DNA of 63,969 nucleotides, the filler included, from an uncultured Methanosarcinales archaeon (GTDB taxonomy: Archaea > Nanobdellota > Nanobdellia > Woesearchaeales > GW2011-AR9), in the NCBI GenBank assembly GCA_964434885.1. It is 5 parts of 5 records of this genome, joined end to end, with 100 filler letters (N's around TTAATTAATTAA, not from the genome) between each part and the next. Parts side by side here need not be neighbours in the genome. Positions count along the whole stretch, not along the records: positions 1 to 14,584 come from CAYSWQ010000019.1; positions 14,685 to 29,027 come from CAYSWQ010000020.1; positions 29,128 to 43,305 come from CAYSWQ010000021.1; 2 more parts are not named here. The stretch is one strand, 5' to 3'. Position 1 is the stretch's first letter; every line of letters begins with the position of its first letter. Below the pieces are notes generated by a model. The model saw nothing but the letters and a program-made list of their open reading frames with translations, was not told where the DNA came from and did not search any database. This document shows positions 1 through 63,969 of the stretch, piece after piece. The position numbers and the translations under genes were made by a program.

Positions 1-2
1 CT

Positions 3-80
3 CCTGCTGAAGCACCTAAAGAAGAAGAGAAAAAAGAAGAACCTGTAGCTGAAGAAAAAACAGAGGAGAAAGGTGAATAA
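3..80 (+). CDS. 3' end of an upstream gene with an acidic/Lys tail, probably ribosomal protein S24e (partial)
   Basis: Open frame PAEAPKEEEKKEEPVAEEKTEEKGE* ends 2 nt before S27ae; S24e-S27ae is the usual archaeal order (context inference only). Confidence 0.5.
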   Translation, partial: PAEAPKEEEKKEEPVAEEKTEEKGE

Positions 81-82
81 AA

Positions 83-286
83 ATGGCTAAGAAAAAAGAC
101 ATCAAAGAAAGAAAGCCAAAAGAGAAAAAACCAGGTAAAAAGATGCATGAGTTATATGGTGTTTCTGGTAGCTCTATTGAAAGAAAAAATAAAAACTGTC
201 CTAAGTGTGGCAAAGGAACTTTCATGGGCAAACACAAAGACAGACATGTCTGTGGTAAGTGTAAGTATGTAGAATATTTAAATTAA
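83..286 (+). CDS. rps27ae: 30S ribosomal protein S27ae
   Basis: CPKCGKGTFMGKHKDRHVCGKC zinc-ribbon signature; upstream AGGTGA RBS. Confidence 0.95.
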   Translation: MAKKKDIKERKPKEKKPGKKMHELYGVSGSSIERKNKNCPKCGKGTFMGKHKDRHVCGKCKYVEYLN

Positions 287-369
287 TTTACTTCTTAATT
301 TTATTAATATTTCTTATTATGTTGTTTCTAGAAAAAAATTGTTTGAAAAAAAAGAAAAAAAAGAAAAAA

Positions 370-1677
370 CTAACCTTCTACTAATCGTAATAGTGCCTCT
401 TTCTCATTACCAGTAAACACTATGTTAGTAATATTAACATCCAATGTATTTGGATTCTTATATGGCACCCTATTAAAATAGAAAGTATAGTTCATTCCCC
501 GATAAAGCCATGGTGTTTCTGTTGAACCATCTAAGTTACTCAAATTAGTTCCTGTTAAATTAAGCTTTGCTCTATTAGCTTCCAATGAAGTAACATTAAA
601 TCCATACCATCCAACATCCATATAAGAAGTGTTGTTATTTCCCAAAGCTACATACATTTCTTGACTTTTTAATTGAGTTCCTCCTTGTACTACTGAAATT
701 TTTGATAAAGGCCATCTCCATAATTCATCTGAATTTCCTGTGGCAGGAGCTAGATTTTTAGAACCACACCAAGCATTATCATTTTTATACTGGATACAAA
801 CATCACCACATCCAGGACTCGCAGCAGTTCCTTTCTTAATATCTGTAGTTGTAGAACAATCTGCTAAAGTAGTTACCACTTGCATTTCAGGAGGATTTTT
901 TTTCAAACAAGTTTGTTTTGCTTTAAAAGTACATGTTGGCGCTTTCTGAACTGGTGCCGGAGCAGCAACTTTCTTCATCACACCCCAACTAAAAGGAGAT
1001 TCTGAAGGAACTACATCTCCTGCACAGTATACTTTATTGATGTCATTAATAAATCCTTTAGGACCAACTTTAAAATCTACAGCAACAATACCTTCTGTTT
1101 GTCCACAATCCCAAAATTTCTTTCCATTAGGTTCACCTGGTCTTTCATTAACTCCTTGATTTCCCCCACAGAAACCCAGAATCTGGTGCATCCTTAAATC
1201 ACTATTATAATTTCCTTGCAAACCAGTTAAAGGATCATTTCCACAATCAAAGTTAAAATTAGTTGTTCCTTTATTACTTACCATTCCAGATTTAGATCCT
1301 AAGTTACATCCCATTTGAAATTGACCAATTAACCTATAATTATGTTTACCAGCAAAACTCAAGGCAAATTCACTAGACGGACACACAGTAATATTATTCA
1401 TATACCCTCTTGCGTATTCTAAACAATTATCTTCACACTTCGTTCTTTTATTATCGTCCGTTATTGCTTCACAATTCTTATTTTGTGGTTCTGTACACAA
1501 TGTAAATTTGTCCCAACATCCTGGAGTTTGATCACAAGATTCCCAATCTTGAACAAAAATAGCCTTTCCTGCCAATGCTTTCTTACTTGTTTTAGAAGTT
1601 GTACTTTTCGAACACCCAACCAAAATCAAAGAAACAGCCAACAAACCTATTAACAAAAACATATACTTCTTTTTCAT
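370..1677 (-). CDS. Secreted Cys-rich lipoprotein of unknown function
   Basis: KKKY + hydrophobic stretch + LVGC lipobox; many Cys; GAGGTG RBS before ATG 1677. Confidence 0.7.
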   Translation of the reverse strand: MKKKYMFLLIGLLAVSLILVGCSKSTTSKTSKKALAGKAIFVQDWESCDQTPGCWDKFTLCTEPQNKNCEAITDDNKRTKCEDNCLEYARGYMNNITVCPSSEFALSFAGKHNYRLIGQFQMGCNLGSKSGMVSNKGTTNFNFDCGNDPLTGLQGNYNSDLRMHQILGFCGGNQGVNERPGEPNGKKFWDCGQTEGIVAVDFKVGPKGFINDINKVYCAGDVVPSESPFSWGVMKKVAAPAPVQKAPTCTFKAKQTCLKKNPPEMQVVTTLADCSTTTDIKKGTAASPGCGDVCIQYKNDNAWCGSKNLAPATGNSDELWRWPLSKISVVQGGTQLKSQEMYVALGNNNTSYMDVGWYGFNVTSLEANRAKLNLTGTNLSNLDGSTETPWLYRGMNYTFYFNRVPYKNPNTLDVNITNIVFTGNEKEALLRLVEG

Positions 1678-1846
1678 CTTATACACCTCTTAACAAATTA
1701 ACTATTTAAACGTTAAATTGTTTTTTTTTTTTGAATATCTTTTTCGTTTATAAATATTTGTTTTTTGAAAAATAAGTCTCTTAAATCATTAACAATAATA
1801 AAAAAATAACAATACATAAATATAACATAATTTTTCTAAAGAAAAT

Positions 1847-3088
1847 ATGAACAACAATTTCCTAAGAGTCAACGCAGACTTACATTTACATGGACTTTAT
1901 TCTATGGCTGTCAGTAAACAAATGCTTCCCAAAACAATTGGAGAACAAGCACCATCAAAAGGAATCCATTTATTAGGAACTGCAGATATCTTAAATCAAA
2001 AGTGGATTGATTTAGTAAAAGAACAATTAAATAAAATTGAAGAAGGAATCTATCAACACGAAAACAAAACTAAATTTATTTTACAAACAGAAATTGAAGA
2101 TGCCAATAGAGTTCATCAGCTAATTTACTTTCCTAGTTTTTCCAAAGTTGAAGAAATTAGAGAACAATTTGCAAAAAAATGTAAAAACTTAGATTCGGAT
2201 GGAAGACCAAAAATTTGGTTAACTGGAGAAGAAATCACAGAAATTTGTTCAGAAGCAGGTTGTTTAGTAGGTCCAGCCCATGCCTTTACTCCTTATTTTG
2301 GAATGTATGGTAAATTTAATTCTTACAAAGAATGTTATGGAGATCAATGGAATAAAATCCATTTCCTTGAACTAGGATTAAGTGCAGATACTTTAATGGC
2401 AGATCAAATTTCTGAATTACACAACCTTACTTTCTTAAGCAATTCAGATGCTCATTCTCCTTGGCCAAACAAAATGGGAAGAGAATTTAATACTTTCTTG
2501 ATGAAAGAAATATCTTTCCCAGAATTAAAATTAGCATTAAAAAGAGAAAAAGGAAGAAAATCAATTCTCAATGTGGGTTTTAATCCTTTAGAAGGAAAAT
2601 ATCACAAAACTAGATGTATTAGTTGTTTAACTTTCTTTGAACCAAAAGACGCAGCCAGTTTCAAATGGAAATGCCCCAGTTGTAGTAAATCAATCAAAAA
2701 AGGAGTTGATTTCAGAATTAGTGAATTAGCTGGAGTTGGTCCTAATATTCATCCAGATCACCGTCCAGAATACAAACACATTATGCCATTAAGTGAAATT
2801 ATTGCTTTAGCTTTAGGCATTAAAAACACTTGGTCACAAGGAGTACAAAAAGAATGGTTAAAGTTTGTCAAAAGATTTAGTAATGAAATTAATGTTTTAT
2901 TAAGAACTGATTATGAGAAATTAGAAGAAATTAATCCCAAAGTTGCCGAATATGTACAATATTTTAGAGAAGGGAAAATAAAATATGTTCCTGGTGGTGG
3001 CGGTGTTTATGGTCAATTAGTTCCTCCAGGAAAAGCAGTTGAAATCAAAGAATTTAAAGAAAAACAAATGAGTTTAGGTGAATTTTAA
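1847..3088 (+). CDS. endoQ: Endonuclease Q family PHP-domain protein
   Basis: DLHLHGLYS, AHAFTP, ELGLSAD, SNSDAHSP, GKYH..RC..C and PGGGGVYG motifs. Confidence 0.88.
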   Translation: MNNNFLRVNADLHLHGLYSMAVSKQMLPKTIGEQAPSKGIHLLGTADILNQKWIDLVKEQLNKIEEGIYQHENKTKFILQTEIEDANRVHQLIYFPSFSKVEEIREQFAKKCKNLDSDGRPKIWLTGEEITEICSEAGCLVGPAHAFTPYFGMYGKFNSYKECYGDQWNKIHFLELGLSADTLMADQISELHNLTFLSNSDAHSPWPNKMGREFNTFLMKEISFPELKLALKREKGRKSILNVGFNPLEGKYHKTRCISCLTFFEPKDAASFKWKCPSCSKSIKKGVDFRISELAGVGPNIHPDHRPEYKHIMPLSEIIALALGIKNTWSQGVQKEWLKFVKRFSNEINVLLRTDYEKLEEINPKVAEYVQYFREGKIKYVPGGGGVYGQLVPPGKAVEIKEFKEKQMSLGEF

Positions 3089-3561
3089 CTATAATTTCTA
3101 TCTACATAAGTTCTTAACTTTGCTTTTATATTGAACATATGGGTACTAACTGTGCCTTCAGTAACACCAATCTTACTTCCTATTTCTTTGTATGTATATC
3201 CTTCTAAAAAAAGACCAACCACTTCTTGATGTCTTTTTGTTAATTTTTGATATCCTTTCCTCAAAAATTTTAATTGTTCATCATTCAATACTTTTTCTTC
3301 AGGTAAACTTTCAGAATTGAAACAAACCTCTTCTTTAAATTTATATTTTTTTCTCAAATTTTTATTAATCGTACTTCTAAGAATTCTGTAAAACCAAGTA
3401 TTTATATGTGATCTTCCTTGAAATTTTGCATATCCTTCTACTACTGCTAATAAAAAATCCTGTTGAACATCTTCTCTATCTGCAGGATTTTCAATAAAAC
3501 TAGCTACAACTGAAGTTAATTTAGGAAGATAATTTTTTATTTTATTTTCTAATTGAGACAT
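3085..3561 (-). CDS. Bacterial-type ECF sigma-70 factor-like protein
   Basis: Region 2 (EDVQQD...FQGRSHINTWFYRI) and region 4 HTH (LTKRHQEVVGL..EGYTYKEIGSKIGVTEGTVSTH). Confidence 0.85.
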   Translation of the reverse strand: MSQLENKIKNYLPKLTSVVASFIENPADREDVQQDFLLAVVEGYAKFQGRSHINTWFYRILRSTINKNLRKKYKFKEEVCFNSESLPEEKVLNDEQLKFLRKGYQKLTKRHQEVVGLFLEGYTYKEIGSKIGVTEGTVSTHMFNIKAKLRTYVDRNYS

Positions 3562-3637
3562 ATTTAATCAAAAAAACAGCTATTTTATAATTATTTACCA
3601 TAAAAATATATAAAACCAAACCATTTTCTCATTAATC

Positions 3638-5386
3638 ATGAAAGCACAAGAACTAAAAAAGAAATATTTGGAATTTTTCAAAAGTAAAGGGCATGCTATA
3701 ATTGAGTCAGCACCTTTAGTTCCAGAAAATGATCCTACTGTTTTATTCACTACTGCTGGCATGCATCCACTAGTACCTTTTATCATGGGTGCACCACATC
3801 CATTAGGAAGAAGAGTAACCGATGTTCAAAAATGTTTACGAACTCAAGATATTGATGAAGTTGGTGATATTTCCCATACTACTTTTTTTGAAATGCTTGG
3901 TAATTGGAGTTTTGGAGAGTATTGGAAAAAAGAAGCAATCGAATACAGTTTTGAATTTTTAACAAAGGTTTTAAAGTTACCATTATCTCATTTAGCTTTT
4001 ACTTGTTTTAAAGGAGACAAAGATTGTCCTAAAGATGAAGAATCTGCTAAATATTGGTTAGATTTAGGAGTAAACAAAAATAGAATTGCCTTTCTAGGAA
4101 AAGAAGATAATTGGTGGGGTCCACCTGGAGAAACAGGACCTTGTGGACCAGATACTGAAATGTTTTATTGGATAGGAAAAGAAAATCCACCAGAGAGATT
4201 TGATCCAGAAAATGATAATTGGTTGGAAATTTGGAATGATGTGTTTATTCAATATGATAAAACCAAATCTGGAGAATACAAACCACTAACACAAAGAACT
4301 GTTGATACAGGTATGGGGTTAGAAAGGGTTGCTGCAGTTTTACAAGGAAAGAAAACAGTTTTTGACACAGAATTATTCCAACCAATTTTTAATGAAATTT
4401 CAAAATTAAGCAAAACAGAACCAGATGAAAAGAACATCATTTCTTACCGAATCATTGCTGACCATATGCGAGCTTCAGTATTCCTTTTAGGAGATGGTGT
4501 AATTCCTAGTAATCTAGACCAAGGTTATGTCTTACGTAGATTTATTAGAAGATCAATTCGACAATTAAAAAAATTAGGAATGCCAATTGAAAAAATTGAC
4601 TTAACTTCTTTAGTTAAATTAATTGTTAAGATGTATGAAGAAGAGTATTCTGTCTTAGATGAGAAAAAAGAATTAATTCTAGAAGAATTACAAAAAGAAC
4701 AAGAAAAATTCACAAAAACCTTAGAAAAAGGGTTAAACAAATTTTCTCGAATATCTTCTGGAAATATTTCTGGTGTGGATGCTTTTCTATTGTTTCAATC
4801 ATATGGTTTTCCGATTGAGATGACTCAAGAATTAGCTGCAGAAAAAGGAATTAAAGTTGATGTTAAAGGTTTTGAAACAGAATTTGAAAAACACCAACAA
4901 CTTTCTCGAGTTGGAGCAGAACAGAAATTTAAAGGCGGATTATCTGATGCTTCTGAAGAAACCACAAAATTACATACTGCTACCCATTTATTGAATGAAG
5001 CTTTGAAAAAAGTCTTAGGTAAAGATGTTCGTCAAAGAGGAAGCAATATCACTGCCAAAAGATTAAGATTTGACTTTAACTTTGATCGGAAATTGACTGA
5101 TGAAGAGAAAAAAGCTGTTGAAGAAGAAGTGAATAAACAAATTGAAGCAGGTTTAGAAATAATTAAAGAAGAAATGGATCGCGATGAAGCTTTGAAAGTT
5201 GCCCATGGTGAATTTGGAGCTAAATATCCAGATCGAGTTTCTGTCTATACTATTGGAAAAGACTACAGCAAAGAAATCTGCATGGGACCACATGTCAACA
5301 ATACAAAAGAACTAGGTCATTTCAAAATCAAAAAAGAACAATCTAGTTCTGCTGGTGTGAGAAGAATCAAAGCTGTTTTGGAGTGA
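3638..5386 (+). CDS. alaS: Alanine--tRNA ligase, short form lacking C-Ala
   Basis: LFTTAGM, QKCLR, FFEMLGNWSFG, DTGMGLER; editing HTATH and CMGPH; ends at GVRRIKAV. Confidence 0.96.
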   Translation: MKAQELKKKYLEFFKSKGHAIIESAPLVPENDPTVLFTTAGMHPLVPFIMGAPHPLGRRVTDVQKCLRTQDIDEVGDISHTTFFEMLGNWSFGEYWKKEAIEYSFEFLTKVLKLPLSHLAFTCFKGDKDCPKDEESAKYWLDLGVNKNRIAFLGKEDNWWGPPGETGPCGPDTEMFYWIGKENPPERFDPENDNWLEIWNDVFIQYDKTKSGEYKPLTQRTVDTGMGLERVAAVLQGKKTVFDTELFQPIFNEISKLSKTEPDEKNIISYRIIADHMRASVFLLGDGVIPSNLDQGYVLRRFIRRSIRQLKKLGMPIEKIDLTSLVKLIVKMYEEEYSVLDEKKELILEELQKEQEKFTKTLEKGLNKFSRISSGNISGVDAFLLFQSYGFPIEMTQELAAEKGIKVDVKGFETEFEKHQQLSRVGAEQKFKGGLSDASEETTKLHTATHLLNEALKKVLGKDVRQRGSNITAKRLRFDFNFDRKLTDEEKKAVEEEVNKQIEAGLEIIKEEMDRDEALKVAHGEFGAKYPDRVSVYTIGKDYSKEICMGPHVNNTKELGHFKIKKEQSSSAGVRRIKAVLE

Positions 5387-5389
5387 ACA

Positions 5390-5815
5390 ATGGAAAAAAG
5401 ATTAGCTTTAATGATATTTTATAATGATCGAAATAAAATTCTTCTTCAAGATAGATCAAATATGAGTAAATGGGGTGAAGATTGGGGTTATTTTGGTGGA
5501 GCAATTGATGGAGATGAAACCCCTAAAAAAGCAATTATTAGAGAAATTCAAGAAGAATTAAAATTTGAAATTAATTCTTTTGATTATTTGGGAAAATATG
5601 AAAAACCAGGAAAACCATTAAAAAACCCATCAATTGAAATAAATGTTATTCAAGAAGTATTTGTTTCTAAAATTAATAAAAAAGAGTTTGATTCAATGGT
5701 TTTACATGAAGGAGCAGGAATGAAATGGTTTTCCGTTAAAGAAGCTATGGTATTAAATATGTATCCTTTAGATCCACAAATATTAGTTGATTTTGAAAGA
5801 AAATATAGTAATTAA
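5390..5815 (+). CDS. NUDIX hydrolase
   Basis: Nudix box GGAIDGDETPKKAIIREIQEEL. Confidence 0.9.
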   Translation: MEKRLALMIFYNDRNKILLQDRSNMSKWGEDWGYFGGAIDGDETPKKAIIREIQEELKFEINSFDYLGKYEKPGKPLKNPSIEINVIQEVFVSKINKKEFDSMVLHEGAGMKWFSVKEAMVLNMYPLDPQILVDFERKYSN

Positions 5816-5859
5816 AAAAAATAAATTCAATTCTCAAACCAAAACATTTATATAATATA

Positions 5860-5895
5860 TTATACATTTGTATAAAAAAACAAACAATTGTATAA
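5860..5895. promoter_or_regulatory. Putative autoregulatory operator of the MNT-HEPN operon
   Basis: Palindrome TTATACA-TT-TGTATAA (5860-5875) plus degenerate copy AAACAATTGTATAA (5882-5895), between a TTTATATA box and the ATG of an HTH-bearing antitoxin. Confidence 0.55.
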
Positions 5896-5896
5896 A

Positions 5897-6424
5897 ATGG
5901 TAGACAATAAAGAAAAGATTTTAAAGAAGTTATTTGAAAAACCAGAATATAAATTTCATATCAGGGAATTAGCTAGAGAAACTAAGCTTAACCCAAATAC
6001 AATAATCAACCTTACAAAAGAATTAGTTAAAGAAAAAATCATCATCAAAAAAAGAAATAAGAACATAGTTGAAATTTATTGTGATTTAGACTCCAAAAAT
6101 TACAAAAGAAAAAAACAACTATACAATATCTCTTCAATCAATAATTCAGGCCTGCTTGATTATTTAGTAGATTTTTATAATCATCCGCAAGCAATTATCC
6201 TCTTTGGTAGTTTTTTAAGAGGAGAAGATTTTTCTGGAGGAGATATAGATATTGCTGTAATCTCTACTAATAAAAAAGAATCAGATTTAATTAAATTTGA
6301 AAAAAAATTAAAAAGAAAAATTCATTTATTATCTTTCACTTACAAAGAAATCTCAGATGAATTTTACACTAATTTAATAAATGGATTTGTTTTATATGGT
6401 TATCTAAAATATGAAAGAGTTTGA
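5897..6424 (+). CDS. HTH + minimal nucleotidyltransferase (MNT) antitoxin
   Basis: N-terminal wHTH (FHIRELARETKLNPNT); LFGSFLRGEDFSGGDIDIA = GS-x10-DxD. Confidence 0.85.
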   Translation: MVDNKEKILKKLFEKPEYKFHIRELARETKLNPNTIINLTKELVKEKIIIKKRNKNIVEIYCDLDSKNYKRKKQLYNISSINNSGLLDYLVDFYNHPQAIILFGSFLRGEDFSGGDIDIAVISTNKKESDLIKFEKKLKRKIHLLSFTYKEISDEFYTNLINGFVLYGYLKYERV

Positions 6425-6842
6425 TAAATTTATAGAAGAAAGAAAAGTTAAAAGAATTTCAATAGATCAAGAATTAGCAAATTCTTTAATTAAAAATGTA
6501 GAAATAAGAGAAAAAAGCATTTCCAAATTACAATCTGAAGAATTTCCTATGTTGGTTTTTGAAAACTTTTATGATTGTTTAAGAGAACTATTAGATGCTC
6601 TTTTGGCGTTATCTGGCTACAAATCATATTCACATGAAGCACCAATAATCTATTTGAAAACATATCAATTACCCGAGAATATAATTTTTGAGCTTAATCG
6701 ATACAGAAAGAAAAGAAATAATTCAAAATATTATGGCAAAATGCCAACTGCTGAAGAAGCAGAAGAAATAAAATCTTTTTATATAAAAACAAAACCTAAA
6801 CTATTTGAAATTATTGATTCAAGGAGGAACAAAAATGAATGA
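6411..6842 (+). CDS. HEPN-domain toxin, partner of MNT
   Basis: Overlaps the MNT gene; helical; SHEA and RNNSKYYG (R-x4-Y variant of the HEPN motif). Confidence 0.75.
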   Translation: MKEFDKFIEERKVKRISIDQELANSLIKNVEIREKSISKLQSEEFPMLVFENFYDCLRELLDALLALSGYKSYSHEAPIIYLKTYQLPENIIFELNRYRKKRNNSKYYGKMPTAEEAEEIKSFYIKTKPKLFEIIDSRRNKNE

Positions 6843-7740
6843 TACAATTATTATTGGAGCTGGTATCGCTGGATTAACAGCTGCCATATACGCATCAAGA
6901 AAAAAAATGGAATACAAAATCCTCTCTTCAGATTTTGGTGGACAATTTATGGTCAGTGGAGAAGTTTTAAATTACCCAGGGATTGTCAAAACCACAGGCA
7001 TAGAATTCTCTAACACCATGGAAGAACAAATGAAATTTAATGATGTTAAGGTTTTAACTGAAACAGTCAAAGAAGTAAAAAAGATAAAAAACCAATTCAA
7101 AGTAATCACCAATAAAAACACTTACGAAACCAAATCCGTCATTATCACTACTGGTTCCCATCCTAGAAAACTAAATGTACCTGGAGAAAATAAATTTGAA
7201 AAGAAAGGAGTAACTTATTGTTCAATTTGTGATGGACCATTATTTTCTGGAATGGATGTAGCCATTATTGGGGGAGGAAGTTCAGCTTTAGAAGCAGTAG
7301 ATTTTCTAAAAGATATTGCCACCAAAATATACTTGGTTGTACGTGGTGATAAATTAACTGGCCACGAATATTTAATTGAAAAAGTAAAAAACAACAATAA
7401 AGTTGAAATTCTATTTAATACTAATACTAAAGAAATTCTTGGAGATAGTTTAGTAACTGGAATAAAAATAGAACAAAACAACAAAGAAAAAGAATTAGCT
7501 GTAAAAGGGGCAATTATTGAAATCGGCAGAATTCCAAACACAGAATCATTCAAGAATTTAGTTGAATTAGATGAAGATCAACATATCCAAGTTGATTGTC
7601 AAGGTCAAACTAATGTTCCTGGAATCTTTGCTGCCGGAGATTGTGCTTCCGGCCATGAATATCAATACATTATTTCTGCTGGACAAGGTTGTATGGCTTT
7701 ATTAAAAGCAGCTCGATATTTAGCCAATTTGAAAGATTAA
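6835..7740 (+). CDS. trxB: Thioredoxin reductase-like FAD oxidoreductase
   Basis: GAGIAG, CSICDG active site, GGGSSA, FAAGD; AGGAGG RBS before ATG 6835. Confidence 0.92.
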   Translation: MNDTIIIGAGIAGLTAAIYASRKKMEYKILSSDFGGQFMVSGEVLNYPGIVKTTGIEFSNTMEEQMKFNDVKVLTETVKEVKKIKNQFKVITNKNTYETKSVIITTGSHPRKLNVPGENKFEKKGVTYCSICDGPLFSGMDVAIIGGGSSALEAVDFLKDIATKIYLVVRGDKLTGHEYLIEKVKNNNKVEILFNTNTKEILGDSLVTGIKIEQNNKEKELAVKGAIIEIGRIPNTESFKNLVELDEDQHIQVDCQGQTNVPGIFAAGDCASGHEYQYIISAGQGCMALLKAARYLANLKD

Positions 7741-7770
7741 TTTTATAAACAATAAACCTTTTATTCAACT

Positions 7771-7956
7771 ATGAATAAATGTCCTAAATGTGGATCAAAA
7801 GATGTAGAAATAATAGATGAAGATGGATCTATTAAATGTAAACATTGTGATTTCGATGAATTAGAAGATAGTTTTCCTCAAGAAAGAAACACCCAAAGAG
7901 AAAAAGCCAACTTCAATCCATATAAAAGTGGCGGAACTAGAAGAGGAAAAAAGTGA
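7771..7956 (+). CDS. Small zinc-ribbon protein
   Basis: CPKC...CKHC; overlaps the nfo start. Confidence 0.7.
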   Translation: MNKCPKCGSKDVEIIDEDGSIKCKHCDFDELEDSFPQERNTQREKANFNPYKSGGTRRGKK

Positions 7957-8783
7957 ATAAACTTTTCTTTGGAACTGCAGGTATTCCAATTTCTACTCCC
8001 AACCGCAACACAATCAATGGAGTTTCTTATGTTAGAAAGTTAAATTTAGATTGTATGGAGTTGGAATTTGTCCGTTCCATTAATATTTCTAAAGAAAAAG
8101 CTCCTGAAATAAAAGAAGCTGCCAAAAAAAACAACATTCATCTTACTTGTCATGCCCCTTATTTCATTAATTTAAACTCAGATAAACCTCAAATTATTGG
8201 GGCAAGCAGACAACGAATTATCAACTCAGCCAAAATAGCTAATCTTTGTGGAGCGAAATCAGTAACATTTCATGCTGCTTATTATTTAAAACAAGATCCA
8301 GAAAAAGTATATCTTCAAGTCAAAGAACAAATTAAAAAAATATTAGCAATCTTAAAAGATGAAAGTAACAAAATAATGATTCGCCCAGAAACCACTGGTA
8401 AAGCAACCCAATGGGGAGGTGTCAATGAAATAGTGAAATTATCAACAGAATTAGAACAAGTGCAACCTTGTATTGATTTCGCCCATTTATACGCCAGAAG
8501 TATTGGTAAAATAAATAGTTATGATACTTTCAAAGAAATTTTAGAACATGTAGAAAAACATCTGGGAACAGAAGGGTTACACAATATGCACATTCATATG
8601 TCTGGAATCTTTCATGGACCAAAAGGGGAAAGACATCATCTAACTTTAAAAGAATCTGAATTTAATTATCTAGCTGTCTTAAAAACATTAAAAGAATTCA
8701 ACTGCAAAGGAATAGTGATCTCTGAATCACCAAATATCGAAAAAGATGCTTTGCTAATGCAAAAAGAATATCAAAAAATTTAA
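7953..8783 (+). CDS. nfo: Endonuclease IV-like AP endonuclease (TIM barrel)
   Basis: HAPYFINL, PETTGK, CIDFAH, HIHMSG, ISESP. Confidence 0.88.
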   Translation: MNKLFFGTAGIPISTPNRNTINGVSYVRKLNLDCMELEFVRSINISKEKAPEIKEAAKKNNIHLTCHAPYFINLNSDKPQIIGASRQRIINSAKIANLCGAKSVTFHAAYYLKQDPEKVYLQVKEQIKKILAILKDESNKIMIRPETTGKATQWGGVNEIVKLSTELEQVQPCIDFAHLYARSIGKINSYDTFKEILEHVEKHLGTEGLHNMHIHMSGIFHGPKGERHHLTLKESEFNYLAVLKTLKEFNCKGIVISESPNIEKDALLMQKEYQKI

Positions 8784-8869
8784 ATTACCGATACATTTAA
8801 ATTTAAAGACTATTTACTTTAACTATTAGATTAAATAATATTAAATTGATTATCAAAAAAAGAGGTGTT

Positions 8870-10261
8870 ATGATGGCTGAAAAAAAATCCACTAATGAAA
8901 AATTACAAGAAAAAATATTTATGAAAAAAAAGAGTGCCTGGTTAACTTATTCAAAAAATAAAGTTTTTGACTTTTGTGAAGATTACAAAAATTTTCTAGC
9001 TAAAAATAAAACTGAAAGACTTTGTGTTCAATATTTAATCAAAAATTTAGAAAAAAAGAAATTCAAAGAAATTTCTCAAGTTAAAAAAATAAAACCGGGA
9101 GATAAAGTTTACAAGAATATCAAAAATAAAGCAGTAATTGCTGCTATCATTGGAAAAGACAAATCATTTAATCTGGTTGGTAGTCATCTTGATTCTCCAA
9201 GATTAGATCTAAAACCAAACCCTATCTATGAAGATAGTAATTTAGCTTTGATGCAAACTCATTATTATGGTGGAATCAAAAAATATCATTGGGTTAATAC
9301 CCCTTTAGAATTACATGGTATAATTTTCACCAAAAATAAAAAAATAAATTTATCTATTGGAAGTGGAAAAAATGAACCCAAATTCATGATTCCTGACTTG
9401 CTTCCTCATTTAGCAAAGAAACAAATGGAAAGAAAAGGAAACCAAGTGATAGAAGGTGAAGAATTAAACATCTTAGTTGGTAATATTCCAGTTGATGACG
9501 CTAAAATTAAAGACCAAATAAAATTTACAGTAATGAAAGAATTAAATAAAAAATATGGAATCACTGAAGAAGATTTTGTTTGTGCTGAATTAGAACTTGT
9601 CCCTTATGGTGAACCAGTTGATGTTGGTTTAGATCGAGGATTAATTGGTGCTTATGGTCAAGATGACAAAGTTTGTGCTTATACATCACTACAAGCATTC
9701 TTAAAACTAAATAAACCAAAAACTACAGCCGTAGCAATGTTTGCTGATAAAGAAGAAATTGGTTCTATGGGAGATACAGGTGCTAGCAGTTTTATGTTGA
9801 ATAGTTTTACCAAGGAAATTATTAACAAAGCTGGATGGAAAACAAACTCTTTACTATTGCTGGAAAAATCAAAAGCAGTTTCTGCTGATGTTACTGCTGG
9901 AATGAATCCAAGTTACAAAGATGTTAATGATCCTAGCAATGTTTCTTATTTGGGAAAAGGAGTTTCTATAGAAAAATATGGTGGAGGAGGAGGGAAATAT
10001 TCTACTCACGATGCTAGTGCTGAATACATGGCAGAAATTAGAAATATCTTAGATAAAGAAAAAATCCCTTGGCAAACTGGAGAATTAGGAAAGATTGATT
10101 TGGGAGGTGGAGGAACTATTGCCATGTTTTTATCCAGATATGGAATGGATTGTTTGGATGCTGGTCCTTGTGTATTGGGAATGCATTCTCCATATGAAGT
10201 AACTTCCAAAGTAGATGTTTATTCCTCTTATCTATTTTACAAAGCATTTTGGGAAACTTAA
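8870..10261 (+). CDS. M18 family aminopeptidase
   Basis: SHLDSPRLDLKP, YGQDD, DKEEIGS, SADV, GMHSP. Confidence 0.92.
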   Translation: MMAEKKSTNEKLQEKIFMKKKSAWLTYSKNKVFDFCEDYKNFLAKNKTERLCVQYLIKNLEKKKFKEISQVKKIKPGDKVYKNIKNKAVIAAIIGKDKSFNLVGSHLDSPRLDLKPNPIYEDSNLALMQTHYYGGIKKYHWVNTPLELHGIIFTKNKKINLSIGSGKNEPKFMIPDLLPHLAKKQMERKGNQVIEGEELNILVGNIPVDDAKIKDQIKFTVMKELNKKYGITEEDFVCAELELVPYGEPVDVGLDRGLIGAYGQDDKVCAYTSLQAFLKLNKPKTTAVAMFADKEEIGSMGDTGASSFMLNSFTKEIINKAGWKTNSLLLLEKSKAVSADVTAGMNPSYKDVNDPSNVSYLGKGVSIEKYGGGGGKYSTHDASAEYMAEIRNILDKEKIPWQTGELGKIDLGGGGTIAMFLSRYGMDCLDAGPCVLGMHSPYEVTSKVDVYSSYLFYKAFWET

Positions 10262-10340
10262 TCTATCTACTCCAATATATAAATCTTTAAAAGAAAGATA
10301 ACAAAAAAACAAAACAGAAAAATTTAACGAGGTATTTAAA

Positions 10341-10628
10341 ATGGGAGAAGAAAGCGAATGTGGATGTTGTTGTGGTCATGATGAACCAGCTTCAGAAGAA
10401 AACAAATGTGGTCCTGAAGAAGTATGTACTCCAGAAGGAGAATGTGTTCCAAAAGAAGAAGCTAAATCTGGTCCAGATATGATTAGAGATATCTTGAACT
10501 TTGTTGCTGTTAAAAAAGAAGAAGAAAAACAGGACGTTACTACCTGTATTGATCCAGAAACAGCAGATAAATTAGCTTGTATGTTGGAAGAATTAGTTAA
10601 AAAAGCAGCTGAATGTTGCGACAAATAA
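10341..10628 (+). CDS. Small acidic Cys-rich protein, possibly metal-binding
   Basis: GAGGT RBS; CGCCCGH N-terminus; 11 Cys in 95 aa. Confidence 0.7.
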   Translation: MGEESECGCCCGHDEPASEENKCGPEEVCTPEGECVPKEEAKSGPDMIRDILNFVAVKKEEEKQDVTTCIDPETADKLACMLEELVKKAAECCDK

Positions 10629-10648
10629 TTTTATTTTAATTTCTTTTT

Positions 10649-11056
10649 TTATTGATATCCAATTGTTGTGTTTTCTAAAGAATTACCATAAACAGAAGCC
10701 ACATGAGGTAATTTATACAAATTATTTATGGGTCTTAATTTGTAATCATTTGATGCTTTTTTAGGTAGCAAATAATTACTACTAAATTTATCATCCAAAG
10801 TAAAACTTTTCTTATTTGAATACAAATTAGAAAATTTACCTCCTGGCTTCATATCTAATTGAGCAACTTGATTATTCATTAATCTTTTCATATACTCAGG
10901 TTTAGCAGCTGGAAGAGGAACATATCTAGCTTGCATTGCGTACAATTTCATTATTGCTCCTCTTTCGTGAGCAACTCCTGGATCGCTTTCTTTAACACTT
11001 TTGACATAATTTCTTATTGATGTCATCTCTAAAGTAGCGCTTAAATCATTTTCCAT
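10649..11056 (-). CDS. Hypothetical protein
   Basis: 135-aa ORF with no recognisable motif. Confidence 0.6.
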   Translation of the reverse strand: MENDLSATLEMTSIRNYVKSVKESDPGVAHERGAIMKLYAMQARYVPLPAAKPEYMKRLMNNQVAQLDMKPGGKFSNLYSNKKSFTLDDKFSSNYLLPKKASNDYKLRPINNLYKLPHVASVYGNSLENTTIGYQ

Positions 11057-11141
11057 TTTAGTGAGACTTTCTAGTTTTTATTATCTATAGAAAGACATTT
11101 TGATATAAAACTATTTCGGAAAAAGTGAGACAAAAAAATCA

Positions 11142-11825
11142 TTAAGAAAAAGTGTTTATTTCTCTCCAAATATCAATTTTCTTCAAATTTTTTGGTTGAT
11201 TTGTTCCAATCAATTCAATCCATTTTGAAAAATTATTATGTCCATTAAGATCTAAAAGATTAATTATGTTATAACCTTTTATTAAACGAGAATCATTAAC
11301 TTTATAATCAAAAGTTTTAGCTACCTTAAAACCATTCTCTTCCAAAATATTAGAAATATCTTCCATTAATGATCTACTTTTTGAACAACCCGTGATTATT
11401 GGATAATGGCCTTTTCTTAATTTAAAAGAAAAGTCAGTGTCAGATACTCCCTTAATAAAAGAAAACAATAATTTTTTGTCATTATAGAAAATTTTTGGAA
11501 CTCTAAGATTGTTTTTGGGACTTTTTGTTAATCCGACATCATTCAAAAGAAAGTTGACTAAATTTTTTGACCAAATATTAATTCCATAAATTCTATTTGT
11601 ACTCATTAATTTTGGTGATACATCAATGTTAAAAAGTTTTTTAAAAAGAGGAGCTACAACAGAATCATAAAATTCTTTTTCATCTTTTGGATTCCCTCCG
11701 CAATTAACAAGATATTCGTACTTTGCTTCTCTAATACCTATATGTCCATCTCCAACTAATACACCACATAGATAAGCCAACTCTTCATTTATTTCAGGAA
11801 TATTTATTTTCTTTAATGTGCTCAT
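11142..11825 (-). CDS. Free-standing two-motif LAGLIDADG endonuclease (LAG1)
   Basis: LAYLCGVLVGDG and FIKGVSDTDFS motifs; no intein splice residues; ATG at 11825. Confidence 0.85.
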   Translation of the reverse strand: MSTLKKINIPEINEELAYLCGVLVGDGHIGIREAKYEYLVNCGGNPKDEKEFYDSVVAPLFKKLFNIDVSPKLMSTNRIYGINIWSKNLVNFLLNDVGLTKSPKNNLRVPKIFYNDKKLLFSFIKGVSDTDFSFKLRKGHYPIITGCSKSRSLMEDISNILEENGFKVAKTFDYKVNDSRLIKGYNIINLLDLNGHNNFSKWIELIGTNQPKNLKKIDIWREINTFS

Positions 11826-11878
11826 TTTTATTAAAAAAATACTTCTTTTTCTCAAAAATAAAATAAATAGAAAAAATA

Positions 11879-11915
11879 TATAAATTCTACCTGGACTTGT
11901 CTACTTGTCCACTAC
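11879..11915 (-). promoter_or_regulatory. Shared promoter element, copy 1 (GGACAAGT-RGACAAGT repeat followed by TATA box)
   Basis: GTAGTGGACAAGTAGACAAGTCCAGGTAGAATTTATA; 32/37 identical to 23154-23190. Confidence 0.7.
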
Positions 11916-11927
11916 TCAATAAGTAAG

Positions 11928-11950
11928 AAAAAGGAAGGAAAAATCCTTCC
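11928..11950 (-). terminator. Hairpin plus U-tract after the initiator tRNA
   Basis: GGAAGGA-(4)-TCCTTCC followed by TTTTT on the minus strand. Confidence 0.55.
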
Positions 11951-11956
11951 AAATTA

Positions 11957-12059
11957 TAGCGGAGAGTGGATTTGAACCACTGATCTTTACCCGAAAAACA
12001 CATTGTGATTTTCTCCGGGTTATGGGCCCGGCAAGGACTCCAAACTCCTCCACTCCGCT
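11957..12059 (-). tRNA. Initiator tRNA-Met(CAU) with 28-nt intron at 43/44 (11987-12014)
   Basis: A1-U72, AGCGGAG/CTCCGCT acceptor, CCGGG/CCCGG anticodon stem, TTCAAAT T-loop; splice motif ACCC-GG^A...GGGT-AA^A. Confidence 0.92.
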
Positions 12060-12158
12060 GTAACACTTAAAGAATTACACTCATTTATAAAAGTTCTTGT
12101 AAAAATTAACTCATTAGAATCAATAACATTTATATAATCAAAACATTTAATATTTCAA

Positions 12159-13094
12159 ATGGCAAAAAAGAGGAGCAATAAAAAAGTAGTTTCTAAACGC
12201 AGTAAAACAAAAAAAATTGTATTATTAATTTTAGCTTTAATTGTATCTATCTTCTTTATCATCCCTTTATTCTTCAGTTTATTTAATGGGACCAAATTGG
12301 GCAATGTTGCTTTAATCTCTGTAAATGGTGTAATCATGGGAGGGGATGGTGGAGGCTCGTTAGGACAAACTATTGCTTCTTCAAAAACAATTGTTAGTTT
12401 TCTAGAAGATGCCGAAAAAAGAACCAATGTTAAAGCCATTCTTTTAGAAATAAATTCTCCAGGTGGAGGAGCAGTTGCTTCTGATGAAATAGCTTCTCAA
12501 ATAAAATCAATGAAAAAACCAGTGGTTTCAGTAATTAGAGAAGTTGGAGCTTCCGGAGGTTATTGGATTGCTTCAGCAACAGATCATGTTATTGCTAATC
12601 GTATGTCTATCACTGGTAGTATCGGAGTAATTAGTTCTTATTTAGAATTTAGTGAATTAATGAAAGAATATGGTGTTGGTTATGAAAGATTAATTGCTGG
12701 TAAATACAAAGATGTCGGAACACCATTTAGAAAATTAGAAGTTGAAGAAAAACAATTATTACAAGGAAAAATTGACAAAATTCATGATTTCTTTATCAAA
12801 GAGATTTCAGCTAACAGAAAATTGAAAGAAAGTGAAGTTAAAAAAGTAGCAACTGGAGAATTCTTTTTAGGAGTAGAAGCAAAAAATTTAGGTTTAGTTG
12901 ATGAACTAGGAAATAAGAAAACTGCTGAAAACTACTTAAAAAAGAAACTAGCATTAAAAGAAATCAATTATGTTAAATACGAAACTAAAAAAAGTTTGTT
13001 ATCTTCTTTAATGGGAGTTATCTCCCAAAACTTCTTTAAGATTGGAGAAGGAATTGGTTCTGGTTTGGTTAAAAACCAAATCTCTTGGATTTAA
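12159..13094 (+). CDS. sppA: Signal peptide peptidase SppA (S49)
   Basis: N-terminal TM; INSPGG, ASGGYWIA, TGSIGV, GKYKD. Confidence 0.93.
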   Translation: MAKKRSNKKVVSKRSKTKKIVLLILALIVSIFFIIPLFFSLFNGTKLGNVALISVNGVIMGGDGGGSLGQTIASSKTIVSFLEDAEKRTNVKAILLEINSPGGGAVASDEIASQIKSMKKPVVSVIREVGASGGYWIASATDHVIANRMSITGSIGVISSYLEFSELMKEYGVGYERLIAGKYKDVGTPFRKLEVEEKQLLQGKIDKIHDFFIKEISANRKLKESEVKKVATGEFFLGVEAKNLGLVDELGNKKTAENYLKKKLALKEINYVKYETKKSLLSSLMGVISQNFFKIGEGIGSGLVKNQISWI

Positions 13095-13133
13095 ATACAT
13101 AACTTATTTAAACTAAAATTCTAAATCAATTTT

Positions 13134-13499
13134 ATGATTCAAGAATACAATAAATTAGTCAGAGACAAAATCCCAGAAATTATTCGGGCAGATAATAAAA
13201 CACCTTACACACACAAAGTTTCAGGATCTGAATTAGAAGATGCTTTACAAAAAAAATTAACAGAAGAAATTAGAGAATTTCGAAAATCTAGAACTATGGA
13301 AGAATTAGCAGATATTTTAGAAGTTGTAGAAGCATTAATTCAAATTAATCACGAATATATGCCAGAAAGAACAAGAGTATATAGTATAGCTAATAACTAC
13401 AATATAACAAAAATGGAATTAGAATCAATCAGAGCAAATAAAGCAAAAGAAAGAGGTACTTTTTCTCAAGGAATAATTCTAGAATATGTAGAATATTAA
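13134..13499 (+). CDS. MazG-like NTP pyrophosphohydrolase
   Basis: YNKLVRDKIPEII, KLTEE, EELADILEV, KAKERGTF. Confidence 0.85.
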   Translation: MIQEYNKLVRDKIPEIIRADNKTPYTHKVSGSELEDALQKKLTEEIREFRKSRTMEELADILEVVEALIQINHEYMPERTRVYSIANNYNITKMELESIRANKAKERGTFSQGIILEYVEY

Positions 13500-14584
13500 A
13501 CCTTCTCGCCATAAATAAAAATATGTTGCCAAAACAATCCTCTTTTCTTTACTATTTTCACTTTTAAATTAGCTGCATTAAACCATCTTTTTAATTTTCT
13601 CTCATCGCTGATCCAAGGTACATTAGGAATGATATGAAAAAATTTATCATAATCCAAAATAACAATTTTAGAACCCTTCCTCATTTTTCTACTCATGTCT
13701 TTCAAAACTTGCTTAGGTTTTTGTAAATAAGAAAAAATACCTGTGGAAATAATAACATCGAAATGAGGTACTTTTCGTTTCGGTTTAAAATTTATTAATG
13801 AATCAACATGAAAGAATTCCAAATGCTTATATCGATTCAACTGTTTTTCTGTAATATCTACATTATGATCTAAGACATCTGTAACATAAACTCTTCCCCT
13901 AGGTAAAACTTTTTTAGTTAATCTCCTAGTCAATGCTCCAGAAGAACAACCATATTCTAAAACTCTTTTATTTTTCAAATTCCCAGCTAACAAAAAAACT
14001 CTTTTTCTCAAACCAAAAGGAAAAAATAAATTTTCAAAAATAATTAGCAAGTAAGTTAATTTAGCATTAACTTTTTTTATCGCCGGAGCACTATAATACA
14101 TCTCGATTAAAAAATAAATTGGAATTCCCAACACAATTAAAGAAATTCCTAATTTCAAAATTTCATAAGCCCCATGTGTTTCTTTTAACCACATATAAAT
14201 CAAAAACAACATAAACAAAGATACAATAATTGGACCTACTTTCCCAAAAGGGGCAGTATAATGTCGATGGGCTCGAGGTTTTTTAAATCTCAAAACTACC
14301 ACACACAACAACACAAAAGCATACATTACTAAAACTAAAGGCACCAATAAATGTAACAACGTTGTATATGATCCTGCTCCAACAATAACTAAAATCGTAG
14401 TTAAAATTGTTTGGAAAAAAATTGCACGATGAGGTGTATTATTTTTATGGTGGATTTTAGCCATTTGAGTAAGAAATAATTTATCTTTCGCCATTGCTAA
14501 TAATAATCGCGGAGCTGAAACAATCCATCCAGCAACACTCCCAATAATCGCTAAATAAACTAAAATCGCAAAAATATCATTCCC
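13496..14584 (-). CDS. APC amino-acid permease fused to class I SAM methyltransferase (5' truncated by gap)
   Basis: Frame open to contig end: SAPRLLLAMAKD...TPHRAI and LR.KKP...YTAPFG, then VLEYGCSSG and FDVII. Confidence 0.8.
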   Translation of the reverse strand, partial: GNDIFAILVYLAIIGSVAGWIVSAPRLLLAMAKDKLFLTQMAKIHHKNNTPHRAIFFQTILTTILVIVGAGSYTTLLHLLVPLVLVMYAFVLLCVVVLRFKKPRAHRHYTAPFGKVGPIIVSLFMLFLIYMWLKETHGAYEILKLGISLIVLGIPIYFLIEMYYSAPAIKKVNAKLTYLLIIFENLFFPFGLRKRVFLLAGNLKNKRVLEYGCSSGALTRRLTKKVLPRGRVYVTDVLDHNVDITEKQLNRYKHLEFFHVDSLINFKPKRKVPHFDVIISTGIFSYLQKPKQVLKDMSRKMRKGSKIVILDYDKFFHIIPNVPWISDERKLKRWFNAANLKVKIVKKRGLFWQHIFIYGEKV

Positions 14585-14684
14585 NNNNNNNNNNNNNNNN
14601 NNNNNNNNNNNNNNNNNNNNNNNNNNNNTTAATTAATTAANNNNNNNNNNNNNNNNNNNNNNNNNNNNNNNNNNNNNNNNNNNN
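14585..14684. other. Artificial contig spacer
   Basis: N44-TTAATTAATTAA-N44. Confidence 0.98.
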
Positions 14685-14698
14685 AAGGAGCTGATGTC

Positions 14699-15625
14699 TT
14701 GGTAGATGGTTCCGCTGACCTAGCGAGATTCCTTAAAGTAAGTCCAATTTTAGTTGGATTAACAATCGTTGCTTTTGGAACTTCTCTACCAGAATTCATT
14801 GTTAGTTTATTTGCAGTTCTTGGAGGTAGTGCTGATCTTTCTATCGGAAATATTGTGGGAAGTAATATTGCCAATATTGCTTTAGTATTAGGAATAAGTG
14901 CTTTATTTGTTCCATTAGTAGTTAAATCAACTACTTTAATGTATGAATTTCCTTTTATGTTAGTTTCCAGTTTCTTATTTCTAATCTTAGCAAATGATTC
15001 TTATTTATTTGGAAAAAACACTTTTTTCATTGGTAGATTGGACGGAATAATCTTACTAATCATCTTTGTAATTTTTATCATCTATGTTTACAAATCACTT
15101 AAAAACCAAAGAAATCAAGTTAATAATGACAAAAAAGTAAAAAAAGAATTTGCCGAAGAATATAAACATAAAAATCCATTATGGAAAAATACTGTTATGA
15201 TCATTACTGGAATCATTATGTTGGTTGTCGGAGGAAAACTGTTCGTTAATTCTGCCTCTGAATTAGCTAGATATCTTGGTTGGGGTGAAGCTTTTATTGG
15301 AGTAACTATTGTTGCTTTAGGAACTTCTTTACCAGAATTATTTACTTCTGCTGTAGCTGCTTACAAGAAAGAAGCAAGCATCGCTATTGGTAATATTGTT
15401 GGAAGTAATATCTTTAATATCTTAATGGTTTTAGGAATAGTTGGAATCATTAAACCAATCGCCATCAACCAATCGTTATTGTTTTTCGATGGAATGATCA
15501 TGATTGGAATTACTTTACTTTTCCTACTCTTTTCCACCATCGGCAAAAACCTCAAACGCTGGGAAGGAGTTGTCTTACTACTCACTTACTTTTCTTATAT
15601 TGGTTATTTAGTTTGGAGTTTGTAA
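14699..15625 (+). CDS. Calcium/sodium antiporter, CaCA family (5' truncated)
   Basis: Duplicated GTSLPE and GNIVGSNI alpha repeats. Confidence 0.93.
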   Translation: MVDGSADLARFLKVSPILVGLTIVAFGTSLPEFIVSLFAVLGGSADLSIGNIVGSNIANIALVLGISALFVPLVVKSTTLMYEFPFMLVSSFLFLILANDSYLFGKNTFFIGRLDGIILLIIFVIFIIYVYKSLKNQRNQVNNDKKVKKEFAEEYKHKNPLWKNTVMIITGIIMLVVGGKLFVNSASELARYLGWGEAFIGVTIVALGTSLPELFTSAVAAYKKEASIAIGNIVGSNIFNILMVLGIVGIIKPIAINQSLLFFDGMIMIGITLLFLLFSTIGKNLKRWEGVVLLLTYFSYIGYLVWSL

Positions 15626-15683
15626 ACATTTATAAAACAAAAACAATTTAACAACCTAGGTGGAATTCTAGAGATTTATTTAG

Positions 15684-16196
15684 ATGATAAGTGAAATAAT
15701 TGATGAATTTGATGGGATAATATTAATTCACCCGGAATGGTACTTAGATGATATATGTAAAGGAGAAGATTTTTTCCCAAAAGTAGATAATTATCTAATC
15801 GATCTTCAAAAAGCAAATAATGCCGTTCAGAAATCTAATTCTCAAGTGTTTATTCTTCCTAATGATTACTCTTTACTTAATCAAATGCCACCAGAAATAA
15901 CCGCTTCTTGGAAAATTTTAGGAAAAGACCAAGAATTTAAATTTTATACCACTCCAGATTTACCATTGCAAGAAATCAGTAAACAAACAAAAACACCTCT
16001 TTCTGATTTAAGATTCATTTATGGGGGAATGTTGACTTCTGCTTGTGTTTCTTCCTTTGCTATGAGATCTTCTGCTTCTTATGATGGACCTCATCCTTTT
16101 ATTAAACCTGCATCAATGGAATTAGAAGCCACTCAAAAAGCCAGTTATGGTTTTGTGCTAGAAGAACTATGTAGTGATTTTATTTTTAATAATTAA
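15684..16196 (+). CDS. Hypothetical protein, weak cysteine-hydrolase-like motif
   Basis: 170 aa; IYGGMLTSACV resembles the isochorismatase G..T..CV motif. Confidence 0.55.
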   Translation: MISEIIDEFDGIILIHPEWYLDDICKGEDFFPKVDNYLIDLQKANNAVQKSNSQVFILPNDYSLLNQMPPEITASWKILGKDQEFKFYTTPDLPLQEISKQTKTPLSDLRFIYGGMLTSACVSSFAMRSSASYDGPHPFIKPASMELEATQKASYGFVLEELCSDFIFNN

Positions 16197-16234
16197 AACT
16201 AAACCTTTAAATAAATATAAAATTTCTCAATGTT

Positions 16235-19096
16235 ATGGATATAGATTGGAATAAAATTCAAGCCAAATGGCAAAAGAAGTGGGAAAAAGAAGAACTAGGT
16301 AAAGCCACAATAAACAAAGACAAGCCCAAGTTTATGATGATCTTTGCTTATCCAGGTATCTCTGGATTCTTACATGTAGGCCATATGCGAGGTTTTTCTT
16401 ATACTGATGCTATTTGTAGGTATAAACGTTTAACTGGCCACCAAGTGCTTTATCCAGTTGGTACTCATGCTTCTGGTAATCAAGCTATTGCTTTTGCCAA
16501 TAAAGTAAAAAACAAAGATGAAGCTTGGATTAATTACCTTCTCAACAATGGCTGTCCAAAAAGTAAATTAAAAGAATTAGAACAACCAGAAAAAATTATA
16601 GAATATTTCAATGAAGTTTATGTTAACGATTATTGGAAGAAATTTGGTTTTCTTTGTGATTGGGACCGTTTTATTTGTACCAGTTATCCAGACTACCAGA
16701 AATTTATGCACTGGCAATTCAAAAAACTAATGGATAAAAATCTTTTAGTGCAAAAACCCTATTTTGCTACAGCTTGTATTAAATGTGGTCCAGTTGCTGT
16801 TGATCCTTCTGAAACCGACATCTCCAAAGGAGGTCATGCTGAAAAACAAGAATTTACTTTATTAAAATTCAAATTAAAACAAGAAAACAGCGAAGAACCA
16901 ATTTATCTGATTGCCGCTACTTTAAGACCAGAAACTGTCTTTGGTCAAACTAATCTTTGGATTAATCCAAGTGTTAAATATGTTAAAGTTAAAGTTGGAA
17001 TTGAATCTGATGAAAACCATAAAGATGAAACTTGGATTATGAGTCAAGCAGGAGCAGAAAAATTAGGATATCAAAAAGATGACGTAATGTTAGAAGAAGA
17101 TATCGATCCCAGAGAACTAATCGGCCAATATACAGAAGCTCCAGGAATCAACAAAAAAATAATTATCTTGCCTTCAAGACTATGCAATCCAAAAGTTGGA
17201 AGTGGTATTGTCACTTCTGTTCCTAGTGATGCCCCTTATGATTATATTGCTTTAAAGAAATTACAAGAAGATAAAAAAAGATGTGAAAAATTCGATTTAA
17301 ATTTCCAAGAAATAAATCAAATTAAATTAATTCCAATTATTAGATCTAAAGGCTACGAAGATTTTCCAGCGAAAGAAATTGTAGAGAAATTAAATATCAC
17401 TAGTCTTAAAGATACTGAAAAACTAGAACAAGCCACTCAAGAAATTTACAAAGCTGGATTTCATACAGGAGTAATGAGGGAAAATTGTGGTGAATATGCT
17501 GGAAAGAAAGTAATTGAAGCTAAAGAATTAATCAAAGAAAAACTTATCAACCAAAATAATGCTGATATCTTACATGATTTAAGTGAAGAAGTTATTTGTC
17601 GTTGTGGAGATAAAGTTATTATTAAAAGAATTGATGACCAATGGTTTATCAAATACTCAGATGGAGAATTAACTGAGCAAAGTAAACAACAAGTTCAAAA
17701 TATGGATATTTATCCTCACGAATACAAAGAAAATCTGCCTGGAATTTTAGATTGGTTTCAAGATCGAGCTTGTGTTAGACTAGGTAATTGGACTGGAAGT
17801 AAATTTCCTTTTGATGATAAATGGACTATTGAACCAATCAGTGATTCCACCCTCTACCCTAGCTACTATATAATTTCAAAATTTATTAACCAAAAACAAA
17901 TAAAAACCCAAGATTTAACTGAAGAATTTTTTGATTATGTTTTCCTCGGAAAAGGGGAACCTAAGAAAAATTGGAAGGAAATCAAAGAAGAATTTGATTA
18001 CTTTTATCCTTTAGATCTTAATTTAGGAGGAAAAGAACACAAAACAGTTCATTTCCCAGTTTTTTTAATGAATCACGTAGGAATTTTACCTCAAGAGAAA
18101 TGGCCTAAAGGGATTTTTGTTAATTGGTGGGTTACTGGAAAAGGTAGCAAAATTTCTAAATCTAAAGGGGGAGCAGTTCCTATTCCTGAGGCCATGGAAA
18201 AGTATGGTGTTGATGCTATGCGGTTATATTATGCCCATATTGGCAGTCCTCATGTTGATGTTATGTGGACTGAAGACATTGTCTTTAATTACAAAAGTAG
18301 CTTAGAAAGAACACTTGGCTTAATTACTGAATTAAAAAAGAAAGAAGGTTCTCGAAGTTTAATTGATGATTGGATTCTATCTAAAGTAAATGGCCATATC
18401 AAAAAAGCTAATCAAGTGATGGAAAATTTTGATTTAAGGGAATTAGCAACTATTGTGTATTACAATTTTTATGATGATTTGAGATGGTATTTACGAAGAG
18501 GAGGAGACAACCCCCAAATAATAAAAAAAGTAATTTCTATTTGGTGTAAATTAATGAATCCAATTACTCCTCATTTAAGCGAAGAATTAAATCAAGATAA
18601 ATCTCTTGTTTCCGCTGCTGAATGGCCAGAAGTAGACCAAGAAAGAATCAGTCTCAAAGCTGAAGCTGGAGAGGAAATGATCAAAAATACTTTAGTAGGT
18701 ATGAGAAAAGTAATTGAATTAGCAGGTTTAGAAAAACCAAACAAATTTACTTTGTTTGTAGCTGAGAAATGGAGATATGATTTTTTTAGCATAGTTAAAG
18801 GAGAGATTAGCAGAACTCGAAATGTTGGAGAGATAATTAGAAAAGTTCTTGAAAATGAACAACTTAAAACCAAAGGTAAAGAAATTAGCAAACTTGTTGG
18901 AATGTTGCTCAAAGATGTTTCTAAATTACCTAGTTTAGTTTTATCACAAGAAGAAGAATCGGAACTCATAAACTCTGCTCAAAAATTTCTAGAAAAAGAA
19001 TTTGCTTGTGAAATTAAAATAATTCTAGCAGAAGATAGTGATAGTTCTAAAGCTAAATCAGCAATCCCTGGGAAGGTTGGTGTTTTGGTTGAATAA
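16235..19096 (+). CDS. leuS: Leucine--tRNA ligase, archaeal type
   Basis: HVGH, ATLRPET, GIVTSVPSDAP, KISKSKG. Confidence 0.96.
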   Translation: MDIDWNKIQAKWQKKWEKEELGKATINKDKPKFMMIFAYPGISGFLHVGHMRGFSYTDAICRYKRLTGHQVLYPVGTHASGNQAIAFANKVKNKDEAWINYLLNNGCPKSKLKELEQPEKIIEYFNEVYVNDYWKKFGFLCDWDRFICTSYPDYQKFMHWQFKKLMDKNLLVQKPYFATACIKCGPVAVDPSETDISKGGHAEKQEFTLLKFKLKQENSEEPIYLIAATLRPETVFGQTNLWINPSVKYVKVKVGIESDENHKDETWIMSQAGAEKLGYQKDDVMLEEDIDPRELIGQYTEAPGINKKIIILPSRLCNPKVGSGIVTSVPSDAPYDYIALKKLQEDKKRCEKFDLNFQEINQIKLIPIIRSKGYEDFPAKEIVEKLNITSLKDTEKLEQATQEIYKAGFHTGVMRENCGEYAGKKVIEAKELIKEKLINQNNADILHDLSEEVICRCGDKVIIKRIDDQWFIKYSDGELTEQSKQQVQNMDIYPHEYKENLPGILDWFQDRACVRLGNWTGSKFPFDDKWTIEPISDSTLYPSYYIISKFINQKQIKTQDLTEEFFDYVFLGKGEPKKNWKEIKEEFDYFYPLDLNLGGKEHKTVHFPVFLMNHVGILPQEKWPKGIFVNWWVTGKGSKISKSKGGAVPIPEAMEKYGVDAMRLYYAHIGSPHVDVMWTEDIVFNYKSSLERTLGLITELKKKEGSRSLIDDWILSKVNGHIKKANQVMENFDLRELATIVYYNFYDDLRWYLRRGGDNPQIIKKVISIWCKLMNPITPHLSEELNQDKSLVSAAEWPEVDQERISLKAEAGEEMIKNTLVGMRKVIELAGLEKPNKFTLFVAEKWRYDFFSIVKGEISRTRNVGEIIRKVLENEQLKTKGKEISKLVGMLLKDVSKLPSLVLSQEEESELINSAQKFLEKEFACEIKIILAEDSDSSKAKSAIPGKVGVLVE

Positions 19097-19150
19097 ATTT
19101 ATAAAACAACTCAAAATCAAACATAAAGTGGTTTCTAGAGTTAGATTAAA

Positions 19151-19801
19151 ATGAAAAGACCAAAACCTACAAAACAATTAATCTTAGATGTAACTGGAGA
19201 AAACCAAGCTCTAATCAGTTCTCTACATCACGGATTATATGAAACTAGTTTAAGAAATTTCTATTCAGTTTTAGATTTTGATGAATTAGTTGCTTTTGCT
19301 GCCTCATCTTGGAAAGCTAGAGAAAGAAGAACTCTATCTCCCCACTTACTTGTTCCTAATGAAGATGTTTATAATTTATTTTCCACAGTTTATCAGATTG
19401 GATTCCCTTGGTTAAACAAACACAAATACCTTTCTTCCGAAGCCATAAGAAAAAAACACAAAAAAATGAATCCTTTTCAAAAAAGAGATTTAGAAGATAG
19501 ATTACACCAAGTTTCTCCGGAAGCAGTACAACATTTGAAAAGACAATTACAAGAACCAGTTAATGAATATGTTTTTGAGTGTCAATATCATCAAAGAAAG
19601 GCTGCTAGAGGGGGAGACAACCATCGATTAGAAATTATGACTTTTCAAAATGTTTACCCTAAAAGGGGAAAAATTGTTCCTGCTTATGCTTCTGAAATAT
19701 CTAGAATGGTTTCCAGATATACACAAGAACACGAACAAATCAATCAACCCCAACCAAAAAAACAACCAACCAACAAACCAACTCAATTAAAGTTAATCTA
19801 A
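19151..19801 (+). CDS. Hypothetical protein
   Basis: 216-aa ORF with upstream TTTATAAA box. Confidence 0.6.
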   Translation: MKRPKPTKQLILDVTGENQALISSLHHGLYETSLRNFYSVLDFDELVAFAASSWKARERRTLSPHLLVPNEDVYNLFSTVYQIGFPWLNKHKYLSSEAIRKKHKKMNPFQKRDLEDRLHQVSPEAVQHLKRQLQEPVNEYVFECQYHQRKAARGGDNHRLEIMTFQNVYPKRGKIVPAYASEISRMVSRYTQEHEQINQPQPKKQPTNKPTQLKLI

Positions 19802-22396
19802 TCAACGCTTCCCCAACGCAATCTTTGCCTGAATCATTTCATGCATCCTTTTCAAGAATTCTTGCTTGTCTTCTAATTTTAATATTTCAGAATAACCGGC
19901 AATATTTAAATTAAAAGCAAATGGGCTCGGAACAGTAGTATAAATTTCTTCTAATTTTATTTTACCAGAACCAATCTTATCTAAAATAGTTTGAGTGTGT
20001 TCAAAATCCATTAAGTCTTCCAAAACTTCCCGTCTGGCTTCTTTCAAGATTGGAAAATCATCAGAAATACGTCGACAAGCATTCATCAAAATTTTACTCG
20101 AAACTTGTTGTCTACCAACCCTTTTCTTCCTTCCTTTATATTGTCGTAAAATCATTAAAGACCGACCAGCACAATGTCTAAACCTACGACTTAAAATTTC
20201 ACTCTTTTCAATTGCCTGTTCCGCAATACGACGTAACTCTTTTGGCTCTAAAGCTTTCAATGCTTTAATCACATTAACTTGTTTATCAGAACTCAAATAA
20301 AACCCATTATCAGTTATTCCTATTTCTACATCTCGATGCTGCAATCTACCAATAGCAAAAGCCAACACTCGAGAAAAACAATCATTAACTCGCCGACCAA
20401 ACAAAGTATGAAAAATAATATATTTCCTATCTTTATCAGTAAAATGTTCTATAATAATTTTTTTATCTGAAGGGATTCCTGCAAAATCAAATTGATCTTT
20501 ACAATAATGGTAAATCTGGTCTGCTGTTTTTTTATCAATATATAAATATTCAATAATAAAATCTAAAATCTCTTTTTTGTTTAATTTTTTCTTAAATTTT
20601 CCAGAAATCAAACTTCTAAATCTACTAATACTCATTGCCAAATCAAAACTCAAAGGTAACATTTCTGAAAACCAAGCCGGTACATTTGGTGGTCTAACAG
20701 GAGAAGCATTTACTTGCATAGTCATTCCTCTTGAATATTTAAATTCATAAACCTCTCCTCCTAAAACAAAGACATCTTTTGATTTTAACTTCTCCAAAAA
20801 ACCTTCATCAATCTTACCTACAACTTGATCTCCGATTTTAACTGAAATATAACTTTCATCTGGAATGGTTCCAATATTGGTCATGTAAATAACTCTTGCT
20901 AATTTGCCTCTTTTACCTAATAAACCAGTTTTTTTATCCCAAAAAATTTTAGCATAAACATAACGATCTTCTAAAGAATTATACTCTCCTGCCAAAAATT
21001 TTATCACTTCTTCATAATCTTTCCATTCTAACTCTTGATAACAATAACTTTGTTTAATTAAATTAAATAAATCATTAATTTGCATCCTATCCTGGATTAA
21101 AATACCATAAATTTGCTGTGACAACACATCTAATGCATTTTTAGGAATATCAATTCGATCAATTTTTCTTTCCTTAGCAGCTTTTAATAAAGCACTACAC
21201 TCCACTAAATCATCTCTATCCATTACAATCATTCTGGCTTTTACCTTACTATGTAATTGATGACCTGCTCTCCCTGCCCTTTGTAAAAATCTCGCTACGG
21301 ATTTAGGGGAACCTAAACAAATAACCAAATCAATATATCCAATATCAATTCCTAATTCTAAACTAGTAGAACTAACAATACATTTTAATGCCCCTTTTCG
21401 TAATTTTTCTTCAGTTTCAAATCTCAACTCTTTACTTAAACTACCATGATGAGCTGCAATATTGTTTTCATATTTTCCATAATCTTCTTTCAAATTATGA
21501 ACAACTCTTTCTGTTCCTGCTCTAGTATTGGTAAAAATTAATGTTGTCTTATGATCTTGAATTAAATTATGAATTAATTTATACATTGCTTTATGTTTTA
21601 ACATGTAATCAACTTGAACTAAATCTTTTACAGGGCTAATTACTTTTAAATCCATTTCTTTCAAGAATTGCACATCAATAATTCCTACATTTCTAAGTTT
21701 CCATTTCCCATCTTTTTTCCCATAACCCACTAAGTACTTAGCAATCTCTTCTAATGGTGCTACTGTGGCTGATAAACCAACCCTACACATTCCTGGGCTA
21801 TTTTGATGCAACCTTTCTATTGAAATTGATAAATCAACTCCCCTTTTATTTTCCGCCATAGAATGAATTTCATCCAAGATACACCATTGTACATCTTTCA
21901 AATAATTAGAAAATTTAATTGAAGTTAACATTATCCCTAAACTTTCTGGAGTTGTAATTAGAATATGGGGTGGCTTTTGTAACATCTTTGTTTTCTCTGC
22001 AGGCGTAGTATCTCCAGTTCTAACTGCTACTCTAATTCCTAATTTCTTTCCAGCAATTTCTTCGATTTCTTTAAGAGGTTGTTTAAGATTAACAAAAATA
22101 TCATTACCTAATGCTTTTAACGGAGAAACATAAACTGCATAAGTTTTATCTTCCAATATTCCTTTTTCTGCTGAGTCAATTAATTCATTTAGAATAGACA
22201 TAAAACCAGTTAGTGTTTTAGTTGCCCCAGTAGGAGCTGAAATCAAAGTATTTTTTCTTTTATGAATTTCCATCACTCCAAATAATTGTGGTAATGAAAA
22301 AGATTTAAATTTAGAAAAAAACCACTGACTAATTAAAGGATGTAAAATCTTCTTTAATTGTTCAGGTTTACAAGGTTCTTTTATGTATTTCAACAT
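19802..22396 (-). CDS. lhr: Lhr-family SF2 helicase
   Basis: APTGATKT, SPLKAL, TTPESL, DEIH, SAT, HHGSLS, LELGIDIG, QRAGRAGH. Confidence 0.93.
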   Translation of the reverse strand: MLKYIKEPCKPEQLKKILHPLISQWFFSKFKSFSLPQLFGVMEIHKRKNTLISAPTGATKTLTGFMSILNELIDSAEKGILEDKTYAVYVSPLKALGNDIFVNLKQPLKEIEEIAGKKLGIRVAVRTGDTTPAEKTKMLQKPPHILITTPESLGIMLTSIKFSNYLKDVQWCILDEIHSMAENKRGVDLSISIERLHQNSPGMCRVGLSATVAPLEEIAKYLVGYGKKDGKWKLRNVGIIDVQFLKEMDLKVISPVKDLVQVDYMLKHKAMYKLIHNLIQDHKTTLIFTNTRAGTERVVHNLKEDYGKYENNIAAHHGSLSKELRFETEEKLRKGALKCIVSSTSLELGIDIGYIDLVICLGSPKSVARFLQRAGRAGHQLHSKVKARMIVMDRDDLVECSALLKAAKERKIDRIDIPKNALDVLSQQIYGILIQDRMQINDLFNLIKQSYCYQELEWKDYEEVIKFLAGEYNSLEDRYVYAKIFWDKKTGLLGKRGKLARVIYMTNIGTIPDESYISVKIGDQVVGKIDEGFLEKLKSKDVFVLGGEVYEFKYSRGMTMQVNASPVRPPNVPAWFSEMLPLSFDLAMSISRFRSLISGKFKKKLNKKEILDFIIEYLYIDKKTADQIYHYCKDQFDFAGIPSDKKIIIEHFTDKDRKYIIFHTLFGRRVNDCFSRVLAFAIGRLQHRDVEIGITDNGFYLSSDKQVNVIKALKALEPKELRRIAEQAIEKSEILSRRFRHCAGRSLMILRQYKGRKKRVGRQQVSSKILMNACRRISDDFPILKEARREVLEDLMDFEHTQTILDKIGSGKIKLEEIYTTVPSPFAFNLNIAGYSEILKLEDKQEFLKRMHEMIQAKIALGKR

Positions 22397-22477
22397 ATGT
22401 ATTCCAGTATAGACTTCTTTTAAATATTTGTTGGAAGTAACAGTAAATTTTATAATCTTACTAAACTTTCAAATATT

Positions 22478-22795
22478 ATGAATGTCTTGTTTGTATGTAA
22501 TCAAAATCAAAACCGTAGTAAAACGGCAGAGGAAATTTTTAAATGTAAATTTAAAACCAAATCTGCAGGTTTATACAATCAAAAACCAATCAATACTAAA
22601 CAAGTGTCTTGGGCAGACACAATCATTGTTATGGAAGATGAACAACGTACTGAAATATCAAAAAGGTTTCCAAAATTATATCTCCAAAAACGTGTCCTCT
22701 CTTTAAACATTCCTGATGTTTACAACTACAATAATTCTGAATTAATTGAAAGTTTAAAATCCAAAATGAAGGAATATGAAGATATCTTAGTTTAA
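22478..22795 (+). CDS. Low-molecular-weight protein-tyrosine phosphatase-like protein
   Basis: VLFVCNQNQNRS (CX5R), SAG, WADTIIVME, LNIPD. Confidence 0.88.
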   Translation: MNVLFVCNQNQNRSKTAEEIFKCKFKTKSAGLYNQKPINTKQVSWADTIIVMEDEQRTEISKRFPKLYLQKRVLSLNIPDVYNYNNSELIESLKSKMKEYEDILV

Positions 22796-22969
22796 CCATT
22801 CTTCAAATTGTTTTTTTGCCTCCTCTTTTGTATCAAATATTCTTGTCTCTGCTACAGACATCTCAGTTAACCTTCTTGTTACTTTAAATTTAATACCAAA
22901 TTCATCTTGAATTTTCATAATTGAAACTTCCCATTTTTTTATTAAATGTTTTTTATCTATTTTAACATT
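22787..22969 (-). CDS. Microprotein, paralogue B (start uncertain; first in-frame ATG at 22918)
   Basis: ...KKWEVSIMKIQDEFGIKFKVTRRLTEMSVAETRIFDTKEEAKKQFEEWLN*; aligns with 22962-23129; absent from ORF track. Confidence 0.65.
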   Translation of the reverse strand, partial: NVKIDKKHLIKKWEVSIMKIQDEFGIKFKVTRRLTEMSVAETRIFDTKEEAKKQFEEWLN

Positions 22970-23129
22970 TCAACCATTCTTCAAATTGATCCATAGCAGC
23001 TTCTTTAGTATAAAAAAACTTGTCAACAGCAAACAAACCAGCAATTCTACCTGTAACTTTATACTTTGTTTGATGTCCTTCTTGAATCCCAATTAATGAC
23101 ACTTGCCAATTTAAAATTGTTTTTTGCAT
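22962..23129 (-). CDS. Microprotein, paralogue A (55 aa)
   Basis: MQKTILNWQVSLIGIQEGHQTKYKVTGRIAGLFAVDKFFYTKEAAMDQFEEWLKC*; TATATAAA about 22 nt upstream; absent from ORF track. Confidence 0.7.
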   Translation of the reverse strand: MQKTILNWQVSLIGIQEGHQTKYKVTGRIAGLFAVDKFFYTKEAAMDQFEEWLKC

Positions 23130-23153
23130 ACTTATCTCAAGAAAGAACTTGTT

Positions 23154-23190
23154 TATATACTCTATCTGTACTTGTCCACTTGTCCACTAC
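23154..23190 (-). promoter_or_regulatory. Shared promoter element, copy 2
   Basis: GTAGTGGACAAGTGGACAAGTACAGATAGAGTATATA; 32/37 identical to 11879-11915. Confidence 0.7.
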
Positions 23191-23294
23191 AAAATAAAAG
23201 AAGCCCAAAATAGTTTTCTTTTCAAATATACAACAAAAAATAAACCTTAATCACTAGACAAAAATAATAGTTAATTGTGTCTAATTAATTCCTC

Positions 23295-25418
23295 CTACCT
23301 TCGACATTTATATTGAATTATCACATCATTGGCTTCAGTTTGCAACCTATCAAAACTTAAAAATGGTTTGTAAGTTAAATTTGGTACCATCTTTGCTAAC
23401 CTTCCCATTCTTAAAGCGAATGAACCTTCTTGAAATATAGGAAAATAAACCATCACATTATCTTCGCCATCTAAAATTTTTCTTATTTCTACCATACTCT
23501 GGTCATGATCTGTATCTAAGTCCCCATCAGTAACAATAATTTCTACTGTTTTTCCTGGAACACATCTCTCATGAGCTTCTTGATATGCGTCTAAATCATG
23601 ATATGTTGCCCCTTTTTCTGGATTTAACAACACTTGTTTAGCTGAATTATTAGGTGTATGGTAAAAATCCTGTAATTCTACTGGCTCAGAAACTCTCGTT
23701 TGTCCTAAGTCACTATAACTAACTGCCACCACTTGAACTTCTTTATCCATTTTACTAGCTGCTTCTGTAGTTGATTTTGCTACACCATAAATTACATGCA
23801 TCAAACTATCATATCTATCTTTAGTTCCAATATAAGAATCAGTATAGGTCATTGAACCAGAACCATCAACTCTGAAAATAATATTATCAGGTAAAATTAT
23901 TCCTGTTTTCTTATATTCATAATCTATTATTGGTTGTTCCTCCCATTCATAAATATCATATCTCCATTGATGTTCTGACAATCTCATTAAACACATTAAT
24001 CCTGTTTCTTGTTGAAATTGAATTATTTGATCCATTGGTAAATTGTGTAGTTGATCTGGTGTTAGTAAAATCTCACTAACTTTTCTAGGAGTTCTAATTT
24101 TCCCAACTTCTTTTGTTTCAGCTTCAATAGTTGGTGATTTAATTGGCAAAGCTCTAGCTTTTCTTTTGTAATATTCATCTTTAGCCAAATTAGATAATCT
24201 TTTATTTCGATTTGTATTTGGTTGACTTTGATCATTAGCTATACTTTCCAACATTTCATCAACATCTCCATCATCTTGATTAATTAAACTCTGTAATAAT
24301 TCTTCGGCAGCTCCCCCTTGTTGTGAAGGGTCAGTTTGTTCATTTCCTTCTCCTTCTTCCCCTTCTGAATTAGCTCCATCTCTTCTTTCTTCCTTTTCTG
24401 TATCAATATACTTTGCTAAAGGTTCAATTATTCCTTCAATAGAACGATATCTTAATTCTGCTTGGGTATTAATTGTTGTTATTCCTTCTACTAAATATCT
24501 TCTGGCTTCACTTCCTCGAATATTATCTCTCTCTTTATATAACATTGAAGCTGCTTCCAAAAACCTAGTTCTATCTATTCCTATTTTCTTAAGTTCAAAT
24601 GGATCAATATATTTTACCGTACCAGAAAAAGAATCTACTACATTTTGTTCTAAATCAACATCAGAAATTCCAGTTAATTTTCCCCTAAAATAAGAGAAAA
24701 CATCATTTCTCAAATTTTCATCATCACAATGAACCAACCCATACATTATTCTAGTAACTGGGTAAAAAAAAGTTTCCGGATTATGGTCTGCCAGCTCCAC
24801 TATATCCCAAGTGGTTACTATTCCATCTGGCAAAGATTCAATTGGATATCCACTAAGTTGTTGATTTTGTCTTAATATTTCTCTTTTTAATTTAGTATCA
24901 TAAGTTCCCCCATTTTGAGAAAAATGGGTAAAGAAGGTATCTATTAAAAAATCCCACATTGCATTTCTTACATTTCCTGCTTTATTAACTAAATCTCTTG
25001 ATGATAAATGAGGTTCAGCTCTTTTAATTCCATCTTTTAATGCCACATCAAATTTCTCTCGATCTACTTTACTTTTAGGACAATAAACTGGATGAAACAA
25101 TTCATGAAATAAAAGATAAGTAAAAGTATCTTGTACTAATTGTTGTGCCAATTCTTGATCATTATCAACTTCAAAACCATAAGCATTTTTAAATAAAGGA
25201 ACTACAACTTCTTCAAATTTATCTAACACATATTCTGGCTTATATACATGAGCCATTATCTTTTGTTGATCTGTTGCAAACATCCAATGTCTTTTATGTT
25301 GTGGATTAGGTTCAACCTGCTCCACTGGCATATCTGCAAATAATGGTTGCTGAGAAAAAACAATATTCCTCCAAATAGATTCAGCCTTAACTAATTCATC
25401 TAACAGAGGAATTACCAT
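23295..25418 (-). CDS. HExxH metallopeptidase-like domain + acidic linker + vWA domain protein
   Basis: LLFHELFHP; SEGEEGEGNEQ linker; MIDAS VDGSGSM, GAT, IVTDGD. Confidence 0.8.
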   Translation of the reverse strand: MVIPLLDELVKAESIWRNIVFSQQPLFADMPVEQVEPNPQHKRHWMFATDQQKIMAHVYKPEYVLDKFEEVVVPLFKNAYGFEVDNDQELAQQLVQDTFTYLLFHELFHPVYCPKSKVDREKFDVALKDGIKRAEPHLSSRDLVNKAGNVRNAMWDFLIDTFFTHFSQNGGTYDTKLKREILRQNQQLSGYPIESLPDGIVTTWDIVELADHNPETFFYPVTRIMYGLVHCDDENLRNDVFSYFRGKLTGISDVDLEQNVVDSFSGTVKYIDPFELKKIGIDRTRFLEAASMLYKERDNIRGSEARRYLVEGITTINTQAELRYRSIEGIIEPLAKYIDTEKEERRDGANSEGEEGEGNEQTDPSQQGGAAEELLQSLINQDDGDVDEMLESIANDQSQPNTNRNKRLSNLAKDEYYKRKARALPIKSPTIEAETKEVGKIRTPRKVSEILLTPDQLHNLPMDQIIQFQQETGLMCLMRLSEHQWRYDIYEWEEQPIIDYEYKKTGIILPDNIIFRVDGSGSMTYTDSYIGTKDRYDSLMHVIYGVAKSTTEAASKMDKEVQVVAVSYSDLGQTRVSEPVELQDFYHTPNNSAKQVLLNPEKGATYHDLDAYQEAHERCVPGKTVEIIVTDGDLDTDHDQSMVEIRKILDGEDNVMVYFPIFQEGSFALRMGRLAKMVPNLTYKPFLSFDRLQTEANDVIIQYKCRR

Positions 25419-25420
25419 TT

Positions 25421-27358
25421 CTAAATCCCAAACACTCTTTCTACTCTGGGTAAAGTATAGTTAGTTTTTACTTCATTTCTAGCTTGTCTAACCACTCTTG
25501 CTAAGGCCTCATATCTAGGTGTTACTTTATTACTATTGCCTATTTGTTCAAAAGCAGTTGCAATGTTTCTTCGATACTGATGTACAAATCCAGCTAGTGA
25601 AGAGATATCACTATTTATTCTGGCCACCAACAATTTTTTAGTATCACTACCATCATCTAAACCTCTCAACACAGCTCCAGCTCGATTCAATTCATTGATC
25701 ATTTTTGTAGCATATTGATCTGCACTCAACCCAATGTCTTCTTTTACTGCATTAACTGCAACATACGAACATAAATACCTAATACTCTGATCAGGATCAG
25801 TTAAGTCAAACTTTTTTTCTTTTCCATAAATTTTTGAACTAAATGTTTCTAATAAACTAACATAATCAGTAAAAGCTTGGTTAATCAAACTAACTGGAGA
25901 TGTTCCATTTTTGGTTTTTACTTTATCATTTAGTACAATGCTATAAGCTGAAGCAATATCTCTTACAGTTAAAGGAGTATGCAAATCTCTAAATTCATCA
26001 AGAGTTGATGTTCCTTGTTCTTGTGCGATTGCATAAGCCTGTTTATATCTAGAAATCAAAGCTAAAGCATCGGCAATTTTGGTTGCTTTAGTTTTATCTC
26101 TTTCAATTAAACATTCACTAAATGCTCCCCTAACATTTTCAATTCTTATTACTAATTGTGACTTGGTATCAATTCCTGTATTGTAACAAAAATTAACTCC
26201 ATATTGTTTAAGACTTTCTGTCCATTGCTGAGCAATTTCAATTTCTTCTGCAAAATTATCTTCCAGATTACTTCCTCCTGTCAACATAATAATATGGTCT
26301 GCTCCTTCTGCCGCTGATCTTAAATACATATTCCTTGTATTTGCTGGGTCAAAACTAATGGCATGGATATTAAGATATTCATTATTTGCTCTAGTTATCT
26401 CTTCTGCCTCAGAACTTTGTGGTTGTAATAACCTTCTCACTATACCAGAACCAATATTCAAATATCTAGCTAATCTCTCTGTAAAACCATCCATGAATCT
26501 TTCATGGTGGTGATTAGCATGTCCAGTCATGTTTATTGTTGCCGCTCCTGATTGTAATGCCATATTAGGATAATTGATTCTTACTTGTCTATTTCCTACT
26601 GCCCCATCAGTTCGTCTAGTTCCAGAATATTCTGCATCTGGTGGGTTTTGTGCTCCAAACACTGCCACTGGTTTAATTTTATCTTCCTCAAAAAAGACTT
26701 CTACTCTTCCATTAACTATTTTCAGTTGAGGTATCAAAGGACCCAAATAAGATCTTTCTCCAGTTGCTAAACTAACTTCATGATCTAACAAACCAATAAT
26801 TGCTCCAGTATCTCCTCTATTTTCTTCATCTAAACCTAAAGCACAAATTTGTCTAGCTGCATCCCGGTTAATACTTAATTCTAATACTCCTTCATTTGGG
26901 TCAACTCTTCCTTTAATATATGGCTGCAATACGTTAGCCATATTTGGATTCAATCTTAACATTTTTCTATTGTCATTCGGCAATAAAGCTTTCATAATAT
27001 TATCTAAAGTGTAAGTTTTTCCTGTTCCAGTAATTCCTTCAGTTAAAATTGGAATAGAATTGCTAGCTATTGAAGCAAACACCAAATCTGCATAATCAAT
27101 ATCTGTGGCTCCCTCTGTAGGAACTAATCCTCGACCTTCTAAAAATCTAAATTCCAAAGAACTTGCATCTTGATCATAAACAATCCGATATAAAGGTGTT
27201 GGGGTTACTCTTGAACCTAATGTCTCTGAAGCTGCTTCAATCGTTGCCAAAAAAGTCGCTTGATGCAATTTCTCTTTAATTTCCTTTTCATCACAACCTT
27301 GTTTAGCTAATTCATTAGCAATAAATTCCAAAGTTTTTGTTTCTGTATTATTTATCAT
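25421..27358 (-). CDS. MoxR-like AAA+ ATPase with long helical C-terminus
   Basis: Walker A GITGTGKT, Walker B LGLDEENR, GAQNPP..YSGT, Arg finger GNR. Confidence 0.85.
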   Translation of the reverse strand: MINNTETKTLEFIANELAKQGCDEKEIKEKLHQATFLATIEAASETLGSRVTPTPLYRIVYDQDASSLEFRFLEGRGLVPTEGATDIDYADLVFASIASNSIPILTEGITGTGKTYTLDNIMKALLPNDNRKMLRLNPNMANVLQPYIKGRVDPNEGVLELSINRDAARQICALGLDEENRGDTGAIIGLLDHEVSLATGERSYLGPLIPQLKIVNGRVEVFFEEDKIKPVAVFGAQNPPDAEYSGTRRTDGAVGNRQVRINYPNMALQSGAATINMTGHANHHHERFMDGFTERLARYLNIGSGIVRRLLQPQSSEAEEITRANNEYLNIHAISFDPANTRNMYLRSAAEGADHIIMLTGGSNLEDNFAEEIEIAQQWTESLKQYGVNFCYNTGIDTKSQLVIRIENVRGAFSECLIERDKTKATKIADALALISRYKQAYAIAQEQGTSTLDEFRDLHTPLTVRDIASAYSIVLNDKVKTKNGTSPVSLINQAFTDYVSLLETFSSKIYGKEKKFDLTDPDQSIRYLCSYVAVNAVKEDIGLSADQYATKMINELNRAGAVLRGLDDGSDTKKLLVARINSDISSLAGFVHQYRRNIATAFEQIGNSNKVTPRYEALARVVRQARNEVKTNYTLPRVERVFGI

Positions 27359-27371
27359 TTTAACTCCATAT

Positions 27372-28232
27372 TTATATTTTAGTTAATTCATCTCTAAATT
27401 CAGCCAATCGGTCGATATATTGCTTTAACCCTCTAATTTGATGTTTTTTTCCAATTCTAATCAAATCAGCTACTGGAATAATAGTTGGTTCTTTTGTCAA
27501 ATTTTCAATATCTCTATCTCTACTTATTGTATAAGTACGATTAGTAGTCTCAAATGGACCATATTTATTTATTTGAGCTTCATCAAAAAATAAACCAATT
27601 TGTTGTCTTTCTTCTGGAGGTAAAGTCAACAATAACAAATGGTAATTACCTACTCCTCCTTGTCCTGCTACTCGATAACTCCCTTCCATTTGTTTCAATG
27701 TTCCAATTGCCGGCAAATATCTATCGATACCATAATCTTTAATGTTAATTAATCGAGTTTCATCTCCACTATTTCCAAGCAATTCTTCAAATTCTTCTAA
27801 AAAATAATCAACAGTATCAGAATCAAATAAACCAGATAATCCTTTTCTAAAACCTTGAAAAGTAATCTCTTGACTTAATTGTAAAGTTCCATGCAAACCA
27901 GCAAATTGATATGAGCTTTCTTCTACTTGGAGGTATTTTAAATCAGTCAAATGAAATAACTCTGCCCCCATATTTTCCACTGCTTTACTTCCATCTTCAC
28001 CATTTAATATACTAGCTCCATAAATCATAGAGTCTTCTGAAAAAATATTATTCAAGTAATCCAATAATGTTTTATTCAAAAAACTCATATCTACTTCTGG
28101 AAATCCATTAGCAGTACTTGTTGTTTGAGTAGCAGATTCAGTTTGTGGAGACTCTGTAACTACCTCATCTAAAGAACCTTCTTCAAGTTCTAATTCTCCA
28201 CCTTGTATAATTCTATTGTTATCGTCTGTCAT
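27372..28232 (-). CDS. Hypothetical protein, AAA-vWA operon paralogue 1
   Basis: 286 aa; homologous to 28234-29027 (MSFLNK, DSxDYFxEEF, RYLP, IGKKHxIxGL..Y.D.L..FR). Confidence 0.8.
   Translation of the reverse strand: MTDDNNRIIQGGELELEEGSLDEVVTESPQTESATQTTSTANGFPEVDMSFLNKTLLDYLNNIFSEDSMIYGASILNGEDGSKAVENMGAELFHLTDLKYLQVEESSYQFAGLHGTLQLSQEITFQGFRKGLSGLFDSDTVDYFLEEFEELLGNSGDETRLINIKDYGIDRYLPAIGTLKQMEGSYRVAGQGGVGNYHLLLLTLPPEERQQIGLFFDEAQINKYGPFETTNRTYTISRDRDIENLTKEPTIIPVADLIRIGKKHQIRGLKQYIDRLAEFRDELTKI
28072..28126. repeat. 55-bp exact repeat, copy 1
   Basis: Identical to 28973-29027. Confidence 0.9.
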
Positions 28233-28233
28233 T

Positions 28234-29027
28234 TTAATCCCTCGGTATCATGGCTAAATCTTCTCGAAATTGTTCTAATTTGTCTGCATAACTAGCCAAT
28301 CCTGAAATTCTGTGTTTTTTACCTATATTTACTAATTCTGAAAATCCCACAATTTGTGGTCTAGAAACAATTCTTGCAATATCTTCACTATCTAATGCAT
28401 ATTCTTTCACTTCAACCCATCCCATCTTATTTGTAGGTTGAAAATCCACATCAAATGGGGCTTGTTTATTTTTATACACTTCATTCCAAAATAAAGAGAT
28501 ATATTTACGATCTTCTGGTTCAAGTGATAATAATAACAAATTTGGGTCTCGTCTCACTATTCTTCTTCCTTCTATATTTTTAATTTCACCCATAAATGGT
28601 AGATATCTATTTAATTCTGGATTACTTAACTCTATTGTTCCGGTCTCATCAGTAATCCCTAATCGATCTCCAAACTCTTCCATAAAATAATCAACACTGT
28701 CTTTTCCAACTAAAGATTGTATTCCTTTTTTCAAGACATCTACAGAAATTTCATCACTTAATTTTAAATTAGCTTGCAAATAATAAACTCCTTGTGATTC
28801 TACATATTTTAACTCATCCATCGTAAAAAAAGCATTTCCCAACATTTCTAACATTCCAACGTACCCAGCTAATAATTTCGAAGTTACATTAATTTCCCCC
28901 TCTTCCTTACCATCAAAAATAGTAATACCTTCATCCTTATTAGTAATATTTTGAAGATATATTAATACTGACTTATTCAAAAAACTCATATCTACTTCTG
29001 GAAATCCATTAGCAGTACTTGTTGTTT
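28234..29027 (-). CDS. Hypothetical protein, AAA-vWA operon paralogue 2 (5' truncated)
   Basis: Frame continues upstream of 28989 as TTSTANGFPEVD, identical to paralogue 1, up to the gap. Confidence 0.8.
28973..29027. repeat. 55-bp exact repeat, copy 2, at contig end
   Basis: Identical to 28072-28126. Confidence 0.9.
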
Positions 29028-29127
29028 NNNNNNNNNNNNNNNNNNNNNNNNNNNNNNNNNNNNNNNNNNNNTTAATTAATTAANNNNNNNNNNNNNNNNN
29101 NNNNNNNNNNNNNNNNNNNNNNNNNNN
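29028..29127. other. Artificial contig spacer
   Basis: N44-TTAATTAATTAA-N44. Confidence 0.98.
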
Positions 29128-29131
29128 AAGA

Positions 29132-30754
29132 TTGACACGAGTAGAACTTGAATTACAAAGAAAAACAGAAGATGTTGCTGACTTAGAAAGAAGATTGAAA
29201 GAAGGTGTTACCTCTGATGAGCACTACAAATTACAAGAAGATTTGGAAGCAGCTAAAGTCGAAGTTGAAGAATTCAGAGAACGATCTAGTCAATACAGAA
29301 TAGAAAATGATCGCCTTGTAAGAGAAAAAACCACTTTAGAAGAGCAATTAGGAGAACTTCAATCAACCCACGAAGAAGAAAAAGTTCAATTTTTAGGGGG
29401 AAGCACCGAAAGAGAACAATTACAAACTAAAGTTGATGAATTAGAAACTACTCTTTCAGAATTAGAATCAGACTATCAACAACAAATTGACCAAAAAAAT
29501 GAAGAAAATGCCGAATTAAAAAGAAAAAATGAACTACTAAAAAGAAACCGCACTAGAGATTTACAAGCAATGATCAAAAATGTAACTCATCGAATTACTC
29601 TCATTTACAAGGGCCATTATGGTAATTTGCTCAATCTTTTACATCGAGAATTCCCTGAAGTAGAGGCACCCACTCCAGAAGTAACAGTGGCTATTGATGA
29701 ATTAAAACATTCATTTTCATTAGAATTACCTCGGCTAAATTATGGTAATTTAATTCAACGATTACAAAAATTAAAAGAAAGTTCTCAAGAATTAGAAACA
29801 TCTCAAGCTAGAGTTGAAGAATTAGAAAGACAAGTAGAAGAACTAACACAACCAGACTCTGAAACAAACATAGATGGCTTAACTGCTGAGGAAATATTTG
29901 CCGAAGCATTTAAAGCAGGATTTCATTATCAACTGGAAGATCTTAATAAGAAATTCGAGGAAACTTTTCCTGAAGGAATTTCCAGAGAGTTAAAAGTAAC
30001 CTATACTCCAGAGAAAGAATTTATCGCCCAACAATTAAGAACAGAATTACAAGAAATTGGATTAGATTCTGACGAAATAGATTCTTTTGTTGATTTGCCT
30101 GGTTTCCTTGATGATTATGTGAGTTATGGATCATATAAAGATCTACTTAGTGAAACAGATCCTATTGTTCTGGAAAGATGGATCGAAAGAAGTTGGTCAA
30201 TCCAAGGAACTGCCCTAGGTTATCCTCCAGAACATGAAAAGATTTATCAAAATGCAAAAGCTTTTGTTGAAGAGCTTGATTCACAAGAAAAAATTTGGCA
30301 AGACCGTCGCAGAAAGGCTCTCATTCTTCAAGGAAAGATTAGTGAATTAAATGACCATTATCAAGAATGCCAAGCCCTTGATAAAGAAGAAAAACCTTTG
30401 CAAGGTTCCCAAATTACTTCTTATGTTTATACTGCCCGAGACAAGGGGGTTGATCGTATTTCTTTTTTACTTCCTACCTCATTAGATGATTATAATTCAA
30501 AGGCAGCAAAAATATTTAATATTACTTTACTTGAAAACATTCAAGGAATGGGGGATGACATCAAAGTGGATGAAGATTTTCGAGGCAATTATCGTATTGA
30601 TTTAATTTATCATCACGCCTTAGATCACAATGCGGAAAGAATAAAAGATAAAATTGGTTTTATTTTCAATCAATTAAACAACAAAACATTATTATCTCAG
30701 CTAGGAGTTCAGGTCAACTATGCCTTGTTAGGGGGTTGTTTTAAAAATGAGTAA
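29132..30754 (+). CDS. Long coiled-coil protein (5' truncated)
   Basis: E/L/Q heptad-rich N-terminal half; frame open to the contig start. Confidence 0.7.
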   Translation: MTRVELELQRKTEDVADLERRLKEGVTSDEHYKLQEDLEAAKVEVEEFRERSSQYRIENDRLVREKTTLEEQLGELQSTHEEEKVQFLGGSTEREQLQTKVDELETTLSELESDYQQQIDQKNEENAELKRKNELLKRNRTRDLQAMIKNVTHRITLIYKGHYGNLLNLLHREFPEVEAPTPEVTVAIDELKHSFSLELPRLNYGNLIQRLQKLKESSQELETSQARVEELERQVEELTQPDSETNIDGLTAEEIFAEAFKAGFHYQLEDLNKKFEETFPEGISRELKVTYTPEKEFIAQQLRTELQEIGLDSDEIDSFVDLPGFLDDYVSYGSYKDLLSETDPIVLERWIERSWSIQGTALGYPPEHEKIYQNAKAFVEELDSQEKIWQDRRRKALILQGKISELNDHYQECQALDKEEKPLQGSQITSYVYTARDKGVDRISFLLPTSLDDYNSKAAKIFNITLLENIQGMGDDIKVDEDFRGNYRIDLIYHHALDHNAERIKDKIGFIFNQLNNKTLLSQLGVQVNYALLGGCFKNE

Positions 30755-32426
30755 AGGAAAAACAATTGAAGATTTACATGAAGAATTATCTCCACAAGAT
30801 TTTGCTAGATTGATGCATCAAGGAAAATTAAGATCCGGAAGAACTTACCAACCAGCCGATTTGGAACAGTTATTAGATGGTCTAAACACGAATTTACCAC
30901 GAGAATCAGTTCTAGAATCAACTCCTAGTTCCATAGATCCAAATGAAGTACATGTGGTAGTATTCTATGATCCTGTAGCCAATGCTAATTATCGGACTAT
31001 TACTGTTGGTGGTCAAGCAGTAGTAACTTTGGATCAAGATGGCAATTTAGATTTATCTAACATGCATGATACAGATAAAGACCTATTAAAAGTAATTGCT
31101 TCTGCTGGAATGCCCGGAGTAGAAGTAAGATATCAAAAGAAATCTCGTCCAAATAATGAGTTACCTGGAGAGAAAGACAAACCTGAAGACCAAGGAAGTA
31201 AAAAGAAAGAAAAGAAAAAGAAAAAACGTCGACCTATTCGTGCTCGAGCAGGAAATGTAGATGATCCACAGTTTGTTGAAATGGTTCAAAAGGTCAAAGA
31301 TGCATTAGTTTACCAATCATTAAGTTCGCCACATAAAAAAAGAAAGGTCAAGATAATTTCTGGTTCTGAATTAGAACAGATTCTTTCTCCAGAAATGTTC
31401 GAAATGACCCAAAGAAAAGGTTATACGGTCAAGGCCCAACATTTTAACAATTTTATTGACTCTCAAAGAGAAAAAATTAGAAGATATCGAAAGATATATG
31501 TGAGTGAACATTTTCACCAACCAGAAATTGTTGAAGCCTATGGTGAATTTAATGAAAGATTTAGAGTAAGACCTCCTGGATTTGCTGGACAGCGTAAACT
31601 AACAATTATTGATACTCAGAATGAAGAAAGATTTCAAAAAATTGCTGAATCAGAATTGCCTTTTCAAGAAGCAAAAATGATTTATCATTGGATTCTGGAT
31701 CAAAAATATGATTCCGAACCACATATAATTGTTGGTGCCTTTAGATACGGAATTCTTAAATTGGTTGAAAAAGCAGAAGATCCAATTTATGATAACATCC
31801 GGGATTCCTCAGCTGTTTGGTTAGCCTATGCTAAGGCTGCGGATTATGTCAGACAGGATCGGTATTTACAGGAAAAAATTCTTCCTCTTTTTGAGGCTCA
31901 ACAAAAACCTGCCGAAGCAAATTTCGAGGTGTTACTTCAATTGGTTAATCGATTAACTCGTCCCGAAGAGAAAAATGGTCTTCAACTATCTAATATGATG
32001 TTTGAAGGATTATGGATGTTAGATTATCTCAAAAATGACAAAGGTGTATTGAGAGCTGGAAAAGGCACAGAAACTGAATTTCAAATTCCCACTAACTATT
32101 ATTTAAGGGGTCGATCTTGGATTAAATCAATGTTGGATAAGTCATTTGAGCAGCTGTTAAGGAAAGATGAATTTATAGATTATTCTAATGGAGAAGAATA
32201 TTTAACCAGCGCTCTTAGTTGTCAAGAGTTTGGAATCAAATTATTTAAACAAATTGACCCAGATATCCGTAAGGAGAAATTTGTCCGGACCAATCGTAAA
32301 GATGATCACGGGAACAAAATACCTTTAGATGAAAAAGGCACTCATTTAAAATGGGTTTTAAGATTACATACTGGAATGGAGAGAAGTACTTATTTGGATC
32401 GTATTAAAGAACACTATGAAAAATAA
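30747..32426 (+). CDS. Hypothetical protein with polybasic tract
   Basis: 559 aa; KKKEKKKKKRR; overlaps the upstream stop. Confidence 0.7.
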   Translation: MSKGKTIEDLHEELSPQDFARLMHQGKLRSGRTYQPADLEQLLDGLNTNLPRESVLESTPSSIDPNEVHVVVFYDPVANANYRTITVGGQAVVTLDQDGNLDLSNMHDTDKDLLKVIASAGMPGVEVRYQKKSRPNNELPGEKDKPEDQGSKKKEKKKKKRRPIRARAGNVDDPQFVEMVQKVKDALVYQSLSSPHKKRKVKIISGSELEQILSPEMFEMTQRKGYTVKAQHFNNFIDSQREKIRRYRKIYVSEHFHQPEIVEAYGEFNERFRVRPPGFAGQRKLTIIDTQNEERFQKIAESELPFQEAKMIYHWILDQKYDSEPHIIVGAFRYGILKLVEKAEDPIYDNIRDSSAVWLAYAKAADYVRQDRYLQEKILPLFEAQQKPAEANFEVLLQLVNRLTRPEEKNGLQLSNMMFEGLWMLDYLKNDKGVLRAGKGTETEFQIPTNYYLRGRSWIKSMLDKSFEQLLRKDEFIDYSNGEEYLTSALSCQEFGIKLFKQIDPDIRKEKFVRTNRKDDHGNKIPLDEKGTHLKWVLRLHTGMERSTYLDRIKEHYEK

Positions 32427-32428
32427 AA

Positions 32429-34237
32429 ATGACTATCAAACTCCAGCAAGAAGATTTAATCTCTTTATTAAGAAAATTATATTCTAAATTAAACTTAGTT
32501 CCTTCTCGATCAATGTTAGCCCGAAATGAATTTTTAAACTCTCTTATTTCTGCAGCTGATCACCTAAGTGGATATGAAAATATTATGCAAGATATTGTTC
32601 TTGAGTCTTCTCAGTTATCACCTCCAATATCAGAATTAGTTGCTACTTCCCAAATTGCTTACGATGGACAAATAAATAATCAAAAATCATTGGAAATAAG
32701 CTGTCCTGGATCATCCTCTTCACCTCGGCTTTTTTTAACTGCTCAAGAAATAAACAAAAAATATTTGTCTTCCGGACAGAGATTAAAAACTCTTTATGTG
32801 TGTCCCAATCGTCTAATCCCTGTCGCCATGTCTGAAGCTCGAAAGTATCTTCCTAGTTACAATTCTGTTTGTATCACGCAAGAAAATCGCCGGTCCGATT
32901 TAGAAAAAGCAAAACACCCAGATACCGACATAATTTTTATGGGGTTCAAACTAGCCTCCCAACTTAATACTGTCGATCCAAATAATGACTTACAAGAAAT
33001 ATTTGACTCTCATCGCCAGATAAACCAAGAATTTAGCAACCGAGAATTAGCATTGGATGCTTTGGAAAAATTAGTGAGTTCTAAAAGTTTCACAGCGAAA
33101 AAGAATCTGAGTTATTTTGAATTATTACTAGAGATTCAAAGTGCCAAGAACCAGAAAAAAGAGTCTCGTATAATTGAATATTTACACGACCAAGTATTTA
33201 CTTCTTCTCAACCTAGTTATATAATAATTAATCAAGCACAAGCCTTACCACATCCATCCAACGAGGTATTTAACCCTTTGTATGACCTTTTCATAAATTC
33301 TCAATGGGGTGTAGTACAGACACATAATTACCAAGATTACAAAAACCTAGGTAAAGTAATGTATTTGTTGGGACAAGTTCAACATCCTGATTCATGGAGA
33401 GATTTAGTCAAAAACAATTCAGATTGGGCTAAAGAAGCAATCATGCGCTACCGAGTTAACCCTTGTTTCTATGACTTGGGAAAAAAAGATCCAGCAGTTC
33501 CCTACCCTAACATACAAACCCTAGAGTATGAACCTGCCCCAGAAGTATTGGAGGCATATAGTCTTTTGATGCAATATGATGATATGTCTCAGAAAAACAA
33601 ACACGATTTTGTCAATCTGTTACTGGCCCACCCTCAGGCTGTGGCTCCGAATCGATTTGATCCAGAAAGAGAAAAACATCGACAAATACACCAATTTTTT
33701 GAAGATTATCCTGGTTTAGAAGAAGAACTATCTCAAACTTCTTCCAACCGAGCCACCCGATTACGTGTTCTAATTGAAGAAATTAAAAGTAGAGGAGAAA
33801 AGAGCATCATTTTTACTGAAAGAGATATTTTTGATTTGTTAGAAAATGAATTTTCCAGTTTAGGTTTTGAAGTAATTCATCCTTCCTCTTCTATTCAATT
33901 AGATGAGTATGGCCTTTGTGATCGTTATTTAGATATTATTGGTGCCGCCTTGAATCCAGATTGTCATGGTTTGATTGCCAGTCGGAACTTATTCGCAGCA
34001 GGGATACCTATTCCAGAATTCACTAATATTATCAATTACATGGAAACAACTTCCCCGTTAAAAGAAGCTGAGGCAAATTCTTGCTGTTTAAGAAATGGTC
34101 AAAGAAAACCAGTAAATATATATTCTCTCAATCCGAAGAATATCTCTTTCATCAAAGCGCAGATTAAATTTCGTAAATGGAAAGGCGATGAAACTTATCA
34201 AACTACTAATAGTAAAGGGTTGGTTGATTTTTTATAG
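32429..34237 (+). CDS. Degenerate SNF2-like SF2 helicase, probably catalytically inactive
   Basis: TLYVCP (Ia), IIINQAQ (II), RGEKSIIFTE (IV), AGIPIPEFTNII (V), LRNGQRKPVNIY (VI); no GKT/S. Confidence 0.65.
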   Translation: MTIKLQQEDLISLLRKLYSKLNLVPSRSMLARNEFLNSLISAADHLSGYENIMQDIVLESSQLSPPISELVATSQIAYDGQINNQKSLEISCPGSSSSPRLFLTAQEINKKYLSSGQRLKTLYVCPNRLIPVAMSEARKYLPSYNSVCITQENRRSDLEKAKHPDTDIIFMGFKLASQLNTVDPNNDLQEIFDSHRQINQEFSNRELALDALEKLVSSKSFTAKKNLSYFELLLEIQSAKNQKKESRIIEYLHDQVFTSSQPSYIIINQAQALPHPSNEVFNPLYDLFINSQWGVVQTHNYQDYKNLGKVMYLLGQVQHPDSWRDLVKNNSDWAKEAIMRYRVNPCFYDLGKKDPAVPYPNIQTLEYEPAPEVLEAYSLLMQYDDMSQKNKHDFVNLLLAHPQAVAPNRFDPEREKHRQIHQFFEDYPGLEEELSQTSSNRATRLRVLIEEIKSRGEKSIIFTERDIFDLLENEFSSLGFEVIHPSSSIQLDEYGLCDRYLDIIGAALNPDCHGLIASRNLFAAGIPIPEFTNIINYMETTSPLKEAEANSCCLRNGQRKPVNIYSLNPKNISFIKAQIKFRKWKGDETYQTTNSKGLVDFL

Positions 34238-34323
34238 ACAATATCTCGTTGCCCATTTCATTTAATTATGTCACTACTATACAGAAAGAAACATTTATAA
34301 AAACATCCCTATTCTAAACAATT

Positions 34324-36105
34324 ATGGATCCTGCAGAAATACGTATCTTATTAGAAGAAAAATTATCTCCTCAGTTGGAAGGAGAAAACACCATCATCTT
34401 TTTAACAAAACAAATCGAATCTCGCTTAGAATCAATCATTGAAGATCTAATTGATTTGCCCCCTGGTAAAATGGATGAGAATATTTTAGATTACTTATCA
34501 ATCTCCAGAAATTTTGGCCTACATGGCATTACCAATACTCTTACTGAATTAATTGCAGAAAAAGTGGGGATCCCTGTTATTGAAAAAGTACTCAGTCCCA
34601 AGAAAAAAATCAAACAAACTGAATTAGAATTCGAATATTTATTGACCCAAGGAAAAAATTTAAGTTGGATTCAACCTGGATTGACATATGGTGCTCATGA
34701 AGTCAATTGTGCTTCCGGGCGATTAGATATTCTAGCAACTAACTCTCAAGGTAAAAAGGTAATGATTGAGTTAAAATATGCTGATTATGAAGATTATCAA
34801 GTGTATCATCAACTAAAAAAATATATGGGTAACTTTTCCCAGCGACAGATGATTTTTGCAGCTCCCGTTATTAAATCAGGATTGTGGTTCGCTCTACAAG
34901 AAGATGGCTATTTTATAGATAATCGTCTCACCTGCTTTGAATTTAAAAAAATTGAAGATCATTACGAATTCCGAGAAATTACTCGCTCTGATTTTCCCGA
35001 GGAAGTTAAGCCTAGTTTTATAACTTCTCCCACACCCAAAAAAAAATCCTCTTCACCAATCAGAACATTTGTTACTTTACCAAAAAAACCAACTAGTGCA
35101 TCACCAAATATTTTAACCACAAAAGTAAAAGCAATTACTCAAACAATGCATGAGTTATTTACTAACTACCGACACCATCCTGATTACAGTTTTTGGGGTA
35201 TCGCTTATTTTTGGTCAGGAGAACAATTTAATGAAAAACCTAATGGGGATCTTATTCCTACTTTGTTGAAACAAATTCCTGAAATTGATCCAACCACTAA
35301 TACTCTAGGAGTTAAAAACCCCCACAAATTAGCTCCAGAAGCACATCAAATTATGAACTGTTTAAAGAACAGACAAGCTTTAGAAAATCACTTACAAAAG
35401 ATTCTTCCTTCTTCATCATATCTTCAAACACTTCCTTTACTTAATGATTCTCATCTCGCGCAGGAAGCAATTACTCATTATGTTTCCGCAATTGAAAAAG
35501 GAATAATCCCTCAAAAAACAGATTTCCTCCAGTTTTTGGTTGCTTACAACATAAAAAATGAACAGCTTGAAAAAAATTTACCTTATCAAGGAACATTTCA
35601 ACATTTAGCGACTAGGGCGATTATTAGGTATTCTGAATTTATGCCAGAAGAACAAATATTTGATTTAGTGCCAGGAGACCTATCTAATCAAGCTAGAGCA
35701 ATAAATTTGGCTTCAATCTATGGTGAAATTCAAGTTTCTCCAGAACTCTTGGACTTATATGCTTTCGAAATTGGCAACCAGAACTTTCGACCGTCAGATC
35801 TTAACTTAAGCACTTCCTACAAATTAATTATACTTGAGCAAAGAAAAAGGAGACATCCAATTTCCTTAGATTGGAATCATTATTTTAAAAAAAGGAAACA
35901 GCAAATTACTATGACTCACAACACCAATCTAGAAGGTTTTCTCAGAATGACAATCAGAAATAAATATTTACAAGATAGTTATTTTAATCATCCGGAAAAT
36001 CTTTCTGCTGGTATAAATTCTATTAGACAACAAACTGAAGCTGCCTGGGGAATCAAAAAAGAATTATTATTAGAAGTACAAGAGATACTAAGTGGAGCTT
36101 ACTAA
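34324..36105 (+). CDS. Protein with a NucS-like PD-(D/E)xK nuclease domain
   Basis: E....GRLDILATNSQGKKVMIELK.......QLKKY. Confidence 0.75.
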   Translation: MDPAEIRILLEEKLSPQLEGENTIIFLTKQIESRLESIIEDLIDLPPGKMDENILDYLSISRNFGLHGITNTLTELIAEKVGIPVIEKVLSPKKKIKQTELEFEYLLTQGKNLSWIQPGLTYGAHEVNCASGRLDILATNSQGKKVMIELKYADYEDYQVYHQLKKYMGNFSQRQMIFAAPVIKSGLWFALQEDGYFIDNRLTCFEFKKIEDHYEFREITRSDFPEEVKPSFITSPTPKKKSSSPIRTFVTLPKKPTSASPNILTTKVKAITQTMHELFTNYRHHPDYSFWGIAYFWSGEQFNEKPNGDLIPTLLKQIPEIDPTTNTLGVKNPHKLAPEAHQIMNCLKNRQALENHLQKILPSSSYLQTLPLLNDSHLAQEAITHYVSAIEKGIIPQKTDFLQFLVAYNIKNEQLEKNLPYQGTFQHLATRAIIRYSEFMPEEQIFDLVPGDLSNQARAINLASIYGEIQVSPELLDLYAFEIGNQNFRPSDLNLSTSYKLIILEQRKRRHPISLDWNHYFKKRKQQITMTHNTNLEGFLRMTIRNKYLQDSYFNHPENLSAGINSIRQQTEAAWGIKKELLLEVQEILSGAY

Positions 36106-36150
36106 GTAGTATCCCAAAAATTTTATATAAAAACCCAATTAATCAATCAA

Positions 36151-36831
36151 ATGTTCAAAAAAATCCTTACTGCAGATAACACCGAAACTTTTCTCAATGA
36201 AGAAGTCGGAGAAAGTTATCATTCTCAAACTGGAGCAGTAGAAGAAGCATTTAAGAAGTATGCAATTCCTTGTAAAATCAAAGAATTAGCTAAATCAGGA
36301 AAAATTTCCATCCTAGACATCTGTTCAGGATTAATTTACAATGCCGCTGCTGCTATCGACCATGCTTTAGAATCTAATCCCAAATGTCAAATAGAAGTAA
36401 CTTGTTTAGAAAATGATCCCAAAATCATCAAAAAAATTGCTGAAGTAAACCCACCCATAAAAAATTTTTATTTAATCAAAAGATTACTAAATGAAAATAA
36501 AGAATTAAACGGAGATTTAAATTACCAAAAAGCCAACATTAAAATCACAGTTCTAATTGGAGATGCTAAAGAAAGAATCAAAGAACTCCCTGCAGACAAT
36601 TTTGATGCAGTTTTTATGGATCCTTTTTCTCCAAAAACTTCTCCTGGGATGTGGAGTAAAGAATTCTTTAAAGATATTTACAAAGTAATAAAACAAGACA
36701 GAATCTTGGCTACTTATACTTGTGCTCGTTTAGCCAGAGACAACATGAAAGAAGCAGGTTTCATGTATGAAGACGGCCCAATTGTGGGTAGAAGGGGACC
36801 TGGAACTATTGCAACTAAATGGGTTTTTTAG
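36151..36831 (+). CDS. Stand-alone MnmC-type methyltransferase
   Basis: ESYHSQTGAVEEA, LDICSGL.YN, FMDPFSPKTSPGMWS, LATY. Confidence 0.85.
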   Translation: MFKKILTADNTETFLNEEVGESYHSQTGAVEEAFKKYAIPCKIKELAKSGKISILDICSGLIYNAAAAIDHALESNPKCQIEVTCLENDPKIIKKIAEVNPPIKNFYLIKRLLNENKELNGDLNYQKANIKITVLIGDAKERIKELPADNFDAVFMDPFSPKTSPGMWSKEFFKDIYKVIKQDRILATYTCARLARDNMKEAGFMYEDGPIVGRRGPGTIATKWVF

Positions 36832-36908
36832 AAGTTATTACTTTCAAAGAGTAAAATATACAAAAAATTTATAAATCACCTTAACTATTAAACTTCTGGT
36901 GAATAAAT

Positions 36909-37859
36909 ATGACAGTAATAAGTGCAATGAAATTTAATGATTTTGAAGGGGCAATGGTAGCTGATGAACAATCTTCCGGTGGTGGAAGAAAATATGATCT
37001 GGCTGAAAAAATCCATGAATTCTCATGTCCAACATCCAAATTAATTGTTGGTGGATCTGGAACTGCAGATTTATTGTATGATTCCATTCTCCAATTTACT
37101 CAAACATTTCCTGAAAAACAGGACAAAGTACAAAATGCAGATAATTTTGTACAGTTTTTAGCTCATATTTTTACTCAAGTTACCCATAGCCATGTTGATG
37201 GTATTTTAAGATCCCGAAGTGGTCATTCATGGTTAGAATTTCAACAAGGATATATTATAACTGAGAATGGGAAAGAACCAATGGGAGAGAGACTACAGGC
37301 CGAATATGAGAAACTAAAAAATGAATTGTGGTCTCCAGAAAGCTTTTTGAACAGCTCCTTTTTAGCTTTAGCTTCTGATGTATCAGGTATTGAAATATAC
37401 TCAGTAAGTTTAGGTAGTACCAAACCAATGCCAGTAGCTAGACCTTATGCTGTTATTGGTAGTGGTAGTGACATGGCTGATCGGGAATTAATGGGGTTTT
37501 TCCAACCAATGACCAGAGAAGAAAGAAAAAATATTACTCCCGTTGAAGGAATTAAGGCATTACTGCAAGCAACTTATCAGGCTAGTACAGGAAATATTGG
37601 CGTCGGAGGAAGTCCAAATATTTATCTCCTTAATGCTGAAGGGAAAATAAGTAATCCCAGTGAAAATAGTTCAATATTGGCAAATGAAATAGTTAAAGGC
37701 AATCACAAAGGATTTTTGAGCAATGAATATACTAGTGCTGCTCTAGATAATCTACTTTTCAAAGGTCAAGATTTTAAAATCGCAGAGAAAAGTATGTGGG
37801 ATGCTGTTAAGGACAAAACTGCATTTGGTTTAATGCTTAGAAACTATAAAAAATATTAA
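36909..37859 (+). CDS. Proteasome beta-subunit-like Ntn hydrolase without propeptide
   Basis: MTVISA start (Thr1), ADEQ, EKI, GGSGTA, AVIGSGS, GVGG. Confidence 0.72.
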   Translation: MTVISAMKFNDFEGAMVADEQSSGGGRKYDLAEKIHEFSCPTSKLIVGGSGTADLLYDSILQFTQTFPEKQDKVQNADNFVQFLAHIFTQVTHSHVDGILRSRSGHSWLEFQQGYIITENGKEPMGERLQAEYEKLKNELWSPESFLNSSFLALASDVSGIEIYSVSLGSTKPMPVARPYAVIGSGSDMADRELMGFFQPMTREERKNITPVEGIKALLQATYQASTGNIGVGGSPNIYLLNAEGKISNPSENSSILANEIVKGNHKGFLSNEYTSAALDNLLFKGQDFKIAEKSMWDAVKDKTAFGLMLRNYKKY

Positions 37860-37860
37860 T

Positions 37861-38463
37861 TTATTTCTTATTCCTTCCCCTTTTCTTAACCAACTCAAAT
37901 CTATCTAAAACAGAAGCTGCATCACCATAATTTTCTTCATACCCTTCAATTACTTTCTCAAATACTTCAGGATAAACCTTATGATGTTTACTTTCTAAAG
38001 CTCGATCCAAAAGAAAAAGATCAACAGCTTTATCTTCTACTTTATCTGAAAAGAAACTTAACCCAAAATCAATAAGATTTAATTCTCCTGTTTCTTTATG
38101 TTTAATCATGTTTGAAGTAGTTAAATCTCCATGAATAATATTCTCTTGATGTAACTTAGCAATCTTCAAACCCATCTCTCTAGCTAAGATCTGAAAATCA
38201 TCTTCAATCACTTCTTTTAATTGTTCTCCTGGAACAAAATCCATGAAAATACTCATTCTTTTATCAGAAAATTCTTGCAAATGAGGTGCTGGAAAATTCA
38301 TCTCTTCTAATCTACTCAAAATTTTAGCTTCCCTTCTAGTTCTAAACTTTCTTAATGATTCATCTAATTGAGGTAAACGATAACTTTTGCTTACTCTTTC
38401 TTTCATTATTCTAGATTTATCTTGATAGATGATTGCTTCCGCGCCTTGTGCTATTTTTATCAT
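37861..38463 (-). CDS. bud32: KEOPS complex kinase Bud32
   Basis: QGAEA, RTRREAKIL, HGDLTTSN, IDFGL, EDKAVDL, KRGR. Confidence 0.95.
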   Translation of the reverse strand: MIKIAQGAEAIIYQDKSRIMKERVSKSYRLPQLDESLRKFRTRREAKILSRLEEMNFPAPHLQEFSDKRMSIFMDFVPGEQLKEVIEDDFQILAREMGLKIAKLHQENIIHGDLTTSNMIKHKETGELNLIDFGLSFFSDKVEDKAVDLFLLDRALESKHHKVYPEVFEKVIEGYEENYGDAASVLDRFELVKKRGRNKK

Positions 38464-38498
38464 CTAAAATAGAAAACTAATACTCTTTAAAAATGTTC

Positions 38499-39389
38499 TT
38501 ATAGATGTCTTGGAACTTGAGATACTACTTCAGATATTTTCTTTTCCCTAATTTCAATATCTCTTTTGGCCATAAATTCCATTAATCCAATTATCAATCT
38601 TCTTGTATGGCTCCCCTCTGAATAATCGTTTGGCACAATATCAAAAATCCGTTCATCTCTTCTTAACTGAATTGCTTGTTCTAGGGATTTTGGGTTTTCA
38701 GGATCATAAACTCCCAGACTAAATCCTTCCCCATCATTAACCCCTTTGAAACAAATAATATCATTTGGCCCATCAGCAACATAGATCATATTTCTAAATG
38801 GAACTCTTCTAAAATCATGCGGTACTGAGGCATTAACATCAATTTCCGGGTTAACATTACATCCTTTGTTAATCTGATGCAAGATGTTTCTTTTTCCAGC
38901 AGAATCAATGACTCTGGCTATTTTACTAATTTCTCCTTTTTCATTTTCAATAAATTCTGCACCGAAAATATTATCAATATAATCTCCAAATTTTCCTTCA
39001 ATGGTTCTTTTCATCCCACTACTAACAATATATTGTTCTACAGAAATACCTGCTGAACCAAATTTATCTTCTATTGTTCCTTTGATATATTCAAAGAAAT
39101 CTGGCAAACCTGGGAAAACGTCTAATTTATTTCCCAATTCAAATAGTTTTTGATTACTTAGCCCAGGAAATTTTCCTTCTTTAACATAATCTAACATTAA
39201 ATTTAAGTATGCTGGATCACCATCTAGATTAATTCTTTGTTTTCTAGCTTCTTCTATTCTTCTTCCATTTTCTGTCCAAAATTCTTCTCCTGAGATACCA
39301 AATTCATCAAAAAGAACATGTTGCATGTATTTTGGAGTTAATGTTTTATCTGAATCATAAATAACAGCAATAATTCCTCGTTCTAACAT
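38499..39389 (-). CDS. HAD-superfamily hydrolase
   Basis: YDSDKTL, IVSSG, IYVADGPND. Confidence 0.85.
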   Translation of the reverse strand: MLERGIIAVIYDSDKTLTPKYMQHVLFDEFGISGEEFWTENGRRIEEARKQRINLDGDPAYLNLMLDYVKEGKFPGLSNQKLFELGNKLDVFPGLPDFFEYIKGTIEDKFGSAGISVEQYIVSSGMKRTIEGKFGDYIDNIFGAEFIENEKGEISKIARVIDSAGKRNILHQINKGCNVNPEIDVNASVPHDFRRVPFRNMIYVADGPNDIICFKGVNDGEGFSLGVYDPENPKSLEQAIQLRRDERIFDIVPNDYSEGSHTRRLIIGLMEFMAKRDIEIREKKISEVVSQVPRHL

Positions 39390-39544
39390 ATATACTTGAG
39401 AAGTTATTTGCTTTATTAATCTTCTGAAATACAAACTCCTTCAATTTTTATTAAAAAAAATAAATTCTCTTTAGCAAATCGAAAAAGAGTTTAAGAAAAT
39501 CTAGGAGAAACCTTTTTAAAATAGTTGTCTTTTAACCAACCTAC

Positions 39545-39629
39545 GCCCCTGTGGCTTAGTGGTATAGCGCGACCTTGGTAATATCCAACAAACAGGTCGA
39601 GGTCCCGAGTTCAACTCTCGGCAGGGGCT
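39545..39629 (+). tRNA. tRNA-Thr(GGU) with 13-nt canonical 37/38 intron (39581-39593)
   Basis: GCCCCTG/CAGGGGC acceptor, CGACC/GGTCG anticodon stem, CCGAG-TTCAACT-CTCGG T arm. Confidence 0.92.
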
Positions 39630-39672
39630 TATTTATAATAAAATTAATAAACCATAAATAAATTCTCATTCT

Positions 39673-39906
39673 ATGCAAAAAATCACTCCAATTAGTATTC
39701 TCGAAATAGGAGAGTGGTATGAAACATTTTTAAAAACTGGTAGAATTGAAAAGTATCCAGACAAGATCTTTGTTACAGATACATTGGATGGTAAGATAAA
39801 TGGTTATGATCCACGAATAAACATACTCAAAGGTAATTTTTTTTATCACGAAGCTCTTGAAGAAGTATTTAAAATGATTGGTGGTTACACTGAATATCGA
39901 TCCTAA
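39673..39906 (+). CDS. Hypothetical protein
   Basis: 77-aa ORF overlapping the next gene. Confidence 0.5.
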   Translation: MQKITPISILEIGEWYETFLKTGRIEKYPDKIFVTDTLDGKINGYDPRINILKGNFFYHEALEEVFKMIGGYTEYRS

Positions 39907-40474
39907 TATTTTTGGCTCTCAAACTAAAACTAATGAAATTATATTGTTATTAAAAGATAAAAAACCAGTAGTCAGACAAGGTTTTTATGATTCAGAATTT
40001 AAGAAAGTAAAAGAATTCTGTGAAAAAAATAATTTATTTTTGGTTAAATCAAAATTCAAAGTATTATTAGATAATCAAAATTATTCCAACAAAGGTATTA
40101 GAGTTAAAGAAGATCATCCCCAAGGAATGTATTTTGTTTATATTTCTAAAAACGAAGAGCAAGCTTGGTTAACTAGTTATTATGAACTCATTCAAGATCA
40201 CAACCAGTTAGGATTAATTCTAGGATATCCAGAATGTTGTGTGGATTTCTTTTGTCAAAACTTCAACCAAAAAAAAACTAACTTGGAACTTACTCCTACC
40301 AACCCTTGGACTAATTTAAGTAAGCGTACTAAAGATTGTGTATTGTTATCTCACTTTCCTTGTAAATCTGATTGTGAAGCAAGCATTAATCTAGCGAAGA
40401 AGTACTTTTCGGTTTTACAAGAAAACAATACTGGAGATACTAAAAAATTAATTAGAAATTTAGAAAATTATTAA
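39878..40474 (+). CDS. DUF483-like protein
   Basis: LGLILGYPECCVDFF and HFPCKSDC. Confidence 0.65.
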   Translation: MVVTLNIDPNIFGSQTKTNEIILLLKDKKPVVRQGFYDSEFKKVKEFCEKNNLFLVKSKFKVLLDNQNYSNKGIRVKEDHPQGMYFVYISKNEEQAWLTSYYELIQDHNQLGLILGYPECCVDFFCQNFNQKKTNLELTPTNPWTNLSKRTKDCVLLSHFPCKSDCEASINLAKKYFSVLQENNTGDTKKLIRNLENY

Positions 40475-40559
40475 GTATAATCAATCAGTTATTGATTAAC
40501 CAATAACCACTAAAAAATAACAAGAATTATTTATATATAAAAATAAAATTACAATTTCA

Positions 40560-41489
40560 ATGAAAAAAAAGTTTAAGTTATTTGATAAATCTAAATTAGT
40601 TTTAATGTTAATCTTAGTTTGTTTTTCTGTTATTACTGGTTGTGCTGATGAAGAACTTAAAACACAGTCATCGAAATGTAATATAGAAGAATCTAGTATT
40701 TTAAACATAAGAAAAGTAACTTTGAAAAAAGTATCCAATGCTTCCGGACTAGGACTAAAAATTGTTAATGGCAAACCTGTAATTATTACCATTGATGACA
40801 TCAGGAGAAAAGAAAATAAGGAAAACCGACCAAGTTTTACCTATTCTAACCCTGCTAATGGAAAAGTAATCAGAACTGAAAATTTTCCCACTGGTAATTT
40901 AGAAGGAGTTACTTACAAAGATGGTAAATTAGCGATTTTACATGGAGATGAAGATATTGATAACAAATATTTTATTACCTGGAACAATCGCAAAGTACAA
41001 CTTGATTTAAGTAAAGTTCAACCAATTCTGGCCAAAAATGTTGGTGTAACTTTAGAAGGATTGACTTCTGATAAAAATGGTTGGAACACTTTAGCATCCT
41101 TTTTTAACTTTAAACAAGGTATCCAGTATGAAATGTACATTATCCAGTTTGACGTAAATGGAAAACAAACTGGAATCATTGGCCCACTTAATCAAAATGG
41201 AAAAAAACTTTCCGATCATGGAGGAGCTCTAGCGAAATATAAAGACACTTTTTTAATTGGGTCTTTCCATAAGAAAAATATTTCTTTGGTTGACAAAGAT
41301 GGAAATATCAAAAGACAAATAAAATCTCCTGATCAACGTATTGAGGGAATGGCTTTTGATCCAGACAAATGCCAACTCTACTTAGTTCGTGAATGTGTTG
41401 GCATAGGAAGCGATTGTCCAGGAGAAGAACCTGAAGATGCCCAAGGAAAAGAAGTTCCAATGTACATAATCACTTTTGAAAAAGAATAA
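40560..41489 (+). CDS. Lipoprotein, probable beta-propeller
   Basis: VITGC lipobox; repeated ASGL, LEGVT, LEGLT, IEGMAFD blades. Confidence 0.7.
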   Translation: MKKKFKLFDKSKLVLMLILVCFSVITGCADEELKTQSSKCNIEESSILNIRKVTLKKVSNASGLGLKIVNGKPVIITIDDIRRKENKENRPSFTYSNPANGKVIRTENFPTGNLEGVTYKDGKLAILHGDEDIDNKYFITWNNRKVQLDLSKVQPILAKNVGVTLEGLTSDKNGWNTLASFFNFKQGIQYEMYIIQFDVNGKQTGIIGPLNQNGKKLSDHGGALAKYKDTFLIGSFHKKNISLVDKDGNIKRQIKSPDQRIEGMAFDPDKCQLYLVRECVGIGSDCPGEEPEDAQGKEVPMYIITFEKE

Positions 41490-41510
41490 AATTCTTTTGA
41501 TTTTAAAAAA

Positions 41511-41593
41511 AATACGCCAGCGCCCAACTATAAACGTTGGGTGCAGCGCTCCACTTCCTACGGCGTTGAAACCGAGGTAATACGCCAGCGCCC
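41511..41593. repeat. 15-bp direct repeat of the tRNA-Ser 3' end around a 53-nt GC-rich spacer
   Basis: AATACGCCAGCGCCC at 41511-41525 and 41579-41593. Confidence 0.85.
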
Positions 41594-41717
41594 GGATTTG
41601 AACCGGGATATCCAAAAGGAAACAAGCTTTCCAGGCTTGCGCAGTATTCTCCGACGTAAGTAAGGAGAGTTCAAAAAGTCTCCAGACTTTTTCGCCACCA
41701 GATTGTGCCACGCTGGC
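41583..41717 (-). tRNA. tRNA-Ser(GGA) with 51-nt D-loop intron near 19/20 (41647-41697)
   Basis: GCCAGCG/CGCTGGC acceptor, G73, CAAGC-CTGGAAA-GCTTG anticodon arm, long variable arm; relaxed BHB ATCT-GG^T-GGCG...CGTC-GGAG-AA^T. Confidence 0.9.
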
Positions 41718-41766
41718 GTAAATACCTTAATTAAAGAACTCTTTTTTAAATATTTTGGCAAAATAA

Positions 41767-42672
41767 TTAATAACTAGACAGTAATTTAGAGAATGTTTCT
41801 TTTTTATAATTCAAAAGACAAGGTATTTTATATTTATTCAATATTTTAAAATCATGTAAATTATAAATTCTTAATGATTTGTTGTTTACATTTGTTCTTT
41901 CAGGAAATGTCTCTTTAACAGATCTTAACCCAATTATCTGTAATGCTTTTTTAAGTTGGTTTATCAGTGTGATGTTGTTACAAGCAAAATCAACCATTTT
42001 ACGATTATGTTTTTTACAATAATTAACATTCCCATCCCCCGCAAAAAACCCTTTAAGTATCAAAGCCAATCTAGTTTTATCTTTTTTTTCTAAACATTCA
42101 GTGAATATTTTTTGGATAAAACTAAGAAAAAACGATCTAAATACTACGGAAGAAAAAAATAAATGAACACAACCATGTTGGCCAGTAGAAATTGGTACTT
42201 TTTTATGTAATGTTCCGGTAAGATAAAAACTTGTTTTTCTAAGAGTATTTTTATTTAATTCTAAATTTTTAATCCAGAAGTTAATTGCTTCTTGAGGTTT
42301 TCTTTGAAGATTTCTATTAAGTCCAATTTTCCAACTTAATTGCATTTTAGAAATTAAAAATTTATTCAAAAAATCACAAATCGGGTCCAACATTTTTTGG
42401 TCACTACCAGCAAAAGAAATTGAACCATCATGAAAATATTTAGCATTGAAATTAACTCTAGTGTATCCTTCTGCTAAGTATAAACCAATAGCAATAAAAT
42501 CCTGTTCGTCTAAAATTATTTTTTGAGGAATTTTTATTTCTTTTTTTGATTTTTTACAAGATAAAACAAAATAAATGTCTTCATCATTTTTTACTCTTAA
42601 TTTTTTATTATTTCCTTGTTTAGGTATGACTTCTTTTGGAATATATTTTTTGAGTTTAACTAAAGTCTTCAT
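41767..42672 (-). CDS. Free-standing two-motif LAGLIDADG endonuclease (LAG2)
   Basis: IAIGLYLAEG and ILKGFFAGDG motifs; GAGGTG RBS. Confidence 0.85.
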   Translation of the reverse strand: MKTLVKLKKYIPKEVIPKQGNNKKLRVKNDEDIYFVLSCKKSKKEIKIPQKIILDEQDFIAIGLYLAEGYTRVNFNAKYFHDGSISFAGSDQKMLDPICDFLNKFLISKMQLSWKIGLNRNLQRKPQEAINFWIKNLELNKNTLRKTSFYLTGTLHKKVPISTGQHGCVHLFFSSVVFRSFFLSFIQKIFTECLEKKDKTRLALILKGFFAGDGNVNYCKKHNRKMVDFACNNITLINQLKKALQIIGLRSVKETFPERTNVNNKSLRIYNLHDFKILNKYKIPCLLNYKKETFSKLLSSY

Positions 42673-42725
42673 ATTCACCACCTCTAAACTTTATCCCCCT
42701 GATTAGAAGTTTGGAGATTTTTTAG

Positions 42726-42821
42726 AAAAAGAGGTTAGGGAACAAAACTTCTTAACTGATTTCCGTGTCGTATTTTTTGACCGAAAATCAGATTAATAGA
42801 TATTTTGTGTGGCCTCTTTTT
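42726..42821 (-). ncRNA. Long imperfect stem-loop between tRNA(CAU) and LAG2
   Basis: Nested pairings AAAAAGAGG/CCTCTTTTT, ACAAAA/TTTTGT, TTAA/TTAA, CTGATTTTCG/CGGAAATCAG, GTC/GAC. Confidence 0.5.
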
Positions 42822-42833
42822 TATTATAATAAG

Positions 42834-42999
42834 TGGCGGTGCCGAGATTTGAATTCCTGGATAAAATATCTCTCAGGACCTCTACGTAACCCAGTTAAAT
42901 TGAGTTTGTCATCGAACTAAAGTTCTCATCGCTCAATCATATGAGCCTCGCTTGTCATTAAAGACATGTAGCGCTATAACCAGGCTTAGCTACACCGCC
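42834..42999 (-). tRNA. tRNA(CAU), probably elongator Met, with three introns: 30/31 (42947-42967), 37/38 (42888-42939), 53/54 (42854-42871)
   Basis: GGCGGTG/CACCGCC acceptor; each intron has a 4-bp helix and two 3-nt bulges; removal gives a 75-nt cloverleaf; Ile2 identity not excluded. Confidence 0.9.
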
Positions 43000-43105
43000 G
43001 CCTAAACACAAATATCTATGTTTTTATAAAAATGTTTTGGTATAATCTATGTTACTACTTAAAAATAGAAAGTTTTATAAATCATCAATTAAAATTAAAA
43101 CAAAA

Positions 43106-43305
43106 ATGGATTTAAAATATATTTGTGAAAGTAGTGATCCTGGATTAACCAGAGTAAACTACAAAGGTTTATGTGTTGATGTTTATGATGGAGGAGATAA
43201 ATTTGCTGGTGTTGCCTTTCCTGGCTGGAATGTTCTTCCTCCCAAAAAAAAAGTATTAACTGCTAATCATGCCCCATTATCAGATCGTTTAGAAGAAACT
43301 AATTA
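43106..43305 (+). CDS. Hypothetical protein (3' truncated)
   Basis: ATG after a TTTATAAA box; runs into the gap. Confidence 0.5.
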
Positions 43306-43405
43306 NNNNNNNNNNNNNNNNNNNNNNNNNNNNNNNNNNNNNNNNNNNNTTAATTAATTAANNNNNNNNNNNNNNNNNNNNNNNNNNNNNNNNNNNNNNN
43401 NNNNN
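43306..43405. other. Artificial contig spacer
   Basis: N44-TTAATTAATTAA-N44. Confidence 0.98.
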
Positions 43406-43407
43406 CA

Positions 43408-43761
43408 ATGTTGACCACTTTATCTTGGAAAAATAATATTAGTATAGGGATTTTGATTTTTGTTTCTTTAGTTTGACTATATTTGATCTTTTTCGGAAAT
43501 GAAAAAAGAACTCATCATCAAAAGAAAAAACCAGAAATAAAAAAAGAAGATTATCAAGAGATGTTAAAAGAATTGAGTGAAGAAGAAAAGCAAGTTTTAG
43601 AAAAGATCATTGATGAACAAGGAACAATCTTCCAATCAAAGTTGGTTGAAGAAACTGGTTTCACTAAAGTAAAAGTTACTAGATTATTAGACCGTTTAGA
43701 AGGACAAGATTTAATTGAAAGAAAGAGACGTGGCATGACTAATGTAGTGATTTTGAAATAA
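43408..43761 (+). pseudogene. Membrane-anchored winged-HTH protein, 5' truncated, with in-frame TGA at 43474-43476
   Basis: wHTH GTIFQSKLVEETGFTKVKVTRLLDRLE...RRGMTN; TM segment ISIGILIFVSLV*LYLIFF broken by a stop. Confidence 0.6.
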
Positions 43762-43828
43762 AGTTTAATTAATTTTTTAAATAATTAATCATTCTTACTT
43801 ATAAAGAGGTTCTTAGATTTTATTTAAA

Positions 43829-44158
43829 ATGGCAGATTTAGAAACAGAAATCCTAAAAACAATAATCAATAATTCGATCAGTGCAATGGATTTAGCAATA
43901 TTAAGGATTATTGACAACAAAGGAAAAGCTACTGCTAACGAAATTATTGTTGATCTAAAAGAAAATTACGACAAAGATTACTCTCAAGGAAACGGAGGTT
44001 ATATCAAAATAGGTCGTTTAGAAAAAAAAGGTTTAATCTGTTCACAGGAAGGGCCCAATCCCATTAAATCTAGTATACGATCAAAAGTTAAATATTATCA
44101 AGTATGTAATTATGCTAAACAAAAATTCCTTACCCATTTAGAAAAAAATGAGTCCTAA
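43829..44158 (+). CDS. PadR-like winged-HTH regulator
   Basis: DLAILRII..ANEI...RLEKKGLI...KYY. Confidence 0.65.
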   Translation: MADLETEILKTIINNSISAMDLAILRIIDNKGKATANEIIVDLKENYDKDYSQGNGGYIKIGRLEKKGLICSQEGPNPIKSSIRSKVKYYQVCNYAKQKFLTHLEKNES

Positions 44159-44180
44159 AAAAGACATTAAAAAAGACAAC

Positions 44181-44654
44181 TTAAAACACAAAAGGGATTA
44201 ATCTCTTAGTTCTTTTCTGATATTTTTTATATTTCTCTCCTAATTTTTCAATCAAAAAATATTCTTCTTTATTTATTCTCAACAAAGTAGCAGGTAAGAT
44301 TAATACCAAAGTAGAAATTATTCCCAAAATTGAAGAAAAAACTCCACCAATTCCTAAAAAGATTAAAAGATTAAACAAATACATTGGGTGCCTGATATAT
44401 TTATAGAAACCAGTTTCAATCAATTCATGTTTTTTATGAATCTTAATATTAACACTAAAATATTTTCCTAATTGTCTGTGAACAATCATCCTACCTACAA
44501 TTCCAAAAAGCAAAACTATTAACCAAAAAACTTGACAATAGATTGAAAATTTAAGTATCTTCCAAAATTGAAAATCAACCACCACCAATATCAAAGTAAT
44601 ACTAAATGTAATACCAAAAACCCAAAAAGTAAGCCATTCTTTTACTTTTACCAT
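44181..44654 (-). CDS. Isoprenylcysteine carboxylmethyltransferase-family membrane protein
   Basis: HELIETGFYKYIRHPMY, RINKEE, RLIPF. Confidence 0.88.
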   Translation of the reverse strand: MVKVKEWLTFWVFGITFSITLILVVVDFQFWKILKFSIYCQVFWLIVLLFGIVGRMIVHRQLGKYFSVNIKIHKKHELIETGFYKYIRHPMYLFNLLIFLGIGGVFSSILGIISTLVLILPATLLRINKEEYFLIEKLGEKYKKYQKRTKRLIPFVF

Positions 44655-44753
44655 AAAATAATTAAATGAGATGAATTAATAAACCTTTCTGAAACTAGTT
44701 TCATACAAGTGCTTATAAGTTGTTTCATTTTCAAAGATCTTAGGTGATTAAAA

Positions 44754-45197
44754 ATGAAAAAAATATTATTGATAAGTTTGTTAATAATACCTATTATAAT
44801 TGTAGCTGGTTGTACTAGTAGTAAAAGTTCAACTGGAGCCGCAACTACAGAAAGTGGACTAGTAAAAATACCATTAAATGAAGTAACTAAAGATGTCAAA
44901 AAATACACTTATAATGCTCAAGGCACCAAAGTAACTTATTTTGTAGTTAAAGGTTCAGACGGAGAAGTAAGAACTGCTTTCGATGCCTGTGATGTTTGTA
45001 GTGGCTCACAAGGATATTATCAAAGCGGAGGAGATATCACTTGCCGTAAATGTGGTCGAGTATTTCGAATTGATGGTTTAGGGACTAAAAACCAAGGTTA
45101 TGGTTGCTGGCCAAGTTATTTAAGTCACAAAATTAAAGATGGAAAGGTAGTTATAAAAACTGCAGATATTGTCGCTGGAAAACATAGGTTTGTCTAA
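44754..45197 (+). CDS. DUF2318-like Cys-rich lipoprotein
   Basis: VAGC lipobox; AFDACDVC, GY, CRKCG, GCWP. Confidence 0.85.
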   Translation: MKKILLISLLIIPIIIVAGCTSSKSSTGAATTESGLVKIPLNEVTKDVKKYTYNAQGTKVTYFVVKGSDGEVRTAFDACDVCSGSQGYYQSGGDITCRKCGRVFRIDGLGTKNQGYGCWPSYLSHKIKDGKVVIKTADIVAGKHRFV

Positions 45198-45198
45198 A

Positions 45199-45270
45199 AT
45201 GTTTGGAATAATATTGTGGATTGGAATAATTGCACTACTCATCTGGTTAATATTAAAATATAAAAAATAA
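45199..45270 (+). CDS. 23-aa single-TM micropeptide
   Basis: MFGIILWIGIIALLIWLILKYKK* fills the gap between two operon genes. Confidence 0.5.
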   Translation: MFGIILWIGIIALLIWLILKYKK

Positions 45271-45280
45271 GAGGGAAAAA

Positions 45281-45484
45281 ATGAAAAAAATAAATTTGAA
45301 CATAAAAGGAATGCATTGCAAAAGTTGTGCAATGTTAATTACTGATGTCTTAGAAGATTTAAATGTTAAAAGTAAAATAAATCATGAAACTGGAAAAGCA
45401 GAAATTGAATTTGATGAAAATAAAATAACTTCAGAGGAAATTAAAAAGACCATCACTAAAGAAGGTTACCAAATAAATAATTAA
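45281..45484 (+). CDS. copZ: Copper chaperone (HMA domain)
   Basis: GMHCKSC. Confidence 0.88.
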   Translation: MKKINLNIKGMHCKSCAMLITDVLEDLNVKSKINHETGKAEIEFDENKITSEEIKKTITKEGYQINN

Positions 45485-45485
45485 A

Positions 45486-46928
45486 ATGGCAATGGCAAAA
45501 AGAAAATTCAAAACTACTGGGATGACTTGTAATGGCTGTGAAAAAATCATCGCCAGACAAGTTCTAAAAAATCCTGGAGTAAAAAGTATTGACATCAACT
45601 ATATTACAGAAAAAGCTACAGTCAAATTTGATGATACTAAAACTAGTTACCATGAAATAAAAAAACAAATTGAAGAAAAAGGTTATTCTTGTCAAGAACC
45701 TGATTTCAAAAATAAAAAACAATTATTTGGTTGGGTTTTTGGAATTGTTGGAATATTAATAGCTGGATATTTCATCTTAAAATTCTTTGATGGAATTCAA
45801 CTACCTCAAATCTCTCAAAACATGGGATATGGCTTGTTATTTGTTGTTGGATTATTAACTGGTTTTCATTGTATTTCCATGTGTGGTGGTTTTGTAGTTT
45901 CTTATACTACTAAAGGAGTTAAAGCTGGCAAACCAGCTCACAAATTACATTTGTCATATGGAATTGGAAAAACTCTCTCTTATACTATCATTGGAGCAGT
46001 ATTCGGTCTTATAGGAAGTTTAATTGCATTTACACCCACTATGAGGGGAGTCGCTGGAATTTTAGCAGGATTATTTCTACTCATCTTCGGATTAAAAATG
46101 TTAAATATTATTCCTGCCTTAAGAAAATTCCAATTAAAAACTCCAAATTTTATCAACAAATTTACCAACAAAGAATCCAAAAAATATGTTAACAGTCCAT
46201 TAGCTATCGGACTATTAAATGGATTAATGATTGCTTGTGGACCATTACAAGCAATCTACATTATGGCTGCTGGAACTGGTTCTGCTCTAGAAGGAGCCAA
46301 ACTATTATTTATCTTTGCTCTAGGAACCTTACCCGTAATGTTGGGTTTTGGCTACATCACCAGTTATATTAGTAGAAAATCAACCAATAAAATCTTAAAA
46401 GCTTCAGCCGTAATTGTAATCATCTTGGGTTTAATTATGGTTAATCGCGGATTAGCTTTAACTGGTACAGGGTATGATTTAAATTCATTAGGTGCAAATT
46501 TACAGTATTTATCAAGCAATACAAATAATTCAAGTTCGAGTAGTGAATCTGCAACAATAACAATGAAAAATGGTTATCAAATAATCAAAATGGACGTAAC
46601 CCGCTATGGATGGACACCCGATAAATTTATATTAAAGAAAGGTGTTCCAGTAAAATGGATAATTGATGGAAAAGAAATCACAGGTTGTAACAATGCAATC
46701 CAAGTTCCTAAATTAGGACTCAACTTCCCCATCAAAAAAGGAACTCAAACAATTGAATTCACCCCCAAAGAAAGCGGAACAATTTCATGGAGTTGCTGGA
46801 TGGGTATGATCCCTGGGGTCTTTGTCGTTAAAGACCAAGTTACTGGGGCATCTGCTCAACAAGAATTAGCTGCAGTTCAAGTCCCTAAAGGAGGAAGTTG
46901 TGGCGGCGGCTGTGGTTGTGGAGGATAA
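45486..46928 (+). CDS. HMA + DsbD_2/TauE-like membrane domain + cupredoxin fusion
   Basis: GMTCNGC; HCISMCGG; GLMIACG; SCWMGM; C-terminal CGGGCGCGG. Confidence 0.85.
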   Translation: MAMAKRKFKTTGMTCNGCEKIIARQVLKNPGVKSIDINYITEKATVKFDDTKTSYHEIKKQIEEKGYSCQEPDFKNKKQLFGWVFGIVGILIAGYFILKFFDGIQLPQISQNMGYGLLFVVGLLTGFHCISMCGGFVVSYTTKGVKAGKPAHKLHLSYGIGKTLSYTIIGAVFGLIGSLIAFTPTMRGVAGILAGLFLLIFGLKMLNIIPALRKFQLKTPNFINKFTNKESKKYVNSPLAIGLLNGLMIACGPLQAIYIMAAGTGSALEGAKLLFIFALGTLPVMLGFGYITSYISRKSTNKILKASAVIVIILGLIMVNRGLALTGTGYDLNSLGANLQYLSSNTNNSSSSSESATITMKNGYQIIKMDVTRYGWTPDKFILKKGVPVKWIIDGKEITGCNNAIQVPKLGLNFPIKKGTQTIEFTPKESGTISWSCWMGMIPGVFVVKDQVTGASAQQELAAVQVPKGGSCGGGCGCGG

Positions 46929-46930
46929 AG

Positions 46931-47302
46931 ATGAAAAAAGAAATATTTTTATTATGTGTTGTTGGAATTTTTTTATTAGGTTGTACTGCTGAATCAAACA
47001 ATATCTCAACCAATAGCAATCCTAATTACAAAGAAATTTCTTTAGTAGCTTCCAACTGGAAATTCACACCTAATGTAATAGAAGTTAAAAAAGGAGAAAA
47101 TATAAAATTAAAAATCAAAAGTACTACTGGAACACATGGAATTGCTATTCCTGATTTAAATGTCAAAACTGGAAGAATTGGTCCTGGTGAAGAAAAGACA
47201 GTTACATTTACCGCAAATAAAGTTGGTTCTTTTCCTTTCCGATGTAATATTTATTGTGGTTCAGGACACAAAACAATGACTGGGAGGCTTATTGTAAAAT
47301 GA
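46931..47302 (+). CDS. CuA-type cupredoxin lipoprotein
   Basis: LLGC lipobox; HG...CNIYCGSGHKTM. Confidence 0.85.
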   Translation: MKKEIFLLCVVGIFLLGCTAESNNISTNSNPNYKEISLVASNWKFTPNVIEVKKGENIKLKIKSTTGTHGIAIPDLNVKTGRIGPGEEKTVTFTANKVGSFPFRCNIYCGSGHKTMTGRLIVK

Positions 47303-47643
47303 TAAAAAAATTAATTTTAATTTGTAGTTTGTTATTGACCCTAATAATTTCAGGTTGCTCAATTACTGGTGGATCGGTAGTTGGAAGTAGCACAGATAAC
47401 TTAGCTAAATGTTTAACCACCAAAGGGGCAACAATGTACGGAACTGAATGGTGTTCCCATTGTAAAAACCAAAAAGCTGCTTTTGGCAATAGTTTCAAAT
47501 ACGTTAATTATGTTGATTGTGATGCAAATCCAAGTAAATGTAGTGCTGCAGGAATAAGAGGTTATCCTACTTGGCAAATCAATGGCAGAAACTACCCAGG
47601 AGAACAATCATTAAGCAAACTAAAATCTCTAACTGGTTGTTAA
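47299..47643 (+). CDS. Thioredoxin-fold lipoprotein
   Basis: ISGC lipobox; YGTEWCSHC, YVDC, GYPTW. Confidence 0.85.
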   Translation: MIKKLILICSLLLTLIISGCSITGGSVVGSSTDNLAKCLTTKGATMYGTEWCSHCKNQKAAFGNSFKYVNYVDCDANPSKCSAAGIRGYPTWQINGRNYPGEQSLSKLKSLTGC

Positions 47644-47678
47644 TTTTTTTCTATTTTTTCCATAAACTTTATATATAA

Positions 47679-47700
47679 CATATGATATTATTGTCATATG
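47679..47700. promoter_or_regulatory. ArsR/SmtB-type operator
   Basis: Inverted repeat CATATGA-N8-TCATATG between TTTATATA (47668) and the ArsR ATG, overlapping it. Confidence 0.7.
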
Positions 47701-48045
47701 ATAAATAAATCACCTATAAAAAACAAACATATTTGCCCAGTTGATGCAGCCTACAAACTATTTTTTAGTAGTTTAGCTAATACTAATCGATTGGCAATCA
47801 TCAACGTATTAAGATCTGGAAAGAAAACAGTTAGTGAAATATGCAAAACCACAAATTTTGAACAAACCATGGTTTCCCACAATCTTAGAAGATTAGAACA
47901 TTGTGGAATGGTTTTTGGAAAACAAGAAGGTAAATTTAGATATTATTCAGTCAATCAAGAAACCATCCAACCATTATTAAAAATGATTGATCAACACATG
48001 AAAAAATATTGCTGCAAAATAATAAAAGAACAAAATGACTCTTAA
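47698..48045 (+). CDS. ArsR/SmtB family regulator
   Basis: FSSLANTNRLAII, VSHNLRRL, GKFRYY; C-terminal CC. Confidence 0.9.
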   Translation: MINKSPIKNKHICPVDAAYKLFFSSLANTNRLAIINVLRSGKKTVSEICKTTNFEQTMVSHNLRRLEHCGMVFGKQEGKFRYYSVNQETIQPLLKMIDQHMKKYCCKIIKEQNDS

Positions 48046-48655
48046 TAAAAAACAAGTAAAAAATAAGTATAATCGGTTTGCATTATTTTATGATTTATTT
48101 GAATCTCCAATAGAATATTTCCTGTTTAAAAAATGGAGAAAAAAATACTTAAAAAATTTAACAGGAAAAGTTCTTGAAATTGGAATTGGTACTGGTAAAA
48201 ACATTCCTTACTATAACTATGAAAAAACAGATCTTATTGGAATTGATTTAAGTCCAGGCATGTTAAAAAAAGCTAAAGAAAAAGCAAAAAAGTATAATTA
48301 TCAAGTTACCCTAAAATTAGGCAATATGGAAAATTTACCATTTAAATCAAATTCTTTTGATTATGTTGTTTGTACTTTTGTTCTTTGTTCTGTACCCAAC
48401 CCAGAAAAAGCGATAAAAGAGATGAAAAGAGTAATTAAAAAACAAGGAAAAATAATCTTATTGGAACATGTTATCAGCCAAAACAAACTAATTAAATTAT
48501 GGCAAAGAATTCATAATCCACTTACTACTTTTTTATTTGGTTTTAATATAGATCGAGACACATTATCAAATCTAAAAAAATGCGGTCTAAAAATAAAAAA
48601 TGTGAAAAATCTAGCTCTAAAAGATGTTTTCAGAAAAATTGAGGTCTCAAAATGA
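48035..48655 (+). CDS. Class I SAM methyltransferase
   Basis: [22 protein letters not shown]. Confidence 0.9.
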
Positions 48656-50832
48656 AAAAAACAAATATCAAAATAACCGGAATGCATTGTCAAAGTTGTG
48701 TTACTATTTTGAATAGGGCTTTGAACAAAGAAAAAGGAATTAAATCTGCCCATGTAAATTTTTCCACTGAAAAAGCTGCGGTTGAATTTAATCCTAAATT
48801 AACCAACGAAAATAATATCTTAAAAGCTATCAAAAACAAAGGTTATTCTGGCCAGATTGTCTTAAAAACAGATATCAAAAAAGAAGAATTAGCCAAAAAA
48901 CAAGAGTTAAAAACATTAAAGTTTAAAGTTTTTCTCAGTGCAATTTTTGCCATCCCTACTTTTATTTTAGGAATGTTCTTTATGAGCAATCCAATCCCTT
49001 ACCAAAATTATATCATGTGGATCTTAGCAACTCCAATTCAATTTTACATTGGTTCTCAATTCTACATTGGTTCTTGGGCTGCCCTAAAAAATCGTTCCGC
49101 TAATATGGATAGTTTAATTGCATTAGGTACAAGTGCTGCTTACTTTTATTCTGTCTATGTTGTATTATCTGGAACTGGCCACCAATATTTTGAAGCATCT
49201 GCTGTCTTAATCACTTTAGTAATCTTCGGAAAGTACTTAGAAGCTATTGCCAAAGGAAAAACTTCAGAAGCAATTTCTAAATTGATGAAAATTGGAGCCA
49301 AAACTGCCATCATCATCAAAAGAGGAAAAGAAATTAAAATTCCTATTGATGATGTAAAAAAAGGATATGTTGTTTTAGTTAATCCAGGGGAAAAAATACC
49401 TGTAGATGGAATTATCGCCCAAGGACATTCTGCCATAAATGAAAGCATGGTTACTGGAGAAAGTATTCCTGTAGAAAAGAAAAAAGGAGATCAAGTAATT
49501 GGATCTACTATCAATAAAACTGGAAGTTTTCAATTCAAAGCCACCAAAGTAGGTGCTGAAACAACTTTATCTAGAATTATCAAATTAATTGAAGAAGCTC
49601 AAACCAAAAAAGCACCTATTCAAAGATTTGCTGATGCAGTTTCTGCTTACTTTGTTCCAATTGTCATCTTTATTGCATTATTAACATTTACAATTTGGTT
49701 CTCTTTTGTCCATGCTGAAGTGGGCTTTGCAGTTATTGCTGCCGTAGCAGTATTAGTTATCGCTTGCCCTTGCGCTTTAGGATTAGCCACCCCTACCGCT
49801 ATCATGGTTGGAACTGGCAAAGGGGCTAAGCAAGGAATCTTGATTAAAGGCGGAGATGCTTTAGAAACAGCCCACCAAATAAAATATTTGGTTTTTGATA
49901 AAACTGGAACCATTACCAAAGGAAAACCAGAAGTTACAAATTTAATTCTTAGCAAAGGTATTACTCAGAAGAAACTATTAGAAATTGCTGGCAGTATTGA
50001 AAAAAGTTCAGAACACCCTTTAGCAGAAGCAATTGTAGAAAAAGCCAAACAGAAAAAAATTAGTTTCAAAAAAGTTACTGGATTTAAAGCACTAACTGGA
50101 AGAGGAGTTAAAGGTAAAATTGCTCGTCAAGAATATTTCTTGGGTAATTTAAGATTAATGAAAGAGAAAAAAGTGAATTTAAATCAATTTCAGAAAAAAA
50201 TAATTGATTTGGAAAAAGAAGGTAAAACTGCCATGATTTTAGCCAATAGTAAAAATGTTTTAGGAGTAATTGCAGTTGCTGATGAAATCAAATCAGATTC
50301 AGCCAGAGCAGTAAGAGCATTGCATAAACTAGGTCTTAAAGTATTTATGATTACAGGAGATAATGAAAGAACTGCTAAAGCTATCGCCAAAAAAGCAGGT
50401 ATCAAAAACTATTTCGCTGAAGTTTTACCGGAAGACAAATCTAAACATGTTAAAAAATTACAACGCCAAGGGAAAGTAGGAATGGTTGGAGATGGTATCA
50501 ATGATGCTCCTGCTTTAGCGCAAGCTGATATTGGAATTGCTATGGGTTCTGGCACAGATGTTGCCATGGAAACCGGCCAGATCGTGTTAATGAAAGATTC
50601 ATTATTAGACATTCCTAAAGCAATTAATCTAAGTAAATTAACTATGGCTAAAATCCGACAGAACATGTTCTGGGCTTTATTTTACAATTCTCTCGGAATC
50701 CCAATCGCTGCTGGTATTTTATATCCTTGGACTGGTTGGTTATTAAATCCAATGATTGCTGGCGGAGCAATGGCATTGAGTTCTGTATCTGTGATTACGA
50801 ATAGTTTATTGTTGAAAAGGAAGAAGTTGTAA
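48652..50832 (+). CDS. copA: Cu(I)-exporting P1B ATPase
   Basis: [38 protein letters not shown]. Confidence 0.95.
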
Positions 50833-50842
50833 TAAAATAAAA

Positions 50843-51448
50843 ATGACAAATTCCTACGATTTACTTTGTAGTTGGTTGTTAAAAAGTCTAAGAAATAAAG
50901 TTGCCAATATTGCTGATATCAACGAACAAAATTCCATCATTGAAATCGCTTCCGGAACTGGAGAACAAGCATTGTTATTTGCTCAAAAAGGGGCCCAAGT
51001 TATTGGAACAGATATTTCTGAAAAAATGTTAGAAATTACTAAACAAAAAAATAAATATCAAAATTTGGATTTTATGTATGCTGATGCCACAAACTTACCT
51101 TTTCCAGAAAATCAATTCGACATTTCCACTACAACATTATGTTTACACTCTTTGGATTCTGTAACTCAAGACCAAATAATTACAGAAATGATAAGAGTTA
51201 CAAAAACAGATGGAACCATTATTTTAGCAGATTATGTTCTTCCAGTAAAAAAAACTTTTAGTAGCACCATATGGAAATTAGCCAGTCAAGTAATTGAAAG
51301 ATTTGTTGGTGGCGAACATTATCAGAATTTCAACAAATTCATCCAAGTTGGAGGTCTTCAAACATTAGTTAAAAAACATAACTTTCTGATTGAAGAAAAA
51401 GCATTAGATTATGGTCAAAACATAGGAGTTTACAAGTTAATCAATTAG
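50843..51448 (+). CDS. Class I SAM methyltransferase, UbiE-like
   Basis: IEIASGTG, DISEKM, DATNLPF. Confidence 0.85.
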   Translation: MTNSYDLLCSWLLKSLRNKVANIADINEQNSIIEIASGTGEQALLFAQKGAQVIGTDISEKMLEITKQKNKYQNLDFMYADATNLPFPENQFDISTTTLCLHSLDSVTQDQIITEMIRVTKTDGTIILADYVLPVKKTFSSTIWKLASQVIERFVGGEHYQNFNKFIQVGGLQTLVKKHNFLIEEKALDYGQNIGVYKLIN

Positions 51449-51476
51449 AAGAACCCCAAAACACCTCTTTATTCTT

Positions 51477-52550
51477 TTAAACTTTACTAAAACTTCGACT
51501 TATTACTTTGTCTCCCACCATCACTCTTTTTTCATTTCCCCTAATTTTTAATCCATTTTTTTGCATCAATCTAAAAAAAACATCAATATCATCGGATCTT
51601 AATTTCCAAATTAATTCTCTCGCATAATCATCTGGTATCCATTCACCTAACAACAAGGCACGATACTCACTCAATTTAGCATCGTAATATATTACCAATC
51701 TACTTCCCGGCATTGAACCACCAAATATTTCTAATTCAAAAACTAATACATAAGGTTTCATTTCTCCTTCTGGCAAAGGATATTTTACACTTTGAGTCGG
51801 ATTGTATTTAACCCTAATGTCTGTACCTTTTTGTGATTCCAAAATCGTTTTAACTTCAGCAATATAAATATCTTTACGATCTTTTAAATCTTTATTAGCT
51901 AAATGTTGTCTAATAATTCCAATATCTTTAACAGCTAACCTTCGCTCAAAATACATTCTTTGTTTAATAGTGTTGAAAATAGATCTAACACCAGGTATTT
52001 CTACAATAATTTTTTTTATTCTTTCATTTAATTCTTTTTGGATTTCTTCATTTCTGATATTCTCTTTTGTATCATTTTTCACAATATAATCTAGTGGTTT
52101 CCAAATAAAATTAATTATATTATAATTTGGAATATCTCCAGTCCATTGTCCCCAAATAATTTTTTTACTATGTTTTTGAAAATATTCAAAAGTTTCTTTA
52201 GTTAATGGGTGTGTTCCAAGCAAATTCTCCAAAATCCTAGCACAATGATTAACATCTTCCATAAATTTCTCTGGAAAATCATCTCCTAAAGTGTCTAATT
52301 CTTCAGCCAACAATTGCAACAAAATAGAAATATTATTTTCAAAATGTTTTTTCCATTGAATAAAACAAGCCAACAAAACTTTTCTCTTCATACTGAATAT
52401 ATGTGCTTTATAAAATTTTTTATACTCAGTAATATCTTCTTCGATAACATTAATATCATCTAAAATATGATCAACAGCAAGCAATGTATTAAGAAAAAAT
52501 CTCTTTTCTATCTTTAATTCTTTTTTTGCTTTTTTAGATACTGAAGACAT
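51477..52550 (-). CDS. Hypothetical protein
   Basis: 357-aa ORF with upstream TTTATATA box. Confidence 0.65.
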   Translation of the reverse strand: MSSVSKKAKKELKIEKRFFLNTLLAVDHILDDINVIEEDITEYKKFYKAHIFSMKRKVLLACFIQWKKHFENNISILLQLLAEELDTLGDDFPEKFMEDVNHCARILENLLGTHPLTKETFEYFQKHSKKIIWGQWTGDIPNYNIINFIWKPLDYIVKNDTKENIRNEEIQKELNERIKKIIVEIPGVRSIFNTIKQRMYFERRLAVKDIGIIRQHLANKDLKDRKDIYIAEVKTILESQKGTDIRVKYNPTQSVKYPLPEGEMKPYVLVFELEIFGGSMPGSRLVIYYDAKLSEYRALLLGEWIPDDYARELIWKLRSDDIDVFFRLMQKNGLKIRGNEKRVMVGDKVISRSFSKV

Positions 52551-52655
52551 TTTTAAAAGTATTATTTTTTATTATATAAATGTTTTCTTAATTATTTTTT
52601 TAATAAATAATATGACCCCAAAATATATAAAGAAAACCTCTACTTTTAAAGTATA

Positions 52656-53825
52656 ATGAAACTAGTAATACATTATAGTGAAATTGGTACTAAAGGAAAA
52701 AATCGTAATTTCTTTGAACAGAAGTTAATGCAAAATTTAAGAAAAGCATTGGATAGTGAAAGCAATAAAGTTCATCGTAGATATGGTAGAATAATTGTAG
52801 ATTTAAAAAAAAATCACAAAAAAGAAAAAATAATTGAAATCTTAGAAATATTACCTGGAATTTCCAGTTTTTCTTTTGCCGAACAAGCAGATTTAGATTT
52901 TGAAAATATCAAAAAAACTGCTTTAGAAGTACTAAAAACAGAACTTTCAAAAAATAAAAACGAAAAAAAATTCTTAACTTTCAAAGTTGAAACAAAAAGA
53001 TCAAATAAACAATTTCCTTTAAAATCTCCAGAAATCAACAAAGAAGTGGGAAAGTTCTTGGAAAAAGAATTAGAAATAATTGCTGAATACAAAAACCCAA
53101 ACATCACAGTTCAATTAGAAATTGGAGAAAAAGAAACATTCATTTATTCAAAAAAACATCAAGGGGTTGGCGGCTTGCCAATTGGCACTGCCGGCAAAGT
53201 AATCTCTTCAATTTCTGGAGGAATCGACAGCCCAGTAGCTTCTTTTCTAGCCATGAAAAGAGGATGCGAAGTTATTTTTTTCCATGCTTACAACAAAACC
53301 CAATCCACCACAGGAGTTCTAAGTAAAATTGAAGACCTAGTAAATCAATTAGCTAAAATTCAATTAAAAGCAAAATTGTACATAGTCCCTTTTGAAAAAA
53401 TCCAAAAAGAAATTATTTTAAAAGTTCCAGCTAGATTAAGAATGATTATTTATCGTAGGTTCATGATGCAAATAATTAACAAATTAGCTAAGAAAGAAAA
53501 AGCCAAAGCCATCATTACCGGAGATAGTGTTGGTCAAGTTGCTTCTCAAACATTGGACAACATCAACTGCATTTACGATGCTGCAAACATTCCAGTTTTA
53601 GCTCCTTTAATCGCTTATAATAAAGAAGAAATTACTTCCCTAGCTAAAAAAATAGGAACTTATCCAATTTCAATTCAACCTTATCCAGATTGTTGTTCTT
53701 ATAATATTGCCCAACATCCAGAAACTAGAGGAAAATTAAAAGAAATCAAAGAAGTTGAAAGTTTAATTGAAAATAAAGAAGAATTAATTGAAGAAGCAAT
53801 AAAAAAATCAAAAATGTCCAGCTAA
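52656..53825 (+). CDS. thiI: tRNA 4-thiouridine synthase (THUMP + PP-loop)
   Basis: YSEIGTKGKNR, GGLPIGT, SGGIDSPVA, GQVASQT, DCC. Confidence 0.93.
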   Translation: MKLVIHYSEIGTKGKNRNFFEQKLMQNLRKALDSESNKVHRRYGRIIVDLKKNHKKEKIIEILEILPGISSFSFAEQADLDFENIKKTALEVLKTELSKNKNEKKFLTFKVETKRSNKQFPLKSPEINKEVGKFLEKELEIIAEYKNPNITVQLEIGEKETFIYSKKHQGVGGLPIGTAGKVISSISGGIDSPVASFLAMKRGCEVIFFHAYNKTQSTTGVLSKIEDLVNQLAKIQLKAKLYIVPFEKIQKEIILKVPARLRMIIYRRFMMQIINKLAKKEKAKAIITGDSVGQVASQTLDNINCIYDAANIPVLAPLIAYNKEEITSLAKKIGTYPISIQPYPDCCSYNIAQHPETRGKLKEIKEVESLIENKEELIEEAIKKSKMSS

Positions 53826-54035
53826 ACCTGTATCGCTTGCTAATCTAATTGCATATAAATTTTTTGCTGTTTCTAATCCTCTTCTTGTCACTTCTCCTTT
53901 TTTCAAATCATCAAAAGCTAATTCCATTGCTGAACCATGCAATATATCTATTACTCCAGTCATTCCTTCTTCACGATTCTTATGTCTAGCAATATAATCA
54001 GTAATTCTTGCCACTTTATTATCATATAATTCCAT
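53808..54035 (-). CDS. Hypothetical protein
   Basis: GGAGGT RBS; 75 aa. Confidence 0.6.
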   Translation of the reverse strand: MELYDNKVARITDYIARHKNREEGMTGVIDILHGSAMELAFDDLKKGEVTRRGLETAKNLYAIRLASDTGLAGHF

Positions 54036-54181
54036 TTTAAATACCTCCTAATATAACTTAAAATACAAAAATACTTTATAAACTTTTCGGTTTATTTATC
54101 ACTTAATAGGAATAACAAGAACAAAACATAAATTATTTAAATCAAACCCCAATTAAAACAACTTATTTATGGAGGAATAAA

Positions 54182-54379
54182 ATGGAAATTACCAAAGAAA
54201 CCACTTTAGAAGAATTAATGAAAACCAAAGGGATGGAAGAAGTCCTTACTAAACACGGAGTACCTTGTGTTACTTGTCCAATGGCACAAATGGAAATGCA
54301 ATTCTTAAAAATTGGAGATGTTTGCGAAAAATATGGAATTGATATAGATAAGTTATTAACTGAATTAAATAAAAAATAA
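54182..54379 (+). CDS. DUF1858-like small protein
   Basis: ITKETT...HGVPCVTCP...YGIDID.L..ELN; GGAGG RBS. Confidence 0.8.
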   Translation: MEITKETTLEELMKTKGMEEVLTKHGVPCVTCPMAQMEMQFLKIGDVCEKYGIDIDKLLTELNKK

Positions 54380-54640
54380 TTATCTTAAATAATATAATTT
54401 ATTATCTAAAACTAAATCAGCCAATATTGCTTGGTGATTTTTTGTTTTAGGTTTATCTGGTTGTTGGTAGATAATCTTTTGATCTTCTCCCTCGTATCGA
54501 GTAGTTGTTTCTGTTCCTTGATACTCCACAGTAACTGTATAAGGTGTAAAATTTTTTGTTGATATTGTACCGAAGCAACCACCAGTTGCCAAAGTTAAAG
54601 CCACCAATCCACCAAAAAGTTTCATTCGTTTAGGTATCAT
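54380..54640 (-). CDS. Small putative lipoprotein
   Basis: GGAGG RBS; LATGGC. Confidence 0.55.
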   Translation of the reverse strand: MIPKRMKLFGGLVALTLATGGCFGTISTKNFTPYTVTVEYQGTETTTRYEGEDQKIIYQQPDKPKTKNHQAILADLVLDNKLYYLR

Positions 54641-54753
54641 TTTTATCCTCCAGTGATTTTTTTCAATCACAATATTAAAAATATTAAGCAATACATAATA
54701 GCAACTACAAAAATAGTAGTGTTTTTCTTAAAAAAATAACAAAAATATAGAAA

Positions 54754-55230
54754 TTAACCAAAAATACTCCTAACTACAACTCCAATCGCATGAGAAGCAA
54801 TAACTACTGCAATAGTTAGCAACACATGTTCACCAACAACTTTCCAGCAATCTATTCCTTTTTTCTTTGAAATATAATAACTAAATATTCCTATCAACAA
54901 TAATCCCCAAACCACACTTACCAATATTGCTTTTGTCAAATCAAAAACCAATACAGGAATAACAAAAGTCAAAGCAAAAATCAATTTTGTTAGAAATGTT
55001 GCCAATGTCGATTCCCAAATTTCTTTACTTGAATTTCCAGAATCTGATTCTTCAGAAACATGAATTCCCAAGGCATCTGCTAAAGCATCGGCCAGAGCAA
55101 TAACCATTACTCCACCAACTACTGCTAATTTTGATTGAGTACTAGAATTCAAACCAACCATTAAACCCAAAGTAGCTATTACTCCAGATGTTAAACCAAA
55201 GCTAAAACCTACTTTAAATGAATGTTTCAT
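54754..55230 (-). CDS. VIT1/CCC1-family membrane protein
   Basis: FGLTSG...ADALADALGIHVSEES. Confidence 0.8.
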   Translation of the reverse strand: MKHSFKVGFSFGLTSGVIATLGLMVGLNSSTQSKLAVVGGVMVIALADALADALGIHVSEESDSGNSSKEIWESTLATFLTKLIFALTFVIPVLVFDLTKAILVSVVWGLLLIGIFSYYISKKKGIDCWKVVGEHVLLTIAVVIASHAIGVVVRSIFG

Positions 55231-55282
55231 ATTCCCAATAAAAACAATAAAGTATATAAATAATTTGTTTATTATCTGCTTA

Positions 55283-55705
55283 ATGAGAAAAAATATATTA
55301 TTTAGTTTGTTAATTATTACATTATTTATTGTTGGGTGCACCAATAGCACTCCTTCATCCGGATACAAATTAGATAAAGGTAGGTTAGTTCTAGATAAAG
55401 AAGGAACTATTCCTGACAACCAATGTACACAAAGAAATTTAAACAACCAAATTATTGTTTTAGAATCAAAATATTGTGGTGCTTGTAGAGAAGCCCTTCA
55501 AAAAATTAAAGAAGTAGCTAAAGAATTAAACGTTCAAGTAACATATTTAGATTTAGCTGAGAAAACAGATCTTGATAAAGCAAATCAATTAGGAGTGATG
55601 CCTTATTATACTCCAACCATGGTAGCAGGTTGTAAAGTTTATGTTGGTGGGAAAACTAAAACTGAATATACTAAAATATTTAAAGAATTTTCAAACAAAA
55701 AATAA
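55283..55705 (+). CDS. Thioredoxin-like lipoprotein
   Basis: IVGC lipobox; YCGAC; YTPT. Confidence 0.75.
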   Translation: MRKNILFSLLIITLFIVGCTNSTPSSGYKLDKGRLVLDKEGTIPDNQCTQRNLNNQIIVLESKYCGACREALQKIKEVAKELNVQVTYLDLAEKTDLDKANQLGVMPYYTPTMVAGCKVYVGGKTKTEYTKIFKEFSNKK

Positions 55706-55716
55706 AAGAGGTTTAG

Positions 55717-56547
55717 ATGAACGATAATAAAAAGAAATTTATCACTATTGGAATAATTTTAATTGCTCTGATTGCTTTTTTCTTCTTAGCAAAGTATATT
55801 TCTTCAGATTGGTTAAAAAATCTAGGGCTAGCTCTCCCCCTACCAGCATTTACTTTTCTAATTGCTTTAGTAGATGGATTTAATCCATGTAATCTATTCA
55901 TCTTAACTCTACTCCTAACTCTTTTAGTCTCTGCATCTCATTCCAGAAAAAGAATTTATCTAATTGGCTACACTTTTGTTTTAGTAGTTTTCATTATTTA
56001 CTTTTTATTCATGGCTGCTTGGTTAAACATCTTCAAATATATTGGTTTTATTGATCCCTTAAGATATGCGATTGCTGCCATGGCCATTATTGCTGGAGCA
56101 ATTAATGCTAAAGAATACTTTTGGTTTAGAAAAGGAATCACTCTAATGATTCAAGAACAACATAAAAGACCTTTACGAATGAAGATTGAAGCTCTAAAAG
56201 ATAAAATCAAATATGGTTCTTTACCTGCTTTGATTTCTTCATCTGTTATTTTAGCTGCATTTAGTTCTTTGATTGAATTACCATGTACTGCTGGTTTCCC
56301 AATTATTTATGCCGGCATCTTAGCAGGCCATTATACCAAATATAGTCTAGGGAGTTATCTCTACTTACTCCTCTACAATGCAATCTATGTCTTACCACTA
56401 GTTGTAGTTATTGGAATAGTTGGTTGGACTTTCCACGGCAAACAAATCAGCAAGAAACAAATGTCAGTAATTAAACTCATTGGTGGTTTGATTATGATTG
56501 CTTTGGGTATTGTTTTATTAGTTAATCCTGGAATATTAATGGGGTAA
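55717..56547 (+). CDS. DsbD/CcdA-like membrane thiol-transfer protein
   Basis: DGFNPC and ELPCTAG. Confidence 0.82.
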   Translation: MNDNKKKFITIGIILIALIAFFFLAKYISSDWLKNLGLALPLPAFTFLIALVDGFNPCNLFILTLLLTLLVSASHSRKRIYLIGYTFVLVVFIIYFLFMAAWLNIFKYIGFIDPLRYAIAAMAIIAGAINAKEYFWFRKGITLMIQEQHKRPLRMKIEALKDKIKYGSLPALISSSVILAAFSSLIELPCTAGFPIIYAGILAGHYTKYSLGSYLYLLLYNAIYVLPLVVVIGIVGWTFHGKQISKKQMSVIKLIGGLIMIALGIVLLVNPGILMG

Positions 56548-56561
56548 TCAAACAAAAAAAC

Positions 56562-57513
56562 TCTATTATCCCGAAACTGCTTCCGGTCACGAAACTACTT
56601 CCGCTTTAGCTCATCCCAAACTTCTTTAGGAGTTTTATAATGAAGACTCATATGAAGTCTTTCTTCATTATAATGCTTAATGAAAGCATTAAGCGAAGAA
56701 AATGTTTCTGTAATGAACTCTTCTTTATAAGTCCTAAAGAAGCGTTCTACCTTGCCGTTGGTTTGGGGTCTATTAACCCTAGCTAAGCAATGTTTTATTC
56801 CCAAAATATCTAAAGTGGAGCGAAATTTTGTGTTCTCTTGCTTAGCTTCGGGACGATTAGCATAATATTGTGCTCCATGATCAGTCATGATTGCTTTGGG
56901 TTTGCCGCATTCAGCAATTGCTGAATGCAAAAGAGCCAAACTATTTTTTGCTGTGGCTCTTTTAAATATTCCATAACTAGTAATTAAACGTGTTCTATCG
57001 TCGATATACACACTCAAATTATTATCTGTAAATGGATCGTGTGACCAATCAGTATGCCATAAATCATTTGGATTTGGAAGTTCATATCTAACCCATTTTC
57101 TGGGTCGTTGTTTTCGTGGATTGGCTGTTACCAATCCATTCCTCACAAGAACTTTTTCTATTTGTCTGTGTGAAATAGCAAATCCTTTTCTTTTTAGGAT
57201 TTGCTCAATATGGCATGCACCATATCCAAAACGTTTTCTTAAATCAAGAATGATGATTACCATATTTTGATTAAGAATTGTTTCTGGACGGCCAGTTTTA
57301 TGGTCTTTTAAACCGTCCCAGCCAAATTGATTGTAAATCTGCATTATAGAACGAACTGTTCTGTCGCTAATTTTTTGTGCAAGAGCAATTTTTACTCTTG
57401 GAATTCCCTTAAGAACTTGTTTTACAATCCAAGTTCTTTTCTTAAAATTAAGCTTGTACATTATGACCACCAAAAGTCATAATACTAACCGGAACTAAAA
57501 ACGTGATAGTACA
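56562..57513 (-). mobile_element. IS481-family insertion sequence
   Basis: Imperfect 28-bp terminal inverted repeats TGTACTATCACG...TTCCGGTTA and TCTATTATCCCG...TTCCGGTCA; contig ends 1 nt after the element. Confidence 0.75.
56595..57461 (-). CDS. IS481-family DDE transposase
   Basis: HTH; LWHTD, IDDRTR, TDHG, PQTNGKVERF, YN..RLH. Confidence 0.92.
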   Translation of the reverse strand: MYKLNFKKRTWIVKQVLKGIPRVKIALAQKISDRTVRSIMQIYNQFGWDGLKDHKTGRPETILNQNMVIIILDLRKRFGYGACHIEQILKRKGFAISHRQIEKVLVRNGLVTANPRKQRPRKWVRYELPNPNDLWHTDWSHDPFTDNNLSVYIDDRTRLITSYGIFKRATAKNSLALLHSAIAECGKPKAIMTDHGAQYYANRPEAKQENTKFRSTLDILGIKHCLARVNRPQTNGKVERFFRTYKEEFITETFSSLNAFIKHYNEERLHMSLHYKTPKEVWDELKRK

Positions 57514-57514
57514 A

Positions 57515-57614
57515 NNNNNNNNNNNNNNNNNNNNNNNNNNNNNNNNNNNNNNNNNNNNTTAATTAATTAANNNNNNNNNNNNNNNNNNNNNNNNNNNNNN
57601 NNNNNNNNNNNNNN
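57515..57614. other. Artificial contig spacer
   Basis: N44-TTAATTAATTAA-N44. Confidence 0.98.
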
Positions 57615-59002
57615 TTAAATACAGATTTAATTCTATCTCTAAAACTATTAAAAGATCTACCAACATTTCGTCTAGTGGTGGTAGCTTTTTCTAAAAATGA
57701 TAATAAATATTCTTTTTTATTCTTTTTTTCTTCAGTAACTGGTTTTGCAATTTCAATTGAATTTGTTTCTATCCTACTAATATTATCTATTTTATCTATA
57801 TTATTATCTGTTGGTTGTATCGTATCTACTTTCTGGATAGTGCTCTTATTCATTTCTTCAATTTGTTGATCAATACTATTTGCTCCTGGAGTATCGGGAA
57901 TTTTATGATTGTCTTTAGATGCTTTTGATGTTCTTTCGACTAATTTTCTTATTTCTTCTTTCTCTTGTTCATCATTATTTTTTCTTTCTTTTTCTGGACT
58001 TTTTATTTTTGGTTCTTTAATTTTAAGATTGCCACTTTCTTCTTTTAATTTAGGTAAAGGATTGTTTCCCGAGTCCTCATACCGGATAGTGTTGTCATCT
58101 TCACCAAAACTAATGATTTCTTCATCTGGGGTTAAGTCATCATTAATTATATCTAATTCACCACTTTCTTCTTTTAAATGTGGTAAGGGGTTGTTACCAG
58201 AATCTTCATATTTCATTGTTTTTTCTTCTACATCAAATTCTTCCAGTACTTCAGCATCAAATGTATTTTCAAAAGCAGGTTTGGGTTTTTCTAAAGTGTC
58301 ATGAGGAAGAAGTTCTTTTGGTATAATGAATAAATTAGTGTCATCAAAAGGGGCAGGAAAGTTTGGATTTGTTTTTTCTTCTGGAAAATCAGCTTCTTTT
58401 TCATATTTAAGAGTTTTAACTTCTTGAATTTCTTTACGTTTTCTATGAACTGGACCAATATCTGTGATTACAGATCTACTTTTTATTTTTTTTTCTTTTA
58501 CTGGAGGTTGATTTGCTGGACCAATATCGGTTGTAATATGGGGTTTAATATTTGGGTTTTCTTCAGTAGGGGAAGAATATCCGACTGGTGTATTTTTGCC
58601 ATCGGGATCTGTTGGATCTGCAGAAATTGCTGGTTCTGGTTTTAAAATATGCTCCCAATTTGTAGACGAATTAAAATCTTCTTCATCTAGGTCTGGAAGG
58701 CCACTTATTCTAATTAAATCTTCATATGTATCGGCTACTAATTTGGTTGATTGTGGTTGGATTGGTTCTGTTGTTAGGGGTAAATCAGCTATTATTGTTT
58801 GTGGTTCTAAATGATGGTCTTGAATTCCTGGTTGAGTTGTTTCTTCTTCTGGAAATTTTAAATTATTATTGGAGTCTTTTATTTTTCTGGATACTCCCAT
58901 TTTTTTATAAGCTGCTTTGATTATTTTTTCTTTTATTTCTGGATTTGGATGGGGCGTATTTTCCAACCTATTTAAATAAGCTAATTTTTCTTCCAAGGTC
59001 AT
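57615..59002 (-). CDS. Large disordered acidic/Pro-rich protein with internal repeats (3' truncated)
   Basis: YEDSGNNPLPxLKEESG twice, TDIGP twice, FPEExTxP twice. Confidence 0.7.
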
Positions 59003-59123
59003 TTTTCTATTTCTTTTCACACAGATCACCTAAGAATAATTCAAGTTGATATTAAATTGAGGATTTACTTACTTTTGATGATTAAAATATATAAAATTTG
59101 TGGTTGAAAAGAACTCTTTTTGC

Positions 59124-60311
59124 TTATTTTTTGAATAATTTGTAGTTTTTTTGTAAAGCAGAAATGGCTGCTAATTTACCAGTAGTTATGAATTCTAAAG
59201 TAGCTCCACCTCCAGTTGAAACATGGGTCATTTTTTTATCCAATTTTAAGTTTCTAATCATTTCAGAAGTTTCTCCTCCCCCGATGATTTTGACTCCAGA
59301 ATGTTTGGCCAAGAAATTAGCAAGTGATTTTGTACTTTTGTCAAATGGTTTTACTTCAAAATAACCTACTGCTCCATTCCAAATAATTGTTTTTGAAGCA
59401 TCGATATATTTTTTAAAAAGTTTGACTGATTTAGGACCAATATCAAACCCGATTTGATGAGTAGGCATTTGATTAACAGAAACAATGGTTGATTTTGTGT
59501 TGGAATGACTAGCTGTGACAGCAACAATTGGTAAAACTATTTTTTTAGCTGCTCTTTTTTTCAAAATTTTTTTAGCTCTTCTAATAGATGTAGTATCGGT
59601 ATTAGACATTCCTACATGAAAACCTTGCGCTTTAAGAAAAGAAAAGGCTAGGGCACCACCAATTAAGATGTGATTGGCTTTTTTAAGAGCTTTTTCAATT
59701 AATTCTATTTTATCTAATTTAGCCCCTCCAATAATCCAAGTTAATGGCTTTTTTGGTTTAATAACTTGGTTTAAATGTTTAATTTCTTCCTTGAATAAAA
59801 AGCCGATACTTCCTGAGATGAATTTAGTTATGGCCGATACTGAAGCATGTTTTCTGTGAGAAACACCAAAAGCATCGTTAATATAGAAATCAGCTAAATT
59901 AGCAAGAGAATGAGCAAAAGCATAATCATTTTCCATTTCTTCTTTGTAGAAACGAAGATTTTCTAAAACAAAAATGGTTTTTGATTTTCCTTTTTCTATT
60001 TTTTCTTTAATGTCTTTGCCGATGCAATTATTAAGTTTGATTATTTTATTTTTAGGTAATAGTTTTTTTAATTCTTTAGTTAGTGAAGCAATACTTAATT
60101 TAGAATTAACTTTTCCTTTTGGTCTACCTAAATGGGTGCAAATGATAATTTTACAATTTTTTTGTAAGAGATATTTAATTGTAGGTAATGAAAGTTTTAT
60201 TTTGGTGTCGTCTAGAATTTTATTTTTATTAAATGGAACATTCCAATCTGTTCTAACAATTACTTTTTTATTTTTTAAATTTAAATCTGTTAAGAACCTT
60301 ATTTTTTTCAT
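59124..60311 (-). CDS. pgk: Phosphoglycerate kinase
   Basis: RTDWNVP, HLGRP, LENLRF, NDAFG..HR, DIGP, STGGGA. Confidence 0.96.
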   Translation of the reverse strand: MKKIRFLTDLNLKNKKVIVRTDWNVPFNKNKILDDTKIKLSLPTIKYLLQKNCKIIICTHLGRPKGKVNSKLSIASLTKELKKLLPKNKIIKLNNCIGKDIKEKIEKGKSKTIFVLENLRFYKEEMENDYAFAHSLANLADFYINDAFGVSHRKHASVSAITKFISGSIGFLFKEEIKHLNQVIKPKKPLTWIIGGAKLDKIELIEKALKKANHILIGGALAFSFLKAQGFHVGMSNTDTTSIRRAKKILKKRAAKKIVLPIVAVTASHSNTKSTIVSVNQMPTHQIGFDIGPKSVKLFKKYIDASKTIIWNGAVGYFEVKPFDKSTKSLANFLAKHSGVKIIGGGETSEMIRNLKLDKKMTHVSTGGGATLEFITTGKLAAISALQKNYKLFKK

Positions 60312-60501
60312 TCCACACCTCTTTTGAAATTTTTATTTCTTAATCATTTATATTTCTTTTGATTTTTGATTTAAGTTTAGTGGGAATTGAGATATAGAAC
60401 TATTTTTCATCAATAGAAACCTTTATTAATTGTTTAATTATTCTTTTAACAATTATATTTATTTTATATAATTAAAAAAAGAAAAAATGAGGTGTATTTA
60501 A

Positions 60502-63500
60502 ATGAAATCTGGTTTTGATAAGTTAATAGTTGTTATTTCTGTTTTGTTGTTGGTGTTGGTTGCTGGGATGAGTGTGTTTTTGAATGATACTGGTGATTTT
60601 CCAGAGTTAAAAAGTAATGTGTTGACAGGGGCGTCAGTGTCAAAATTGGCAGAATCTGGTAAGGATGGAATAAAAACAACTAGTCGTGTTGGTGTACAAC
60701 AGAGTACAACAAATTGCTGGAGCACGGCAAATAGTGATAGTGAATCTGCGTGTGAGGCTAATGATGATTGTGTTTGGCATTCAGATGCATGGGGAAGTTG
60801 GTGTGAATTAAAAGGGTGTTGGAATTTAGAAAGTGAAACTGCTTGTAGTGAATCAAACACTTCTGCTTCTGCAAATTATATTAATAAATCTTGTTCTTGG
60901 TCAACTACTTCTGAAACTGGTTGGTGTACTGAAGTTGATTGTTGGAATTATGATGGAACTAGTGAAAATACATGTACAAATAATATTGCTGGATTAAATT
61001 GTTCTTGGGTAGATGAATATGATGAATCCAGTTATAGTTACCCTTGTGAAGGTCCACCTGAAAAACAGTGTTGGACTTATCAGTCAAATGATACTTGTTT
61101 AAATGTAACTGGATGTACTTGGGGAGCTTGTGAAAGACAAAGTTGTTATGATCAAACAACATCTACTGCTTGTGTAAGTGAAGTAGGATTTAATGGACAA
61201 GCTTGTAAATGGAATTCTCAATATGCTTATTGTTATGAATCTGGATGTTGGGACTATACTGATTCAACTACTTGTACAGATAATGGATGTAGTTGGAGTG
61301 GAGGTAGTTGTTCTAAAAAATATTGTTCTGATTTTGGATATCAAAATGAGTCATTTTGTACAGATAATACTGCCGGACTTAGTTGTAATTGGAATGATCC
61401 TTGGTGTGAGGAAAGTAGTTGTTCTAGTGTAGTAACTCAAGGAGCATGTCAAAATTCTAATTCTAGTTCTGGAAAACCTTGTGTTTGGGAGACTTATTCA
61501 GGAGGATATTGTGAAGAAATTGAGTGTTGGCAATGGGATGGATATAAAGAAGGTGGAAATGAATCTAATTGTTTGGCCAATTCTACTTTTTATGGATTAG
61601 GTTGTACTTGGAATAATGATAGTAAAGGTGTTGGTGGAGTTGATGGATGGTGTTATAAAGATAGTAGTGCAGATGATTGTACTGGGATTACTAAAGAAAG
61701 AGATTGTATAGATACCCATTATTGTTTCTGGAATTACACTGCAAATACTTGTCAAGAACCTGGTGCAGGATCAACTACAGAATGGGTAGCTTGGTATCCA
61801 GGATGTGAGTTGTTTTCTGGAGAAAGTTCGTGTACGAATGTGACTGGATGCCAATGGGTTGTGAGTGAAGATCTTTGTAGTGGTAATGTCACAATAACTG
61901 ATTCAGATCCAGGTGTTGGGGGAATTCGATGTGAATATATTAACAACTCAAATATGTGTACGAAAATGACTATGCTTCCCCATTGTTGTGAATGGCAAGC
62001 AGGAAGTTGTACGGAAAATAAATTAACAACTAAATGCTGGGATCAGATGGAAGAACTTCCAGAAGGAGGAAGTTATTGTGAAGATTATAATGCATTTACA
62101 GATCAAACTATTTGTAATAAAATAGCAGGAGATCCATGGTATATGCCTTGTAAATGGGATAATAAAAGTACTACAGATTCAGGAGATGATCGTTGTATCT
62201 TTAAGTTTGATCAAGTTTTTGATGCTGGAGAGGAGAATCTTATTTATCTAGATAGTAAACAAACTTGTGAATCTGCTGGTGGGAAATGGGTAGTAGATAT
62301 GTATGCTAGTACAAATGATCCTGCTTCTGCGGTTGCTTTATCAATGGGTCATTGTGAAGAAGATTTTGGAGGAAAAAGAAATTGTAATTCAGATTGTTAC
62401 GCCTGTGATTATAAATCAGATGGAACCAACCATAGTTCTTCAAATGCAGCAGAGTCAGCTTGTTATTCATCTAAATTAGGTATTTGTTCTTTTACTAGTG
62501 ATTCTACTCAACCTAATGGGTATGGAACTTGTAAGCCAGGAGCTGAATTCAAGAAAGGGATAGCTACTAATTGTGATAGTGATTGTGGTTCTTGTACATA
62601 TATGGGAAGTGCTACAGCAGCTGAACCAGAATATAAACCTTCTTACTTCTGTAAAAATAGTAAAGTTACTGGTGGTTGTAAATGGATTCCAGATATTGAT
62701 TATCCTACAGATGAGTCTAGGGGAAGATGTGCAAAGAAAGCAGAAAAAAGTTGTGAAGACAGATGTGATTTATGTACTACCGAAGACCATTGTACTAATT
62801 ATGGAAAGAAAAGTGGTAATACAACAGCAGATACAGCTTGTACTTGGGAAGCTTCTACAAACACTTGTTCTTTAAAATCTGGTGGAGATCAGATGGAGAT
62901 TTGCTGGGATGGAATAGATAACAACAATGATGGAAAGATGGATTGTGCTGATGGTCAATGTTGGAGTGATTCTTTCTGTGGAGGAGGATTCATGGCAGGA
63001 TTTGGAGGTTTAGATTGCTTCGGATATAATACTGGGGCTGAATGTGCTAATGCAGGATGTGCCTGGATTGATGAAAACTGGGGTAGTTGGTGTGATATGC
63101 CAGGAGCTAATTGTTGGGCTAATGATGGTAATCAAGCATCTTGTCAAGCTGATGGGAATTGTACTTGGCATTCAGGATTTGGTGGTTTTTGTGAAGAAAA
63201 TTGGACTGCTGGAGGTACCTGTATGGGTATAAATGAAGAAGAGGCTTGTAATGGCAATGCTACTACTAATAATTGTACTTGGGTAGTTGATAGTCATTTC
63301 CAAGATAATTCTGTTGGTGGAGTAATGGGTTGGTGTCAAAGTAATTATGAATATATTGGTGAATGGTATGATTGTATTCAGGAAGTAGATTCTAGTGTTG
63401 GGGAAGCTGGTTGTATTAGTTCTGGAACTCAAGATAGTAATGGAAACTACCCTTGTAATTGGCAAAATAGTACTGGGGGAGAAAGTGCAGGTCATGAAGG

Positions 63501-63969
63501 ACCAGAAACCTATGGAGGTGGTTGGTGTGATAGTATGAAATTTGCTTGTCACCAATTTGAAAACCAAGGTACTTGTGAAGATCAAACTAATGCAACTTAT
63601 AACCATAGTCAATTTTGTAAGTGGAAAACTGGAGAATGGGGGGGCTGGTGTGAAAGTCTTTCTATGAGTGGAACAGATAGTGCTAGTAGTTGTTGGAGTC
63701 AAACAACTACGAATGATTGTGAAGCCATAGGTTGTGCTTGGGTTTCAGGATTTTGTGATCCGGTTGGATTTGGAAATGATATGGGCTTTGGTGGAGGAGC
63801 AGGTAGTGGATCTTCTATGGGAGGTTCAGGATCAACTTGTTTTAAGTACGATGGAAATCAAAGTGGATGTGAAGAAACTCAAGGGTGTAGTTGGTTTGCA
63901 GAAGGTAATGCTTTTTGTGATGTGAAGAAAGGATCTAATTGTCCACAATATAGTTTTAGTAAGGTAGAT
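60502..63969 (+). CDS. Giant secreted Cys/Trp-repeat surface protein (3' truncated, at least 1156 aa)
   Basis: GAGGTG RBS; MKSGFDKLIVVISVLLLVLVAG signal/anchor; recurring CW..C..CxW..WC units; no stop seen in frame, so absent from ORF track. Confidence 0.85.
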   Translation, partial: MKSGFDKLIVVISVLLLVLVAGMSVFLNDTGDFPELKSNVLTGASVSKLAESGKDGIKTTSRVGVQQSTTNCWSTANSDSESACEANDDCVWHSDAWGSWCELKGCWNLESETACSESNTSASANYINKSCSWSTTSETGWCTEVDCWNYDGTSENTCTNNIAGLNCSWVDEYDESSYSYPCEGPPEKQCWTYQSNDTCLNVTGCTWGACERQSCYDQTTSTACVSEVGFNGQACKWNSQYAYCYESGCWDYTDSTTCTDNGCSWSGGSCSKKYCSDFGYQNESFCTDNTAGLSCNWNDPWCEESSCSSVVTQGACQNSNSSSGKPCVWETYSGGYCEEIECWQWDGYKEGGNESNCLANSTFYGLGCTWNNDSKGVGGVDGWCYKDSSADDCTGITKERDCIDTHYCFWNYTANTCQEPGAGSTTEWVAWYPGCELFSGESSCTNVTGCQWVVSEDLCSGNVTITDSDPGVGGIRCEYINNSNMCTKMTMLPHCCEWQAGSCTENKLTTKCWDQMEELPEGGSYCEDYNAFTDQTICNKIAGDPWYMPCKWDNKSTTDSGDDRCIFKFDQVFDAGEENLIYLDSKQTCESAGGKWVVDMYASTNDPASAVALSMGHCEEDFGGKRNCNSDCYACDYKSDGTNHSSSNAAESACYSSKLGICSFTSDSTQPNGYGTCKPGAEFKKGIATNCDSDCGSCTYMGSATAAEPEYKPSYFCKNSKVTGGCKWIPDIDYPTDESRGRCAKKAEKSCEDRCDLCTTEDHCTNYGKKSGNTTADTACTWEASTNTCSLKSGGDQMEICWDGIDNNNDGKMDCADGQCWSDSFCGGGFMAGFGGLDCFGYNTGAECANAGCAWIDENWGSWCDMPGANCWANDGNQASCQADGNCTWHSGFGGFCEENWTAGGTCMGINEEEACNGNATTNNCTWVVDSHFQDNSVGGVMGWCQSNYEYIGEWYDCIQEVDSSVGEAGCISSGTQDSNGNYPCNWQNSTGGESAGHEGPETYGGGWCDSMKFACHQFENQGTCEDQTNATYNHSQFCKWKTGEWGGWCESLSMSGTDSASSCWSQTTTNDCEAIGCAWVSGFCDPVGFGNDMGFGGGAGSGSSMGGSGSTCFKYDGNQSGCEETQGCSWFAEGNAFCDVKKGSNCPQYSFSKVD

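Follow-up and report, generated by a model that had tools for sequence, protein, structure and literature searches.

Within the genome of a small marine DPANN archaeon lies an intact sigma-70 family gene of the bacterial ECF type (group 4). Bacterial initiation is defined by sigma factors, whereas archaea use TBP, TFB and TFE. The gene lies in a 63,969-nt stretch of DNA (the window), which consists of five contigs joined by N spacers, C19 (positions 1-14584), C20, C21, C22 and C53. The slot between endoQ and alaS is variable, and here the gene occupies it alone, as an accessory insert. Upstream of its ATG lies an archaeal TATA box, at the distance that is canonical for leaderless mRNAs in this genome. 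Our preferred reading, held with a confidence somewhat short of even, is that the encoded protein may be a fast-evolving transcription regulator that works inside the archaeon after horizontal gain. The features on which the analysis rests are collected in Table 1.

Table 1. Features of the window, with positions counted along its whole length.
Feature	Position	Strand	Remarks
Ribosomal protein S27ae	83..286	plus	Archaeal/eukaryotic marker, contig C19; Pfam Ribosomal_S27 2.7e-17
EndoQ-like TIGR00375 gene (endoQ)	1847..3088	plus	Convergent with the sigma gene; TIGR00375 335.1 bits, cut-off 326.6
ECF-type sigma-70 family gene	3085..3561	minus	ATG start, 158 aa, stop codon included
Sigma4 helix-turn-helix domain, residues 105-150	3112..3249	minus	YKEIGSKIGVTEGTVSTHMFNIKAKL; Pfam
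Sigma2/sigma4 linker, residues 73-104	3250..3345	minus	Helix end, coil 83-88, helix start
Sigma2 domain, residues 9-72	3346..3537	minus	Motifs DREDVQQDF and FQGRSHINTWFYRI; Pfam Sigma70_r2 8.1e-11
TATA-like box of the sigma gene	3590-3583	minus	TTATAAAA; motif start -29 from ATG; 21 nt between motif and ATG; leaderless-type
TATA-like box of alaS	3608..3614	plus	ATATAAA; start at -30
alaS (short, bacterial-type)	3638..5386	plus	Divergent from the sigma gene; PRK01584 807.8 bits
tRNA	39545-39629		Contig C21; Rfam; only tRNA in the window; insertion of about 13 nt in the anticodon loop

Domain architecture and predicted fold

The matches of the 158-residue protein to sigma models lie far beyond chance. 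In Pfam, Sigma70_r2 scored 42 bits over residues 9-72 (cut-off 24), and a six-frame profile search placed the same domain at C19:3346-3537. Residues 105-150 matched Sigma70_r4 (1.8e-08, 34.2 bits, cut-off 24.1), with further matches of the protein to Sigma70_r4_2 (1.7e-08, 34.4 bits, cut-off 25.7) and Sigma70_ECF (2.2e-04, 21.6 bits, cut-off 21.1), and the whole protein matched the NCBIfam model TIGR02937 (sigma70-ECF) at 2.5e-24, with 85.8 bits against a cut-off of 42.9. The cut-offs of specific ECF subfamily or equivalog models in NCBIfam were not reached, and Pfam gave no match to Sigma70_r3 or r1. The build is that of a two-domain protein in which sigma2 and sigma4 are joined by a 32-residue linker, with seven helices in the AF2 model. 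Additionally, region 2 could be aligned to SigH of M. tuberculosis and SigR of S. coelicolor. The sigma4 half also matched GerE (9.3e-10), over residues 106-151 only, and sigma2 fills the N-terminal half.

The AF2 model reached a pLDDT of 91.6, a confidence that owes part of its height to bacterial homologues in the alignment. In the linker region the model predicts helices at residues 53-82 and 89-105 with a coil between them, and pLDDT falls to 62 at residues 81-90. When the model was compared with the PDB by Foldseek, the top 13 listed matches were all ECF sigma chains (SigH, SigE, RpoE, AlgU and SigW), with E-values from 6.5e-06; TM-scores were just 0.4-0.5 because the sigma2 and sigma4 domains differ in their mutual orientation. 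The recognition helix of sigma4, as read from the sequence, has few arginines; in ECF factors that read a -35 element this helix typically bears them. The first-pass annotation had seen motifs of sigma regions 2 and 4, had named a search with Sigma70_r2 and Sigma70_r4_2 among its checks, and had given the lack of an HMM or structure match as grounds for refutation. Matches of both kinds exist, and Pfam, TIGR02937 and Foldseek agree on the assignment.

Genomic context and the variable slot

The stop codon of the sigma gene (complement of 3085-3087) shares bases with the endoQ TAA at 3086-3088, and the gene is divergent from alaS, as had been described. S27ae is indeed encoded on the sigma gene's own contig, C19. 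A tRNA with a BHB intron had been placed on that contig as well, and here the argument from a shared contig fails because the tRNA of the window, found with Rfam, lies on C21; ARAGORN gave no tRNA in the window. The absence of an adjacent anti-sigma gene held, since the sigma gene stands alone, with endoQ convergent on one side and alaS divergent on the other, and zf-HC2, an anti-sigma domain, had no match anywhere in the genome at E <= 0.1. A co-transcribed anti-sigma partner is frequent among ECF sigmas, though not universal.

The order S27ae-endoQ-alaS is common to two other archaeal genomes, G024 and G560, and S27ae-endoQ is also found in a third, G008. Orthologues of endoQ, at 73-80% identity, occur in 5 of the 113 other genomes of the family, and relatives of endoQ and alaS carry the names Woesearchaeota archaeon or Nanoarchaeota archaeon. 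The slot after endoQ varies in what it holds. In G024 a 90-nt spacer leads directly to alaS and no sigma gene is present; G560 has a PIN_2 toxin gene (1.9e-31) and a 75-aa ORF; and G546 and G547 each have an uncharacterised convergent gene, of 403 or 374 aa. Around the insert, inspection for mobile-element ends gave just short AT-rich chance repeats, and no giant surface-protein gene or palindrome array stands beside the sigma gene.

Contigs from public runs of two studies cover the locus without a single difference, X5 record 21 over 2777-3367 and X1 record 6 over 3096-3748. Furthermore, the sigma, EndoQ and AlaS proteins have one common longest contig on record, of 26193 nt. A chimeric join around the gene, raised earlier as a concern, was not seen: synteny at the flanks is archaeal and the run contigs bridge both junctions.

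Promoter and base composition

The promoter motif TTATAAA of the sigma gene starts at -29, which is the genome-wide peak position. Of the 638 long ORFs in the genome, 162 have such a motif starting at -32 to -28, whereas six control windows of 5 nt gave 8-26. The sequence that had been noticed upstream of the ATG is present, with 21 nt between the two. The 80 nt upstream of the gene hold this TATA box and, by inspection for the motif rather than by a formal ECF promoter model, no GAAC, the usual ECF -35 core; an ECF-type promoter of its own, of the kind that serves autoregulation, was not seen there. GC3 is 0.12, at the 0.3rd percentile of the genome, so that the gene is compositionally atypical; its codon usage is otherwise like that of the rest of the genome.

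Transcription machinery of the host

The genome encodes both TBP and TFB. A bacterial alpha C-terminal domain was not found in this genome, which is 92% complete, and the RNAP largest subunit has one archaeal-type locus, with no second RNAP large subunit found in the genome. Together these results bear out the earlier view of an archaeal host with TBP/TFB initiation. In each of 30 other genomes of the order (30/30) the largest subunit likewise has exactly one locus, and the clamp coiled-coil segment is almost invariant across 29 genomes of the order. We also predicted a complex of the sigma protein with the first 340 residues of RpoA' from G024, which was used as a stand-in because the N-terminus of RpoA' in the studied genome (G000) is unassembled, the gap falling between the ends of contigs C59 and C24. 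The prediction gave an ipSAE of 0.00 in two runs, which speaks neither for nor against binding.

Relatives, divergence and donor

A word search of 5.8 billion clustered proteins returned the sigma protein itself only, and among 1.84 billion representatives nothing exceeded 37% identity to it. No orthologue was found in the 113 other genomes of the family or in 400 other genomes of the class, where the best score was 55 bits against 287 for the protein with itself. The nearest named sequences are ECF sigmas of Bacteroidota, at 30% identity or less, and the closest clusters in the ESM Atlas are also Bacteroidota ECFs. Among genome contigs, matches that spanned most of the protein had 22-33% identity, and short ones confined to sigma4 had up to 50%; their sources were Bacteroidota and others. 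An exact 40-nt search of metagenome contigs gave 0 matches, and no related locus was found in metagenome contigs or viral contigs.

The sole near relative is a protein designated P0004, identical by BLASTP at 57 of 162 positions (35%). Identity between the two is distributed unevenly, at 21/47 in the sigma2 core, 19/46 in sigma4 and 4/32 in the linker, and the sigma2 signature (D..DVQQDF; F.G.S...TW.YR) is kept in both despite 65% overall divergence. Homologues of EndoQ (87%) and AlaS (82%) are tied to P0004 by an equal longest ENA contig of 6817 nt, a co-location that depends solely on the equality of these figures. If so, we infer that divergence of the sigma gene has run about eight times as fast as that of its flanks, which could equally mean relaxed constraint. 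In a tree of 84 ECF-like proteins, which took in the 45 best of 78 named bacterial loci and 17 of the 150 listed representatives and from which a long-form sigma (L139) was dropped, the only resolved grouping was that of the studied protein with P0004, at an SH-aLRT of 92, and 46 of 81 inner branches were open. The tree and the searches name no donor for the gene.

Several candidate connections were set aside. The highest-ranking HMMER matches include giant proteins (P0002, P0003 and others) whose scores come from 6-9 repeats of a LuxR-type HTH unit. Since their single-unit scores fall below those of ECF proteins, they are not relatives of interest; the one giant protein examined, P0002, is rich in Ala, Arg and Gly. 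A phage origin was rejected as unsupported, the closest phage record being just 31% identical. A link to a defence system was rejected too, since PADLOC matched nothing beyond the HTH of a CARF protein.

Sigma genes elsewhere in the order and in the same genome

TIGR02937 scores above its cut-off in 64 of 151 genomes of the order, a tally that takes in the unpublished G135, G144 and G155; one of the 64 is a closed one-contig genome. In the sister genus g177, ECF-like orthologues have a dN/dS of 0.18, a value that belongs to the g177 genes and not to the gene studied here. Their contigs also bear TruD and the mainly archaeal HTH_10 family. One g177 orthologue, L213, is unlike the others at its C-terminal end, possibly through a frameshift. 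Elsewhere in the order, some bins contain short sigma matches on contigs of 50-64% GC, which may be mis-binned. The studied genome itself has a second sigma gene, on contig C38, whose product has 415 aa and regions 2, 3 and 4.

Comparison with known systems

Castelle et al. described sigma-70 genes of DPANN archaea in 2021 as fam00359 (Front Microbiol, PMC8204110), and the present gene therefore adds to an already reported gene type. In Tables S3 and S6 of that paper, fam00359 is primary-sigma-like (KEGG K03086), with a median of 280 aa, and is present in 39% of 196 Woesearchaeota; the ECF form is represented in Table S6 by a single KEGG label, K03088, on a Pacearchaeota ORF. As with the fam00359 sigmas described there, the studied gene sits in a Woesearchaeota-type DPANN genome, with TBP and TFB alongside and no anti-sigma, and archaeal genes encoded together with it exclude mis-binning. 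Archaeal informative genes were found on its contig, as seen from S27ae, the synteny and the Woesearchaeota or Nanoarchaeota names of the flank relatives. In contrast to fam00359 as tabulated, it is of the two-domain ECF form with 158 aa, and the C38 gene of the same genome fits that family better.

The protein shares the sigma2-linker-sigma4 layout, the signature motifs and the fold with bacterial ECF sigmas such as SigH (6kop, 5zx2), E. coli sigmaE (1or7, 6jbq), P. aeruginosa AlgU, B. subtilis SigW and the ECFs of about 160 aa in Bacteroidota. Unlike them, it belongs to a genome with no detected bacterial core RNAP, has no anti-sigma and is preceded by an archaeal TATA promoter. Its C-terminal domain matches GerE as well as sigma region 4, which it has in common with sigma4-like and LuxR/GerE-type HTH regulators, and as in stand-alone HTH regulators this domain could bind double-stranded DNA alone. 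In contrast to LuxR/GerE regulators, however, the protein has a full sigma2 domain with conserved motifs and no receiver or ligand-binding N-terminal domain, so that its HTH does not stand alone. Phage sigmas (PHROG 1740; phrog_1740 scored 83.8 bits) and the defence-associated MzaA are likewise members of the sigma-70 family in accessory or mobile genes. The studied protein differs from the phage sigmas in that no phage record exceeds 31% identity and no viral contig relative was found, and the likeness to MzaA is that of the long sigma of the genome and not of the ECF gene.

Discussion

In the reading that we prefer, the gene would have been gained by horizontal transfer from an ECF-bearing donor and, as we infer, would already have been in place before this organism split from its closest sampled relative. 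The protein would act within the archaeon as a sequence-specific transcription regulator, contacting DNA through the sigma4 helix-turn-helix and possibly through sigma2 too. It would modulate the TBP/TFB-dependent transcription of a small accessory regulon, and the archaeal initiation factors would not be replaced. The repurposed DNA-binding regulator that the first-pass annotation had offered as one option is a plausible candidate.

The retained sigma2 motifs suggest that more than the helix-turn-helix matters, and a true RNAP-binding sigma-like factor would fit them at least as well. In such a factor sigma2 would sit on the clamp coiled-coil of Rpo1 (A'), the homologue of the bacterial beta' clamp helices, and sigma2 and sigma4 together would guide or modulate initiation at certain promoters. 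The modelled linker agrees with the head-helix, coil, tail-helix pattern given for ECF linkers by Fang et al. 2019 (PMC6648896). The conservation of the sigma2 signature in the protein and P0004 across 65% divergence, the near-invariant coiled-coil in the 29 genomes of the order, the retention of sigma-70 homologues by many order and family members whose only RNAP is archaeal and the low dN/dS of the g177 orthologues also argue for this possibility. We nevertheless regard it as rather unlikely, since the cell has a complete TBP/TFB system, the recognition helix is poor in arginine beside those of ECF -35 readers, and the gene occupies an accessory slot as a singleton specific to its lineage. 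Moreover, the partner of sigma4 in bacteria is the beta flap-tip helix, which is not known to have a counterpart in archaeal RNAP. A stronger form of the proposal, which we consider decidedly improbable, is that the ECF-type sigma, like the primary-like sigmas spread through the order, has been functionally integrated into archaeal transcription, with its conserved sigma2 surface on the Rpo1 clamp coiled-coil and a private promoter set; its extreme divergence from P0004, set against 82-87% identity at the flanks, would then be the mark of diversifying selection acting on an accessory regulon, such as one that serves host or virus interaction.

That the gene is a functionless passenger, horizontally gained, intact by chance and drifting to loss, is unlikely, though the protein is a singleton, its slot is filled by other accessory genes in relatives, it diverges about eight times as much as its flanks, its GC3 is in the lowest percentile and the g177 orthologue L213 is altered C-terminally. 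Against drift stand 158 intact codons in a genome where AT-rich drift easily makes stops, a TATA box exactly at the genome-preferred position, the concentration of the identity with P0004 in the functional cores rather than evenly, and a fold predicted with high confidence, if with the help of bacterial homologues. The second option of the first-pass annotation, an effector sent into a bacterial partner or prey to hijack its core RNAP, found no support and is very improbable. The protein does retain all the hallmarks for binding a bacterial core, and no such core was found in the genome itself, but its N-terminus opens with the first sigma2 helix, with no signal peptide or secretion motif by eye, no secretion or contact-apparatus genes lie beside it, no bacterial host of the lineage is evident in the present data, and the gene is not conserved in relatives. 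Finally, the genome is a metagenome bin of 66 contigs, the window is a concatenation, and possibly mis-binned high-GC contigs occur in other bins of the order, all of which might suggest that a bacterial fragment entered an archaeal bin through mis-assembly or mis-binning. This reading is effectively refuted by S27ae on the same contig, flanking synteny shared by three or four other archaeal genomes, error-free run contigs from two studies across both junctions, a TATA box at the archaeal position, codon usage of the genome's own kind and a CheckM-type contamination of 0.

Why many DPANN genomes keep intact sigma genes is a puzzle, published in 2021 without a mechanism. The present case adds an ECF two-domain form besides the primary-like form, both in one genome. 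It also adds an accessory-type gene that lies in a variable slot and yet has a canonical archaeal promoter, and signature residues of sigma2 and sigma4 that are kept amid very fast divergence. If the protein is only a DNA-binding regulator or a passenger, it would represent ordinary bacterial gene flow into DPANN archaea. If its sigma domain were shown to work with the archaeal polymerase, the view of how the two transcription systems are separated would change.

Identity and fold of the sigma protein

The gene on contig C19 between endoQ and alaS is real and correctly recognised as a sigma factor, as the first-pass annotation had called it. The HMM search which that annotation proposed matched Sigma70_r2 to residues 9-72 of the protein (8.1e-11) and Sigma70_r4_2 together with Sigma70_r4 to residues 105-150 (~1.7e-08) in Pfam, where GerE (9.3e-10) and, more weakly, Sigma70_ECF (2.2e-04) also matched. 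In NCBIfam the protein scored 85.8 bits against TIGR02937 (sigma70-ECF; cut-off 42.9) and reached none of the specific ECF subfamily cut-offs. Solved structures matched by the sequence were M. tuberculosis SigH, S. coelicolor SigR region 2, AlgU, sigmaE and SigW. An AlphaFold2 model built from 118 aligned sequences has seven helices and a mean pLDDT of 91.6, with a dip at residues 81-90, and its top Foldseek matches in the PDB are structures of ECF sigmas bound in a holoenzyme or to an anti-sigma factor.

Features of the window and of related loci (positions without a locus prefix count along the whole stretch, except for C38)
Feature	Position	Strand	Contig	Remark
Contig C19	1-14584			followed by C20, C21, C22, C53
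S27ae	83-286		C19	ribosomal protein
Cys-rich ORF	370-1686	-	C19	438 aa
endoQ	1847-3088	+	C19	EndoQ-like, TIGR00375
Sigma gene	3085-3561	-	C19	158 aa
alaS	3638-5386	+	C19	582 aa
Nucleotidyltransferase	5888-6424	+	C19	Polbeta/NTP_transf_2
Partner	6411-6842	+	C19	143 aa; overlaps preceding gene
tRNA	39545-39629	+	C21	only tRNA; ~13-nt insertion in anticodon loop
Joins	14585-14684, 29028-29127, 43306-43405, 57515-57614			N runs around TTAATTAATTAA linker
Second sigma gene	3176-4423 (L001:961-2208)		C38	415 aa; outside window
Slot after endoQ, G560	L210:2791-3488			PIN_2 toxin gene and 75-aa ORF
Slot after endoQ, G546 and G547	L209:2752-3963; L211:365-1489			unknown convergent gene, 403 or 374 aa
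g177 cassettes	L212, L215, L216, L218			GT2 beyond ~360-aa ORF in two loci

Archaeal host and soundness of the contig

The window consists of five contigs from one genome bin (1.07 Mb, 66 contigs, 92% complete, 0% contamination) with N spacers between them, and is not a single contig, so that arguments from a shared contig are invalid across the joins. Thus, of the two genes said to share a contig with the sigma gene, S27ae does, and the tRNA does not. The insertion in that tRNA (Rfam 56.4 bits; missed by ARAGORN) is likely an intron.

The host of the sigma gene is archaeal. The genome, G000, encodes both TBP and TFB, no bacterial alpha C-terminal domain was found in it, and where relatives of the flanking endoQ-like and alaS proteins carry a name, it is 'Candidatus Woesearchaeota archaeon' or 'Nanoarchaeota archaeon'. 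The largest RNAP subunit is encoded at a single locus in G000; 30 other order genomes also have exactly one such locus apiece. In G000 the assembly breaks rpoA' in its N-terminal part, with residues 1-40 at the end of C59, those from ~260 onward at the end of C24, and the N-terminal part of the clamp missing. The alaS product is of the short bacterial type (PRK01584, 807.8 bits; archaeal model TIGR03683 only 260, cut-off 744.7), and its named close relatives are from Woesearchaeota or Nanoarchaeota.

Synteny supports C19 as genuine. S27ae, endoQ (75% identity) and alaS (61%) occur in the same order in G024, from another genus of the family, and likewise in G560 (endoQ 73%; alaS 73% across the 210 N-terminal residues that the retrieved locus includes); G008 has S27ae, then endoQ (80%), then the contig end. 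Contigs from marine or seawater metagenome runs of two studies, one of the runs possibly the source of the assembly itself, bridge both junctions of the sigma gene with 0 differences (X5 record 21, 2777-3367; X1 record 6, 3096-3748). In the database records, the longest contig listed for the sigma, endoQ and alaS proteins is the same one, of 26193 nt. A chimeric join, an outcome set beforehand as a refutation, was not seen. Archaeal flanks, synteny and bridged junctions together make such a join or mis-binning very unlikely. Contigs from X5 and X6 match alaS from 3648 onward, with unrelated sequence before it, and may represent a strain or relative whose endoQ-alaS slot is filled differently.

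Promoter and accessory slot

Among ORFs of at least 200 aa in G000, a TATA-like 7-mer starts at -32 to -28 from the ATG in 162 of 638, against 8-26 in six control 5-nt windows; such a peak marks archaeal promoters that drive leaderless mRNAs. With TTATAAA at -29, the sigma gene is equipped for transcription by the archaeal machinery. Corresponding motifs start at -30 in the divergent alaS (ATATAAA) and at -29 in the other sigma gene of G000 (TTATATA). GAAC, the usual ECF -35 core, is absent from the 80 nt upstream of the sigma gene.

The stop codons of the sigma gene and endoQ overlap, in agreement with the first-pass annotation. In G024 only 90 nt separate endoQ from alaS, with no sigma gene and no trace of one by tblastn, and in G560 (PIN_2, 1.9e-31), G546 and G547 other genes follow endoQ, so the sigma gene fills a variable slot, a small hot spot for accessory genes. 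Just 5 of 113 other family genomes carry endoQ itself. The insert is not bounded by repeats. The composition of the sigma gene is of the genome's own kind (codon likelihood in the 97.8th percentile), yet extreme, with GC of 0.264 (2.9th percentile) and GC3 of 0.12 (0.3rd percentile).

The S27ae-endoQ interval is a second variable slot. It holds only 110 nt in G008, other genes in G024, and in G000 a Cys-rich ORF whose N-terminus (…LVGCSKS) resembles that of a lipoprotein and which neither Pfam nor PADLOC matched. Downstream of alaS, the nucleotidyltransferase and its partner together match A (3.8e-16) and B (3.2e-06), the two genes of PDC-M05, a candidate defence system in PADLOC.

Relatives of the sigma protein

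The sigma protein is a singleton. A word-indexed search of 5.8 billion clusters returned only the protein itself, and a search of 113 further genomes of the family and 400 of the class revealed no orthologue (best score 55 bits; self 287). An exhaustive HMMER search of 1.84 billion representatives gave 10098 hits at E <= 0.001 and only 114 at E <= 1e-10. Named genome matches were mostly Bacteroidota ECFs (22-33% identity), Atlas neighbours were Bacteroidota ECF clusters, and phage records reached at most 31%. By summed score the HMMER list is headed by P0002, P0003, P0008, P0023 and P0024, giants of 2854-5190 aa with 6-9 repeated LuxR-type HTH units; P0002, the single example inspected, has a composition dominated by Ala, Arg and Gly. 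We rejected these as unrelated to the sigma question, their scores being summed over repeats.

The best full-length hit was P0004 (171 aa, E 4.7e-21), identical at 57 of 162 positions (35%) by BLASTP, and in a tree of 84 sequences only its pairing with the query was resolved (SH-aLRT 92). P0004 is on record from ENA (3 contigs, longest 6817 nt) and shares its source and longest contig with the best endoQ homologue, P0174 (87% identity), and with P0296 (82%, 3 contigs), one of the two best alaS homologues. P0004 thus probably belongs to the closest sampled relative, which, judging from these shared contig records, would carry endoQ, sigma and alaS together; the sigma protein would then be about eight times more diverged than its neighbours.

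Sigma genes elsewhere in the order

TIGR02937 exceeded its cut-off in 64 of 151 order genomes and matched at E <= 1e-5 in 88, tallies that take in the unpublished G135, G144 and G155; a closed one-contig genome is among those with a match. The long form, with regions 2, 3 and 4, predominates among these genes and is also that of the second sigma gene of G000. The best NCBIfam matches of the latter, RpoD/SigA (214 bits) and the defence-associated anti-phage MzaA (207.8), are both below cut-off, and its relatives, found in 20 of 30 other family genomes, share only 24-42% identity with it. The gene on its 5' side encodes a membrane protein with a DUF7343/MarR winged helix, and on its 3' side a 321-aa open frame runs to the locus end.

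Short ECF-like genes are sporadic, occurring in 14 of 113 other family genomes (E <= 1e-6) and 9 of 400 other class genomes (E <= 1e-8). Some of those in other bins, on contigs with a GC content of 50-64%, may be cases of mis-binning. Genus g177 of this family has clearly resident copies: in four species the gene overlaps a downstream Methyltransf_3 O-methyltransferase gene, followed by a ~360-aa unknown ORF, on contigs that also carry TruD or HTH_10, and one orthologue pair has a dN/dS of 0.18. The g177 orthologue at L213 deviates at its C-terminal end, possibly through a frameshift.

Discussion

Castelle et al. 2021 (PMC8204110), in their treatment of these genes, report sigma-70 genes (fam00359, K03086, median 280 aa) in 39% of 196 Woesearchaeota, 38% of 90 Pacearchaeota and 38% of 37 Aenigmarchaeota, and rule out mis-binning. 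They found no anti-sigma factors and left the mechanism open; the ECF label K03088 occurs once only in their Table S6, on a Pacearchaeota ORF. Among the papers listed by our full-text literature search, none was a functional study of archaeal sigma homologues.

We infer that the sigma gene was acquired horizontally. It would be expressed as a leaderless mRNA, and its product would act inside the archaeon as a sequence-specific transcription regulator through its sigma4 domain and perhaps also sigma2, with TBP and TFB keeping their role. That the gene is instead a passenger drifting in its slot we consider unlikely. Residues common to the query and P0004 cluster in the sigma2 core (21 of 47) and in sigma4 (19 of 46), not in the linker (4 of 32). 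A true RNAP-contacting factor, docked on the clamp coiled-coil, is likewise unlikely; the near invariance of this element in the order speaks for it, and in bacteria sigma2 binds at the clamp coiled-coil (Fang et al. 2019, PMC6648896).

The effector against bacterial RNAP that the first-pass annotation raised, acting on a bacterial partner, we regard as remote, and an artefact, given the bridged junctions, as remoter still. The regulator is our preferred reading. The sigma gene exemplifies a phenomenon already described in 2021 and adds some new local detail. Our results establish its identity, archaeal residence, archaeal promoter, accessory status, fast divergence and retained motifs.

Follow-up and report, generated by a model that had tools for sequence, protein, structure and literature searches.

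Free-standing LAGLIDADG endonuclease genes adjoin particular tRNA genes, often intron-bearing, in a Woesearchaeota-type archaeon and its relatives

The phage T4 endonuclease SegB, a GIY-YIG enzyme, is described as recognizing 27 bp that include an 11-bp motif of the T-psi-C stem-loop, and as driving its own inheritance together with that of flanking tRNA genes (PMC2330249). For SegB-type Seg/Mob enzymes, the cut site is reported to lie some way from where the gene itself is inserted, and the same account outlines collaborative homing, wherein an intron interrupts the target of an enzyme and is proposed to travel with the free-standing nuclease gene (PMC2988022). Fungal mitochondrial mORFs are presented as endonuclease ORFs inserted at the end of an essential gene (Allomyces atp6; Glomus atp6, atp9, cox2 and nad3), where they bring a foreign copy of the gene end and leave the native end as a downstream remnant (PMC3630166). 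In archaea, the mobile-element model of tRNA gene disruption (Sugahara 2012) describes for the Caldiarchaeum tRNA-Thr gene a tRNA fragment beside an inserted element, along with a newly gained intron (PMC3293823), and the idea attributed to Randau and Soll is that an intron protects its tRNA gene from integration, that is, from an attacker acting on DNA (PMC4090602).

The two LAGLIDADG genes described here, LAG1 and LAG2, resemble each of these systems in part. As with SegB and other Seg/Mob enzymes, a free-standing nuclease gene with a promoter of its own lies among tRNA genes. Unlike SegB, the LAG enzymes are LAGLIDADG proteins of cellular archaeal chromosomes, form many tRNA-specific clades, and have as partners tRNA genes that are single-copy, essential and often interrupted by EndA-spliced introns. 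F-CphI with psbA and mobE with the nrdB intron are reportedly examples of collaborative, or trans, homing, and they share with our loci a free-standing nuclease next to a gene with an ORF-less intron. However, those partner introns are self-splicing group I introns of phage protein-coding genes, whereas the introns here are 18 to 52 nt long, protein-spliced and located in archaeal tRNA genes, and their link to the nuclease is statistical in two lineages and broken in others. The layout of the fungal mORFs recurs at tRNA ends, in that displaced tRNA-end copies lie beyond the far side of the LAG gene at loci L051, L060, L065, L067 and L075-L077. The fungal hosts are protein-coding genes, whereas these are tRNA genes, and at the LAG1 and LAG2 loci no displaced remnant of the partner tRNA was found, tRNA-Ser alone having one. 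I-DmoI, I-Tsp061I, PI-PfuI and the TliVMA intein, the best structural matches of the LAG1 model, have the same two-motif single-chain design but reside within rRNA introns or inteins. Finally, the Caldiarchaeum model likewise has a tRNA fragment and a new intron by an inserted element, and the Randau-Soll idea likewise treats introns as protection of tRNA DNA; there the element encodes a recombinase and the attackers are integrating viruses or plasmids, whereas at our loci a homing endonuclease would take the attacker's part. A full-text literature search found no description of free-standing LAGLIDADG genes docked on intron-bearing tRNA genes.

The window, meaning the whole 63,969-nt stretch of DNA that was analyzed, comprises five contigs of one 1.07-Mb genome of 31% GC (G000), with N spacers between them, and the feature pairs under study lie on contigs C19 and C21. 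The host is a tiny marine archaeon of the Woesearchaeota-type DPANN. An initial annotation had read from these two contigs two co-oriented pairs of a LAG gene and an intron-bearing tRNA gene; the coordinates, strand, gaps of about 130 and 160 nt and intron-bearing tRNA-Ser were borne out (Table 1), with the LAG1 first ATG 132 nt past the end of iMet and the LAG2 ATG 162 nt past the end of tRNA(CAU).

Table 1. Features of the LAG1 and LAG2 loci, in window positions; all features of both loci are on the minus strand.
Feature	Position	Strand	Basis and remarks
tRNA-iMet(CAU)	11958..12059	-	Read from sequence; spliced form is ARAGORN tRNA-Met(cat); aligned with orthologues
iMet variable-loop intron, 28 nt	11985..12012	-	Position ambiguous, 43/44 to 45/46; without strict bulge-helix-bulge motif
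Putative terminator-like hairpin, then T-run, just 3' of iMet	11925..11950	-	By reading
Tandem 8-nt boxes, spacer and TATA-like element (LAG1's own promoter region)	11877..11917	-	Pattern search
LAG1, free-standing monomeric double-motif LAGLIDADG endonuclease gene	11142..11855	-	237 aa; ATG at 11825
Elongator-type tRNA(CAU), three introns	42835..42999	-	By reading; with three introns out, ARAGORN tRNA-Met(cat)
tRNA(CAU) intron 1, 21 nt, position 30/31	42947..42967	-	Strict hBHBh' motif, alone among the five; splicing check
tRNA(CAU) intron 2, 52 nt, canonical 37/38	42888..42939	-	By reading and ARAGORN splicing check
tRNA(CAU) intron 3, 18 nt, T-stem/T-loop junction (53/54), LAG2-facing	42854..42871	-	By reading and splicing check
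LAG2 leader hairpin overlapping its ribosome-binding site	42682..42716	-	Upstream sequences compared by eye
LAG2, free-standing double-motif LAGLIDADG endonuclease gene, second family	41767..42681	-	304 aa; ATG at 42672
tRNA-Ser(GGA)	41584..41717	-	By reading; two alternative excisions each give ARAGORN tRNA-Ser(gga)
tRNA-Ser(GGA) insertion, about 52 nt, D-arm/position 26-27	~41640-41691	-	By reading
Degenerate second tRNA-Ser T-arm and 3' acceptor strand, then T-run	41512..41542	-	About 55 nt past the gene

Default tRNA finders miss the iMet, CAU and Ser genes, as ARAGORN at its default settings found 0 tRNAs in the window and Rfam at gathering score matched a tRNA-Thr (39545-39629) only. Cloverleaves emerge for all three genes once one, three and one introns, respectively, are removed in silico. 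The strict bulge-helix-bulge motif was present in one of the five introns, and the canonical tRNA-Thr intron, taken as a control, failed the strict test too. The iMet gene has A1-U72, an anticodon stem with three G-C pairs, and C33, with discriminator A at 11957. Its insertion is missing from nine 74-nt intron-less orthologues and is thus shown directly, although the 43/44 site proposed earlier is ambiguous up to 45/46. A homologous insertion with an identical 3' end occurs in the iMet genes of G015 and G033. Intron 2 of tRNA(CAU) carries, by eye, what we take to be box C/D-like motifs, and similar introns are held by the CAU tRNAs of L058, L063 and L073-L077. The second tRNA-Ser segment, which has a 10-nt exact match to the gene (blastn-short E 0.34), may be a displaced tRNA-Ser end.

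Judging from their sequences and predicted structures, LAG1 and LAG2 are intact, active-looking, I-DmoI-like double-motif LAGLIDADG proteins of two families. LAG1 has Pfam and NCBIfam matches, and LAG2 matches Pfam LAGLIDADG_3 (E 6e-8) and has 30 homologue clusters. In 24 LAG1-family and 21 LAG2-family sequences, the two LAGLIDADG motifs are conserved together with the two catalytic acids; G35-D36-G37 is invariant and T140-D141 is present in at least 90% of sequences in the LAG1-family alignment (A2), and E68 and D213 are invariant in that of the LAG2 family (A1). No sequence-level match to any solved chain was found. The AF2 model of LAG1 (pLDDT 91.5) has as its top Foldseek matches the TliVMA intein nuclease domain, I-Tsp061I and I-DmoI, with I-DmoI chains at a target-normalised TM of 0.72-0.79 and an rmsd of about 3.4-3.8 A, and that of LAG2 (pLDDT 91.1) matches the bI3 maturase, I-AniI and I-DmoI.

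As had been proposed, neither gene lies inside an intron or intein, since each tRNA is complete alone and LAG1 has a terminator-like hairpin, promoter boxes and a TATA element upstream. The promoter-element pattern has 21 matches at two or fewer mismatches, six of them exact, versus four for the reversed pattern. A leader of about 170 nt is common, in a by-eye comparison, to LAG2 and two further LAG genes of the genome (C2 and C7).

The association of LAG genes with tRNA genes is well beyond chance, family-wide and tRNA-specific. The intact LAG1-family ORFs examined number 37, of which 5 are from this genome and the other 32 are spread over 19 relatives. None is more than 138 nt from a tRNA gene, the median gap is 0, and the 5 own copies can be set against a background in which, among the 1113 ORFs of this genome that reach 100 aa, 42 (3.8%) lie within that distance of a tRNA. 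The link with tRNA genes proposed by the initial annotation is real. At 36 of the 37 free-standing LAG1-family places in the 19 relatives, a tRNA lies no more than 270 nt from the match, and seven of eight LAG2-family loci adjoin a CAU tRNA, every time on its 3' side. In a tree from a quick search only, supported clades (SH-aLRT 96-100) have one tRNA partner each, namely iMet, Gln(UUG), a GGCCCCG-type and four more.

These findings are probably best explained if the LAG1 and LAG2 families are homing-endonuclease genes docked on particular tRNA genes and spreading by intronless homing. The enzyme would recognize about 20 bp inside the partner tRNA gene of genomes without the nuclease gene and cut there, and recombinational repair would copy the nuclease gene plus the adjoining tRNA stretch into the cut genome, as for SegB. 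The resident tRNA allele would escape cutting through an altered target, and cleavage, immunity and co-conversion are the steps that we infer. The alteration would depend on lineage: at iMet, at Gln and plausibly at the CAU T-loop here, it would be a short EndA-spliced intron facing the nuclease, and in some other lineages the cassette would bring a substitute tRNA end and leave the old one behind. The displaced tRNA-end copies that flank some cassettes point to this alternative means of preserving an intact tRNA. The G000 iMet gene is itself a mosaic, as its first 39 nt are nearest the sister genome G013 (34/39), whereas over the final 24 nt it agrees with G033 and G030 at 24/24 and with G013 at just 18/24. 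Identity between LAG pairs is at least that of IleRS from the same genomes (61% versus 49% for G000-G015), which could reflect selection instead of transfer.

A stricter form of collaborative homing, wherein only the intron-less allele is cut, the intron is the sole immunity, nuclease and intron always move together, and tRNA genes acquire non-canonical introns chiefly in this way, is the strongest competitor, and we consider it unlikely. In its favor, and also in that of the preferred reading, in two lineages one non-canonical, LAG-facing intron accompanies the presence of a LAG gene. The iMet gene is interrupted between positions ~45 and 54 in 5/5 LAG-adjacent and 0/11 LAG-free alleles, although the G033 LAG gene abuts a different tRNA, 225 nt from iMet, and its assignment is ambiguous. 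The tRNA-Gln gene has a 5'-half intron in 6/6 LAG-adjacent and 8/19 LAG-free alleles, with the LAG gene always on the intron's side (Fisher 0.02, a value overstated by the non-independence of relatives as samples). Sister genomes G000/G013, so placed by a one-gene species tree, and G016/G020 differ in LAG gene and intron together, and the tRNA 3'-end remnants of L075 and L077 start in the T-loop, either level with the position of CAU intron 3 or 1 nt to its 3' side. However, intron-less tRNAs adjoin LAG genes at L059, L078, L079 and perhaps L049, and partners at L058, L063, C51 and C39 have a canonical or far-side intron only; the expected correlation finds support for iMet and Gln and none as a general rule. 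Many intron-rich relatives are without any LAG1-family gene. The same introns at LAG-free orthologous loci, named beforehand as speaking against the proposal, are absent for iMet and present for Gln, where the 9/10 intron also occurs in five LAG-free genomes; the same pattern would arise if the nuclease gene were fixed and then lost. Nor is intron load in G000 higher beside LAG genes than elsewhere, and its tRNA lengths are similar near LAG genes and away from them.

Rather less probable is that selfish nucleases or relics gather where tRNA flanks tolerate insertion or lend expression and termination signals, with cut sites elsewhere and introns coincidental. This would suit the orientation of LAG genes relative to the tRNA, which varies within clades, the introns that most G000 tRNAs carry whatever their neighbors, and the 22 of 37 ORFs that overlap the tRNA, several of which have their final codons and stop supplied by tRNA DNA. 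It is harder to reconcile with clades that keep one tRNA partner across genera, five of seven also keeping the same tRNA side, with tRNA-end remnants that bracket some cassettes, or with the promoter of LAG1 and the terminator-like hairpin before it.

We regard as improbable that the proteins are domesticated and non-mobile, acting as LAGLIDADG-fold binders or nucleases in a recombination-repair program or in tRNA-gene control, even though LAG1 shares the tandem-box promoter with four or more further LAG genes and the catalytic residues are under conservation. Against this, distribution is patchy: the multi-copy LAG1 family occurs in 20 of 41 genomes, in varying copy number and with stops in five copies, and no free-standing LAG2 homologue was found among 40 relatives, the only matches being weak and lying within two ORFs, each about 1650 aa long (G002 and G017). 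Furthermore, tRNA partners differ between paralogues, and empty syntenic sites exist, as sppA-iMet synteny is kept in G005, G009 and G010, where iMet is intron-less and a LAG gene is absent. That the loci are leftovers of integrase-type elements at tRNA att sites, or a defense nuclease against invaders with intron-less tRNA or att copies, is very improbable. In its favor are tRNA 3'-end repeats (tRNA-Ser here, and an iMet repeat in G030 around a 2.2-kb insert that includes a RelA/SpoT-like gene); against it, the insert between conserved features is about 0.9 kb with the LAG gene as its only content, and no integrase-like ORF was noticed in the flanks read. Nothing supports the defensive role suggested earlier.

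Intronless homing with a lineage-specific change of target thus remains our preferred reading, and the docking of LAG genes on tRNA genes may help to explain how archaeal tRNA genes gain odd introns.

The source genome (1.07 Mb, 66 contigs, 92% complete, 31% G+C; G000 below) contributes contigs C19, C20, C21, C22 and C53 to the window, set apart by N spacers. By the public names of LAG2 homologues, it belongs with marine DPANN archaea of the Woesearchaeota type. The initial annotation had described a tRNA-iMet gene followed about 130 nt on by a free-standing LAGLIDADG gene (LAG1), and a tRNA(CAU) gene followed about 160 nt on by a second such gene (LAG2) and then by tRNA-Ser. The coordinates bear out both arrangements, and all of these genes lie on the minus strand.

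Coordinates of the tRNA and LAGLIDADG genes at the two loci
Feature	Position	Strand	Remarks
tRNA-iMet	12059-11958	-	
LAG1	11855-11142	-	ATG 11825, 132 nt 3' of tRNA-iMet
tRNA(CAU)	42999-42835	-	
LAG2	42681-41767	-	ATG 42672, 162 nt 3' of tRNA(CAU)
tRNA-Ser(GGA)	41717-41584	-	

ARAGORN run without introns finds no tRNA across the window, and at gathering score the sole tRNA match of Rfam there is tRNA-Thr. Once the proposed insertions are excised (gene positions 48-75 of iMet; 33-53, 61-112 and 129-146 of tRNA(CAU); approximately 27-78 of tRNA-Ser), ARAGORN returns cloverleaves for Met(cat), Met(cat) and Ser(gga). The iMet insertion is missing from nine orthologues, and at the level of sequence comparison these intron-less genes prove it to be an insertion. 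A strict bulge-helix-bulge search recovered one of the five introns, the first of tRNA(CAU), and decides nothing because the canonical intron of the tRNA-Thr control was missed as well. A gene for the tRNA-splicing endonuclease (EndA) is found in the genome. The insertions are 18-52 nt long, Rfam gives no group I intron match in the window at gathering score, and the self-splicing group I element of collaborative homing is therefore not what these insertions represent. Genome-wide, 15 tRNAs exceed the Rfam cut-off. A custom intron-tolerant scan that uses acceptor pairing and the T-arm and permits a T-loop intron yields 35 hits and 34 candidate genes, two or more of which are dubious, and no match in a shuffled genome. 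Most tRNA genes of G000 carry one to three insertions, and seven have one in the T-loop.

As the initial annotation also held, the nucleases lie outside introns and inteins: the tRNAs on either side are complete, and LAG1 has upstream signals of its own. Each flanking tRNA closes its own acceptor stem, which excludes a placement of the LAG ORFs inside very large tRNA introns or between the two halves of a split tRNA.

The tRNA genes have several further features. The canonical intron of tRNA(CAU), at 42888-42939 (-), has box C/D-like motifs, and similar introns are present in CAU tRNAs of at least seven loci fetched from other genomes (L058, L063 and L073-L077). Its appearance is that of an ancient guide-RNA intron with no tie to the nuclease. 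The initiator tRNA has C33 instead of U33 (near 12025, minus strand), as do those of the related genomes G013 and G008, and the remaining 13 iMet genes compared have U33. At G000:C9:14155-14329, a second T-arm with an identical 3' acceptor strand lies about 100 nt beyond a 72-nt tRNA-Val(UAC) gene.

LAG1 (237 aa) and LAG2 (304 aa) have no BLASTP-level relation to one another, and each has two LAGLIDADG helices with a terminal catalytic Asp or Glu. Among 24 aligned LAG1-family sequences, G35-D36-G37 is invariant and T140-D141 is present in at least 90%; among 21 aligned LAG2-family sequences, E68 and D213 are invariant. AF2 models (pLDDT 91.5 for LAG1, 91.1 for LAG2) predict the twice-repeated, pseudo-symmetric alpha-beta-beta-alpha-beta-beta-alpha fold for both. 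At E<=0.001 the LAG1 and LAG2 models match at least 140 and at least 105 PDB chains, respectively, and the top matches listed for either model comprise only LAGLIDADG nucleases, maturases and intein nucleases. The LAG1 model resembles the nuclease domain of the TliVMA intein, I-Tsp061I and I-DmoI, and that of LAG2 resembles the bI3 maturase, I-AniI and I-DmoI. A sequence search of solved-structure chains gave no match for either protein. Pfam scores LAG2 at 33.2 bits against a cut-off of 22.5 and LAG1 at only 16.6 bits, and the intein portion of an RFC model matches LAG1 with an E of 5e-7. Judged by the models, both proteins are of the monomeric, two-motif LAGLIDADG homing endonuclease type, for which site-specific double-strand cutting of a target of 14-40 bp is predicted.

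The genome holds 11 LAGLIDADG_3 matches. By phmmer, LAG1 forms a family with paralogues on C11, C51 and C3, joined weakly by one on C39 (E 1.7e-4 against LAG1), and all five abut a tRNA gene, a different one each: iMet, a tRNA with a GGCCCCG acceptor, Lys, Cys/Arg and His. Homologues occur in 20 of the 41 genomes of the order (G000 counted) and are multi-copy, with stops in five copies. With four long intein-type ORFs excluded, the relatives contain 38 free-standing places, of which all except the one on G002:C8 were fetched. The match has a tRNA no more than 270 nt away at 36 of these 37; at the remaining place, a pseudogene, the distance is 875 nt. Intact ORFs also number 37 (32 from relatives and five from G000), and the tRNA lies at a median distance of 0: none of the ORFs is further than 138 nt from it, 30 are no more than 50 nt away, and 22 overlap it. 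As background, G000 has 1113 ORFs of >=100 aa, of which 42 (3.8%) lie this close to a tRNA. The adjacency is real and non-random, and it extends through the family.

The LAG2 family is sparser. Across 40 relatives there is no free-standing homologue, and only weak matches occur inside two ORFs of approximately 1650 aa (G002 and G017); metagenomes yielded 30 homologue clusters. When species genomes were searched, LAG2 alone gave no match and an alignment query gave eight loci, seven of them clear. In five of these seven a CAU tRNA lies directly 5' of the LAG gene, those of L076 and L077 having been read by eye after ARAGORN and Rfam missed them. The other two clear loci have an intron-less, convergent tRNA-Met(CAU) at 9 nt and a tRNA-Asn. 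Counting the window, a CAU tRNA is the neighbour at seven of eight loci, and the nuclease gene is constantly on its 3' side. The pair of tRNA(CAU) and tRNA-Ser hosts different LAG families, namely the LAG2 type in the window and in L073 and the LAG1 family in L063 (G008:C136) and L058 (G005:C10). A LAG2-like ORF with a weak tRNA-like Rfam match at the end of a contig (C1) was dropped when reading of the sequence revealed no tRNA.

Supported clades of LAG genes (SH-aLRT 96-100 in a quick maximum-likelihood tree) each keep one tRNA partner across genera, with iMet, Gln(UUG), a GGCCCCG-type and a GGGGA[TC]G-type tRNA among the partners, along with three more. The side of the tRNA on which the LAG gene lies is constant in five of seven clades, though its orientation flips. 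Synteny of sppA and iMet is retained in G005, G009 and G010, where iMet is intron-less and the nuclease gene absent. The distribution is thus patchy and polymorphic for presence and absence, among genomes that represent different genera rather than strains. Marine metagenome runs (X1-X8) contain the LAG1 locus. In sequence identity, LAG pairs equal or exceed the isoleucyl-tRNA synthetases (IleRS) of the same genome pairs (61% vs 49%, 62% vs 46%, 58% vs 52% and 55% vs 48%).

As with genes of the Seg/Mob type, expression signals of their own are found outside any intron or intein: upstream of LAG1 there are tandem boxes with a TATA element, along with a hairpin of terminator-like form. Co-transcription with the tRNA as the cause of adjacency was rejected because of this hairpin and promoter and because orientation flips within clades. 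We infer, from the tRNA-specific clades and from the tRNA-end remnants described below, that the neighbouring tRNA gene would be cut in genomes that are free of the nuclease.

The element before LAG1 is a pair of tandem 8-nt boxes, a spacer and a TATA element at 11877-11917 (-). Four or more further LAG genes have it upstream as well (on C3, C2 and C7, with a degenerate version on C39), as do several other genes, with sites at 23170-23184 (-) in the window and on contigs C2, C3, C7, C33, C39 and C50 of G000; the pattern has 21 matches with <=2 mismatches, versus four for the reversed pattern. LAG2-family genes of other genomes have their own tandem-box versions. LAG2 itself shares a leader of approximately 170 nt with two unrelated LAG genes (C2 and C7). 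The shared leader ends in a hairpin, at LAG2 within 42682-42740 (-), that overlaps the ribosome-binding site; the LAG2 copy begins about 25 nt past the tRNA and is without tandem boxes. Behind one tandem-box promoter lies a 390-aa protein (G000:C2:45369-46541, minus strand) in which a LAGLIDADG domain is combined with a Cro/C1-type HTH and a winged helix. It could have been domesticated as a regulator of the WhiA kind, perhaps one acting on the tandem-box regulon. Two identical copies of a 408-aa LAGLIDADG ORF lie 5.4 kb apart (G000:C15:10573-11799 and 15942-17168) and stem either from duplication in tandem or from a repeat in the assembly; the first copy immediately precedes a ribosomal protein L11-like gene.

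The initial annotation had proposed that each nuclease cuts the intron-less tRNA allele, that the short intron confers immunity, and that both co-convert. All five iMet alleles with a LAG gene 3' of them are interrupted between about positions 45 and 54, versus none of 11 LAG-free alleles, the case of G033 being ambiguous since its LAG gene abuts another tRNA. Three of the five alleles (G000, G015 and G033) carry the insertion in the variable loop, and the other two (G039 and G031) carry it at the T-loop 53/54 junction. At tRNA-Gln(UUG) the LAG gene is constantly 5', and all six adjacent alleles have a 5'-half intron (five at 9/10, one in the D-loop), versus eight of 19 LAG-free alleles, the other 11 having none (uncorrected Fisher p = 0.02). 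On the IleRS tree, introns and LAG genes are patchily distributed, with two sister pairs that differ in both together. The iMet gene of G000 is a mosaic: its first 39 nt match the sister G013 at 34 of 39 positions, and its last 24 nt are identical in G033 and G030 and match G013 at 18 of 24. Beside LAG2, the CAU intron at 53/54 falls within 1 nt of the start of the displaced 3'-end remnants behind LAG2 homologues (L075 and L077).

These associations are consistent with immunity. Against it stand the intron-less tRNAs next to LAG genes at L059, L078 and L079, and the partner tRNAs of L058, L063, C51 and C39, which have only canonical or far-side introns. Nor are the introns confined to LAG-bearing loci, given that the Gln 9/10 intron is present in five LAG-free genomes. 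The LAG1 family is often absent altogether from intron-rich relatives, tRNA lengths in G000 are alike beside and away from LAG genes, and the number of Rfam-detectable tRNAs per genome has no link by eye to the presence of the family. An automated parse of intron positions, reliable for only about 26 of 37 partner tRNAs, placed a non-canonical intron on the LAG side in about 16-17, versus roughly one third expected from G000, and is too coarse to carry weight. Intron-based immunity is plausible from these comparisons in some lineages, and is not general.

A second type of association involves displaced tRNA ends. Four of the 37 LAG1-family loci (L051, L060, L065 and L067) have an exact 12-19 nt copy of the partner tRNA end on the far side of the LAG gene, and at L075-L077 a short tRNA 3'-end remnant and a T-run, read by eye, follow the LAG stop codon. 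The LAG1 and LAG2 loci of the window have no partner-tRNA-end remnant or far-side duplicate, and each insert contains a single LAG ORF. Only tRNA-Ser in the window has a second 3' end, a degenerate T-arm and 3' acceptor strand at 41512-41542 (-), about 55 nt past the gene and right before a T-run, which may be the displaced end of an earlier insertion. A separate case is found in G030 (L035/L045; C1, about 83.0-85.3 kb), where the 3' end of an intact intron-less iMet recurs 2.2 kb downstream as a copy of approximately 30 nt (27 nt by BLAST). This copy is an att-type duplication, and the insert it brackets has no LAG gene and a RelA/SpoT-like main ORF.

In working, the tRNA-docked genes come closest to T4 SegB, a nuclease whose gene stands free within a tRNA cluster and whose 27-bp site includes the T-psi-C motif (PMC2330249). 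SegB-family proteins have a GIY-YIG domain, whereas the LAG fold and motifs are those of LAGLIDADG enzymes; by analogy, then, the LAG proteins would be SegB-like in working and are not members of that family. For the link to introns the closest model is collaborative homing (PMC2988022). The tRNA ends at L051, L060, L065, L067 and L075-L077 share the layout of fungal mitochondrial mORFs, which bring a substitute gene end (PMC3630166). A full-text literature search of main article texts returned no account of archaeal tRNA genes with LAGLIDADG genes docked on them; the single paper combining the key terms concerns group I introns in rRNA (PMC6125680).

The LAG genes are best read, on sequence evidence, as tRNA-targeted free-standing homing endonucleases with predicted cleavage activity. 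A tentative and rather doubtful extension makes such nucleases a general driver of the fragmentation of tRNA genes in archaea. In it, cutting of uninterrupted tRNA genes would select, at the cut sites, for substitute tRNA ends and for short introns spliced by proteins; co-conversion would spread both, and the introns would remain once the nuclease gene had decayed. If true, the extension would account for the many non-canonical introns found in DPANN archaea, and possibly for those of other archaea. In practical terms, LAG loci flag tRNA genes that standard finders miss.

The origin of non-canonical archaeal tRNA introns is an acknowledged open question, and a 2026 preprint treats their route of arrival as still open (10.64898/2026.10.13.758758). 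Because of its constant docking on tRNAs, its tRNA-specific clades and its correlation with introns in the part of the tRNA that faces it, this nuclease family is a concrete, bench-testable candidate agent for intron gain. Under the reading, intronless and collaborative homing would no longer be limited to phages and organelles and would also take in the chromosomes of cellular archaea and introns that are spliced by proteins.
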